In this document: positions 1 to 32,000 of the stretch, in pieces
Layout: every line of letters starts with the position of its first letter
Numbering within the stretch: the first letter of the stretch is position 1
Assembly (NCBI RefSeq): GCF_007748075.1
Contig: NZ_CP036280.1
Coordinates: 1,590,001-1,622,000 of the forward strand
DNA: 32,000 nucleotides
Source: Mucisphaera calidilacus
GTDB lineage: Bacteria; Planctomycetota; Phycisphaerae; Phycisphaerales; Phycisphaeraceae
Reading direction: 5' to 3'
Translations under genes and position numbers: made by a program
Notes under the pieces: model-generated
What the model saw: only the letters and a program-made list of their open reading frames with translations
The model's database searches: none
Told to the model about the DNA's origin: nothing

Positions 1-3000
1 GGTAACGACGGGTTGGTCGCCGGCCTTGATCCATGAGGTCTGGAAGACGGTTTCGCCGAGGTTCCCGAAGAGGTCGGTGATGCCGTCGCCGTCGAGCGAG
101 AGGACGTAGGTGCCGTCGTCTGCGGTGAGGTTGGTGAGTCCCTCGATGCGGTAGCGTGTGGTGGTGAGCCGTGTGAGTGTGGTGGAGCTGAGGTCGATGT
201 CGTTGTTGTTGCGTGTGAGGTTGAGATCGTCGAGGTCGAGGGTGCCTTCGGCGAGTGGCTCGGAGACCGAGAAGGTGACGCTGTTGACCGGGCTGATGCG
301 GTGATCGGGTGTGACGGTATCGAAGGTGACTACGGGTCCGTCGCCATCGATCGGCTCGTAGATGAGGGTGTAGGAGGTGCCGGTGTCTTCGGGGTCGCCC
401 GTGGCTTCGGGTCGTGAGTCGAAGACGTGGATGATGTCTTCGTAGATGGGGAGCTGGTTGACGCCCGGGAAGGTTCGGTCCGTCTGCCAGAAGTTGTTGT
501 CGAGCAGGGAGGATCCGTCCTGTCGCTGGACGTCGATGAGTCGGTAGCGTCCTCGGCCGGGGTCGTCGAAGCGGAAGTAGCCGTGGCCGTCGAAGGATTC
601 GACGGTGACGGTGGTGGTGAGGTCGTTGAGGGTGACGTCGGCACCGATGTTGGTGACGACGAGGTCGCTGACGGGCTCGATGGAGCCGTCGGACTGGTGG
701 ACCTCGTCGGGTATGAACTGCGGGTCTTCGGTGGCGTTGACGAGGAAGTCGGGCAGGTCGTCGGAGCCTTCGAGGTCGACCTGGACGGTGCGGATGGTTT
801 CGTGGATGCGGACGTCCTTGACCTCGCCGAGTCGCTCGTCGCCGAGGGCGTTGACGTTTCGGAAGGAGGCGGAGAAGTCGACGAAGTGTCCCTGGATGGT
901 GGATTCGAGGAACCAGAGGACGGTGACGATCTCGCCGGGCTCGATGTCGCCGAACTCGAGGTTGAAGGCGGGTGTGATGTTCTGGTTGTTGATCTGGCTG
1001 GCGAGGAGTGTGAAGTCGATCAGCAGGCCCTGTGCGTTGTCGATGATGCGCGGCTGGGCGGAGCTGAGCGTGACCTGGTTGGCGGTGCCGACGCCCTCGT
1101 TGCGGATGTAGACGCCGAGGTTGTAGGGCACGCTGGGTTCGATTTCCTGGGTGAACGGGTCGTCGGAGTAGACGTCGCGTTGGTGGTAGTAGTCGATGAA
1201 GAGCTGTGCTCGTGGCTCGACGGTGATGGTGACGGGAGTGAAGTCGCTGGTGACGAGTTGTCCGTTGTCGACGTAGCTGAGGGTTCCGCCCACGGAGTAG
1301 CCGGTGAGGCCCTCGGGGGCTGCCTCGTCGAGGGGCACGATGATCCAGGTGGAGGATCCTTCGGCGTTGGGTCCGATGAACCCGGTGCCGTCGACGGCGC
1401 TGATGCCGTCGAGGTCGGGTGCGGAGATGGCGAAGAGGTCGTTGGCGATGTTGCCCTGCGCGTCGAGGATCTTGATGTCGACGTCGATGTCGGAGAGCGG
1501 GTTGTCGGTGTCGTTGAAGAGGTCGAGTGTGGCGTCGAAGGCCTGGAGAGTGGTGGTCAGGTCCTGGCTGAGTTGCAGGGTGACGTTGGCCGAGACGAAC
1601 TCGGGCAGCTTGACGACGGGCTGTGGCGCGGGTGCGCGGAAGACGGGGATGACGGGTCCTGTGCCGCCGCCGCCGAAGCCGCCTCCGCCGCCAAAGCCGC
1701 CACCACCACCTCCTCCGCCGCCGCCGCCGGAGCGTGGGATGACGCTCGGGGGCAGGAAGCAGTTGCCGTCGACGTTGGTGATGTAGATCGGCGTGGTCTT
1801 GTTGACGGTGATGAGGCTGCCGGGAGCGCCGGTCTGGTAGGACCAGTTGACGCCTGCGCTAATATCACAGGCGATGAAGATGCCCGGGTCTTCGAGCACG
1901 GCGGTGCGGGTGACGATCACGGGGATGGTGACGTCGCTGGAGCCGGGCAGGGTGCCGAGGGTGTCGGTGAGGGGTGTGAACTCGTAGAAGGGGTGGTCTT
2001 CGAAGAAGAGGGAGACGTTGTTGGTCTGGACGAGTCCGACGTTGCGGATGGTCATGTCGACCTGGAAGCTGTCGCCGATGTTGACGAGGGGCGCGAGGTC
2101 GATGAGCGGGGGCTCGACGACGATGGAGGGCACCGGGACGGAGGTGTTGAAGACGGTCTCGATGGTGATCTCGGTGGTGTTGGTGATCTCGATCTCGGTG
2201 ACGGTGAACTCGTAGCGGACGGTTTCGCGTGAGATGAAGACTTCATCGTCGACGAGGTCGCCCGCGGGGATGTAGATGAGTGTGCTGATATCGGTGTGGT
2301 TGTCGGAGCGGATGTCGAGGTTGTAGAAGCCGACGGGCAGACCGTCGAAGGTGACGACGCCGTTCTCGTCGGTGGTGTCGGTTCCGACGCGGACGCCGCT
2401 GCTGTCGATGATGCGTACCTGGACTCCTTCGGGTTTGGGACTTCCTGCGACGGCGTAGGTGAACTCGTCGACGATGGTGAGTCGGAGGTCGCCGACGGCG
2501 TCGGTGGTCACGAGGAAGTTGAAGTCGAGGAGTGCGTAGTCGGAGCCGTCACCGATGGCGACCTGCCCGGCGTAGGGGCCGAGAGCGGTGTCGGCGTCGG
2601 GCTGGATCTGGAAGGTGAGTGTTTCGGAGGCGCCGGGCAGGAGTGTGCCGAGGTCGCCCGTGACGAGCGTGAGCCAGTTGGGTCCTGGGATGATGATGTC
2701 GAGGTCGGCGCTCTCGGCGCCGCCGACGTTGGTGACGGTGACGCTGAAGAGCTGCTGGTCGCCGAGGAGCACGGACTGCTGGATGCTGTTGTCGCTGAGT
2801 GCGAAGCGGGCGACGGCGGGCGAGACGGTGACTTGTGCCTCGACCTGCTGCGTGACGCCCTCGGTGGTCGTTATCTCGATGACGACGGTGCCGTTGAGCA
2901 CGCTGGCGTCGATCGCTTCGACGTCGAAGGTGAGTGTGGTGGTCGCGAGGCCATTGAGGTGCGGGTCTGCGAAGTTGAGGTTGGTGATGCTGAGGTTGGC

Positions 3001-6000
3001 GGGGCTTTCGACGACGGTCGCGTTGAGGTCCACCAGTGCGATGGTGCTGAGGTTGCGGAGCGTCACGGATCCGGTGACGGTCTGGAACTCGGTGACCGCG
3101 AGGTCCTGGGTGGTGGGCTGCGCGAGCATGCCGATGACGGTGAAGCTGTCCTGGACGGGAGCGGTCAGTTCGCCCGGGTGCGCGGCGCCGATGGTGTATT
3201 CGCCGCCCTCGTTGGCGAGGGGCTGGAAGGTGAGTGAGAAGTCGCCGTTTTCGTCGGCGAAAGCGGTGAGGAGGCGTGTGGTGCCGCGGACGTTGAGGTG
3301 GATGTTGACCTGTTCGTTGGCGGCGGGCTGGCCGTCGCGTCGTGTGGCGGTGCCGAACATCTCGATGGGTGTTCCGGCGGTGGCCTGGGTGATGCCGGTC
3401 TGCACGGTCGCGCTGTAGGCGCTGTGCACGGTGAAGGGCGTCGGTGTGATGGTGGTGTTGTTGGTTTCGACGGCTTCGTCGACTTCGCTGGTGGTGTCGG
3501 TCTTGACGTAGATGTAGTAGGGGCCGGCGATGTCGGGTGCCTGGACGACGGTGAGCGTGCGTGTGAAGGATTCGCCGACTTCGAGCACGCCGTTGAATTC
3601 GAAGCGGTCGCCTGTGTCGTTGATGTCGGCGAGTCCGAGTTGGACGTCGTCGCTGTTGCCGATGACGCCGTCGGTGGAGAGCCAGATCTGCTGCTGGAGC
3701 GGGTTGTTGCCGTTGTCGGTGTCGGTGTCGGAGGGTCCGAAGCCGACGTTCTCGATGGTGAAGCGGACCTGGTACGGCTCGTCGGTGTCGATGTCGACGC
3801 CTTGGACGGGCAGGACCTGGAGGTTGGTGACGATGAGGTCGGGCAGGTTGGTGTCGGTGACGGTGATCTGATCGGATCCGGCGTTGTAGCCGAGTGCCGA
3901 GGCGGTGATGGTTGCCGTCTGGTTGCCGTCCTGCTGCGCGTCGGCGAGCGACGAGACGGGGACGGTGATGGATGAGGTGCCTTCGGGGATCAGGACGGTG
4001 GGCTGGAGGGTTGCTTCGGTGGTGTCACTCGAAGCGAGCGTGATGAGCAGTCCGCCGACGGGCGCGGGTGCGTTGAGGGTGATGGTGGCCTGTGCGGCGT
4101 CGGTGATGCCCTCGCCGACGAGGTCTGTGTCGAGCGTGAGTGTGATGGTTGGACCGTCGTCGTCGGTGACGTTGACGTCGGCTGTGACGGCGTTGTCGTC
4201 GATCGGCAGGCCTGCACCGGTTGTCGGTTTGGCGGTGATGGTGACGATCTGGGTGCCGTCGTCGAGTGCGTCGTCAACGGCGAAGAGGTTGAAGGTTGCG
4301 CTGGTCGCGCCGGCGGGGATGATGACCGAGGGCTGGACGAACAGTTCGGTGGCGTCGTTGCCGCTGAGCGCAACGGTCAGTGCGTTGGTCGTGTCGCCTG
4401 AGCGCGTGACCTGGACGGCGTTGCTGATGAGGCCGTCGGACTCGCTGAAGGTCGGTTCGAGCAGGGAGAGGGTGAGGGTGGGTCGGTCGTCGTCGATGAC
4501 CTCGATGCTCTCGATGTCGAGGTTGTGGCCGACGGCGGACGCGGAGATCTCGACGAACTCGTCGAACTCGACGAGCGTGTTCTGGATGGCGGTGAGTGTG
4601 ATGGTGACGCTGGGCTCGCCGGCGGGGATGGTCGCCGAGCTGATGCCGCTGAGCTGACCGATGACCGACTGCTCGAGGAAGAGCTCGACGGGCTGATCGG
4701 TCACGACGTCGCGGGCGATGACCATGTCGATGGTGTTGCCCTCGACGACGCTGGAACCGATGAAGTCGATGGAGAGATTGGGTCGGTCGACGTCGAGGAC
4801 GGTGAACTCGGCGGTGCCGCTGACGAAGCCGGTGGCGTCGGCTGTGATGGTGACGATCTGGTCGCCGTCGACGATGCCGTCCTCGAGGGTGTCGATGGTG
4901 AAGGTGCCGACGGTGGCGCCGGCGGGGATGGTGATGGTGGCGGGGACGGCGAGTTCATCGTTGAGGTCAACGGAGAGGTTGACGGTGATGGGCGAGGCGG
5001 TCGGGCCGCTTCGTGTGACGAATCCCTGGACGGTGTTGGGCCGGTCCTCGTTGGCCTGGTCCTGCGCGAAGGAGACCTGGAGTTCCGAGGTGAGGTCGAG
5101 GAGGCTGGCGCCGGCTGCTGTGTTGTCGGTCTCGTCGGCCTCGAAGACGGTGTTGAGTGCGTCGATCTCGACGAGGACGTAGACGAGTCCGCCGAGGCCC
5201 ATGCTGCCTGGCAGTTCGACGGTGGCGGAGTAGGACTGTGTTCCGCCGTTGGTCTGCCCCTCGAAGAGGTTGGAGAAGGCGCCGATCTGGACGGCGTCGC
5301 TTCCGCTGGGGCCGCTGGCGAGAAGCAGACGCGTGACGATGGAGACGTCGTCGGGGATCAATGTGCTGAGGACGTCCCAGTTGACGGCGAGGTCGTCGCC
5401 GGGGGCAGCGGCTGCGGGCGTGAAGGTGACGTTGTCGGGTGTGAGGTTGGGCAGTTCGATGTCGTAGGTGGTGGTGTAGACGTCGTCGTCGGTCTCGCCG
5501 TTGAGCGTGTCGCCGTCGATGTTGAGTGCGTGTCCGAGCGCGTTGCGGACGTCGCTGGCGATGGTGAGTGTGTAGGTGCCGACCTGCGGCGCTTCGGTGA
5601 AGCGTGCGGCGAAGGTGGTGTTGTCCGAGGAGGTGAGTGCGTCGATGGTGAGGGTGGAGCCGTCGGGTGCGATGAGGGTGATGTCATCGACGGAGAACGT
5701 GTCGGGGTCCATGGGCTCGCTGAAGGCGACGTCAAAGCCGTTTTCGACGGGCGTGATGGAGAGGACGCTGGGGCCTGCGGGGGTGGTGGCGTGCAGCGTC
5801 GTGCCGGTGGTGTTGTCGGTTTCGTCGGACTCGGCGAGTTGGCCGGCCGCGTCGGTGGTGACAAAGATCGTGAAGGTGTCGGTGCCGGCGGGGATGGTGT
5901 CGATGACGGGGAGGGTTACGGTGCGGCTTGCCGAGTAGCTGTCGTTGGCGTTCACTCCGCCGAGGTGGCTGACCGAGGCGAGGAGGACGTCGTCGGCGTC

Positions 6001-9000
6001 GCCGAGGATGTCGTTGATGGAGAAGATGACGTGGTCGGCGGCGTTGCCGAGGATATCGACGCTGCCGGTGTTGCTGACGGTCCATGCGACGTTGACCTCG
6101 GCGCCGAAGAGCGCGGCGTTGGCTGCGCCGGGCGCGACGGTGACTGTGTCAACAACGAGGTTGCCCTGCTCGAGTATGAAGGCGGTGGTGTAGTCGTCGC
6201 CACCGATGCCGTCGAGATTGCCGTCGAGGAGGTTGCCGAAGACGTCGGTGATGCTGCCGGAGACGCTTAGGGTGTAGGCGCCTGGGGCTGACTGGGTGTT
6301 GAAGGTGAGGGAGACGGTGTCGATGCCGTTGTAGCTGGCGCTTCCGATAGCGATGTCGCTGCCGTCGGGCGCGGCCAGGCTGAAGTCGGAGGCCTCGATG
6401 CCGGAGGCGAGGAGGGCCTCGGAGAAGGCGATGTCGATGGAGGTGAGTGTCTGGTTGGGTGTGCCGTTGAAGGCGACGGCGGTGACGACGGGGCTCTCGA
6501 GGTCGTTGAAGACGGAGGCGTCGTAGGGGGCGTCCATCTTGTTGCCGGAGAGGTCGGTGATGTCGGGGCCGACGAGTACGGAGTAGGTTCCGCTGTCTGT
6601 CTGTTCGGGGAAGGTGATGGAGAAGGTGTTGGTGTAGCCGTTGACGGGGTCGATGGGTGTGACGGTGACGTCGGCGGCGTCGAGTGTGCTGCCGTCGGGT
6701 CGTGTGACGAGGACGTCGTCGGCGGTAAAGGTGTTGTTGAGGACATTTTCGTCGAAGTCGATGGTGACCTGGCTCAGGGAGCCGGAGATCGGGCCGGCGG
6801 GGGTGTGGCTGATGACCTGAGGCCCGGTGGCGTCGGCTGCGAGCGCGAAGACATCCTGGAGGAGTGCGGGGTTGGTGTTGCCGGCGAGGTCTCGGATCGT
6901 GCCGGGGTCGAGGTCGAATCGGTAAGTACCGGGCGCGACGACGTAGGCGAAGTCGACCTGGTAGGTCGTTCCGTCGAGGTCGGTCTGCGTGATGGCGGTG
7001 ACGTCGGGCAGTGCTGCGCCGCCGGGGCCGATGAAGTCGATGTCGACGGTGGTGAACTGGTCGGGGTCGATCGGTTCGTCGAAGGTGAGTGTGCGCGTGG
7101 TGAGGGGCGCCTGCTCGTTGGGTGTGCCTGCGAGGAGTGACGGTCCGGTGCGGTCGACGAAGACGGAGATGTTGTCGCTGATGACCGGTCCGGTCAGGGG
7201 CGTGAAGTTGGCGGTCGGGTTGTACTGTCCGTCGGCGCCGTAGGGTGCTGAGAAGACGTAGGTTCCGGGTCCGAAGACGACGCGTGATTCGTCGAGGTTG
7301 TTGATGTGGCCGTCGCCGTTGTAGTCGAGGACGATGGTGCCTGCTTCGTTGACGGTGACGTCGTAGGTGAGGTTGGTGACGTTGGTGATGTTGTCGGACT
7401 GCGAGGCGCCGGTGTCGCTGGCGTCCTGGAGGTCGATGAAGACGGTGCCCGGGACGTTGTTGACGGCGATGTTGTTGCTGGTGAAATCGGTGCCGGGGCC
7501 GGCGTCGAGGCTGCCGAGCGGGTTGCCGAGGAGGTCTTCGACGGTGGCGGTTCCGCTGACGGTCAGCTGGTAGATGTCGTCGGCCAGTTGCGTGGCCAGG
7601 TTGATGGTGGCGGTCTGTGTGTCGGTGTCGAAGAGGATTGATCCGTCGAGGATGGCGGCGAGGTCGATGGTTGTGTTGCCGTTGTCGCCGGTGGAGCCGT
7701 CGAAGAGGCCGTCGCCGGCGGAGCCGATGAGTGTGTAGTTGGCGGGGTCGGTTGCGGTGACGGGGTCGACGCCGACGCCGGTGTCGGCGCCTGCGCGGTC
7801 GGCGTAGTCGACGATGATCTGGCTGCCGTTGACGATGGTGACGTCTTCGACGGACGGTCCGGTGCGGTCGATGGTGAAGTTGGCGAGGTAGGCGCCGCTG
7901 GCGAGTTGCTGTTCGGCGTTGAAGCCCGCGACGGTGGCGCTTGTCGGCAGGATGGTGGCCTTGCCGAAGTCGCCGGCGAGGATGGAGAGGTCGAGGAGGT
8001 CGACCGCGCCGTCGCTGTTGATGTCGGCGGTGGTCTGTGTTGCGCTCGCGCCGAAGTGACCGGCGAGGATGGAGAGGTCGAGGAGGTCGACCGCGCCGTC
8101 GCTGTTGATGTCGCCGCCGGATGCGGGTGTGGTGGGTGCTGCTGCGTCGTTGTCGGGTGTGCCGTTGACGGTGACGGTGAGGTCGTCGATGCCCCAGGAT
8201 TCGTCGCCGAGGCTCTGGAGACCGCGGCCGCGGAAGCGTAGTTCGAGGGTGTCGCCGGTGTGCACAAAGGTCTGCTGGATTTTATCGTAGAAGGTGTCGT
8301 TCCAGCTGCTGCCGACGACGTTGACGCCCTTGCGGTCGGCCGCGAAGGGATAGGTCTGCGGGTTGCCAAAGCTGTCGAAGGTGTGTTCCCACTCGGGTGT
8401 CGTGCGGTCATCGACGAGGAAGCCGAAGTAGTCGGGTCCCGGCGCAACGTTGCCGTCCCAGGAATCGAGCAGGAGCAGGTCGAACTCGATGGTGATTTCG
8501 TCGTGCGCGGGGAGGTTGTTGAGGGTCAGGACGATCTCTTCGTTGCCGAAGTTGCCGAGGAACTGGGTGGTGTCGGCGTCGTTGAAGACGCGTGTGGTGT
8601 TCCAGCTGCCGGTGATGCCGTTGGCGTAGCCCTGGTCGGCGCCGTTCTCGAAGTCGTTGTCGTAGGCGGTGAAGGCGGTGAAGCCCTCCATGAAGTTGCC
8701 GGCGAGGTCGGTGATGTTGGGGCCGATCTCGACGCTGTAGCTGCCCTCATCGGTCAGCGGGTTGATGAGGTTGAGGGTGAAGACGGTGTTGTTTTCGCTG
8801 GGCACGATGCTTTCGATGTTGCTGCCGGGCATGATGGTGTCGTCGGGCAGCGTGACGATGAAGTCATCGGCGGTGACGGTGGTGACCTGGATGGGCTCGC
8901 TGAAGGTGACGGAGAAGGAGCTGACGTCGGAGCTGAGGAAGGTCTCGGGCTGGAAGTCGGTGACGAAGGGCGCGGTGGCGTCGACGACCGAGACGGTCTC

Positions 9001-12000
9001 GCTGTAGGGAATCAGGACGTTGCCGGCGTTGTCGGCGGCGGCGGAGTTGATGGCCAGCGTGTAGGAACCCGCGGTCAGGAGGGCGTCGAAGACGACTTCA
9101 TATTGATTGGAGCCGAGGTCGTTGATAGCGGTGATGTTGGCCGGTCCGAGCGGTCCGGTGAGGCTGATCTCATTGATCTGGATCGGCTGTGCGAGGGGCT
9201 CGTCGACGGTGAACGTGAGTGAGGTTGAGCCCTGAATCAGCTGGTCGGCGGACGTTTCGGCCACGGAGGGCGTGGTGAGATCAAGACTGAAGGCGAAGGC
9301 CTGCCCCTGACCTTCTTCTGTGACGCGGACGTTGTCGACGGCGAAGCCGTAGTTACCGTTGGAAGCATCGCCTTGGAAGGCGAGCGTTGTGGTGGTGCTG
9401 TCGGCGACGAAGGTGGTTGTGTAGCCCTGCCAGTTCATGCTGGCGGTGCTGTTGGGCACGCTGTGGACGAGTGTCTGGCTGACGAGCGTAGTGTCGCCTG
9501 TCACGGTGAGGTAGCCGGTGGCGGAGCTGCCGTTTGGATTGCGCGAGTAATCGAACTCGACGCGGTAGGTCTGTCCCGGGACCGTGGCGAAGGCCTGGCT
9601 GAGGCGAGCGTTGTTGTCGACGTCGATGGACTGGTCGTTGCCGGCGGGGTCGACTTCGCCCGAGCTGCCGTGCCAGAGGGTGTTGATGTGATCGATGTTG
9701 CTGAATTCGACGTCCCACGCGAATCCGGCGGGGATGTTACTGAAGACGTAGGTGTTGAAGCTGCCGCTTGCGTCGGGGGTATCGAAGCCGGGGTTGGTAA
9801 TGAGGTTGCCGCTGCCGGTGATGTTCATGAAGTGACCGAGCGTGTCGGTGATGAACGGGCCGATCTGGACGGTGTAGTCGCCGTCTGTCGCGAGGGTGGT
9901 CGGCAGGTCGAGTGTGAAGAGGGTGTTGGTGGCGTCGGGTGTGATGGTCAGGTTGGTGGTGTTGAGCTCAGAACCGTCGGGCAGGGTGATGAGGACGTCA
10001 GAACCGGTGAAGGTGTTGGTGGCGATCGGCTTGCTGAAGGTGACGAGGAAGGTGTCGATCTGGGTGTTGAGCAGGCCCTGGGGGGTGAAGTCGGTGATGA
10101 CCGGCGGGGTGTAGACCTCGATGGGGCTGGAGGCTGTGTTGTTGGTTTCGTCTTCCTCGACGACGGTGTTGTTGTGGTCGGCGACGAAGATGAGGTTGTA
10201 GAAGCCGTCGGGCTGCACAAGGTTGGCGACGGTGCCGGTGACGGTTGTGGACTGACCGATAGAGAGGGCGCTCAGCGTGGCGGTGTCCAGGAGGGTGTCC
10301 CCGGCATCGAACAGGTCGTCGGTCGAGAGATAGAGGGCGCCGGTGGTTGCGGGGCTGTCCTGGGTGCCATCGTTGGTGACGGTGAATGACCATTCGAGGT
10401 CGTCGCCGTTGCGGACTTCGGCTGCTGCCACGGGGGCGCTGGCGACGAGGTCGGGCAGCGCGATGGTGGAGAAGCTCCACGGATCGCTGGTGAAGCTCTG
10501 GCCGCCGACCTGTGCGGTGACGGACCAGAAGTAGTCGGTGTCGAAGGCGAGTATGCCGGGGTCGAAACTGAGTGCGGCCTGGTTGTTGGCCACCTGGGTG
10601 AGGCTGTCGGGATCGGTGCCGAAGAAGACGTCGAAGACGACGTTGCCGGCGGAGTTTTCGAGGTCCCATGTGAGGATCTGGTTGACGGGCACGTCGGTGG
10701 CGTCGTCGGCCGGGGTGGGGTCAACGGGTGTGGATGGGTTGACCGCGAGGTCGCTGGGCGTGCTGCCTTGCGGGACGATGCGGACTTCGTTGCCGAGGGT
10801 GAGGTTGAGGTCGTCGGTGAAGTCGGTGGTCTCGCCGCTGGAGGCGAACCAGTTCGTGACGTTGCCGAAGTCGACGGAGGCGATGATGATGGTCCACGCG
10901 TCGCCGCCGATGCCTGAGACCATGACTCCGTCGGTGTTGACGCCGTAGCTGAAGGTCCCGACGAAGGAATCGGAGCCGGCGGGTGTTTCGACGGCTTCGC
11001 CTGCGTCGTCCGAGACGGCGACGAAGGGGTCGGTGGCGGAGTCGACGACGCGGAAGGCGAAGTCGGCCTGGTTGGAGGGCGCGTTGTTGTCGAGTCCGAA
11101 GATGAATCCGAAGCTCAGGTCGCCTGTCGTGGTGTCCTCGTGGATCCAGATATTGGAGTTGGTCGGTCCGAGGTTGACGCCGACCGGGTGTCCGGAGGCG
11201 CTGTAGAAGTCGTAGTGATCTGCGCCGTCGGCGGGTGTCTTGATGGCGTGGATCTGGCCGACGGGTGTGGTGGTGGAGGTGTTCCAGTCGTAGACGTCGA
11301 GGATGACGGGTGTGACGAGGGTGATGGCCTGTGCCGTGGTGTTGTTGTCGCCGTTGAGCTCGGTCAGGCCGCCGGTGAGGGGCGTGCCGGGCGCGGAGCC
11401 GTCGTCGTTGGTGGAGACGATGAGGTAGTAGGTGCCGTCGAGGACGTCGGGGATGGTGAGGTCGAAGGTGTAGGTGCCGGTGCCGTAGGTGCCGGTGAAG
11501 GTGTCGAGGATGGTGTCGCCGGCGTCGACGGTGTTGTCGGTCGAGAGGTAGATGGTGTCGGAGAAGCTTTCTACGGCGGGTCCTGATCCGAGGTTGTTGA
11601 GCGAGTAGGTGAGGCTGATGGTGTCGCCTGAGGCTGCGGCGGCGGGTGCGTTGTCGATGACGGGTTGGAGGTCGGCGACCGGATCAATCGTCAGGTCGAA
11701 GACGATCTGGTCGTCGGACGAGCTTCCGGTGTCGTTGGCGTAGAGGGTGATGGTGTGGGTGCCGATGGAGAGGCCGGAGGTGACGAAGGTGTCGGAGGTT
11801 CCGAACTGGCCGTCGATGCTGGAGGTCCAGGTGAAGTCGACGGTTCCGTCGTTGTTCTGTGCGGTCGCGGTGAAGGTGACGTCCTGGCCGTCGAGGTAGG
11901 CGGCGTCGGTCGGGCTGACGAGTTCGATGCTAAAGCCGATGGAGCCGGAGAGGGTTGAGGAGATGGCGGGGTCGTTGTTTCCGCCAGAGTGCAGGGCGAC

Positions 12001-13443
12001 GGGGTAGAGGCGCACGCCGAGGCCTGGCTGGAAGCCGTTGGGCGGCTGGCTGGTGGAGGTGTGGTCGGAGACAGTGGGGATGAGGTTGGGCGTGGACATC
12101 AGCGGGTTGCTGGTGTCGGTGGGGATGGTGGTCCCGCCGAAGTTGCCGGTGAAGGGCCCGACGCCGATGCGGTCGTTGACCTCGTTGGCGCCGAAGTTGG
12201 CGAAGACGTTGTGGTCGGTGCCGACGAAGATGCCGCCCTGGGCGGCGGCGAAGTTCTCGTAGATGTTCTCGGTGTAGAGCGGGCCTTCGGGTGCGCCGAA
12301 GGACCAGAAGGAGGAGAGGATCCGGCCGTCCATGACGAGTTCGAGGTCCTGGCCGTCGTTCCATTTGTCGAGGAACCATTCTCCGATGGCGTCGTGGTCG
12401 GCGTTGTAGCGGGTACTGCTTGAGCTGAGGTCGTAGTACCAGATCTGGTCGTAGAAGCTGTCGGTGTGGTCGCCGTCGGCGTTGGGGTCGGCTGCTGTGA
12501 TGGCGGCTGCGACGAGGCCGGCGTTGCCGGAGCGGAGTTCAATCTCATCGACGACGACGCCCATGCCGCGCAGGGTGTCGCGCATCACGCGTGAGCTGAC
12601 GTCGTAGCTGCCGTTGTAGTAATCGACGAGGAGGACGCGGTCGGGGTCTTCGGTGTTGTAGGTGACGGAGAAGTCGTCGATGGTGAAGTAGGTGCCGTCG
12701 GCGGCGCCGCCGGTGGATCCGGCGAGGGTGTCGAACTCGACGCTGTAGATCGCTTCGCCGCCGGTGTCGGCGGTGGAGATCGTGAAGGTCTGCTGGGTTC
12801 CGGGCGCGGTCTGGCCGATGACGTTGCCGTAGGCGTCGAAGGCGAAGAGGGTCTTGAGGGTGGTGTCGTCGTCGGCGTCGAAGAGGCTGACCTCGGAGAC
12901 GCCACGGTCGAAGCTGGCGACGATGCCGGAGGAGTGGGGCTGGATGTTGCCGGGGAGTGGTTCGTGCAGTGAGCCGAGGACGAAATCGGTTGTGGATCCG
13001 ACCTTGCTGTTGCCGTGGTTGAGGTTGGTGATGTGAACGCCTGTGGCGGAGGTCACGGGCAGTCCGTTGCTATCGTTACCCGGTGCGGGCCCGATGGAGC
13101 CGTCGTCGTTGAAGCTGACGGTGAATCCGCTCTCGCCGGTGAACTTGAGGACGCCCTCGGTGTCGCCGTCGACGTCGGTTGCGGACTCTCCGCCGGGGTT
13201 GAAGTCGAGGACGAGTGTTGCGGTGGTGCCGTCTTGTTCGGAGAGGTCTTCGATTGGTGTGCCGCTCAGGAGCACGCGTGGTTCGAGTGGCTCCAGGCGT
13301 GCGGGTCGTCTTGTGGCGGTCGGGCTGATGCGTCCGGCGCACGCGGGGATTGTGAGGGTGGCATTCGCGTGCCTTACTCGACCAAGGATGCAAAGGTACT
13401 GGTCGCGCAGCCATTTCACGGCGTGTGTGGCGAATGACATCAT
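1..13443 (-). CDS. Giant secreted multi-domain cell-surface / adhesin-like protein; 5' end complete, 3' end beyond window (>=4481 codons)
   Basis: Start is ATGATG at 13443/13440, preceded by GAGGAAGGG (13450-13458) and an in-frame upstream TGA (13471-13473). I split the plus strand into triplets from position 1. In roughly 100 of the ~224 sequence lines checked explicitly this way there is no in-frame tta/cta/tca; I also read the whole reverse complement once as a continuous translation. Every minus-strand ORF the track lists in 1-13474 ends at a coordinate of 1 or 2 mod 3, none at 0 mod 3. That fits one open frame running off the edge. The translation begins MMSFATHAVKWLRDQYLCILGRVRHANATLTIPACAGRISPTATRRPARLEPLEPRVLLSG and resolves into recognisable repeated extracellular modules. 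Confidence 0.9.
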   Translation of the reverse strand, partial: MMSFATHAVKWLRDQYLCILGRVRHANATLTIPACAGRISPTATRRPARLEPLEPRVLLSGTPIEDLSEQDGTTATLVLDFNPGGESATDVDGDTEGVLKFTGESGFTVSFNDDGSIGPAPGNDSNGLPVTSATGVHITNLNHGNSKVGSTTDFVLGSLHEPLPGNIQPHSSGIVASFDRGVSEVSLFDADDDTTLKTLFAFDAYGNVIGQTAPGTQQTFTISTADTGGEAIYSVEFDTLAGSTGGAADGTYFTIDDFSVTYNTEDPDRVLLVDYYNGSYDVSSRVMRDTLRGMGVVVDEIELRSGNAGLVAAAITAADPNADGDHTDSFYDQIWYYDLSSSSTRYNADHDAIGEWFLDKWNDGQDLELVMDGRILSSFWSFGAPEGPLYTENIYENFAAAQGGIFVGTDHNVFANFGANEVNDRIGVGPFTGNFGGTTIPTDTSNPLMSTPNLIPTVSDHTSTSQPPNGFQPGLGVRLYPVALHSGGNNDPAISSTLSGSIGFSIELVSPTDAAYLDGQDVTFTATAQNNDGTVDFTWTSSIDGQFGTSDTFVTSGLSIGTHTITLYANDTGSSSDDQIVFDLTIDPVADLQPVIDNAPAAAASGDTISLTYSLNNLGSGPAVESFSDTIYLSTDNTVDAGDTILDTFTGTYGTGTYTFDLTIPDVLDGTYYLIVSTNDDGSAPGTPLTGGLTELNGDNNTTAQAITLVTPVILDVYDWNTSTTTPVGQIHAIKTPADGADHYDFYSASGHPVGVNLGPTNSNIWIHEDTTTGDLSFGFIFGLDNNAPSNQADFAFRVVDSATDPFVAVSDDAGEAVETPAGSDSFVGTFSYGVNTDGVMVSGIGGDAWTIIIASVDFGNVTNWFASSGETTDFTDDLNLTLGNEVRIVPQGSTPSDLAVNPSTPVDPTPADDATDVPVNQILTWDLENSAGNVVFDVFFGTDPDSLTQVANNQAALSFDPGILAFDTDYFWSVTAQVGGQSFTSDPWSFSTIALPDLVASAPVAAAEVRNGDDLEWSFTVTNDGTQDSPATTGALYLSTDDLFDAGDTLLDTATLSALSIGQSTTVTGTVANLVQPDGFYNLIFVADHNNTVVEEDETNNTASSPIEVYTPPVITDFTPQGLLNTQIDTFLVTFSKPIATNTFTGSDVLITLPDGSELNTTNLTITPDATNTLFTLDLPTTLATDGDYTVQIGPFITDTLGHFMNITGSGNLITNPGFDTPDASGSFNTYVFSNIPAGFAWDVEFSNIDHINTLWHGSSGEVDPAGNDQSIDVDNNARLSQAFATVPGQTYRVEFDYSRNPNGSSATGYLTVTGDTTLVSQTLVHSVPNSTASMNWQGYTTTFVADSTTTTLAFQGDASNGNYGFAVDNVRVTEEGQGQAFAFSLDLTTPSVAETSADQLIQGSTSLTFTVDEPLAQPIQINEISLTGPLGPANITAINDLGSNQYEVVFDALLTAGSYTLAINSAAADNAGNVLIPYSETVSVVDATAPFVTDFQPETFLSSDVSSFSVTFSEPIQVTTVTADDFIVTLPDDTIMPGSNIESIVPSENNTVFTLNLINPLTDEGSYSVEIGPNITDLAGNFMEGFTAFTAYDNDFENGADQGYANGITGSWNTTRVFNDADTTQFLGNFGNEEIVLTLNNLPAHDEITIEFDLLLLDSWDGNVAPGPDYFGFLVDDRTTPEWEHTFDSFGNPQTYPFAADRKGVNVVGSSWNDTFYDKIQQTFVHTGDTLELRFRGRGLQSLGDESWGIDDLTVTVNGTPDNDAAAPTTPASGGDINSDGAVDLLDLSILAGHFGASATQTTADINSDGAVDLLDLSILAGDFGKATILPTSATVAGFNAEQQLASGAYLANFTIDRTGPSVEDVTIVNGSQIIVDYADRAGADTGVGVDPVTATDPANYTLIGSAGDGLFDGSTGDNGNTTIDLAAILDGSILFDTDTQTATINLATQLADDIYQLTVSGTATVEDLLGNPLGSLDAGPGTDFTSNNIAVNNVPGTVFIDLQDASDTGASQSDNITNVTNLTYDVTVNEAGTIVLDYNGDGHINNLDESRVVFGPGTYVFSAPYGADGQYNPTANFTPLTGPVISDNISVFVDRTGPSLLAGTPNEQAPLTTRTLTFDEPIDPDQFTTVDIDFIGPGGAALPDVTAITQTDLDGTTYQVDFAYVVAPGTYRFDLDPGTIRDLAGNTNPALLQDVFALAADATGPQVISHTPAGPISGSLSQVTIDFDENVLNNTFTADDVLVTRPDGSTLDAADVTVTPIDPVNGYTNTFSITFPEQTDSGTYSVLVGPDITDLSGNKMDAPYDASVFNDLESPVVTAVAFNGTPNQTLTSIDIAFSEALLASGIEASDFSLAAPDGSDIAIGSASYNGIDTVSLTFNTQSAPGAYTLSVSGSITDVFGNLLDGNLDGIGGDDYTTAFILEQGNLVVDTVTVAPGAANAALFGAEVNVAWTVSNTGSVDILGNAADHVIFSINDILGDADDVLLASVSHLGGVNANDSYSASRTVTLPVIDTIPAGTDTFTIFVTTDAAGQLAESDETDNTTGTTLHATTPAGPSVLSITPVENGFDVAFSEPMDPDTFSVDDITLIAPDGSTLTIDALTSSDNTTFAARFTEAPQVGTYTLTIASDVRNALGHALNIDGDTLNGETDDDVYTTTYDIELPNLTPDNVTFTPAAAAPGDDLAVNWDVLSTLIPDDVSIVTRLLLASGPSGSDAVQIGAFSNLFEGQTNGGTQSYSATVELPGSMGLGGLVYVLVEIDALNTVFEADETDNTAAGASLLDLTSELQVSFAQDQANEDRPNTVQGFVTRSGPTASPITVNLSVDLNDELAVPATITIPAGATVGTFTIDTLEDGIVDGDQIVTITADATGFVSGTAEFTVLDVDRPNLSIDFIGSSVVEGNTIDMVIARDVVTDQPVELFLEQSVIGQLSGISSATIPAGEPSVTITLTAIQNTLVEFDEFVEISASAVGHNLDIESIEVIDDDRPTLTLSLLEPTFSESDGLISNAVQVTRSGDTTNALTVALSGNDATELFVQPSVIIPAGATSATFNLFAVDDALDDGTQIVTITAKPTTGAGLPIDDNAVTADVNVTDDDGPTITLTLDTDLVGEGITDAAQATITLNAPAPVGGLLITLASSDTTEATLQPTVLIPEGTSSITVPVSSLADAQQDGNQTATITASALGYNAGSDQITVTDTNLPDLIVTNLQVLPVQGVDIDTDEPYQVRFTIENVGFGPSDTDTDNGNNPLQQQIWLSTDGVIGNSDDVQLGLADINDTGDRFEFNGVLEVGESFTRTLTVVQAPDIAGPYYIYVKTDTTSEVDEAVETNNTTITPTPFTVHSAYSATVQTGITQATAGTPIEMFGTATRRDGQPAANEQVNIHLNVRGTTRLLTAFADENGDFSLTFQPLANEGGEYTIGAAHPGELTAPVQDSFTVIGMLAQPTTQDLAVTEFQTVTGSVTLRNLSTIALVDLNATVVESPANLSITNLNFADPHLNGLATTTLTFDVEAIDASVLNGTVVIEITTTEGVTQQVEAQVTVSPAVARFALSDNSIQQSVLLGDQQLFSVTVTNVGGAESADLDIIIPGPNWLTLVTGDLGTLLPGASETLTFQIQPDADTALGPYAGQVAIGDGSDYALLDFNFLVTTDAVGDLRLTIVDEFTYAVAGSPKPEGVQVRIIDSSGVRVGTDTTDENGVVTFDGLPVGFYNLDIRSDNHTDISTLIYIPAGDLVDDEVFISRETVRYEFTVTEIEITNTTEITIETVFNTSVPVPSIVVEPPLIDLAPLVNIGDSFQVDMTIRNVGLVQTNNVSLFFEDHPFYEFTPLTDTLGTLPGSSDVTIPVIVTRTAVLEDPGIFIACDISAGVNWSYQTGAPGSLITVNKTTPIYITNVDGNCFLPPSVIPRSGGGGGGGGGGGFGGGGGFGGGGTGPVIPVFRAPAPQPVVKLPEFVSANVTLQLSQDLTTTLQAFDATLDLFNDTDNPLSDIDVDIKILDAQGNIANDLFAISAPDLDGISAVDGTGFIGPNAEGSSTWIIVPLDEAAPEGLTGYSVGGTLSYVDNGQLVTSDFTPVTITVEPRAQLFIDYYHQRDVYSDDPFTQEIEPSVPYNLGVYIRNEGVGTANQVTLSSAQPRIIDNAQGLLIDFTLLASQINNQNITPAFNLEFGDIEPGEIVTVLWFLESTIQGHFVDFSASFRNVNALGDERLGEVKDVRIHETIRTVQVDLEGSDDLPDFLVNATEDPQFIPDEVHQSDGSIEPVSDLVVTNIGADVTLNDLTTTVTVESFDGHGYFRFDDPGRGRYRLIDVQRQDGSSLLDNNFWQTDRTFPGVNQLPIYEDIIHVFDSRPEATGDPEDTGTSYTLIYEPIDGDGPVVTFDTVTPDHRISPVNSVTFSVSEPLAEGTLDLDDLNLTRNNNDIDLSSTTLTRLTTTRYRIEGLTNLTADDGTYVLSLDGDGITDLFGNLGETVFQTSWIKAGDQPVVT
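1663..1728 (-). repeat. Poly-glycine tract G11-F-G5-F-G4 inside the giant ORF
   Basis: Plus-strand in-frame triplets are gcc x4, gaa, gcc gcc tcc gcc gcc, aaa, gcc gcc acc acc acc tcc tcc gcc x4. The reverse complement reads RS-GGGGGGGGGGG-F-GGGGG-F-GGGG-TGP. The track ORF 1304..1786 reads the same DNA off-frame on the plus strand as poly-Pro. Confidence 0.85.
2290..2495 (-). other. Carboxypeptidase-regulatory-like / Cna-B-like beta-sandwich module
   Basis: GDLRLTIVDEFTYAVAGSPKPEGVQVRIIDSSGVRVGTDTTDENGVVTFDGLPVGFYNLDIRSDNH. Confidence 0.5.
3445..3850 (-). other. CARDB-like module 5
   Basis: LPDLIVTNLQVLPVQGVDIDTDEPYQVRFTIENVGFGPSDTDTDNGNNPLQQQIWLSTDGVIGNSDDVQLG...VVQAPDIAGPYYIYVKTDTTSEVDEAVETNNT. 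Confidence 0.6.
3850..5090 (-). repeat. Array of four ~100-aa Calx-beta-like repeats (approximate boundaries 4780, 4478, 4150)
   Basis: Each unit has the form [variable]...TRSG...L-T-V-x-L...IPAG-x-x-x-x-x-F/I-x-x...D-x-x-x-DG-x-Q-x-V-T-I-T-A...V-x-D-D-D-R/G-P. Examples: VTRSGPTASPITVNLSV..ATITIPAGATVGTFTIDTLEDGIVDGDQIVTITAD..FTVLDVDRP and VQVTRSGDTTNALTVALSG..SVIIPAGATSATFNLFAVDDALDDGTQIVTITAK..VNVTDDDGP. Confidence 0.6.
5105..5455 (-). other. CARDB-like module 4
   Basis: LPNLTPDNVTFTPAAAAPGDDLAVNWDVLS...SYSATVELPGSMGLGGLVYVLVEIDALNTVFEADETDNT. Confidence 0.5.
5800..6165 (-). other. CARDB-like module 3
   Basis: NLVVDTVTVAPGAANAALFGAEVNVAWTVSNTGSVDILGNAADHVIFSINDILGDADDVLLASVSHLGGVNANDSYSASRTVTLPVIDTIPAGTDTFTIFVTTDAAGQLAESDETDNT. 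Confidence 0.6.
6215..7155 (-). other. Three consecutive Ig-like modules (SbsA/Big_5-like)
   Basis: RTGPSLLAGTPNEQAPLTTRTLTFDEPIDPDQFTTVDIDFIGPGG...DLDPGTIRDLAGNTN; ATGPQVISHTPAGPISGSLSQVTIDFDENVLNNTFTADDVLVTRPDGS...VLVGPDITDLSGNKMD; ESPVVTAVAFNGTPNQTLTSIDIAFSEALLASGIEASDFSLAAPDGS...LSVSGSITDVFGNLLDGNLDG. Confidence 0.5.
7973..8113 (-). repeat. Perfect 54-bp direct repeat (7973-8026 and 8060-8113, period 87 bp) encoding a dockerin-like pair of Ca-binding loops
   Basis: Both copies read ccggcgaggatggagaggtcgaggaggtcgaccgcgccgtcgctgttgatgtcg on the plus strand. Translation: GGDINSDGAVDLLDLSILAGHFGASATQTTADINSDGAVDLLDLSILAGDFGKA. The same tandem is visible in the off-frame track ORF 7563..8447. 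Confidence 0.8.
8161..8655 (-). other. Uncharacterised beta-sandwich module ending in ESWGIDDLTV
   Basis: FENGADQGYANGITGSWNTTRVFNDADTTQFLGNFGNEEIVLTLNNLPAHDEITIEFDLLLLDSWDGNVAPGPDYFGFLVDD...LELRFRGRGLQSLGDESWGIDDLTVTVNG. Confidence 0.35.
8690..9290 (-). other. Two consecutive Ig-like modules (SbsA/Big_5-like, each ending in a D-x-AGN motif)
   Basis: TTPSVAETSADQLIQGSTSLTFTVDEPLAQPIQINEISLTGP...YTLAINSAAADNAGNVL, then TAPFVTDFQPETFLSSDVSSFSVTFSEPIQVTTVTADDFIVTLPDD...YSVEIGPNITDLAGNFME. Similar modules lie at about 9825-10110, 7520-7870, 6870-7155, 6535-6835, 6215-6510, 5500-5785 and 45-340. Confidence 0.5.
9315..9805 (-). other. DUF642-like / galactose-binding-like jelly-roll module (putative carbohydrate-binding)
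   Basis: NLITNPGFDTPDASGSFNTYVFSNIPAGFAWDVEFSNIDHINTLWHGSSGEVDPAGNDQSIDVDNNARLSQAFATVPGQTYRVEFDYSRNPNGSSATGYLTVTGD...MNWQGYTTTFVADSTTTTLAFQGDASNGNYGFAVDNVRVTE. Confidence 0.45.
10120..10465 (-). other. CARDB-like module 2
   Basis: LPDLVASAPVAAAEVRNGDDLEWSFTVTNDGTQDSPATTGALYLSTDDLFDAGDTLLDTATLSALSIGQSTTVTGTVANLVQPDGFYNLIFVADHNNTVVEEDETNNT. Confidence 0.65.
10463..10745 (-). other. FN3/Ig-like module (P-x-D-x-ATDV ... LTW ... FDVFFGTDP signature)
   Basis: NPSTPVDPTPADDATDVPVNQILTWDLENSAGNVVFDVFFGTDPDSLTQVANNQAALSFDPGILAFDTDYFWSVTAQVGGQSFTSDPWSFST. Confidence 0.45.
11320..11690 (-). other. CARDB-like module 1 of giant protein
   Basis: DPVADLQPVIDNAPAAAASGDTISLTYSLNNLGSGPAVESFSDTIYLSTDNTVDAGDTILDTF...DGTYYLIVSTNDDG...ELNGDNNT. 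This follows the DL-x-V...G-x-x-x-x-V-x-N-x-G...YLS-x-D...D-x-x-L...YY-L...E-x-N-x-x-NN pattern. Confidence 0.6.
13261..13296 (-). other. N-terminal LEPLEPRVLLSG motif (LExLExRxLLS-type leader seen on many large planctomycete secreted proteins)
   Basis: Reverse complement reads CTG GAG CCA CTC GAA CCA CGC GTG CTC CTG AGC GGC. It follows an Arg-rich stretch (TATRRPAR) and no classical hydrophobic signal-peptide core precedes it. Confidence 0.5.
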
Positions 13444-13793
13444 TGTCCACCCTTCCTCTTTGTTGACGCATCAAAAACCATGAGCCATCCCCTCCTCCAC
13501 ATGAAGATTGCTCCCTCTCTCCATGCGTGAAACATTGTCTTCCCGAACTATAAATTAGCGTTGATGTGTGCTTTTTGGAAGAGGCAGCACACGATCCTAA
13601 CGAAAGGAATGGTGGAGCGATCGGGCCGCAACCCGTGTATTTTGCGTTATTCTCTGTATTTCAATGACTTACAGCCAGACTGGCCCGGGTTCCGCTGGGC
13701 GTTGCCTGTGCCTGTCTGAGGTGTGCAGAATCGATCCGGTCACCGATAGCTCACGGTTGTCGGGATTGCGGGTCGTTTTCGGGAGTGCGTTGT

Positions 13794-15782
13794 TCAGGGC
13801 AGTGTCGTTTGGTTGGTGGCCTCGTTTGGCGTTGCGGGTTCACGGGGTGGGAGGTGGCGGTACCAGAACCAGTACATGCCTGTCAGGCCGATGAGGAAGA
13901 TCGGCAGGGTGATCAGGAAGTCGCGGTAGGCGCCGATGACCAGTTGCATGGGCAGCATGAAGAGGGAGATCTGCCAGGTCATGACGAACGGAACGGCGAT
14001 GATGTCGTTGCGGTGTTCTTTCTCCATAGCCCTGCGTTCGTCCTCGGGGAGCAAGGTTTTAAAGGGTCCCCAGAGGCCGAAGGGGCGTGTGGTTTTGTAG
14101 AAGTTGGCGAGTACGGCGGTGTCGGTGGGCTTGGTCAGGAGTGTGCCGATGATGGTGGAGAGGAGTGAGATCGTGGTGAGGATGGTGAACTGCTGAACGG
14201 CGGTCCATTCGGGGAAGTAGATGCGTTGGACGATGGCGGCGGTGAGACCGGCGACGGTGCCGACGACGACGCCGCCGGCGTTAAATCGCCACCAGTAGAG
14301 TCGGAGGATGCCGGGGATGGCGAGTCCGGAGCCGAGTCCCATGATGATCCAGTCCCAGATGTGGTTGATGCTGGTGGTGCTGTAGCCCATGGCGAAGCCT
14401 CCGGCGACGAGGACGACGCCGAAGATGTAGCTGGCGTAGATGAGTTCCTTGTTGCCGGCGTTGGGTCTGAGGTATGCCTGGTAGATATCGCGTGTCCAGT
14501 AGGCGGTCGCTCCGTTGACGGTGGAGTCGAAGGTGGACATGGAGGCGGCGATGAGTGCGACGAGGAGCAGGCCTTTGAGGCCCTGGGGGATCATCGTCAT
14601 CAGGACGGCGGGGAGGATGCGTTCGGGGTTGACCGTTCCCTCGTAGCTAAGGAGTTTGAGCTTGGTGGCCCAGTCCTCGCCGAGGAGCGTCTGGAGGTTG
14701 GTAACGAGTTCGGGATACAGCTGAGGCGCGTTGATGATGCCTGCGACGGCGTCTTCCCAGCGGCTCTTGGGCACTTCGCCGAGGGTCTGGCGGATCAGGT
14801 CGGCCGCTGTCGCGAGGACGGACTGGTCGGGGAAGGCGTCCTTGACCATGAAGAGCCCGAGGACGGCGAAGCCCATCATCATGGGCCAGCGGAACATGAT
14901 GAGCCAGCCCCAGAGGAAGCTGAGGAGTCCGCACTCGCGTTCGTTGCGTGCGCCGAAGTACTTGGGGTCGCCGCCGCTGGCGATGCCGGCCATGATGTTC
15001 CGGATGAGGTAGAAGAGTGCGAACATCGTGAGGTGTTCGTAGGCTTCGTAGCCGCTGGGCATGGTGGTGTGCCACTGGAGGCTGGTGGTGGTCCACTGCG
15101 TGCTGCCGGTGACCTCGTGTGCGAGGGTGGCGATGTCCCCCTCGTATCCGAGTTGTGTGGCGACGGCGATAAAGGTGACGGCGATGACGGCGAAGAGGAT
15201 GATGAAGGATTGGAAGATATCGGTGAAGACGACGCCGTAGAACCCCGAGGCCATGGTGTAGATGGTCGCGACGCCGAGCATTCCGATCGCGCAGGTTGAG
15301 GGTGAGAACGGGAGGAACATGGCGAGGAAGAGCCCGACCCCCTTGACCATGTAGCCGAGCATGCCGACGGTGGCGACGATGCAGGTGATGGCGGCCATGA
15401 CGCGAGTGAACTGCCCGCCCGGTCCGGAGCCGAAGCGGTAGATGTTCCACTCGGCCCCGGTCATGCAGTTGGATCGTCGGTGCCATTTGCCGGTCCAGAG
15501 GAGCATGAAGGCGAGGATGAGGACGGCTCCGCCTCGGAATTCGATGTAGAGGCCGCGAGGCCCGAGCATGTAGAGGAAGGAGACGATGATCATGGTCCCG
15601 GTCATGTCGAGCCAGGACGCCATGCCGGACATGCCCATGGCCCACCAGGGGATGGAGCGTCCGCCGAGGAAATAGTCTTCCAGGCTCTTGGCCGCCTTGT
15701 TCTTGAGGTAGTAGCCAAACGAGAGGAGGACGGTGAAGTAGACCGCGATGATCGCGTAGTCCAGGGTGCTGAGGTATTCCAC
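13794..15782 (-). CDS. Sodium:solute symporter family (SSF) transporter, 662 aa, GTG start
   Basis: Track ORF. Polytopic membrane protein with an SSF-like N-terminus: MEYLSTLDYAIIAVYFTVLLSFGYYLKNKAAKSLEDYFLGGRSIPWWAMGMSGMASWLD. Overlapping track ORFs are compositionally aberrant shadows. Confidence 0.8.
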   Translation of the reverse strand: MEYLSTLDYAIIAVYFTVLLSFGYYLKNKAAKSLEDYFLGGRSIPWWAMGMSGMASWLDMTGTMIIVSFLYMLGPRGLYIEFRGGAVLILAFMLLWTGKWHRRSNCMTGAEWNIYRFGSGPGGQFTRVMAAITCIVATVGMLGYMVKGVGLFLAMFLPFSPSTCAIGMLGVATIYTMASGFYGVVFTDIFQSFIILFAVIAVTFIAVATQLGYEGDIATLAHEVTGSTQWTTTSLQWHTTMPSGYEAYEHLTMFALFYLIRNIMAGIASGGDPKYFGARNERECGLLSFLWGWLIMFRWPMMMGFAVLGLFMVKDAFPDQSVLATAADLIRQTLGEVPKSRWEDAVAGIINAPQLYPELVTNLQTLLGEDWATKLKLLSYEGTVNPERILPAVLMTMIPQGLKGLLLVALIAASMSTFDSTVNGATAYWTRDIYQAYLRPNAGNKELIYASYIFGVVLVAGGFAMGYSTTSINHIWDWIIMGLGSGLAIPGILRLYWWRFNAGGVVVGTVAGLTAAIVQRIYFPEWTAVQQFTILTTISLLSTIIGTLLTKPTDTAVLANFYKTTRPFGLWGPFKTLLPEDERRAMEKEHRNDIIAVPFVMTWQISLFMLPMQLVIGAYRDFLITLPIFLIGLTGMYWFWYRHLPPREPATPNEATNQTTLP

Positions 15783-15847
15783 GGTCGCTTCTCGCTGTCC
15801 GGGTGAGGGCGTGTCGGGTGATCCGCGTTGATGATCCGGGGGGTGAG

Positions 15848-17335
15848 TTACGGTTTGTCGGGGCTCATAGCCTTGCGTGTCACGGAGATCTGACCGGGCA
15901 CGACCATGTCATCGAGGTCTTCGGTGTCCATGATGTATCCGACGATCTGGCTGTCCCAGTCGGCGTAGGTGTTGAGCCCCCCTTTCAGCCAGGTCACGAT
16001 GGTTTTCCCCGGCTTCCAGATCGGAACAATGGGTCGGAGGTTGTCGGCGTTGGAATTCCACGTGACGGGGGCCCACGCCCAGGTTGCGCCCTTGTCGGGT
16101 GTTCGGCCCATGAAGATCTCGTAGTGCTGGAGTTGTGCGTCGTCGCGTGGGTCGATGGGTGAGGAGATAAAGATGATGTCGGGGTTGTCGGGATGGATGG
16201 CCATGAGGCCGGTGTAGTCATTCTCGAACTTGTAGAGGTAGCCGCCGGCTTTGGCGATCTCGAAGACGTTCCACTTGCTGCCGTCCCATCGGCCGTAGAG
16301 GAAACGGTGGTCAAGGTCGCTGTTGTTGGCACGAGCGCTCATAGCGGCGACGGGGTGACCGTGCGGATCAAGGTGGAGGTCGATGGTCCATGCGTGGCGC
16401 ATCTCGACGCCGTTGAACTTCGCGCCGGTAGCGAGGACGGTGGTGAAATCAGGAGCGAGGTGCGAGCTGACGCGCCTGCGGCTGACGGACCCGAGGACAA
16501 GGCCGTCGGTGCGGTGGAGACGCTCACGACTCATGTAGCCGTGATAGATGCTGTTGTCCTCGTCGCGTGGATGTCCGTCGGTCAGGAGGAAGTGGAGTTT
16601 CTCGGGTGTGTGCGAGGCGTACTTCATGTAAGGACGCTGGCCGCGTGCGGTGTTTCCGTCCGGGCCCGTCAGGAGTTTGCCGCCGTAGCGGAAGGTGTCG
16701 CCCCGGTCGCTGGATACGAAGTAGTTGGGGTCGGAGTCGTCAGAACGGCTGAAGTTGTAGAGCTGGTGAACGCCGTCGCGGTCGGCGAGCTTGAAGATAT
16801 TGCTGTAGCAGATAATGACCTTGTTCTCGTAGGTCTGCTCGGGTTCCCACGCGGTGGGGTCGTGGGGATGGGTCGAGACGCGCCAGCGCATGATGCGGTC
16901 GCTGCTGTGGGTCGAGTAGATCGCGACGTATCGTCCGTCGTCACGGATGTGGAGGGCGGGGACGTCGTGGTCATCGGGTTGGAGTCGGTCGTGGAGTTCA
17001 AATGCACCGGCCTCGCCTGTTCTGAGGTTGTGCCAGAGCAGGTCGATGTCGCCGTGCTCGAAGGCGTCGGTTCTGGAGAAGGAGACAGATCCCATGAGCA
17101 TCATGGGGCCGTTGGGGTGGTCTGTATCGATGACGACGCGCTCGTCCTGATACCAGCACCAGGCGCCTGTGGGGACCCCGGCGGCCCGGGTGAAGTTGAT
17201 GAGCTTGTGCTCGCTGGCGCGGGCGCTGCCTGCCAGGAGCGTGACGAGGATGCAGGCTGCTGCGATTCCGGAGAGTGTGTAGCGTTTCGTGATCGCAGGC
17301 ATCGTGCTGATTCCCTTTCCTGAGCGGTTGGTCAT
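15848..17335 (-). CDS. Secreted BNR/Asp-box beta-propeller protein (BNR_4-like), paralog 1
   Basis: The track ORF 15848..17467 overlaps the upstream gene's stop at 17401, so I trimmed it to ATG 17335 (MTNRSGKG...); ATG 17302 (MPAITKRYTLSGIAAACILVTLLAGSARA) is an alternative. It has a signal peptide, an Asp-box-like SSDRGDTF and the motif LTDGHPRDEDNSIYHGY, which it shares with the 27768..29213 protein. Confidence 0.7.
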   Translation of the reverse strand: MTNRSGKGISTMPAITKRYTLSGIAAACILVTLLAGSARASEHKLINFTRAAGVPTGAWCWYQDERVVIDTDHPNGPMMLMGSVSFSRTDAFEHGDIDLLWHNLRTGEAGAFELHDRLQPDDHDVPALHIRDDGRYVAIYSTHSSDRIMRWRVSTHPHDPTAWEPEQTYENKVIICYSNIFKLADRDGVHQLYNFSRSDDSDPNYFVSSDRGDTFRYGGKLLTGPDGNTARGQRPYMKYASHTPEKLHFLLTDGHPRDEDNSIYHGYMSRERLHRTDGLVLGSVSRRRVSSHLAPDFTTVLATGAKFNGVEMRHAWTIDLHLDPHGHPVAAMSARANNSDLDHRFLYGRWDGSKWNVFEIAKAGGYLYKFENDYTGLMAIHPDNPDIIFISSPIDPRDDAQLQHYEIFMGRTPDKGATWAWAPVTWNSNADNLRPIVPIWKPGKTIVTWLKGGLNTYADWDSQIVGYIMDTEDLDDMVVPGQISVTRKAMSPDKP

Positions 17336-17400
17336 GGCTTGTGATCGCGTGTGTTCATGGCGAGAGGCTTGTGGAAGCCGTGATGGGCTTCGTGAGACGG

Positions 17401-19371
17401 CTAGCGTCCGTTGGTCGCGCATTGGATGGTGACGCGGGTGGTGCTGATCGGCTGTCCGGCCTGCCATTGTTTGCGCCCGGGTATCCAGTTGAGATATAGA
17501 TGATCGGTGACTCGGCCTCGGACCGGCTTGGGCTCGCTGGCGTAACGAACGTTCATGCGGTCTGCGCTGTCGATAAACAGGACGTCATCGATATTGACCT
17601 GGTGAATACCTGAACGCTCCATGGCCATCCCGGAGCATGAGGGTACGTGTGTGGCGTCGTTGTCGATGGTCAGGCTGCGGTACCCACGCTCGTAAACCCA
17701 TGTGGGATTGTTGAGTATGCCGATGAGTCCGGTGCCGACCTCGGTAGTGGTGACGTCCTTGAGGGCGGTGAGTTCTTCGCTGAAGGTGAATGTTCCATCG
17801 GGCTGTGATTCGACGGTGATCTGGCTTCGGATCGCGTCGCCATGGTCCACCACGAGTTTGGCTTTGAACGCGTTGTCGGTGTTCTCGATCTCGATATCGC
17901 GGAGTTTCGGAGAGGGCGCGCGGTCGTTGCCCTCGATGCGGACGTGACCGATTCCGCTGCGGAAATGGGGAGAGACGATGCGATCGAGTTGATTAGGGAC
18001 CGCCTGGATCATGATCTTGTTGCCCCAGCTGAGCGTGTGAACCGCTGAGGGTGTGCGGTTGAGCATCAGCTTGCCACCGTCGAGTCTCCGCACGCCGGTG
18101 TAGAGGTCGGGCCGGAGGGGCAATTCGTCGACTTCGTGAAGCAGGAGCCATGTCAGGCTTGTGTAATAGATGAGGTCCATCTGAGCGGACGGGAAGAAAT
18201 ACTCGCCCGGCGCGTAGACCGCCCCGCCATTGGGCCGGGACTGCATTTTGACCATCGTGTCGATACCACGCATGGCAATCGACCAGGCGTCGGGGTCGTT
18301 GGCGTAGACGGCCATGAGGACATGCTTGAAGTGCCAGTCCGGATTGCGGAAGAGCCGCCAGTCCTGACCGGAGGGGTAGACGAAGCCGCCGTCGGGCAGG
18401 ATGAACCACTTGATGTTTTCGTAGATCTGCGGGACGTTATAGAGCAGTGCCTCGGGGATTGCTCGGCCGGTCATCCGGTAGTCGAGGGCACACCCCAGGC
18501 CGAGGCTGTAGCAGGTCATGTAGTCGGGGTGGATGATGTTGTGGTTCTCGAGGGTAAAGTCCTCGTGGATGTTGGCCCCGAGGAACCAGTCCTTGACGGG
18601 CCTGTCGTCGACGATCACCTCGCAGGTCGCGTCGGAGGCTCGGAGGTGGGCGGAGATGGCCCACTGCGGGAAGGCCTCTCGCCAGACCTCGTTGCGTGGG
18701 TCGTCGGGCAGCAGGAGCATCGCGATCGAGATCACCTGGCTGTTCCAGCCGTTCTCTTCGGACTTCGTGTCGTTCTTGACGCGATGCGGGATTTTCGCGG
18801 CGGCGATCCGGTCGGCCTCGTGCGCCATGATGCTCTGGATGCCGCGTTGGAGGTCTTCGGGCAGGTCCTCCCAGATCCACCATGCACTGCGTCCGAGCAT
18901 GTGGGCCCAGTGGGCGGATTGCCAGTGGTCGCCCCACGGCTTGCCGTTGCTTGTAGGCCTGGTGCCGGTCTTGTGGGTCACGACGAGGTAGCGCATCATC
19001 GGGATGATGTGGTTGCTGAGAAGCTGCTCGCGCGACACACCAACCCGTTCGGCGTTGTAGGGTCCGAATCTGTAGAGGAAGGCGAGGCCAGCCACGGTGC
19101 CGGTGTTCGGCCTGATCCAGTGCTCGCCATGCTTGCTGTCGGTCAGGAGCCGGAGGGTGGGGTCGCCCTCCCAGGGCCGCGTCGTGCTGATGAGGTAACG
19201 AGCCTGATTCTCGACGACCTCGTAGACCTTCTGCCGGTACTCGGTCAAGGGCCCTTCAGCGGCAGCCGGCTGCCACCGCATCGGCATGACGTCGGCAGCC
19301 ATGATCAGCTGGCCGGTGAGGGTGAGCCATGCGATTAATGCGAGCACGACTATCTTTGGGGTGCTGTGCAT
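17401..19371 (-). CDS. Secreted 656-aa hypothetical protein; candidate polysaccharide lyase/hydrolase by context only
   Basis: Track ORF with signal peptide MHSTPKIVVLALIAWLTLTGQLIMAADV. The start lies 6 bp after the stop of the upstream gene. The W/H/Y-rich N-terminal two thirds (e.g. ENHNIIHPDYM) followed by a beta-rich C-terminal third resemble a toroid-plus-sandwich lyase architecture. I cannot assign a family. Confidence 0.75.
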   Translation of the reverse strand: MHSTPKIVVLALIAWLTLTGQLIMAADVMPMRWQPAAAEGPLTEYRQKVYEVVENQARYLISTTRPWEGDPTLRLLTDSKHGEHWIRPNTGTVAGLAFLYRFGPYNAERVGVSREQLLSNHIIPMMRYLVVTHKTGTRPTSNGKPWGDHWQSAHWAHMLGRSAWWIWEDLPEDLQRGIQSIMAHEADRIAAAKIPHRVKNDTKSEENGWNSQVISIAMLLLPDDPRNEVWREAFPQWAISAHLRASDATCEVIVDDRPVKDWFLGANIHEDFTLENHNIIHPDYMTCYSLGLGCALDYRMTGRAIPEALLYNVPQIYENIKWFILPDGGFVYPSGQDWRLFRNPDWHFKHVLMAVYANDPDAWSIAMRGIDTMVKMQSRPNGGAVYAPGEYFFPSAQMDLIYYTSLTWLLLHEVDELPLRPDLYTGVRRLDGGKLMLNRTPSAVHTLSWGNKIMIQAVPNQLDRIVSPHFRSGIGHVRIEGNDRAPSPKLRDIEIENTDNAFKAKLVVDHGDAIRSQITVESQPDGTFTFSEELTALKDVTTTEVGTGLIGILNNPTWVYERGYRSLTIDNDATHVPSCSGMAMERSGIHQVNIDDVLFIDSADRMNVRYASEPKPVRGRVTDHLYLNWIPGRKQWQAGQPISTTRVTIQCATNGR

Positions 19372-19377
19372 CAGTGA

Positions 19378-22263
19378 TCACTTACCTTTCTTGATCTGTC
19401 GGATCATCAGCGGTTGGTTGACGCGTTTGGCCCACTCCGTGAGATAGGCGTTCCATTTCTCGGAATCCGTGAATCGGTGAGCCCGGCTCCAGCCTGCTCC
19501 GGCCCAGTGGACTACGGATCCGCTCTCCGGCAGGTGGGTGAGGAGCAGGTGGTGGTTCTCGATCATCTCGTAACGAGCCTTGCCGGCGTTCTGGAGTACG
19601 ACGCCTGCGCCGAGGTCTCCGTTGCCCTTCGCGCCGAGCGGTCCCCACTGCCCGAGCCAGGTTCTGTCGGGTGATGGGCTGTGGGTGGCGGGGTTACGTC
19701 TGACCAGGCCGGTGGCGAACTCGATGGTGTCGGGGCTGCCGTCGATGGTGTAGTCGGTGGTGATGCGGGTGAGGTTGTGGCCCTTGTCGAGGCTGAGTCG
19801 CTGCGTCTCGCGGATGGTGATGCCGTTGATCCGGCGTTCGGGGAAGGTGAGTTCGAAGAGGGTGCGGACGGGCCCGTTGGCGAGGATGCGCCACAACGCG
19901 TAGTTTTCGCCACGGACGAACTGGCCGTCGATGACCAAGGCGGTCCCGCCGCAGCCGAGCGTGTTGCCGACCTTGTAGAGGTCGGCTCCTTCACCGCGGT
20001 CGGTGTGGTAGTCGTGTCCGGGCTGGTACCACTTCTCGACGATGGGGTAGGGGACCCGCTTGCTCCAGACGTCGATGCCGTTGCTGATGGTCTCGTTGCG
20101 GAGCGCCGGGCCGTACATCCGGTAGGCGATGCGGTCGCTTTCCCAGGCGAAGTCGTCCATGCGCGTGGGGACGAATTTGGCGTGCACGGGCGAGGGGTCG
20201 TTTTGTCCGCGTACGGGCGGGGTCGCTTGAAGGGTGAAGACGACGGTCTGGCTGGCGAGGAAGTGGTGCTGGAAGACCAGCAGGTCGGGCGTGCCGTTTG
20301 CGTCGGTGTCGATGACCTGTGAGGTGGCTTCGCGGCCCGTGCTGCCGTTGATCACGCGGATCGTCTGGCTGTCGGCGTGGGGCATGGCGTCTTCGATGCT
20401 CTGCCAGGGTATCTCAACGGTCTGGTGTCCTCGCGGCTGGTCAAGCGGGTTGGTGACCTCGATGCGCATCTGAGCGTGCTGGTTGGGGTCGGGCGCGACG
20501 AGGGGGCGTGTGAGGTTGGACCAGTCGCCGCTGAAGTAGGCGCGGTCGAGGTCATTCGCGAAGACGGTGTCGCCACGGTGCTCGGCCAGCTCGAGCAGGT
20601 CGTTGTAGATGTAGAAGTTGAGCCAGTAGGCGTAGTGGTATTTCTGCCTTGTGCTAAGCGGCTTCATCATGCCGGCGTAGGGAGAGAGGTCGAGTTGATT
20701 GGCTCGGGCGGCCTCGATGGCTTTCTGAGCGCGTGCCCACATGGCGTCGGTGACACGTTCGTGGAGGTCGCGATAACCCTGATAGTCCAGCTCGGCCGGG
20801 TCGATCAGAGTGGCGGTGTCGTCGATACCGAGCGAGATGAGGGAGACGCTACGCTCGTAGCGCTTGTCGCCGTCGAGGTCGTAGTCGATGCGGTCGAAGA
20901 AGCCGTTGTCGTCGGTGTCGGCGTATCGGATGGTGGGGAACTTCTTTGCCGTGTGTGAGCTGCGTGACCAGCCCTGGTAGAAGTGTGCGTCCTGGTCGAT
21001 GCGCCAGGCTCCCCACTCGGCGCCGTGGAGGTGGATGCGTCCGTCGAATCCTGCGGTGTAGAGTTTTCCTCCGCCTGAGAAGTCGCTGTCCCACTCGCCG
21101 CGGTCGCCGGAGCTGTCGCTCTGCGGGTGCCAGTCGATGCCGCCCTTGTAGAGGCCGATCTTGAAGGGGTCGTCGGGGTGGTAGACCTCGACGCGTTCCC
21201 ACCGCTCGCAGTCGTCGTCCTCGTCGAAGACCAGCCAGCACCGCCCCCATTCGCCGCGGTTGTAGATGAGGTCTCTAGCCGCGTCGTGGTCGGGGTAGAT
21301 CAGTTCGGTGAGTTGGCGCCAGCGTGGGTCGTAGAAGAACTTATCGGCTTCGCGGATGCCGCTGAGGCTCTTGAAGCGGTGGACCTGGTCGGCGTAGTCG
21401 AAGCCCTTGCCGGCGTAGTTGAGGGTCATGTCGAAGTCGAACTCGTTGCCGGGCACGGTGTCGTTGTCGAGGTCGGTGGCGATGGAGACCCAGTCGATGG
21501 TTGCGTCGACCACCATGCGCCGCCATTCGTCTTTGATGGCCGAGCCTTCTTCGGGCATGACGAATCCTTCGTGCGGTGCCGGCATCTGGCGGGGCGAGTC
21601 GACGAGTCGGATGGCGACCTCGCAGATGTCGTCGCCGTCCTCGTCGTAGAAGAGGAAGGGGTTCTCCCAGTTGTAGCGGAGGTCGGGCATGTTGTAGGTG
21701 GAGGTGTGTATTTTCAGGAACATGCTGTGGCCGAGGTAGTCCTCGAAGAAGTGTGATGTCCCGGTGTGTTCCCAGCACTTGAGCTTGTAGTCGTTCCAGT
21801 CGATGTAGTTCAGGACGCCGTCTTGGTCGGTGTCGACCATGACCATGTAGTGGCCGGGTCCCCAGAGCATGTCCTTGCGTGTGGCGTTCTCGACGACGAC
21901 CTGCAGGTCGGCGTTGTTGTCGCCGTCCTCATCGCCCCAGTCGATCATGAGGTCGTGTTCGTCGCCGTAGTTCCCGTCCTTGTTGCGGTCGATCATGAGG
22001 CAGTCGCTGTCGGTGTCGCCGACGAGGTCATCGAAGGTCATGTCGTCGTCGTCGTCGATCCACTGGACGGGCATGCCGTCGCGGAGCACCGTGCGCAGGA
22101 CGTCCGGATCGCCGTCGTTGTCGAGGTCTTCAAAGACGGGCACGGTTCCGACCGCCGGCATCAGGATGCGGTACTGGCGGACCATGGGGTCGGCGCGTGT
22201 GGAAGCCTGGAGGCCGAGCACGGCTGTGAGGATGAGGGTGGTGGTGCGTGTGATGATCTGCAT
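19378..22263 (-). CDS. Secreted 961-aa fusion protein: N-terminal Ca-binding FG-GAP-like repeat region plus C-terminal DUF4861-like domain
   Basis: The track ORF 19378..22401 overlaps kduD, so I trimmed it to ATG 22263 (MQIITRTTTLILTAVLGLQASTRADP, with GGAG about 10 nt upstream). N-terminal D-x-D-x-DG loops: FEDLDNDGDPDV, DRNKDGNYGD, DTDQDGVLNYID, YDEDGDDICE, ADTDDNGFFDRIDYDLDGD. The C-terminal roughly 365 aa (19381-20475) carry IEVTNPLDQPRGHQTVEIPW...MDDFAWESDRIAYRMYGPAL...DVWSKRVPYPIVEKWY...YHTDRGEGADLYKVGNTLGCGG, which I recognise as DUF4861-type. Confidence 0.75.
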   Translation of the reverse strand: MQIITRTTTLILTAVLGLQASTRADPMVRQYRILMPAVGTVPVFEDLDNDGDPDVLRTVLRDGMPVQWIDDDDDMTFDDLVGDTDSDCLMIDRNKDGNYGDEHDLMIDWGDEDGDNNADLQVVVENATRKDMLWGPGHYMVMVDTDQDGVLNYIDWNDYKLKCWEHTGTSHFFEDYLGHSMFLKIHTSTYNMPDLRYNWENPFLFYDEDGDDICEVAIRLVDSPRQMPAPHEGFVMPEEGSAIKDEWRRMVVDATIDWVSIATDLDNDTVPGNEFDFDMTLNYAGKGFDYADQVHRFKSLSGIREADKFFYDPRWRQLTELIYPDHDAARDLIYNRGEWGRCWLVFDEDDDCERWERVEVYHPDDPFKIGLYKGGIDWHPQSDSSGDRGEWDSDFSGGGKLYTAGFDGRIHLHGAEWGAWRIDQDAHFYQGWSRSSHTAKKFPTIRYADTDDNGFFDRIDYDLDGDKRYERSVSLISLGIDDTATLIDPAELDYQGYRDLHERVTDAMWARAQKAIEAARANQLDLSPYAGMMKPLSTRQKYHYAYWLNFYIYNDLLELAEHRGDTVFANDLDRAYFSGDWSNLTRPLVAPDPNQHAQMRIEVTNPLDQPRGHQTVEIPWQSIEDAMPHADSQTIRVINGSTGREATSQVIDTDANGTPDLLVFQHHFLASQTVVFTLQATPPVRGQNDPSPVHAKFVPTRMDDFAWESDRIAYRMYGPALRNETISNGIDVWSKRVPYPIVEKWYQPGHDYHTDRGEGADLYKVGNTLGCGGTALVIDGQFVRGENYALWRILANGPVRTLFELTFPERRINGITIRETQRLSLDKGHNLTRITTDYTIDGSPDTIEFATGLVRRNPATHSPSPDRTWLGQWGPLGAKGNGDLGAGVVLQNAGKARYEMIENHHLLLTHLPESGSVVHWAGAGWSRAHRFTDSEKWNAYLTEWAKRVNQPLMIRQIKKGK

Positions 22264-22303
22264 GGGCGTTGACTCCGAGAGAGCGTGTGAATCGATTCGA
22301 GGG

Positions 22304-23074
22304 TCAGCGCCCCATCCATCCGCCGTCAACGAGGAGCGTGGTCCCGTGGCAGTAGTCGGAGGCGGATGAGGCGAGGAAGACGGCGGGCCCCTTGAAGTCA
22401 TCGGGTTGTCCCCAGCGTCCCGCAGGTATGCGTGCGAGGATCTGCTCGCTGCGGACGGGGTCGTCGCGCAGGGCCTGCGTGTTGTCGGTGGCGATGTAGC
22501 CCGGAGCGATCGCGTTGACGTTGACCCCCCTGCCCGCCCACTCGTTGGCGAGCGCCATGGTGAGGCGTCCGATGCCGGCCTTGCTGGCCGCGTAGCCCGG
22601 GACGGTGATGCCTCCCTGGTAGGTCAGGAGCGAGGCGATAAAGAGGATCTTGCCGTGTCCCCGTTGGAGCATGTCGCGACCGATCTCGCGGCTGAGGATG
22701 AAGGGCGCGGTGAGGTTGACGCCGATGACCTCGTCCCACATGCCGTCGGGGTGTTCGGCGGCGGGTGTGCGTCGTATGGTTCCGGCGTTGTTGACGAGGA
22801 TGTCGATGACCGGGTGGTTCGCGCGCACCTGCCGGATGAACTGCTGGAGGGCTTCCCGGTCGCCCATGTCGCAGGCGTAGCCGGTGAAGCTTCGGCCTGT
22901 CGCGGCGACGGCGTGCGCGACGTCGCTGCGTAGCGGGTCGAGTGTGGAGCTGACGCCCACGATGTCGGCGCCGGCTTCGGCGAGTCCCTCGGCGATGGCG
23001 TAGCCGATGCCGGTCCGGCACCCGGTGACCAGGGCTGTCTTACCCTCAAGGCTAAAGCTGTTCGACGGTGACAT
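22304..23074 (-). CDS. kduD: 2-dehydro-3-deoxy-D-gluconate 5-dehydrogenase (SDR family)
   Basis: Alignable along its whole length to enterobacterial KduD from memory: SFSLEGKTALVTGCRTGIG..., ILVNNAG, YAASKAGIGRLTMALANEWAGRGVNVNAIAPGYIATDNTQALR, RIPAGRWGQPDDFKGPAVFLASSASDYCHGTTLLVDGGWMGR. GGAG lies 6 nt upstream of the ATG. Confidence 0.9.
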   Translation of the reverse strand: MSPSNSFSLEGKTALVTGCRTGIGYAIAEGLAEAGADIVGVSSTLDPLRSDVAHAVAATGRSFTGYACDMGDREALQQFIRQVRANHPVIDILVNNAGTIRRTPAAEHPDGMWDEVIGVNLTAPFILSREIGRDMLQRGHGKILFIASLLTYQGGITVPGYAASKAGIGRLTMALANEWAGRGVNVNAIAPGYIATDNTQALRDDPVRSEQILARIPAGRWGQPDDFKGPAVFLASSASDYCHGTTLLVDGGWMGR

Positions 23075-23103
23075 GACGTTCTCCGGTGGTTCTGTCTGGT
23101 TAC

Positions 23104-24402
23104 TCAGGGTCCGCCGTTGAAGAGTGCGGGCAGGGTCATCGTGACGGCGGGCCAGTAGGTCACCACGAGCAAGACCAGGAGCATGCCGGCGAGAAAGGGA
23201 ACGAGGGATCGGGCCACCTCACCGAACTCGGCCTTGCCCACGCTGCAGGCGACAAAGATGGCGATGCCGACCGGGGGTGTGCACTGCCCGATGCCGAGGG
23301 CGAGGACCATCATGACCCCGAAGTGCACGGGGGCCATGTCGATGGTGTCGCAGGCGATGGGCATGAGGATCGGCACGAGCAGGATCATGGCGGGCGTCAG
23401 GTCGAGGAACGTCCCGATCGCCAGGAGCATCAGGAGCATCATGAGTTTGAGTGCGACGGGGTTCTGCGTGAGGCTGAGCATGGAAGCCGCGATGTCCTGG
23501 GGGACCTGCTCGACGGTCATCAGCCAGGCGAAGGGTGCGGTCGCGGCGATGCAGAGCACCACGATGCCGGTGATCCTGGTGCTGTCGATGAGGGCGTGGT
23601 AGATGTCGCTGAATGACAGTGTTCGGTAGATGAGCCCGCCGACGAGCATCGCCCACGCGACGGCCACGATGGCTGCCTCGGTGGGTGTCACGTAGCCGCC
23701 GACGATGCCGCCGAGCACCCAGAAGACGGTGAGCAGCGGCAGCGCGGATCGCAAGAGTGCGCGGGCGATGGCCATCAGGCTGGTGCCCGGGGTTGATGGC
23801 TCGTGCCGCTGAAGGGTGGCGATGGCGAAGGCGATGACCATAAGGACGCATCCGGTGAGGATGCCCGGGAGGATGCCTCCCAGGAACAGGTCGCCGATGG
23901 AGATGCCGCCGATCACGCCCATGAGGACAAAGGGGATGCTGGGGGGGATGATGATGCCGATGGACCCCGCGGTGGCCTGGAGTGCCGTGGCGGTTCCTCG
24001 CGAGTAGCCGCTGTTGATCATGGCGGGGATCAGGACGATGCCGATGGCGGCGGTGGTGGCGGCGGTCGATCCCGAGACGGCGGCGAAGAACATGCAGGCG
24101 ATAACGCTGACCATCGCGACACCGCCGCGGACCCTGCCGACGACGGAGCGGGCGAGGTCGATGAGTCGGCCGGACATCCCGCCACGGTCCATGAGGCATC
24201 CGGCCAGGACGAAGAAGGGGATGGCGAGCAGCGGGAAGGATCCGGTGGCCCCGACCATCTTGAGGGGGATCAGGCCCGGGCTGAAGTCGCTGAACCCGGT
24301 GATGGCGACGGCAGCGGCGAGGATAAGCGCGACGGAGATCGGCACCCCCATGAGGAGCAGCGCCATGAAACCGAGCAGCAGCACCTGGATCATGGCGTTC
24401 AT
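23104..24402 (-). CDS. dctM: TRAP transporter large permease subunit (DctM family)
   Basis: 432-aa polytopic protein (MNAMIQVLLLGFMALLLMGVPISVALILAAAV...). Its start overlaps the dctQ stop in an ATGA (24399-24402). Confidence 0.85.
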   Translation of the reverse strand: MNAMIQVLLLGFMALLLMGVPISVALILAAAVAITGFSDFSPGLIPLKMVGATGSFPLLAIPFFVLAGCLMDRGGMSGRLIDLARSVVGRVRGGVAMVSVIACMFFAAVSGSTAATTAAIGIVLIPAMINSGYSRGTATALQATAGSIGIIIPPSIPFVLMGVIGGISIGDLFLGGILPGILTGCVLMVIAFAIATLQRHEPSTPGTSLMAIARALLRSALPLLTVFWVLGGIVGGYVTPTEAAIVAVAWAMLVGGLIYRTLSFSDIYHALIDSTRITGIVVLCIAATAPFAWLMTVEQVPQDIAASMLSLTQNPVALKLMMLLMLLAIGTFLDLTPAMILLVPILMPIACDTIDMAPVHFGVMMVLALGIGQCTPPVGIAIFVACSVGKAEFGEVARSLVPFLAGMLLVLLVVTYWPAVTMTLPALFNGGP

Positions 24403-24875
24403 GATTCGGTCTCGCGGGTGACTGCCTGAGGCCGTCGCCAGATCAGGGAGATTGTCCGCAGCAGCATGAGGAGCGCCCCGACCGGGATCGCGAGGTAGAC
24501 CCAGGATCGTGGCAGTTCAAGGACGGCGGTGTCGACGTCGTGCCCGCTGATCGTGAGGCCGACGCCATACCAGATCAGGACGAGGCAGCAGATGGCGACC
24601 AGGGTGTGAGCGATGCCTCGGGCGGCCGATCCCAGCCTGTCGGGCAGCCAGTCCACGAAGACGGCGACGACGAAGTGCTCGTTGCGTTTGAGCGCGAGCG
24701 AGGCCCCGACAAAGACCAGCCAGGTGAAGAGGATGGTGGCGAGTTCCTCGGTCCAGGCGGGCGGATCGGTGAGGATATAGCGTCCGATCACCTGGATCAG
24801 GGTGATGACGCACATCACGGCCAGCAGAGCTGCTCCGGCGACTTCCTCGAGATGATCGGCGAGTTTACGGATCAA
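24399..24875 (-). CDS. dctQ: TRAP transporter small permease subunit (DctQ family)
   Basis: 158 aa with four predicted TM segments, lying between the DctP- and DctM-type genes. It overlaps the dctP 3' end by 11 nt. Confidence 0.8.
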   Translation of the reverse strand: MIRKLADHLEEVAGAALLAVMCVITLIQVIGRYILTDPPAWTEELATILFTWLVFVGASLALKRNEHFVVAVFVDWLPDRLGSAARGIAHTLVAICCLVLIWYGVGLTISGHDVDTAVLELPRSWVYLAIPVGALLMLLRTISLIWRRPQAVTRETES

Positions 24876-25896
24876 CCTGCGGGCTACCTGTGTTCTGAAT
24901 CTGCTCGATCAGTGAGGCGAAACCCTCGCCGTATTTCTCGATGTATTCGTCGTAGGCCCCGTCGAGTCGGTCGCGGAAAGCCTGGGCATCCACCTCGTTG
25001 AAGCGCATGCCCAGCTGTTTGAGTTGTTCGACCGCCTGCACCTCGTATTCGGCCCAGAGGGTTCGCTGGTGCGATGATGTTTCCTGGGCGGCGCGGTCGA
25101 GGGCCTCGCGGCGTTGCGGGGAGAGTCCCTCGTACCAGGTCTTGCTGACGATCATGACGTCGGGGATGGCGACGTGCTGCGTCCAGGCGAAGTAGACGCA
25201 ACCTGTTTCGTGCATGGAGAACTTGAGGCAGGTTGGGGGGTTGTTCTCCCATCCATCGATGACGCCCGACTGTAGTGCGCTGTAGACCTCGCTCTGACTC
25301 ATGGGCAAGGCGGTTGCGCCCAGCCGCGCGATGGTCTGCCTGAGGACGTTGGAATCCATGACCCTGATCTTGAGTCCCTTGAGGTCTTCGGGCCGCACGA
25401 TCGGGCCTCGCTTGGTCATGATGTTGCGTGTCCCGGCATCCATGAAGGCCAGTGCGACGACGCCGGCCTGCTCGGAGCTGCGTCTGAGTGTCTGGCCCAC
25501 CTCGCCGTCGAGAACCCGGGCCTGATGCTGGCTGTCGCGGAAGATAAAGGGCAGGGCCACGACGTTCATATCGGTGACGTATTGAGCGAGTGGTGCCGCG
25601 GAGACGACGGCGATTTCGATGTCGCCGGTTCGGCAGGCCTGGATCAGTTCGCCGGCGTTGCCGAGCTGGCCGCTGGGGTAGCGTCGGACTTCAACGCCCT
25701 GCCCGGTGTGCGTTTCGAGTCGCTGGCGGAAGTAGGCCATGGCGTCGGACGTGGGGTGGTCGGGCGGGAGCACCTCGCCGATCTTGACGACCGGCTTGCG
25801 ATTGGGTTCCTGACCGCATCCCGCGAGACCGGCCAGCGTCATGCTGAAGAGGGTCACGGCCAGGATGATGAGACCGAAGGGGTGGCAACGCGTCAT
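24865..25896 (-). CDS. dctP: TRAP transporter solute-binding lipoprotein (DctP family)
   Basis: 343 aa with lipobox MTLAGLAGC. The DctP-like body includes LPPDHPTSDAMAYFRQRLE and VSAAPLAQYV. Confidence 0.85.
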   Translation of the reverse strand: MTRCHPFGLIILAVTLFSMTLAGLAGCGQEPNRKPVVKIGEVLPPDHPTSDAMAYFRQRLETHTGQGVEVRRYPSGQLGNAGELIQACRTGDIEIAVVSAAPLAQYVTDMNVVALPFIFRDSQHQARVLDGEVGQTLRRSSEQAGVVALAFMDAGTRNIMTKRGPIVRPEDLKGLKIRVMDSNVLRQTIARLGATALPMSQSEVYSALQSGVIDGWENNPPTCLKFSMHETGCVYFAWTQHVAIPDVMIVSKTWYEGLSPQRREALDRAAQETSSHQRTLWAEYEVQAVEQLKQLGMRFNEVDAQAFRDRLDGAYDEYIEKYGEGFASLIEQIQNTGSPQVDP

Positions 25897-25952
25897 GGGT
25901 CATGCCTGCCTGTCTTGAGTTTTGATGCTGTTATCCGGCGTGCGTGATTCGT

Positions 25953-26798
25953 TTATGCCAGGTCACCGATCGCCAGCATGTCCATATCGTTGAAGTCCTG
26001 ATTCTCGCCGCCCATGGCCCAGATGAATCGGTAGGCCGCGGTGCCGACGCCGCTGTGGATCGACCACGAGGGGGAGAGAACGGTCTGGTGGTTCCTGATC
26101 CAGAGGCTCCGGGTCTCGTCGGGGCGCCCCATGAGGTGGAGGACGCGCTGATCATCGGGCACGTCGAAGTAGGTGTAGACCTCGGTTCTGCGGTCGTGGG
26201 TGTGCGGCGGCATCGTGTTCCAGACGCTGCCGACGGCGAGTTCGGTGTATCCCATCACGAGCTGACAACTCGGGGCGCCGTTCTCGTGGATGTACTGGTT
26301 GATTGTCCGCTTGTTGGCCAGATCATTTGATCCGAGGTCAACGACGTTGGCTTGGGATTGTGTGATCAGAGCGGTCGGGTAGTCGGCGTGGGCGGGGTAG
26401 CTGTGGAGGTAGAAGATGGCGGGATCGACGATGTCGTCGCTGCTGAAGCGTATGTCTCGCGCCCCCCTGCCGATGTAGAGCGCATCGCGTCCGTCCAGCG
26501 CGTATTCCTGGCCATCGACGGACACCTTTCCGGGCCTGCCGATGTTGAGGACGCCGAGTTCGCGTCGCTGGCAGAGATAGTCGACCGAGAGCGTTCTTGT
26601 GTTGGGGAGGCCGAGCGGGTGAATGGTCGGGATTGCCGACCCGACGATGGCGCGGTCGAGGTCGGTCAGGTAGAGCCGGGTCTCGCCGTTCTGGAAAAGC
26701 CCGTCGAGGATGAAGGCCGATCTCAGCGACCGGGTGTTGAGTCCCCGGTAACGTTGAGCATCGGGGGTTTCGTGCGCGTGCAGCCTGGCGTCCATCAT
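25953..26798 (-). CDS. kduI: 5-dehydro-4-deoxy-D-glucuronate isomerase
   Basis: Strong resemblance to E. coli KduI from memory: RRELGVLNIG, KRTINQYI, CQLVMGYTELAVGSVWNTMPPHTHDRRTEVYTYF, LSPSWSIHSGVGTAAYRFIWAMGGENQDFNDMD. Confidence 0.92.
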   Translation of the reverse strand: MMDARLHAHETPDAQRYRGLNTRSLRSAFILDGLFQNGETRLYLTDLDRAIVGSAIPTIHPLGLPNTRTLSVDYLCQRRELGVLNIGRPGKVSVDGQEYALDGRDALYIGRGARDIRFSSDDIVDPAIFYLHSYPAHADYPTALITQSQANVVDLGSNDLANKRTINQYIHENGAPSCQLVMGYTELAVGSVWNTMPPHTHDRRTEVYTYFDVPDDQRVLHLMGRPDETRSLWIRNHQTVLSPSWSIHSGVGTAAYRFIWAMGGENQDFNDMDMLAIGDLA

Positions 26799-26856
26799 GT
26801 CTGGTCTTCAATCGTTGGAGAGAGTGGTGTGTTCCACGCCATGCCGATTCCGGGCC

Positions 26857-27630
26857 TCAAGCCGAGCTCAGCACCGGATTCTGTCCGAGCGCAGAGGAGA
26901 GTTCGCTGGCCGCGGCAGTGACCTGCGCGGCGATCACGGGGATTTTTTTCTTGGGGAAGCGTTCGGTGGTGGCGGTGATGCCGATGGCGCCGACCGGTTG
27001 CTCGTAGGCATCGAAGACGGTCGCTGCGAGGCAGCGGACGCCCTCGAAATACTCCTCGTCGTCGATCGCGTAGCCGCGTTTTCGGATCGTGATGAGGTCG
27101 TCCTCGAGGCTGTCGACCCCGCTGTGCGTCGCATCGGTGCGGACTTCGAACTGGATCCGCTCGAGGACGTCCTGTCGGTCCTGGGGTTTCATCGCTGCGA
27201 GCACCGCCTTGCCGGTCGCTGAACAGTGGATGGAGACCAGGGTGCCGGGTCGGCTGGCGACACGGATCGGGCTGGGGCTGTCGATGACTTTGGTGATGAG
27301 CATCTGCGCATCGGCGCGGACCGCCATGTGTGCGGTCTCGCCGGTGTCGTGAGAGAGGCGTTTGAGAATGGGATCGGCCTGGGTGTTGACCTCGACGGAG
27401 TTGAGTGCCTGAAGGCCCAGGTGGAGCAGCCCGACGCCTGAGCGGTAGCGGCCGTCGATCTCTTCGAGCATCCCCTCGTCGACCAGTGTCCGGAGCATTC
27501 GGAACGCGGTGGTTCGCGGCATGCTCAGCTGACGCGCGACCTCGCTGGTGGAGACCGGGCGGGTTTCGCCGGCGAGCCACTTGAGCGCCGAGCAGGCCTT
27601 GGACAGGTTGGGGATCGAGTATTTGTTCAT
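26857..27630 (-). CDS. IclR-family transcriptional regulator (KdgR-like by context)
   Basis: 257 aa. N-terminal wHTH (VSTSEVARQLSMPRTTAFRMLRTLVDEGMLE) plus a C-terminal IclR effector domain. It heads the kduI-TRAP-kduD gene string. Confidence 0.85.
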   Translation of the reverse strand: MNKYSIPNLSKACSALKWLAGETRPVSTSEVARQLSMPRTTAFRMLRTLVDEGMLEEIDGRYRSGVGLLHLGLQALNSVEVNTQADPILKRLSHDTGETAHMAVRADAQMLITKVIDSPSPIRVASRPGTLVSIHCSATGKAVLAAMKPQDRQDVLERIQFEVRTDATHSGVDSLEDDLITIRKRGYAIDDEEYFEGVRCLAATVFDAYEQPVGAIGITATTERFPKKKIPVIAAQVTAAASELSSALGQNPVLSSA

Positions 27631-27641
27631 ATCTGAATTAC

Positions 27642-27669
27642 TTGTTTCTCATACGGAACATCTTATAAT
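27642..27669 (+). promoter_or_regulatory. Sigma70-like promoter candidate for the plus-strand BNR/acyltransferase/GxGYxYP unit
   Basis: -35 TTGTTT (27642-27647), 16-nt spacer, perfect -10 TATAAT (27664-27669). It lies about 100 nt upstream of ATG 27768. Confidence 0.3.
27643..27660. promoter_or_regulatory. Imperfect palindrome TGTTTC-N6-GGAACA, candidate IclR/KdgR-type operator
   Basis: Reads tgtttc tcatac ggaaca in the divergent intergenic region. The half-site equals the GAAACA/TGTTTC core of enterobacterial KdgR boxes, but in the opposite arrangement. It overlaps the putative -35 and spacer of the promoter listed next. Confidence 0.3.
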
Positions 27670-27767
27670 CCGCCGCATGGAAGTCAACCGTGGCCTCTGT
27701 GCCCGACTTCTTGATGTTGATCGCCTTTCGTGTTCTGACTCGATGCCCCCGATCCCCGAGGTTCTTC

Positions 27768-29213
27768 ATGAAGTGCTGGTGCCTGGTTGAACGCCCTTGT
27801 GTGTGTGCCCTAATTGTGTTCGTCGTGCTGCTGGCGAGCGCGTGTTCGCGTGGCGTGCGGCCTGATGCGGGCCTTGATCCGGGGCTTGCGTTCGAGCGTG
27901 GGCGGGTGGTCGACCTGGCCCCGAACGGCTCGTGGGTGTGGCACACGGATCCGGTCACGATCTGGAGCGGGGGCCGGCTCTACTACGCCTACGTCGACAG
28001 CACGACGCGCCAGATCATGGTGAACTCCTATGGCCCGGGGGATGGGAGCCTCAGCCCGATCAATCTCTCGACCGAGCGTTCGGTCGCGGTGGACGATCAC
28101 GACCACCCGTCGATCTCGATCCTGCCGGACGGTCGTCTGCTGCTGGTCTACTGCCGTCACGGGCGCGACCGCGGGTTTTACTTTCGGCACGCGAGCGGCC
28201 CGACGCCACGCGCTCTCGACGACCTGAGCGATGAGCGTTTCCACGGTTTTGAGGCCAACACCTGCTACACGAACGTGTACTACCTGCGTGACGAGCGGCG
28301 GCTTCACTACTTCGGCCGCGGCGTCCACAGCAAGCCGACGTGGCTGACCTCGACCGATCTCGGTCAGACGTGGAGCGACGCGACGCCTTGGATCATCCCC
28401 GAGCACAACGCGGTGCGACCCTACGTGCATTACGCGTCGAACGGCCGCGACCGTATCGACATGATCTATACCGACGGGCATCCGCGTGACGAGAAGAACT
28501 CGATCTATCACGCGTACTACCAAGACGACGCGTTCTATCGTGCGGACGGCCGTCTCATCGTCGCGGCGGATGATCTGCCGATGGTGCACGAGCATGGCCA
28601 GAAAGGCGGTTACGTCTACCGCTACTCCGAGCGTCCCTGGGACACCTCGCGGGGCCCGGATGACTGGATCCCGTTTGGGCGGGCGTGGGTCTGGGATATC
28701 GAGCACGATGAATCGGGCAACCCCGTCTGTGTGTTCACGGTTCAGGTTGACGCGCCCGAGGGCTCGCCGTGGACGGACGGGCGGATCTATTACTACTACG
28801 GGTGGTGGGATGGCGCCGTCTGGAACAAGCGGCTGATCGCGAAGGCGGGCAACGCCCTGTATCGGGGCGAGGACGATTTCGCGGGCGGGATTGCGCTGGA
28901 TCCCGATGACCCGTCGCGTCTGTTCCTCTCGTCGAATGCGGTAGCGCCGTTCGATCTCACGTCACTCGACACGCGGATCAAGGGCGACGACGCCTACAGC
29001 CTTTACCGGGTTCGTTTCGATCGTGCGACGGGCAGAGTCGAATCCGAACCGTTCTATTCGGCGGAGGGCGAGATGATCATCCGCCCGTTTGTTCCGGCGG
29101 GTGACGGCCCGGTGAAGTCGGTTGTCTGGATGCAGGGGCCGAACTACCCCAACATGCGCACCTATCCGACGCGGATCGCCGGCTGGTTCTCCGGCACCGA
29201 GCAGAACGACTAA
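27768..29213 (+). CDS. BNR/Asp-box beta-propeller protein (BNR_4-like), paralog 2; possible lipoprotein
   Basis: The track ORF starts at 27690. I prefer ATG 27768 (GAGG 6 nt upstream), which gives MKCWCLVERPCVCALIVFVVLLASAC. Canonical Asp-box STDLGQTW (28350-28373). The motif TDGHPRDEKNSIYH (28470-28511) is shared with the 15848..17335 protein. Confidence 0.75.
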   Translation: MKCWCLVERPCVCALIVFVVLLASACSRGVRPDAGLDPGLAFERGRVVDLAPNGSWVWHTDPVTIWSGGRLYYAYVDSTTRQIMVNSYGPGDGSLSPINLSTERSVAVDDHDHPSISILPDGRLLLVYCRHGRDRGFYFRHASGPTPRALDDLSDERFHGFEANTCYTNVYYLRDERRLHYFGRGVHSKPTWLTSTDLGQTWSDATPWIIPEHNAVRPYVHYASNGRDRIDMIYTDGHPRDEKNSIYHAYYQDDAFYRADGRLIVAADDLPMVHEHGQKGGYVYRYSERPWDTSRGPDDWIPFGRAWVWDIEHDESGNPVCVFTVQVDAPEGSPWTDGRIYYYYGWWDGAVWNKRLIAKAGNALYRGEDDFAGGIALDPDDPSRLFLSSNAVAPFDLTSLDTRIKGDDAYSLYRVRFDRATGRVESEPFYSAEGEMIIRPFVPAGDGPVKSVVWMQGPNYPNMRTYPTRIAGWFSGTEQND

Positions 29214-29252
29214 CCCTGACCACGGGCCCGCGGTGGCGAACGGAGACCGTCG

Positions 29253-30341
29253 GTGACAACAGCAGCACCTGATCTGGCCAGCGTGCCGAGTGATCGAGAT
29301 GTACTGATCGATGTGCTGCGTGCCATCGGCCTGGTCATGATTGTTCTGGCTCACACGATCCCGTCAGGCTGGACGATCTTCCAGCTTCGGAATTTCGACG
29401 TGCCCCTGATGGCCTTTGTCGCGGGGATGTCGTTCGCCGTCACAGCGCCGGAGCGGCTCAGTCTGGGGCCTTATTACCTCAAGCGGATCGGGCGTCTGCT
29501 CGTGCCGACCTACACGTTCCTGCTGCTGTTCTTCGGCATCACGGCGCTGTGCTGCTGGCTGATCGATCAGCCGTTCGCGTTGCAGGGCGGGTGGTACCAG
29601 ACGTTCATGCTGACCAATCACCCGCCCTCGATCGGCTACGTCTGGATCATCCGCGTCTTCGTGCTCCTCGCTGCGACCGCCCCGCTGCTGCACTGGGTCT
29701 GGATGCGTACGCCCAAGGCGGTCTTTGCTTCGAGCCTGATTGTCGCGTACGCGGGTTACGAGGTTGCCTTCTACAACATCCCCCGTCCCGAGACGGTCTG
29801 GGTGCGGACGCTGCTGTTCACCTACATCTACTTCGCGATCTCGTACGCGCTGATGTTCGGCGTGGGTATGCTCTGCACGAGGCTGAGTGCGTTGCAGCGT
29901 TTTCTTGCGGTGATCTTCTTTTCGATCGTCTTCGTGATCTGTATTTTCTACTTTGCCCGGGGAGACGAGATCACGCTGAGGATGCAGAGCTACAAGTACC
30001 CCCCTCGTCTTTACTATGTGTCCTGGGGCATGCTGATGTCGTTGACACTCAGCCTTGTCCTGATGCGGCTGTGGCTTCCCGGCGTGTTGATGTCGGCTGT
30101 CCGTTTCCTGAGCTCGGCGTCGCTGTGGATCTATCTCTGGCACATCGCGGTGCTGTATATCATCCGCTGGCATCTCGGGGGCGTCGAGGTGCTCAAGAAC
30201 CACTGGATCAAGTTCGGCGTGGTGCTGGTGACCGCATCCCTGATCACGCTGGCACACCGCCTGGTATTCCGTTGGCTCAGTCGGCGGCTGGAGCCGCTCC
30301 CGCCCCTCGCGGGCTTCGTGCGACTGGCGTTTCTCAAGTAA
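29253..30341 (+). CDS. Acyltransferase family 3 integral membrane protein (putative O-acyltransferase)
   Basis: GTG start with GGAG 7 nt upstream. The N-terminus DVLIDVLRAIGLVMIVLAHT is typical of acyltransferase_3, and the protein has about 10 hydrophobic segments. Confidence 0.75.
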   Translation: MTTAAPDLASVPSDRDVLIDVLRAIGLVMIVLAHTIPSGWTIFQLRNFDVPLMAFVAGMSFAVTAPERLSLGPYYLKRIGRLLVPTYTFLLLFFGITALCCWLIDQPFALQGGWYQTFMLTNHPPSIGYVWIIRVFVLLAATAPLLHWVWMRTPKAVFASSLIVAYAGYEVAFYNIPRPETVWVRTLLFTYIYFAISYALMFGVGMLCTRLSALQRFLAVIFFSIVFVICIFYFARGDEITLRMQSYKYPPRLYYVSWGMLMSLTLSLVLMRLWLPGVLMSAVRFLSSASLWIYLWHIAVLYIIRWHLGGVEVLKNHWIKFGVVLVTASLITLAHRLVFRWLSRRLEPLPPLAGFVRLAFLK

Positions 30342-30353
30342 CAGGAGGCCTCC

Positions 30354-32000
30354 ATGCCCTGCACGGATCAAACGCTGTCTTGCGCGGGGCTTGTTGTCCT
30401 GGCGCTGTCTTTCTTCGTCAGTCTGTCGCCGCCATCCGTGCGTGCGGATTCGATACCGAGCGACGTCGATGACGCCATCACGTATCTCGACCTGACCTAC
30501 CTCAATCACCTTGACCTTGCGGATGGCGCACAGGCGCGTGAAGCCTGGGACACGCTTCACATGGTCGCCACCGTTCAGGGGATTGTGAACAGGGACCGGC
30601 CCCGGCTGTATATCCGGTTCATCGAGCGTGCGGATGACTTCTGGTGGGCCTATCTCCGAGAGGAGGGGCAGTGGCTTGATGGCCGGGAGGTGGTCAGGGT
30701 CCGCTCGCTCGAGCAGTTGCTCGCACGCTTCGAGCACCTGCTCAAGGGCATCGTGGTCTACCGCGAGCGGCCGTGGGTGAGTTCGAATCTGGCGAGCACG
30801 ATCGCCGGTGTCGAAGACCGTGTCGCGTTGCGGTATTCGGACCGACGCGATTCTGTCTGCCAGCGCGTGCTGCGCAGCGGCCTGGATTTTGTCGGTGATC
30901 GTTTCGACCTGTCCGACGAGCGGGGACGACCGATCTGGAGCGTCGAGGATGAGAAGCTCGGGACCACATCGGGCAGCGTCAAGTGTGATGCTTACCGGTG
31001 GCTCAGGCGTCATTACCTGGATACGGGCCGGGTTTCGGCAGAGTACATGGGCTACTACATCGATGCCTTCTGGCTGACGGATCCGGACAAGAGCCAGGTT
31101 TCGAACTGCACCCTGTCGAATCACGATTTCTTCATCGCTCAACGCTCGCTGTTCTTCGATCTTCATGTCTGGGGGGACGAAACGCCCGTCGACGATCCCT
31201 CACAGGCCGAGGGCACGGACGTGGCGACGCTTCACCACCTTCTGCACGGCATGCAGGAGCACGCCGACGGGGAGATTTATCACATCGGCGGGTTTACGCC
31301 CTGGGCTTGGAAGTACACGAGTCATCCGGGTGCCGGTTCCCGGCACGGTCCGGTCCCGACCGAGTGGAAGATGGTGCGCGAGACATCGGCCTACAACGGG
31401 TACATCGATGCCGACGCGCTGGGGTTCTCGGGCATGGCCAACGCCTCGTTCTATCAGCACTTCCCGCTGCGTGAGCACTACCCTCAGAACACGAAGCCGA
31501 CGGATGCTGATCTGCGTCGATCCGGGTTCCTGTCGGGTGACAACCGTGTGGCGGATCAGACCTATGTTTTGCTCTACATGGGCGACTACGACTCCGCGGC
31601 GTGGTTCTATCAGCGGATGCCGGATCTGTATAACGACTCCGCTCGGGGTGATCTGACCTGCAACTGGGCCTTCAGCCCGATCCTGGACCGTCGTGCCCCG
31701 CACGTGATGCATTACGTGCGCACGCGGAGCACCGATCGTGACTGGTTCGTCACCAGCGACAACGGTGCCGGCTATCTCAACCCGTCGATGCTGACCGCGC
31801 CACGGCAGAACCCGGCGATCGAGGATGGGTGGGAAGCGTGGATCCGCCATAACCAGCAGGCGTCGAGGCGTTACGACCTGACGATCGTCGGATTCCTGAT
31901 CGACGGGTTTGCGCCAGACATGGGCCGCAAGGGCATGGATGGTTATTCGCGTATCAGCCCCGATGGCATCGTTCGGAATCAGTACAGCGAACGGTTCGGC
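30354..32000 (+). CDS. Secreted GxGYxYP-family protein (putative glycoside hydrolase), 3' end beyond window; not in the ORF track
   Basis: ATG 30354 with AGGAGG at 30343-30348. My own translation gives 549 codons to the window end without a stop, and the track lists no plus-strand ORF in this frame. Signal peptide MPCTDQTLSCAGLVVLALSFFVSLSPPSVRA. The family motif reads SDNGAGYLNP (GAGYLNP at 31764-31784). Confidence 0.75.
   Translation, partial: MPCTDQTLSCAGLVVLALSFFVSLSPPSVRADSIPSDVDDAITYLDLTYLNHLDLADGAQAREAWDTLHMVATVQGIVNRDRPRLYIRFIERADDFWWAYLREEGQWLDGREVVRVRSLEQLLARFEHLLKGIVVYRERPWVSSNLASTIAGVEDRVALRYSDRRDSVCQRVLRSGLDFVGDRFDLSDERGRPIWSVEDEKLGTTSGSVKCDAYRWLRRHYLDTGRVSAEYMGYYIDAFWLTDPDKSQVSNCTLSNHDFFIAQRSLFFDLHVWGDETPVDDPSQAEGTDVATLHHLLHGMQEHADGEIYHIGGFTPWAWKYTSHPGAGSRHGPVPTEWKMVRETSAYNGYIDADALGFSGMANASFYQHFPLREHYPQNTKPTDADLRRSGFLSGDNRVADQTYVLLYMGDYDSAAWFYQRMPDLYNDSARGDLTCNWAFSPILDRRAPHVMHYVRTRSTDRDWFVTSDNGAGYLNPSMLTAPRQNPAIEDGWEAWIRHNQQASRRYDLTIVGFLIDGFAPDMGRKGMDGYSRISPDGIVRNQYSERFG

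What the first reader, a model, noticed from the sequence alone, without database searches (positions are those of the whole stretch)
1..13443. A giant ORF of at least 4481 codons fills 42% of the window and is absent from the ORF track
The minus-strand frame that starts at ATG 13443 stays open to position 1.
- In roughly 100 of the ~224 sequence lines that I split into triplets there is no in-frame tta/cta/tca on the plus strand. I also read the whole reverse complement once as a continuous translation.
- The track lists no minus ORF in this frame anywhere in 13.4 kb. That is only possible if the frame is one ORF lacking a stop inside the window.
- The start has a good RBS (GAGGAAGGG-N6-ATG) and an in-frame TGA 27 nt upstream, so the N-terminus is defined.

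The translation is not low-complexity junk. It resolves into five CARDB-like modules, four Calx-beta-like repeats, about ten Ig-like modules, a dockerin-like pair, several jelly-roll modules and a Gly hinge. It is very rich in D/T/N/V/G and has almost no K/R/C/M. A gene caller or annotator relying on the supplied track would replace this gene with about 30 bogus ORFs.
Basis: seen in the sequence. Interest (0 to 1): 0.8.

Follow-up and report, generated by a model that had tools for sequence, protein, structure and literature searches.

The report
Giant planctomycete surface-protein gene, cut off
The 13.4-kb open frame is a real gene: the start of a giant, acidic surface protein built from many beta-sandwich domains, in the planctomycete Mucisphaera calidilacus, and most likely the 13,493-residue giant gene already noted when the species was described, so it is genuine but ordinary for this phylum.

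Summary
Confirmed. The minus-strand frame from ATG 13443 to position 1 has 4481 codons and no stop. Chance gives about 1e-39. Codon usage matches the neighbouring genes (GC3 0.89; RSCU r 0.98, against 0.30 and 0.38 for the other two frames). It is missing from the ORF track only because ORFs that run off the window are not listed.

Five neighbouring proteins match Mucisphaera calidilacus Pan265 (CP036280) exactly. Its description reports one giant gene, Pan265_03220 (13,493 aa). The window most likely holds the first third of it (about 85%, inferred, not shown).

- **Domains:** a LEPR-XLL planctomycete leader, five CARDB-like modules (two or three pass Pfam's cut-off), at least seven Big_5, Big_13, DUF642, a dockerin pair and CarboxypepD_reg.
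- **Calx-beta:** the four "Calx-beta-like" repeats have no Calx-beta sequence match. They are Ig-like sandwiches that resemble CALX CBD1 only in fold.
- **Added value:** residues about 2790-4362 are a collinear core shared with giant proteins of Verrucomicrobiota, Cyanobacteria and Planctomycetota. It ends in a 415-residue triple beta-sandwich module with no Pfam, NCBIfam or PDB match.

Most likely function is an extracellular adhesin or matrix fibre. This is a known kind of gene and of modest interest.

The parts
13450..13473 (-). Translation start context: in-frame TGA (13471-13473), RBS-like GAGGAAGGG (13450-13458), 6-nt spacer, then ATG at 13443
   Evidence: Read directly from the sequence. 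There is no other start codon between the TGA and the ATG.
1..13443 (-). Giant ORF, 4481 codons, open to the window edge (C-terminus missing)
   Evidence: No stops; P about 1e-39; GC3 0.887; RSCU r 0.98 with neighbours.
13252..13443 (-). N-terminal leader, aa 1-64, with the LEPR-XLL motif (aa 49-64, LEPLEPRVLLSG)
   Evidence: NCBIfam NF012209 20.6 bits (cut-off 17). Pfam Planc_extracel 17.7 bits (below 25.5). Planctomycete homologs L002 and L077 carry the same motif.
12664..13215 (-). Unannotated domain of about 185 aa (aa 77-260)
   Evidence: 44-53% identical to a unit repeated 2-5 times in tandem in 11 unnamed proteins; no Pfam hit.
11944..12648 (-). Orphan region aa 266-500 with no family match
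   Evidence: No Pfam hit at E <= 10. It was not among the matches to the N-terminal query.
11299..11919 (-). PKD/Big_2-like Ig module (aa 509-581) and CARDB-like copy 1 (aa 591-715)
   Evidence: PKD 19.8-20.6 and Big_2 20.5-20.7 bits, both sub-threshold. CARDB 20.6 bits. 31-41% identical to copy 2.
10129..10743 (-). Big_5-like module (aa 901-995) and CARDB copy 2 (aa 997-1105)
   Evidence: CARDB 59.3 bits, E 4.7e-16. Big_5 17 bits, weak.
8692..10110 (-). Big_5 (aa 1112-1204), DUF642/choice-of-anchor-C-like jelly roll (aa 1213-1374), Ig (aa 1382-1477), Big_5 (aa 1488-1584)
   Evidence: DUF642 56.2 bits against cut-off 27. TIGR04362 85.7 bits, below its cut-off of 120. Big_5 29 and 45 bits.
7978..8115 (-). 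Dockerin type I pair (aa 1777-1822): two DINSDGAVDLLDLSILAG segments
   Evidence: Pfam Dockerin_1 35.1 bits against cut-off 22.9. The duplicated Ca-binding-type segments are visible in the translation.
5089..7443 (-). Ig/CARDB array: Big_13 (aa 2001-2097), four Big_5 (aa 2098-2203, 2204-2310, 2326-2408, about 2550-2650), CARDB-like copies 3 (aa 2443-2546) and 4 (aa 2661-2785)
   Evidence: Big_13 40 bits; Big_5 60.5 bits over 3 stretches; CARDB 29.3/19.2 and 16-19 bits. Diverged internal repeats, 30-45% identical.
3847..5088 (-). Four repeats of about 100 aa (aa 2786-3199), 'Calx-beta-like'; start of the conserved core
   Evidence: Alignment A1. No Calx-beta Pfam hit; weak LapA domain at E 0.003. 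AF2 model pLDDT 85.5. Foldseek lists CALX CBD1/CBD12 at TM 0.66-0.67 among many Ig-like sandwiches.
1729..3843 (-). Core, middle part: CARDB copy 5 (aa 3201-3331), transthyretin-like (aa 3353-3430), NEW3-like (aa 3561-3625), CarboxypepD_reg (aa 3672-3728), domain with two Cys (aa 3741-3905; C3859, C3895)
   Evidence: CARDB 28.1 bits. CarboxypepD_reg 36.8 bits in a segment scan, 29.9 alone. NPCBM_assoc 22.4 bits. Collinear 30-33% identity to 57-68 of 80 homologous giant ORFs.
1663..1728 (-). Poly-Gly hinge (aa 3906-3927)
   Evidence: GCC x22 tandem repeat on the + strand. It sits where homologs have poly-Gly, a Cys-rich stretch and a helical 'RWNRT' insert, 153-500 aa in all.
358..1596 (-). Conserved 415-aa triple beta-sandwich module (aa 3950-4362), unannotated
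   Evidence: 33-46% identical to 46 proteins. 3,583 50%-identity clusters match the profile. AF2 pLDDT 90.8, pTM 0.85. No Pfam, NCBIfam or PDB sequence hit. Foldseek gives only generic tandem-Ig matches, TM <= 0.22.
1..357 (-). Further Ig-like module (aa 4363-4481), ending at the window edge with the frame still open
   Evidence: Big_12 16.8 bits, weak. Aligned with the equivalent post-module domain in homologs up to aa 4480.

Best explanation
This is the 5' part of a genuine protein-coding gene of the planctomycete Mucisphaera calidilacus Pan265 (class Phycisphaerae). It is most likely the first third of the single giant gene already reported for that genome (Pan265_03220, 13,493 aa). The product is a very acidic, Cys-poor extracellular protein. 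Its planctomycete-type N-terminal leader carries the LEPR-XLL motif. About 40 beta-sandwich modules follow within the window (CARDB-like, Big_5/Big_13 Ig-like, transthyretin-like). Among them sit putative glycan-binding jelly rolls (DUF642) and a Ca-binding dockerin pair. Residues about 2790-4362 form a collinear core shared with giant proteins of other phyla. Inferred mechanism: after export the module string forms a long, semi-rigid fibre. At about 4 nm per module that is roughly 0.15 um for the window part and about 0.5 um for 13,493 aa. The fibre would project from the cell and bind glycans or partner proteins, acting as an adhesin or scaffold of the dense extracellular matrix in which this strain grows. 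Shown: the reading frame, coding character, source organism, domain content and core conservation. Inferred: identity with Pan265_03220, the export route, the fibre geometry and the adhesin/matrix role.
For: Open frame and coding statistics. Source: the SDR, DctM, DctP, KduI and IclR neighbours are exact matches to M. calidilacus proteins QDU71446, 71447, 71449, 71450 and 71451 on a 3,486,541-bp contig. Window GC is 0.59-0.67 against 63.9% for the genome (PMC8882080). The species paper lists 'Giant genes (>15 kb): 1' and names Pan265_03220 (13,493 aa) as the only polypeptide above 5,000 aa. It also describes growth as a viscous colloid inside a dense extracellular matrix. The frame is still open after a completed Ig module at the window edge. 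In all 7 planctomycete homologs, 856-2074 aa follow the conserved module, which would put this protein above 5,000 aa. Extracellular character: LEPR-XLL leader above its NCBIfam cut-off; CARDB, Big_5, Big_13, DUF642, Dockerin_1 and CarboxypepD_reg hits; 624 D+E against 107 K+R and only 4 Cys. Family context: giant genes are typical of Planctomycetota and mostly encode surface proteins (PMC5177795; PMC12673574). Dockerin_1 is enriched in planctomycete huge proteins (PMC11573180).
Against: Identity with Pan265_03220 is not shown. The source genome could not be read beyond the window, and no locus-tag-to-accession link was found. If it is the 13,493-aa protein, about 9,100 aa follow the conserved module, far more than in any of 73 complete homologs (maximum 2,309). 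There is no canonical hydrophobic signal peptide in aa 1-64, so the export route is unknown. No expression, localisation or binding data exist. No conserved partner genes such as a secretion system or cohesin were found next to homologs. The link to the matrix phenotype is circumstantial.
Confidence: 0.7

Rival explanations
1. It is a separate large gene of 4,481-5,000 aa that ends just beyond the window. The 13,493-aa gene Pan265_03220 lies elsewhere in the genome.
For: About half of the Verrucomicrobiota homologs end 380-635 aa after the module, which would fit a total below 5,000 aa. In every homolog the module lies in the C-terminal part, as it would here.
Against: The paper counts one gene above 15 kb and one protein above 5,000 aa. 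The 7 planctomycete homologs all have at least 856 aa after the module. A second protein of about 4,500-5,000 aa in a 3.49-Mb genome is a priori uncommon.
Confidence: 0.15
2. It is a cellulosome-like scaffold or carrier for polysaccharide degradation, not an adhesin. Its dockerin and glycan-binding modules would organise enzymes encoded by the adjacent uronate-utilisation cluster.
For: A dockerin pair, a DUF642 jelly roll and CARDB/NEW3-like modules. The gene lies directly downstream, on the same strand, of KduI, a KduD-like SDR, a TRAP transporter, IclR, DUF4861, two BNR_4 proteins and an SSF symporter.
Against: No cohesin and no catalytic domain in 4,481 aa. A 350-nt gap separates it from the symporter. 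Homologous giant genes have no conserved neighbours, so the adjacency is probably incidental. The role of planctomycete dockerins is unknown (PMC11573180).
Confidence: 0.12
3. It is a chance long ORF of a GC-rich genome, or a decayed or misassembled pseudogene, and makes no product.
For: High-GC DNA yields long spurious ORFs. Other frames of this same stretch hold ORFs of up to 601 aa.
Against: P(no stop) is about 1e-39. Frame-specific GC3 is 0.887 and RSCU r is 0.98. There are more than 20 significant Pfam domain matches in frame. There is collinear homology of over 1,500 aa to giant ORFs in other phyla, and a conserved module that folds with pLDDT 90.8.
Confidence: 0.01

Closest known systems
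Pan265_03220, the 13,493-aa giant gene of Mucisphaera calidilacus Pan265 (Kallscheuer et al. 2022, PMC8882080)
   Same: Same genome (exact neighbour proteins). It is the only protein above 5,000 aa reported there. The window ORF is already 4,481 aa and still open.
   Different: Identity is inferred, not read. The paper gives only the locus tag and length, with no domain analysis or function.
Planctomycetal giant genes / LEPR-XLL proteins (NCBIfam NF012209; giant genes of Fuerstiella marisgermanici, Rhodopirellula baltica; PMC5177795, Reva & Tummler 2008)
   Same: N-terminal LEPR-XLL motif, great length, Ig-like, CARDB and dockerin content, acidic composition, predicted surface location, unknown function.
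   Different: The source is a small-genome Phycisphaerae, a family in which such genes were otherwise not seen. The dockerin sits mid-protein here rather than near the C-terminus as in the R. baltica homolog L040.
Giant ORFs of Verrucomicrobiota, Cyanobacteria and Planctomycetota that carry the same core (loci L001-L080, e.g. R. baltica BR-MGV L040, Planctomycetota MAG L002, Calothrix PCC 7716 L003)
   Same: Collinear 30-33% identity over aa about 2800-3895 and 40-46% over aa 3950-4480. A poly-Gly stretch lies before the module.
   Different: No ortholog; the highest identity is 46%. Homologs have 153-500 aa between the two blocks (Cys-rich plus helical 'RWNRT' region), against 55 aa here. 75 of 76 have a Cys at the module start where this protein has Ser. 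Leaders and C-termini are phylum-specific.
RTX-type giant adhesins of Gram-negative bacteria (LapA, MpIBP, SiiE)
   Same: It probably works like them: a long string of Ig-like modules with ligand-binding modules, Ca-dependent rigidity and an acidic composition. There is a weak LapA-domain hit in the four repeats.
   Different: No RTX/HemolysinCabind repeats and no N-terminal retention module in the 4,481 aa seen. The C-terminal secretion signal cannot be tested. The leader is of a different kind.
Calx-beta domain (PF03160; CALX/NCX1 CBD1-CBD2)
   Same: The repeat-1 model superposes on CALX CBD1 (3e9t) and CBD12 (3rb7) with TM 0.66-0.67.
   Different: No sequence-profile match at all. Many unrelated Ig-like sandwiches score equally well: cystinosin, GH2 and GH42 linker domains, and pilus chaperones.

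Membership tests
LEPR-XLL domain proteins (NCBIfam NF012209) | Short N-terminal LEPRxLL-type motif scoring above the curated cut-off | tested here: met
   20.6 bits against cut-off 17, aa 49-64. Pfam Planc_extracel 17.7 bits, below its cut-off.
LEPR-XLL domain proteins (NCBIfam NF012209) | Found in very long proteins of Planctomycetota | tested here: met
   At least 4,481 aa. The source is Mucisphaera calidilacus. Planctomycete homologs L002 and L077 share the motif.
CARDB (PF07705) | Profile match above the 22.7-bit gathering score | tested here: met
   Copy 2 scores 59.3 bits and copy 5 28.1 bits. Copy 3 scores 29.3 in a segment but 19.2 alone. Copies 1 (20.6) and 4 (16-19) are below the cut-off.
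Calx-beta (PF03160) | Sequence-profile match to the Calx-beta model | tested here: not met
   No hit at E <= 0.1 in segments or E <= 10 on single repeats. The profile of the 4 repeats finds no Calx-beta chain in the PDB.
Calx-beta (PF03160) | Calx-beta-type beta-sandwich fold | tested here: inconclusive
   CALX CBD1/CBD12 and NCX1 CBD2 are among the top Foldseek hits (TM 0.57-0.67), but no better than unrelated Ig-like sandwiches. Ca-binding residues were not examined.
Dockerin type I (PF00404) | Profile match above cut-off, with two duplicated Ca-binding segments | tested here: met
   35.1 bits against 22.9. DINSDGAVDLLDLSILAG occurs twice, aa 1777-1822.
Cellulosome-type system | A cohesin partner and dockerin-borne enzymes | tested here: not met
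   No cohesin or catalytic domain in the ORF or the window.
DUF642 (PF04862) / choice-of-anchor C (TIGR04362) | Profile match above cut-off | tested here: met
   DUF642 56.2 bits against 27. The narrower TIGR04362 scores 85.7 bits, below its cut-off of 120, so subfamily membership is not met.
RTX giant adhesins (LapA/MpIBP type) | RTX nonapeptide repeats and a C-terminal T1SS signal | not testable with these tools
   None in the 4,481 aa seen. The C-terminus is outside the window and the source contig could not be fetched.
Pan265_03220 (published giant gene) | Same genome | tested here: met
   Five exact neighbour proteins named Mucisphaera calidilacus, on a contig of 3,486,541 bp (PMC8882080).
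Pan265_03220 (published giant gene) | Same CDS (length 13,493 aa, that locus tag) | not testable with these tools
   No access to CP036280 beyond the window. No paper links the locus tag to an accession.
Unnamed 'giant-protein core' family (loci L001-L080) | 415-aa triple beta-sandwich module | tested here: met
   E 1e-97 to 1e-111 in tblastn, 40-46% identity. Confident model.
Unnamed 'giant-protein core' family (loci L001-L080) | Cys at the module start, and a 150-500-aa Cys-rich/helical insert before it | tested here: not met
   Ser replaces the Cys found in 75 of 76 homologs. The spacing is 55 aa against 153-500.

The most novel reading that the evidence does not exclude
Residues about 2790-4362 form a collinear core: four Ig-like repeats, CARDB, transthyretin-like, NEW3-like and CarboxypepD_reg modules, a two-Cys domain, poly-Gly, then a 415-aa triple beta-sandwich module. 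This core may be an undescribed, ancient unit of giant extracellular proteins. It is shared by Verrucomicrobiota, Cyanobacteria, Planctomycetota, some Proteobacteria and even metazoan-type proteins (Dreissena, and P0182 with three copies). It would have a specific role, such as envelope anchoring or self-assembly. The Mucisphaera protein would be a natural minimal variant that lost the Cys-rich/helical insert and the conserved Cys.
Probability: 0.3. Interest if true: 0.55.

Novelty: new member of a known kind. Interest (0 to 1): 0.3.

Why it matters
For annotation, it shows that an ORF track which drops ORFs running off a window hides the largest gene of a genome and offers 52 spurious ORFs in its place. 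For biology, the gene is one more uncharacterised planctomycete giant surface protein. Its existence is already on record, so it changes little by itself. Two points deserve follow-up. First, it is the only giant gene in its family, and it sits in a strain with an unusual gel-like matrix. Pan265 is cultured, so the link could be tested if the strain can be manipulated genetically. Second, the gene contains a well-folded 415-aa module and a core of about 1,600 aa. The module is conserved across phyla in thousands of protein clusters, and neither it nor the core has a family model or solved structure. Defining them would improve annotation of many giant proteins.

Tried and rejected
- **Searches that gave nothing.** A homolog search with all 4,481 aa timed out. 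I tried to extend the ORF through genome contigs, metagenome contigs and exact-product look-ups of neighbours. The source contig is not retrievable. The homolog database returned no hit above 1,022 aa, so the protein did not find itself.
- **Conserved neighbours.** I clustered 873 flanking ORFs from the 80 homologous loci. No family occurs in more than 8 loci, so a dedicated secretion or partner operon is rejected.
- **The insert that homologs carry.** Profile A4 against PDB and Pfam gave only Gly-linker noise.
- **Viral structure library for the module.** Only generic hits.
- **Alpha-2-macroglobulin-like reading of the core.** Weak bMG3 and MG4 hits of 14-27 bits lie below their cut-offs. There is no thioester motif or helical TED here, so I dropped it.
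- **Recent tandem duplication as the origin of the length.** Rejected: internal repeats are only 27-50% identical, and DNA tandem repeats are limited to the poly-Gly GCC run.
- **Promoter and terminator scan of the 350-nt upstream gap.** Nothing found, and the consensus may not apply to this phylum.
- **Literature link.** No paper ties Pan265_03220 to QDU or WP accessions.
Full report
**Observation.** The reverse complement of window 1-13443, read from the ATG at 13443, translates to 4481 residues without a stop. It is by far the longest open stretch in any frame, 4490 codons against 710 for the next. No alternative start codon lies between the stop and the ATG. From the base composition of that strand about 90 stops are expected, so P(no stop) is about 1e-39. 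The other five frames of the same stretch hold 24-372 stops. The frame is coding and not merely open. GC at codon positions 1/2/3 is 0.594/0.452/0.887, like eight neighbouring genes. Synonymous codon usage correlates with those neighbours at r = 0.98, against 0.30 and 0.38 for the shifted frames. The ORF tool lists 52 ORFs of at least 60 aa across 1-13443 and none in this frame. Its documented rule is that ORFs running off the source are omitted, which explains the absence from the track. The stated composition holds.

**Source organism.** The TRAP permease encoded at 23104-24402 is 100% identical over its full length to a Mucisphaera calidilacus protein. Exact look-ups place five neighbours in that organism, on a contig of 3,486,541 bp: SDR QDU71446, DctM QDU71447, DctP QDU71449, KduI QDU71450 and IclR QDU71451. 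This is strain Pan265, genome CP036280, 3.49 Mb and 63.9% G+C (PMC8882080). The window has 59-67% G+C. Accession numbers rise with window coordinate, so the giant CDS should be about QDU71441; this is an inference. The source contig itself could not be fetched from any collection, so the C-terminus was not read.

**Relation to the literature.** The species description lists 'Giant genes (>15 kb): 1'. It states that Pan265 is the only strain of its family with a polypeptide above 5,000 aa, 'locus tag Pan265_03220, 13,493 aa'. The window ORF is therefore one of two things. It is either the first third of that gene, or a second gene that stops within 1.56 kb of the window edge. I put about 85% on the first. 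The frame is still open after a completed Ig-like module. All seven planctomycete homologs carry 856-2074 aa after the conserved module, whereas only 119 aa follow it inside the window. A second protein of 4,500-5,000 aa in a 3.49-Mb genome is a priori uncommon. Against this, about 9,100 aa after the module would exceed anything seen in 73 complete homologs, where the maximum is 2,309. No paper links the locus tag to an accession.

**Anatomy, in residues of the translation.**

- **Leader (aa 1-64).** It has no classical hydrophobic signal sequence. It carries LEPLEPRVLLSG at aa 49-64, which matches NCBIfam NF012209 (LEPR-XLL) at 20.6 bits against a cut-off of 17. Pfam Planc_extracel scores 17.7 bits, below its cut-off.
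- **aa 77-260.** An unannotated domain of about 185 aa. It recurs 2-5 times in tandem in 11 unnamed proteins at 44-53% identity.
- **aa 266-500.** An orphan region with no match.
- **aa 509-581.** A PKD/Big_2-like module, sub-threshold.
- **CARDB-like modules.** They lie at aa 591-715 (20.6 bits), 997-1105 (59.3), 2443-2546 (29.3 in a segment, 19.2 alone), 2661-2785 (16-19) and 3201-3331 (28.1). The cut-off is 22.7 bits.
- **Ig-like modules.** Big_5 lies at aa 1112-1204, 1488-1584, 2098-2203, 2204-2310, 2326-2408, about 2550-2650 and, weakly, 901-995. Big_13 lies at aa 2001-2097.
- **aa 1213-1374.** DUF642, 56 bits. The narrower choice-of-anchor C model scores below its cut-off.
- **aa 1777-1822.** A dockerin type I pair, 35 bits.
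- **aa 2786-3199.** Four repeats of about 100 aa.
- **aa 3353-3728.** Transthyretin-like, NEW3-like and CarboxypepD_reg modules.
- **aa 3741-3905.** A domain holding two of the protein's four Cys.
- **aa 3906-3927.** A poly-Gly run, seen as GCC x22 in the DNA.
- **aa 3950-4362.** A conserved module, described below.
- **aa 4363-4481.** One more Ig-like module.

Internal repeats are only 27-50% identical, so the gene is an old mosaic, not a recent amplification. There are 624 acidic against 107 basic residues.

**The 'Calx-beta-like' repeats.** No Calx-beta Pfam hit appears in segment scans at E <= 0.1 or on single repeats at E <= 10. The best match is a weak LapA-domain hit, E 0.003 and below its cut-off. 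A profile of the four repeats finds nothing significant in the PDB. An AlphaFold model of repeat 1, built from the four internal copies, has pLDDT 85.5. It is a seven- or eight-stranded sandwich. Foldseek lists CALX CBD12 and CBD1 (TM 0.66-0.67) and NCX1 CBD2 among the top 50. Cystinosin, glycosidase linker domains, pilus chaperones and complement MG domains score equally well. So the repeats are Calx-beta-like in fold only; family membership is not supported.

**The conserved core.** The last 600 residues found 46 proteins at 33-46% identity, all over aa about 3950-4362. They come from Microcystis, Rivularia, Verrucomicrobia, Bryobacteraceae, Gammaproteobacteria, CPR bacteria and the mussel Dreissena. 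None has a Pfam domain on that stretch.

- **No family or structure match.** There is no Pfam or NCBIfam match for the window copy or any of 19 aligned members. There is no PDB sequence match for the single sequence or for the profile.
- **Structure model.** The AlphaFold model from the 19-sequence alignment is confident (pLDDT 90.8, pTM 0.85) and all-beta, with about three sandwiches. Foldseek against the PDB returns only generic tandem-Ig proteins such as integrin legs and pilins, at TM <= 0.22. The viral library gave nothing specific.
- **Census.** The profile hits 3,583 clusters at 50% identity out of 1.84 billion, 2,297 of them at E <= 1e-30. Hits usually carry one copy per protein, and many are 2,000-7,600 aa long.
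- **Species genomes.** A scan gave at least 360 loci. The best 80 are mostly Verrucomicrobiota, then Cyanobacteria, Planctomycetota (including R. baltica BR-MGV and Rubripirellula) and Mangrovicoccus. Identity does not exceed 46%, so there is no ortholog.
- **Position in the ORF.** In every locus the module lies inside a very large ORF. In the 73 with a complete C-terminus, 337-2,309 aa follow it.
- **Extent of homology.** Homology reaches far upstream of the module. 57-68 of the 80 ORFs align collinearly to aa about 2800-3895 at 30-33% identity, in single alignments of over 1,000 aa. They then align to aa 3950-4480 at 40-43%.
- **A minimal variant.** Between the two blocks homologs have 153-500 aa (median about 320). 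This stretch holds a poly-Gly run, a Cys-rich part and a helical part with the motif ERAxLL...IDRWNRTxDY...DVPxGQSxDFI. 75 of 76 homologs have a Cys at the first strand of the module. The Mucisphaera protein has only 55 aa there, essentially the poly-Gly, and Ser in place of the Cys. That insert has no Pfam or PDB relative either.
- **Ends and neighbours.** Ends are phylum-specific. Planctomycete members start with LEPR-XLL-type leaders and Verrucomicrobiota with classical signal peptides. C-termini end in an '...FYRLR' beta domain (Verrucomicrobiota), '...NDFLVQS' (Cyanobacteria) or a dockerin plus acidic tail (Planctomycetota). No neighbouring gene family is conserved across loci.
- **Metazoan-type members.** The top census hit, P0182 (7,485 aa), matches the module profile in three stretches and its printed sequence repeats the RWNN-type insert before each. 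By eye it also shows EGF-like, CUB-like and transmembrane-like segments; I did not scan it. The Dreissena protein sits on a 75-Mb scaffold. The core is therefore not confined to bacteria.

**Context in the window.** Upstream, on the same strand, lies a uronate and polysaccharide utilisation cluster: an IclR regulator, KduI, TRAP DctPQM, a KduD-like SDR, a DUF4861 protein, two BNR_4 proteins and an SSF symporter. A 350-nt gap separates the symporter from the giant gene. The consensus scan found no promoter or terminator there.

**Most likely mechanism.**

- **Shown:** a real gene for a very large, acidic, Cys-poor chain of beta-sandwich modules, with a planctomycete-specific leader, putative glycan-binding modules and a Ca-binding dockerin.
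- **Inferred:** the protein is exported and forms an extended fibre. At about 4 nm per module, the 40 or so modules in the window span about 0.15 um, and 13,493 aa would span about 0.5 um, comparable to the 0.4-1.1 um cells. It would act as an adhesin or as a scaffold of the dense extracellular matrix. In that matrix Pan265 cells sit without touching one another.

Giant planctomycete genes are generally taken to encode surface proteins (PMC5177795; PMC12673574). Dockerin_1 is enriched in their huge proteins (PMC11573180). The conserved core, better conserved than the flanking modules, is the best candidate for a specific anchoring or assembly function, but nothing here tests that.

**Verdict.** The gene is a new, uncharacterised member of a known kind, and its existence is very probably already published, so interest is modest. 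The most novel reading that remains open is that the core and its 415-aa module form an undescribed, widely distributed unit of giant extracellular proteins.

Noticed in passing
window 358-1596 (aa 3950-4362); loci L001-L080: A well-folded 415-aa triple beta-sandwich module (pLDDT 90.8) with no Pfam, NCBIfam or PDB match. It is present in 3,583 50%-identity clusters across Verrucomicrobiota, Cyanobacteria, Planctomycetota, Proteobacteria and CPR bacteria, almost always inside giant ORFs.
   Followed up: yes
window 1597-1728 (aa 3906-3949), against L001-L080: Homologs carry 153-500 aa here: poly-Gly, a Cys-rich part and a helical 'IDRWNRT...DVPxGQSxDFI' part, plus a near-invariant Cys at the module start. 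The window protein keeps only the poly-Gly and has Ser instead of the Cys. Microcystis loci L004 and L009 look similarly short.
   Followed up: partly
P0182 (7,485 aa) and P0035 (Dreissena polymorpha LOC127857375): The module, together with the RWNN-type insert before it, also occurs in what look like metazoan proteins. P0182 matches the module profile three times and shows EGF-, CUB- and TM-like segments by eye (not scanned). P0035 lies on a 75-Mb scaffold and has no Pfam hit. This could be ancient sharing or horizontal transfer; it was not resolved.
   Followed up: partly
window 12664-13215 (aa 77-260): An unannotated N-terminal domain of about 185 aa. It is repeated 2-5 times in tandem in 11 unnamed proteins from large ENA/JGI contigs (44-53% identity), with the conserved motifs NYHSSGIVA.FSHGV and DGTYFT(I/L)D(N/D)F.
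   Followed up: partly
window 13794-27630, minus strand: A uronate/polysaccharide utilisation cluster lies directly upstream of the giant gene: IclR, KduI, TRAP DctP/Q/M, KduD-like SDR, a DUF4861 protein (1007 aa), a 656-aa protein with no Pfam hit, BNR_4 and an SSF symporter. A second BNR_4 gene lies on the + strand at 27690-29213.
   Followed up: partly
window 1-13000 against 14000-32000: GC skew on the + strand is +0.26 to +0.37 across the giant gene, against 0.0 to +0.25 elsewhere. It probably reflects the Thr/Asp/Gly/Ala-rich codon content of the gene rather than replication.
   Followed up: no
window 29253-31166: Two long ORFs overlap on opposite strands. 29253-30341 (+) is an Acyl_transf_3 acyltransferase (76 bits). 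29364-31166 (-, 600 aa) has no Pfam hit and is probably a GC-rich shadow ORF.
   Followed up: no
tools and collections: The source genome did not appear in genome contigs or in the encoding-contig index, although its proteins are in the protein collection. The word-indexed homolog search returned no hit longer than 1,022 aa, so giant proteins cannot find themselves there.
   Followed up: no

Follow-up and report, generated by a model that had tools for sequence, protein, structure and literature searches.

The ~18-kb region described here, which lies in a 32,000-nucleotide stretch of the Mucisphaera calidilacus genome (the window), is a genuine gene cluster of this organism for the breakdown of an acidic sugar polymer. 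It is probably a regulated divergon through which an acidic glucuronate-type glycan is used via a lyase route, and its cutting enzymes are likely distant kin of known polysaccharide lyases (PLs) and not complete unknowns. The glycan itself most likely contains glucuronate and is perhaps of the Rha–GlcA type.

Gene content and layout of the cluster

All 13 genes of the initial annotation exist where it had placed them, to within a few codons, and have strong family scores (Table 1). Ten co-directional genes (iclR, kduI, dctPQM, kduD and four more), separated by gaps of -11 to 65 bp, form the minus-strand arm, and a divergent plus-strand arm of three genes (BNR_4 #2, Acyl_transf_3 and GxGYxYP) begins beyond a 170-bp gap. 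On the minus strand, a single giant ORF fills the remainder of the window (1-13470). A σ70-like match upstream of iclR is the sole promoter-like match between 13300 and 32000; together with an imperfect palindrome, of which no second copy occurs in the window, it is a candidate control region for the divergent arms, to be taken as a lead only. With gaps of at most 65 bp, this single σ70-like match and no terminator-like site found on its strand, the layout fits co-expression of the ten-gene arm, kduI and kduD included, as the initial annotation had presupposed.

Table 1. Features of the cluster, in window coordinates
Feature	Position	Strand	Basis
SSF-family sodium:solute symporter of 662 aa, at the end of the minus-strand cluster	13794-15782	-	Pfam SSF 4.4e-26
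BNR_4 propeller #1, predicted polysaccharide lyase, signal peptide	15848-17335	-	Pfam BNR_4 48.8 bits (cut-off 27.3)
656-aa secreted protein, (α/α)-toroid + β-sandwich, predicted lyase-type enzyme on uronates	17401-19371	-	AF2 model, Foldseek, fusions
Fusion protein ORF, 1007 aa	19378-22401	-	DUF4861 on residues 649-1000, Pfam 271 bits
DUF4861 (BT3233-family) domain, C-terminal part of 961-aa fusion	19402-20457	-	Pfam DUF4861 1.9e-80
N-terminal ~590-aa domain of fusion	20482-22263	-	Signal peptide + acidic, Ca-loop-rich β domain + helical bundle
KduD-like 2-dehydro-3-deoxy-D-gluconate 5-dehydrogenase (SDR)	22304-23074	-	TIGR01832 kduD 3.3e-98, 328 bits
TRAP transporter DctM	23104-24402	-	Pfam DctM 5e-110
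TRAP transporter DctQ	24399-24875	-	Pfam DctQ 8e-36
TRAP transporter DctP lipoprotein	24865-25896	-	Pfam DctP 6e-76
KduI, 5-dehydro-4-deoxy-D-glucuronate isomerase	25953-26798	-	NCBIfam NF002091 equivalog 9.8e-117, 389 bits (cut-off 250)
IclR-family regulator (KdgR-like), first gene of minus-strand cluster	26857-27630	-	Pfam IclR_C 7e-42, HTH_IclR 1e-12
Candidate divergent control region upstream of iclR	27643-27687	-	σ70-like promoter match 27687-27660 + imperfect palindrome TGTTTC-N6-GGAACA 27643-27660
BNR_4 propeller #2, predicted polysaccharide lyase, lipoprotein-like	27801-29213	+	Pfam BNR_4 82.5 bits
Acyl_transf_3 membrane acyltransferase	29253-30341	+	Pfam 3.7e-21
GxGYxYP-family secreted protein, putative glycoside hydrolase	30354-32000 and beyond	+	Pfam GxGYxYP_C 2.8e-22, GxGYxYP_N 5e-7; window end cuts gene

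Family scores and layout thus agree with a uronate-polysaccharide utilisation locus around kduI/kduD, the IclR regulator and the TRAP transporter, as had been proposed. The KduD-like SDR falls 11 bits short of the TIGR01832 cut-off of 339, the DctPQM system is complete (23104-25896, minus strand), and the SSF symporter matched no NCBIfam equivalog. As also noted in the initial annotation, neither a PfkB-type KdgK nor a KDPG aldolase (kdgA/eda) was found in the window, nor was any member of GH88/GH105 or of a classical PL Pfam family (pectate, alginate and heparin lyases included). Searches of the window likewise returned no sulfatase, rhamnosidase, rhamnose-catabolic gene, GH78, PL28 or PL40. 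Both the ulvan and the gum-arabic models are incomplete here, because GH88/GH105, a sulfatase and a rhamnose-catabolic gene are all missing from the window. By eye and hydropathy, all five soluble proteins placed outside the cytoplasm begin with a hydrophobic stretch, after which comes a site of the AxA or lipobox-like type, in line with the signal peptides ascribed to them; KduI, KduD and IclR show neither.

Secreted proteins and their relatives

The two BNR_4 propellers share 28% identity. The ORF of the first reaches 17467, its real start being probably M45 at 17335; that of the second runs from 27690, and the NCBI start at 27801 gives a protein of 470 aa (P0121). Pfam BNR_4 (PF15892) takes in FoRham1 (PL42) and a PL25 ulvan lyase, PL42 (formerly GH145) being a family of Rha-α1,4-GlcA lyases (PMC8377490, PMC13193363). 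The four catalytic residues of PL25 (His/His/Tyr/Arg) fall in columns that are invariant across 35 sequences of the clade: H137/H157/Y193/R210 of the second propeller align with PL25 H123/H143/Y188/R204, and the first keeps H167/H187/Y221/R241 in these columns. The clade profile matches the PL25 structure 5UAM (E 3.5e-8, ~36 bits, only ~150 residues covered), and single-sequence searches with the two window proteins gave no match to any solved PL24/25/42 structure. A GH88 domain is fused to BNR_4 in six of the homologues found. From these sequence comparisons, both proteins are predicted PL24/PL25/PL42-superfamily lyases.

Contrary to its earlier label, the 656-aa protein is no orphan: 452 homologues at 50-58% identity were found among 8,000 candidates scored, at least 289 species have a relative, and the fold is that of a polysaccharide lyase. 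It has no Pfam or NCBIfam match, and comparison of the family sequence with all PDB chains found no similarity. In Foldseek searches, its AF2 model (pLDDT 91.4, pTM 0.89) has an architecture like that of PL8/12/15/17 lyases, with E-values down to 1.5e-11 and TM-scores of just 0.45-0.57. Its best 33 PDB matches are PLs (PL8, then PL12/15/17/33/35/39), dermatan-sulfate epimerase excepted, and the longest and best of them, over ~710 aligned columns and both domains, are lyases. An Asn/His/His/Tyr/Arg set is kept across a superfamily of 1,352 representatives. Four acidic residues (E205, D247, D271 and E275) are likewise part of the conserved core, which is atypical for a uronate lyase. Members of the family are fused to PL8 (L002), to GH88 (P0380) and, in locus L003, to two BNR_4 domains, one of which is a true PL42 (E 8e-143 to BT3686); furthermore, a GH88 gene lies directly upstream of a homologue in ~6 Bacteroidota loci and a sulfatase gene directly downstream in 13 loci. 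Judging from the model, the protein would most likely be another lyase of the cluster, possibly exo-acting, or else a related enzyme that works by β-elimination.

The likely true start of the fusion protein is 22263, which yields the 961 aa of NCBI entry P0241. Its former description as an FG-GAP-like/DUF4861 fusion holds for the DUF4861 part, which scores 310.8 bits on NCBIfam BT_3233_fam (cut-off 320); FG-GAP has no Pfam support in the window protein and appears as a sub-threshold match in 10 of 32 members of its family. The N-terminal ~590-aa domain, without a Pfam match, belongs to a family in which over 2,260 homologues share 52-65% identity with it, most of them stand-alone proteins of ~590 aa. 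Structural comparison, envisaged in the initial annotation as a way to place the secreted proteins, leads to polysaccharide lyases for the 656-aa protein and to no PDB neighbour (best E 0.05) for the model of this N-terminal domain (pLDDT 82.7).

Two loci from other phyla are syntenic with the cluster. The gene order in L003 is iclR-kduI-dctPQM-kduD-[N-terminal family+DUF4861]-656-aa homologue, with a KDPG aldolase gene inserted, and L075 holds iclR, kduI, kduD, KDPG aldolase, a BNR_4-GH88 fusion, a 656-aa homologue and DUF4861. The BNR_4-GH88 fusion of L075 scores 466 bits on the BNR_4 clade HMM, the PL42 domain of L003 only 13.5 bits. The co-occurrence with kduI/kduD anticipated in the initial annotation is thus seen in L003 and L075 but is rare outside three loci, the 656-aa family adjoining kduI/kduD in 2 of 80 loci and the N-terminal family in 1 of 80.

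Proposed route and alternative readings

The proposed route would open with β-elimination in the glycan by secreted or periplasmic enzymes. Of these, the two BNR_4 propellers would cleave an X-α1,4-uronate bond, leaving a Δ4,5-unsaturated uronate (the bond is Rha-GlcA in every characterised member of the PL24/PL25/PL42 superfamily), and the 656-aa protein could add a second lyase or a related β-elimination. The fusion protein and the GxGYxYP protein would then process unsaturated oligosaccharides or freed unsaturated uronate, one or the other probably replacing GH88/GH105. The TRAP system could import free unsaturated uronate or open-chain 5-keto-4-deoxyuronate, which KduI and KduD would convert to 2-keto-3-deoxygluconate (KDG) in the cytoplasm; KdgK and Eda, presumably encoded outside the window, would complete the pathway, and the IclR/KdgR-like protein may govern both arms.

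It is somewhat unlikely that the 656-aa protein modifies uronates instead of cleaving glycosidic bonds, although the modelled fold would equally suit a dehydratase, an epimerase or a hydrolase. In that reading it would be an oligosaccharide uronate dehydratase, would epimerise uronates at C5, or would supply the unsaturated-uronyl hydrolase that is missing from the cluster. Its toroid domain also matches a GH154-type β-D-glucuronate dehydratase (9nwf, 9o4u; E ~1e-4) and dermatan-sulfate epimerase (6hzn; E 4e-7), the acidic core residues point the same way, and fusion or adjacency to GH88 and true lyases is as compatible with a helper enzyme as with a lyase. A dehydratase would make the Δ4,5 end from saturated GlcA, like GH154/BcGDH or P29_PDnc, and GH154 offers a precedent: its co-localisation with GH88/GH105 was the reason why this supposed hydrolase family was reclassified as a dehydratase (PMC12269599). 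The longest and best structural matches are nevertheless lyases, the conserved Asn-His...His...Tyr plus Arg is what lyases usually carry, and the P29_PDnc residue pattern is absent from the family (5 of 9 positions at most). The initial annotation saw a complete, biochemically undescribed system with every candidate depolymerase from an uncharacterised family. This is unlikely. The searched literature does hold no defined activity for DUF4861, GxGYxYP, the N-terminal ~590-aa family or the 656-aa family, the last two being also without a Pfam model, and GH88/GH105 and classical PL families are missing; however, BNR_4 includes the characterised PL25 and PL42, whose catalytic residues are kept in the window proteins, and the 656-aa protein shows a known lyase architecture. 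Nor is the system complete within the window: no unsaturated-uronyl hydrolase is recognised, and kdgK and eda are missing, whereas the L003 and L075 clusters carry KDPG aldolase.

Members of the Acyl_transf_3 family typically O-acylate surface glycans, and L167 has the BNR_4-Acyl_transf_3 pair in an unrelated setting, without uronate genes nearby. As it grows, M. calidilacus forms a viscous colloid within a dense extracellular matrix (PMC8882080). It is nonetheless very improbable that the organism uses the locus, or the plus-strand arm if not all of it, to turn over or modify its own matrix and not to forage on an external glycan: the operon to which the plus-strand arm is divergently joined is catabolic, with its regulator, transporter and KduI/KduD, and in the syntenic loci these families are combined with catabolic genes, namely KDPG aldolase and GH88. 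Ulvan loci also hold kduI/kduD, and 5UAM is the only solved structure reached by the BNR_4 clade profile, with conserved catalytic residues. The host is, moreover, marine (PMC8882080). Ulvan utilisation specifically, with the BNR_4 proteins as PL25-type ulvan lyases, is still very doubtful, since the similarity to PL25 is marginal, the accompanying sulfatase, rhamnosidase, GH105/GH88 and rhamnose-catabolic genes are missing from the window, and the PL42 domain of L003 shares ~60% identity with BT3686, which acts on Rha-GlcA in gum arabic. Lyase-based use of a glucuronate-type glycan remains the preferred reading.

Comparison with known systems

Like the KdgR/KduI/KduD hexuronate module of pectin, alginate and GAG degraders, the cluster combines an IclR-family regulator, KduI, KduD and a dedicated importer, but its regulator scores below the KdgR equivalog cut-off (137 vs 275 bits), its importer is a TRAP system between kduI and kduD, and it has no KdgF, KdgK or KdgA. 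With the (α/α)n-toroid + β-sandwich lyases (PL8 hyaluronate, chondroitin AC and xanthan lyases; PL12/15/17/21/33/35/39/40), the 656-aa protein shares the two-domain architecture (Foldseek E 1e-11 to 1e-6) and the conserved Asn-His, His, Tyr and Arg, their residue-by-residue equivalence being putative; it differs in its ~10% identity and the lack of a profile-level sequence match.

GxGYxYP, the family of BT2193 (PDB 3SGG), was proposed as a glycoside hydrolase family occurring in PULs (PMC4071793), with a putative catalytic triad of Glu/Asp/Asp. All three Pfam GxGYxYP domains are detected in the window protein, but this truncated protein gives no sequence match among all PDB chains, BT2193 included. 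Bacteroides thetaiotaomicron requires BT3233 to grow on chondroitin sulfate, hyaluronan and heparin (PMC8121099), each of them a GAG from which unsaturated uronate is released; the window domain belongs to the same DUF4861 family (271 bits Pfam; 311 bits BT_3233_fam) but is fused behind a ~590-aa secreted domain.

The PL25 ulvan lyase PLSV_3936 (PDB 5UAM/5UAS) likewise comes from a marine host, and its His123/His143/Tyr188/Arg204 align with the invariant clade columns, but the sulfatases, GH78/GH105/GH88 and PL28/PL40 of ulvan utilisation loci are absent here. Although the window propellers have no significant sequence match to any PL42 structure, they share with the PL42 L-Rha-α1,4-GlcA lyases/rhamnohydrolases (FoRham1, BT3686) the BNR_4 family, the seven-bladed propeller class and the His/His/Arg(/Tyr) residues of the anterior pocket. 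In PL42 systems and Bacteroides arabinogalactan-protein/gum-arabic loci, the unsaturated GlcA product feeds KduI/KduD, as is proposed for the window.

Locus layout, uronate-catabolic core and regulation

The beginning of the window is occupied by a single unbroken ORF of at least 4,490 codons, which extends past the window start and makes up the N-terminal third of Pan265_03220, a giant gene of this strain that codes for 13,493 aa. Its N-terminus bears a LEPR-xLL-type motif (…LEPLEPRVLLSG…), and the extreme GC skew of this region (+0.3) is due to this giant minus-strand ORF. The plus-strand ORFs within positions 1-13000 gave zero Pfam matches and were rejected as genes, being antisense artefacts of the giant gene. 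The results on the locus concern only the remaining 18 kb of the window, in which two divergent arms are separated by a gap of 170 bp (see table). The ten minus-strand genes, taken at their most plausible starts, are spaced by -11 to 65 bp, no terminator-like site was found on the minus strand of the 18.7 kb, and no RNA gene was found in the window by Rfam and tRNA scans.

Features of the window, with the minus-strand arm in order from iclR (window positions)
Feature	Position	Strand	Remark
N-terminal third of Pan265_03220	1-13470	-	extends past window start
iclR	26857-27630	-	heads minus-strand arm
kduI		-	
dctP/Q/M		-	TRAP transporter
KduD-like SDR		-	
Fusion protein	19378-22401	-	1007-codon ORF
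656-aa protein	17401-19371	-	
BNR_4 #1	15848-17335	-	
SSF symporter		-	
σ70-like site	27687-27660		just upstream of iclR
Imperfect palindrome TGTTTC-N6-GGAACA	27643-27660		between σ70-like match and iclR start
BNR_4 #2	27801-29213	+	divergent from iclR
Acyl_transf_3 membrane protein		+	
GxGYxYP protein	30354 to beyond 32000	+	runs past window end

Every gene listed in the initial annotation is present, with the family scores reported here. Indeed, KduI scores 389.3 bits against the NCBIfam equivalog NF002091, above its cut-off of 250, and the KduD-like SDR scores 328.1 bits against TIGR01832, just short of its cut-off of 338.85; this model came top among 230 SDR models. It was also correctly noted that neither kdgK nor eda lies within the window; no sulfatase or rhamnose gene that would support ulvan as substrate was found there. 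Likewise, signal peptides had been proposed for all five soluble extracytoplasmic proteins, and an N-terminal hydrophobic segment followed by an AxA-like or lipobox-like site was found in each of them (5/5) and in DctP. KduI, KduD and IclR have no such segment and cleavage-type site.

The iclR product scores 137 bits against the KdgR equivalog, below the cut-off of 275; as far as profile scores indicate, it is a member of the IclR family only and is not assigned to KdgR. A single σ70-like match was found in the 18.7 kb, against 3.8 expected by chance. The palindrome that accompanies it could be an autoregulatory operator. No second copy occurs anywhere in the window, and the other intergenic gaps of the window contain no inverted repeats. 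The upstream regions of two syntenic loci, from a Phycisphaeraceae MAG (L003) and a Lentisphaerae MAG (L075), contain GTTC/GAAC half-sites in differing arrangements, and an operator common to the three loci was dropped as evidence, the palindrome being unique in the window and the half-sites being arranged differently.

BNR_4 propellers

Both BNR_4 proteins lie above the gathering threshold of Pfam PF15892 (cut-off 27.3), with 48.8 bits for #1 and 82.5 bits for #2. This family takes in FoRham1, the L-rhamnose-α1,4-D-glucuronate lyase on which PL42 (formerly GH145) was founded (PMC8377490), as well as the PL25 ulvan lyases (PMC13193363), and its initial description as uncharacterised was wrong. 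Single-sequence phmmer searches against the PDB gave no solved-structure match for either protein. A profile of their clade (35 members) matched the PL25 ulvan lyase 5UAM (E 3.5e-8), over about 150 of 440 positions only. The PL25 residues His123, His143, Tyr188 and Arg204 of PLSV_3936, which serve as acid, neighbouring His, base and neutraliser, respectively (PMC8377490), align with columns that are invariant in 35/35 clade sequences, and correspond to H137/H157/Y193/R210 in BNR_4 #2 and to H167/H187/Y221/R241 in BNR_4 #1. No PL42 chain is among the PDB matches of the two proteins or of the clade profile, and similarity to BT3686 or FoRham1 was not found in these searches. The clade lies far from canonical PL42 (13.5 bits for the clade HMM on a true PL42 domain) and is linked to PL25 only marginally; because of this distance and this marginal link, it is filed under the BNR_4 lyase superfamily and under no specific CAZy family.

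A GH88 (PF07470) domain is carried by 6 BNR_4-clade homologues among the matches listed, and the clade HMM gives 466 bits for the BNR_4-GH88 fusion of L075. To our knowledge, GH88 enzymes act only on Δ4,5-unsaturated uronyl ends. Fusion to a domain of this specificity argues strongly that the clade makes such ends and would thus be a lyase. All characterised members of the PL24/25/42 kind that we know of cleave between rhamnose (or Rha3S) and O4 of GlcA/IdoA.

Elsewhere, a 66%-identical BNR_4 homologue (L167, 10001-12603) is directly followed by an Acyl_transf_3 gene, on a contig without uronate-catabolic neighbours. BNR_4 and Acyl_transf_3 look like a conserved two-gene module, and since the pair formed by BNR_4 #2 and the acyltransferase is kept in this unrelated context, it might instead serve in the matrix that the organism itself makes. 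The 656-aa, BNR_4 #2 and fusion proteins are 100% identical to proteins of Mucisphaera calidilacus (Planctomycetota, Phycisphaerae), whose strain Pan265 is a marine isolate that grows embedded in a dense extracellular matrix (PMC8882080).

The 656-aa family, the fusion protein and the GxGYxYP protein

The 656-aa protein, initially described as an orphan, belongs to a large family with a lyase-like fold. Indeed, 452 homologues (50-58% identity) were found among 8,000 candidates scored, in Planctomycetota, Verrucomicrobiota and Omnitrophota; the genomes of at least 289 species encode relatives, among them Bacteroidota (Flavobacterium fluvii, Niabella, Bacteroides), and the family profile retrieved 1,352 cluster representatives at 50% identity. 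Pfam returned nothing for 40 members at E up to 1, NCBIfam nothing for the 656-aa protein itself, and, with E allowed up to 10, neither its sequence nor the family profile matched any PDB chain. The AlphaFold (AF2) model (pLDDT 91.4, pTM 0.89) comprises an α-helical toroid (approximately residues 41-411) followed by a β-sandwich (426-651). The leading Foldseek matches are PL8 hyaluronate, chondroitin AC and xanthan lyases (E 1.5e-11 to 1e-8), followed by PL12/15/17/33/35/39, with E to 1e-6 and alignments of about 700 columns for the PL8 and the other lyases together, and also include dermatan-sulfate epimerase and, for the toroid alone, a GH154-type glucuronate dehydratase. According to the model, the protein has the two-domain toroid and antiparallel β-sandwich fold of the PL8/12/15/17/21/40 class. 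The fold is that of the toroid and β-sandwich lyases; the Pfam and PDB searches placed the sequence in no existing PL family.

In an alignment of 29 superfamily members (21-49% identity), W146, E205, D247 and D271 are invariant, conservation is 93% or higher at H133, N207, E275, N276, H277, H281, Y284, D337, W338 and R565, and 20/29 sequences have Y332. The catalytic set of PL40 is Asn245/Trp246, Tyr305 and His485 (PMC12915356), and the Asn-His pair and the further His, Tyr and Arg of the 656-aa family seem to resemble such toroid-lyase sets.

The genomic context is consistent with a lyase, in that members of the family are fused to, or adjoin, enzymes of uronate-glycan cleavage. A 1,550-aa ORF of L003 (9803-14455) carries, after a signal peptide and the 656-aa domain, two fused BNR_4 domains. 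The first is divergent, its second catalytic His being absent; the other is a canonical PL42 domain that shares about 60% identity with BT3686 (5MUK; 8e-143) and also matches FoRham1 (5e-38). In another locus (L002), the 656-aa domain precedes Lyase_8_N and Lyase_8 within one ORF, with a BNR_4 gene after it. This stop-free 1,722-aa ORF (8900-14068) comprises an aspartate/ornithine carbamoyltransferase N-domain, a DUF4861 fragment, the 656-aa domain and the PL8 lyase; the OTCase portion seems to be an artefact of MAG assembly or of the reading frame. A homologous protein (P0380) is fused to GH88, GH88 and DUF2264 lie directly upstream of the 656-aa homologue in about six Bacteroidota loci, and a sulfatase lies directly downstream in 13 loci. 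In L066-L074 (Bacteroidota), GH88, DUF2264 and the 656-aa homologue form a conserved trio adjoining SusC/D, upstream of the match at 10001; DUF2264 is an uncharacterised family that travels with 656-aa homologues.

A lyase is the most economical reading of the 656-aa protein. GH154 provides a precedent for non-lyase roles (PMC12269599), because of which a uronate dehydratase, an epimerase or a hydrolase is possible. No link was found between P29_PDnc, an ulvan oligosaccharide dehydratase, and one of the uncharacterised families: the best collected protein retained 5/9 of its conserved or mutated positions.

In the fusion protein, the NCBI model (961 aa) starts at M47 of the 1007-codon ORF, which gives a signal peptide. 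DUF4861 covers residues 649-1000 of this ORF (Pfam, 271 bits; cut-off 22.3) and scores 310.8 bits against the NCBIfam BT_3233_fam, marginally below the cut-off of 320; Bacteroides thetaiotaomicron requires BT3233 to grow on chondroitin sulfate, hyaluronan and heparin (PMC8121099). Against the PDB, a DUF4861 profile of eight sequences and the single fusion sequence gave chance-level matches only (best E 0.7 and 0.4, respectively). The N-terminal 570 residues constitute a separate family with more than 2,260 homologues (52-65% identity); most of these stand alone and are about 590 aa long, DUF4861 being carried by a few close relatives only. This family has no Pfam match. It had been called FG-GAP-like; the window protein gave no FG-GAP/VCBS match even with E allowed up to 1, and FG-GAP_3 gave sub-threshold matches in 10/32 family members (best E 0.002). 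The confident model of the N-terminal domain (pLDDT 82.7, pTM 0.83) consists of a body rich in β-structure and a helical bundle at the C-terminus, and has no structural neighbour in the PDB, β-propeller or other (best E 0.05, TM about 0.1).

A Parabacteroides merdae member of the N-terminal family, for which the contig collection has 900 indexed blocks, lies within a PUL that encodes SusC/D, GH123_N-like, DUF5107, BD-FAE esterase, AP_endonuc_2 and GH43 proteins. Its gene (10001-11776 in L081-L083, which are P. merdae and human-gut contigs) is extremely common in human-gut assemblies, and in variants of the locus the upstream genes are replaced by an FAD oxidoreductase and a pyruvyl transferase. 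The N-terminal-family gene directly follows SusC/D in Chondrinema, and it follows a BNR_4 gene in L084. In L157 (253-10912), it comes after the genes for a 468-aa toroid-only relative of the 656-aa family (28% identity) and for GxGYxYP; an enolase-superfamily dehydratase, a sugar transporter and a lactonase are encoded in this cluster as well. Here, three uncharacterised families of the window are found together again, in a different setting.

In the GxGYxYP protein, whose gene is truncated by the window, the Pfam domains were detected with 80 bits, and no sequence match was obtained against all PDB chains, BT2193 included. The triad proposed for this family is Glu272/Asp331/Asp333 of BT2193.

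Synteny, proposed pathway and comparison with known systems

Of 80 genome loci that contain a gene of the 656-aa family, L003 alone repeats the full arrangement, in the order iclR-kduI-dctPQM-kduD-[N-terminal family and DUF4861]-656-aa homologue, with a KDPG aldolase gene inserted after kduD. L075 encodes iclR, kduI, kduD, KDPG aldolase, DUF2961, BNR_4-GH88, the 656-aa homologue and DUF4861, and DUF4861 adjoins the 656-aa gene in L001, L002, L003, L068 and L075. A general association of these families with kduI was rejected: kduI lies beside the 656-aa family in 2/80 genome loci and beside the N-terminal family in 1/80 metagenome loci (DUF4861, also 1/80). As the families stand in other contexts elsewhere, they are linked in a clade-specific manner. 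The N-terminal family is present in the window and in L003, neither of which has GH88 within reach, and is missing from L075, which does have GH88; these three loci give a weak hint that the N-terminal family functionally replaces GH88.

In the proposed pathway, the BNR_4 proteins, from their homology, residues and fusions, are predicted to act as β-eliminating lyases of the PL24/25/42 kind, and the 656-aa protein, from its fold and fusions, may likewise be a lyase, or else a related enzyme that works by β-elimination. The fusion protein and the GxGYxYP protein might then turn unsaturated oligosaccharides into free unsaturated uronate or 5-keto-4-deoxyuronate. This product would be imported by the TRAP transporter and converted to KDG by KduI and KduD, whose families are supported and whose specificity is presumed, and KdgK and Eda, encoded outside the window, would finish the pathway. 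The layout suggests that the IclR protein may govern both arms. The best guess for the substrate is a Rha-GlcA-linked glycan (gum-arabic/arabinogalactan-protein-like, ulvan-like, or a microbial or algal exopolysaccharide).

It is conceivable, although rather unlikely, that two unclassified families jointly act in unsaturated-uronate chemistry, the 656-aa family as a new toroid and β-sandwich PL family or uronate dehydratase, and the ~590-aa family as a new-fold enzyme which, with DUF4861, replaces the GH88/GH105 step that releases or processes unsaturated uronate. If this joint reading were true, the activity would matter well beyond planctomycetes, since the ~590-aa family is very common in human-gut Parabacteroides PULs.

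The value of the locus lies in its map of functional links. Indeed, an unstudied, GH88-fused BNR_4 clade is tied to lyase chemistry; a large Pfam-less family, that of the 656-aa protein, gains a lyase-type fold and the fusion partners PL42, PL8 and GH88; and DUF4861, the family of BT3233 with its GAG growth phenotype, is physically joined to a Pfam-less family of more than 2,000 members that is also present in human-gut Parabacteroides PULs. These families are concrete, cheap targets for enzyme discovery, and they could account for the way in which certain bacteria process unsaturated uronates when GH88/GH105 are lacking.

The initial interpretation, a complete uronate-glycan degradation system whose candidate depolymerases all come from uncharacterised families, is supported in part: it does not hold for the BNR_4 proteins, nor does the orphan status of the 656-aa protein. 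Lyase-route loci that supply KduI and KduD are well known, and the system as a whole is therefore not new; the locus is a variant of a well-known kind of system, and the pathway itself is already known.
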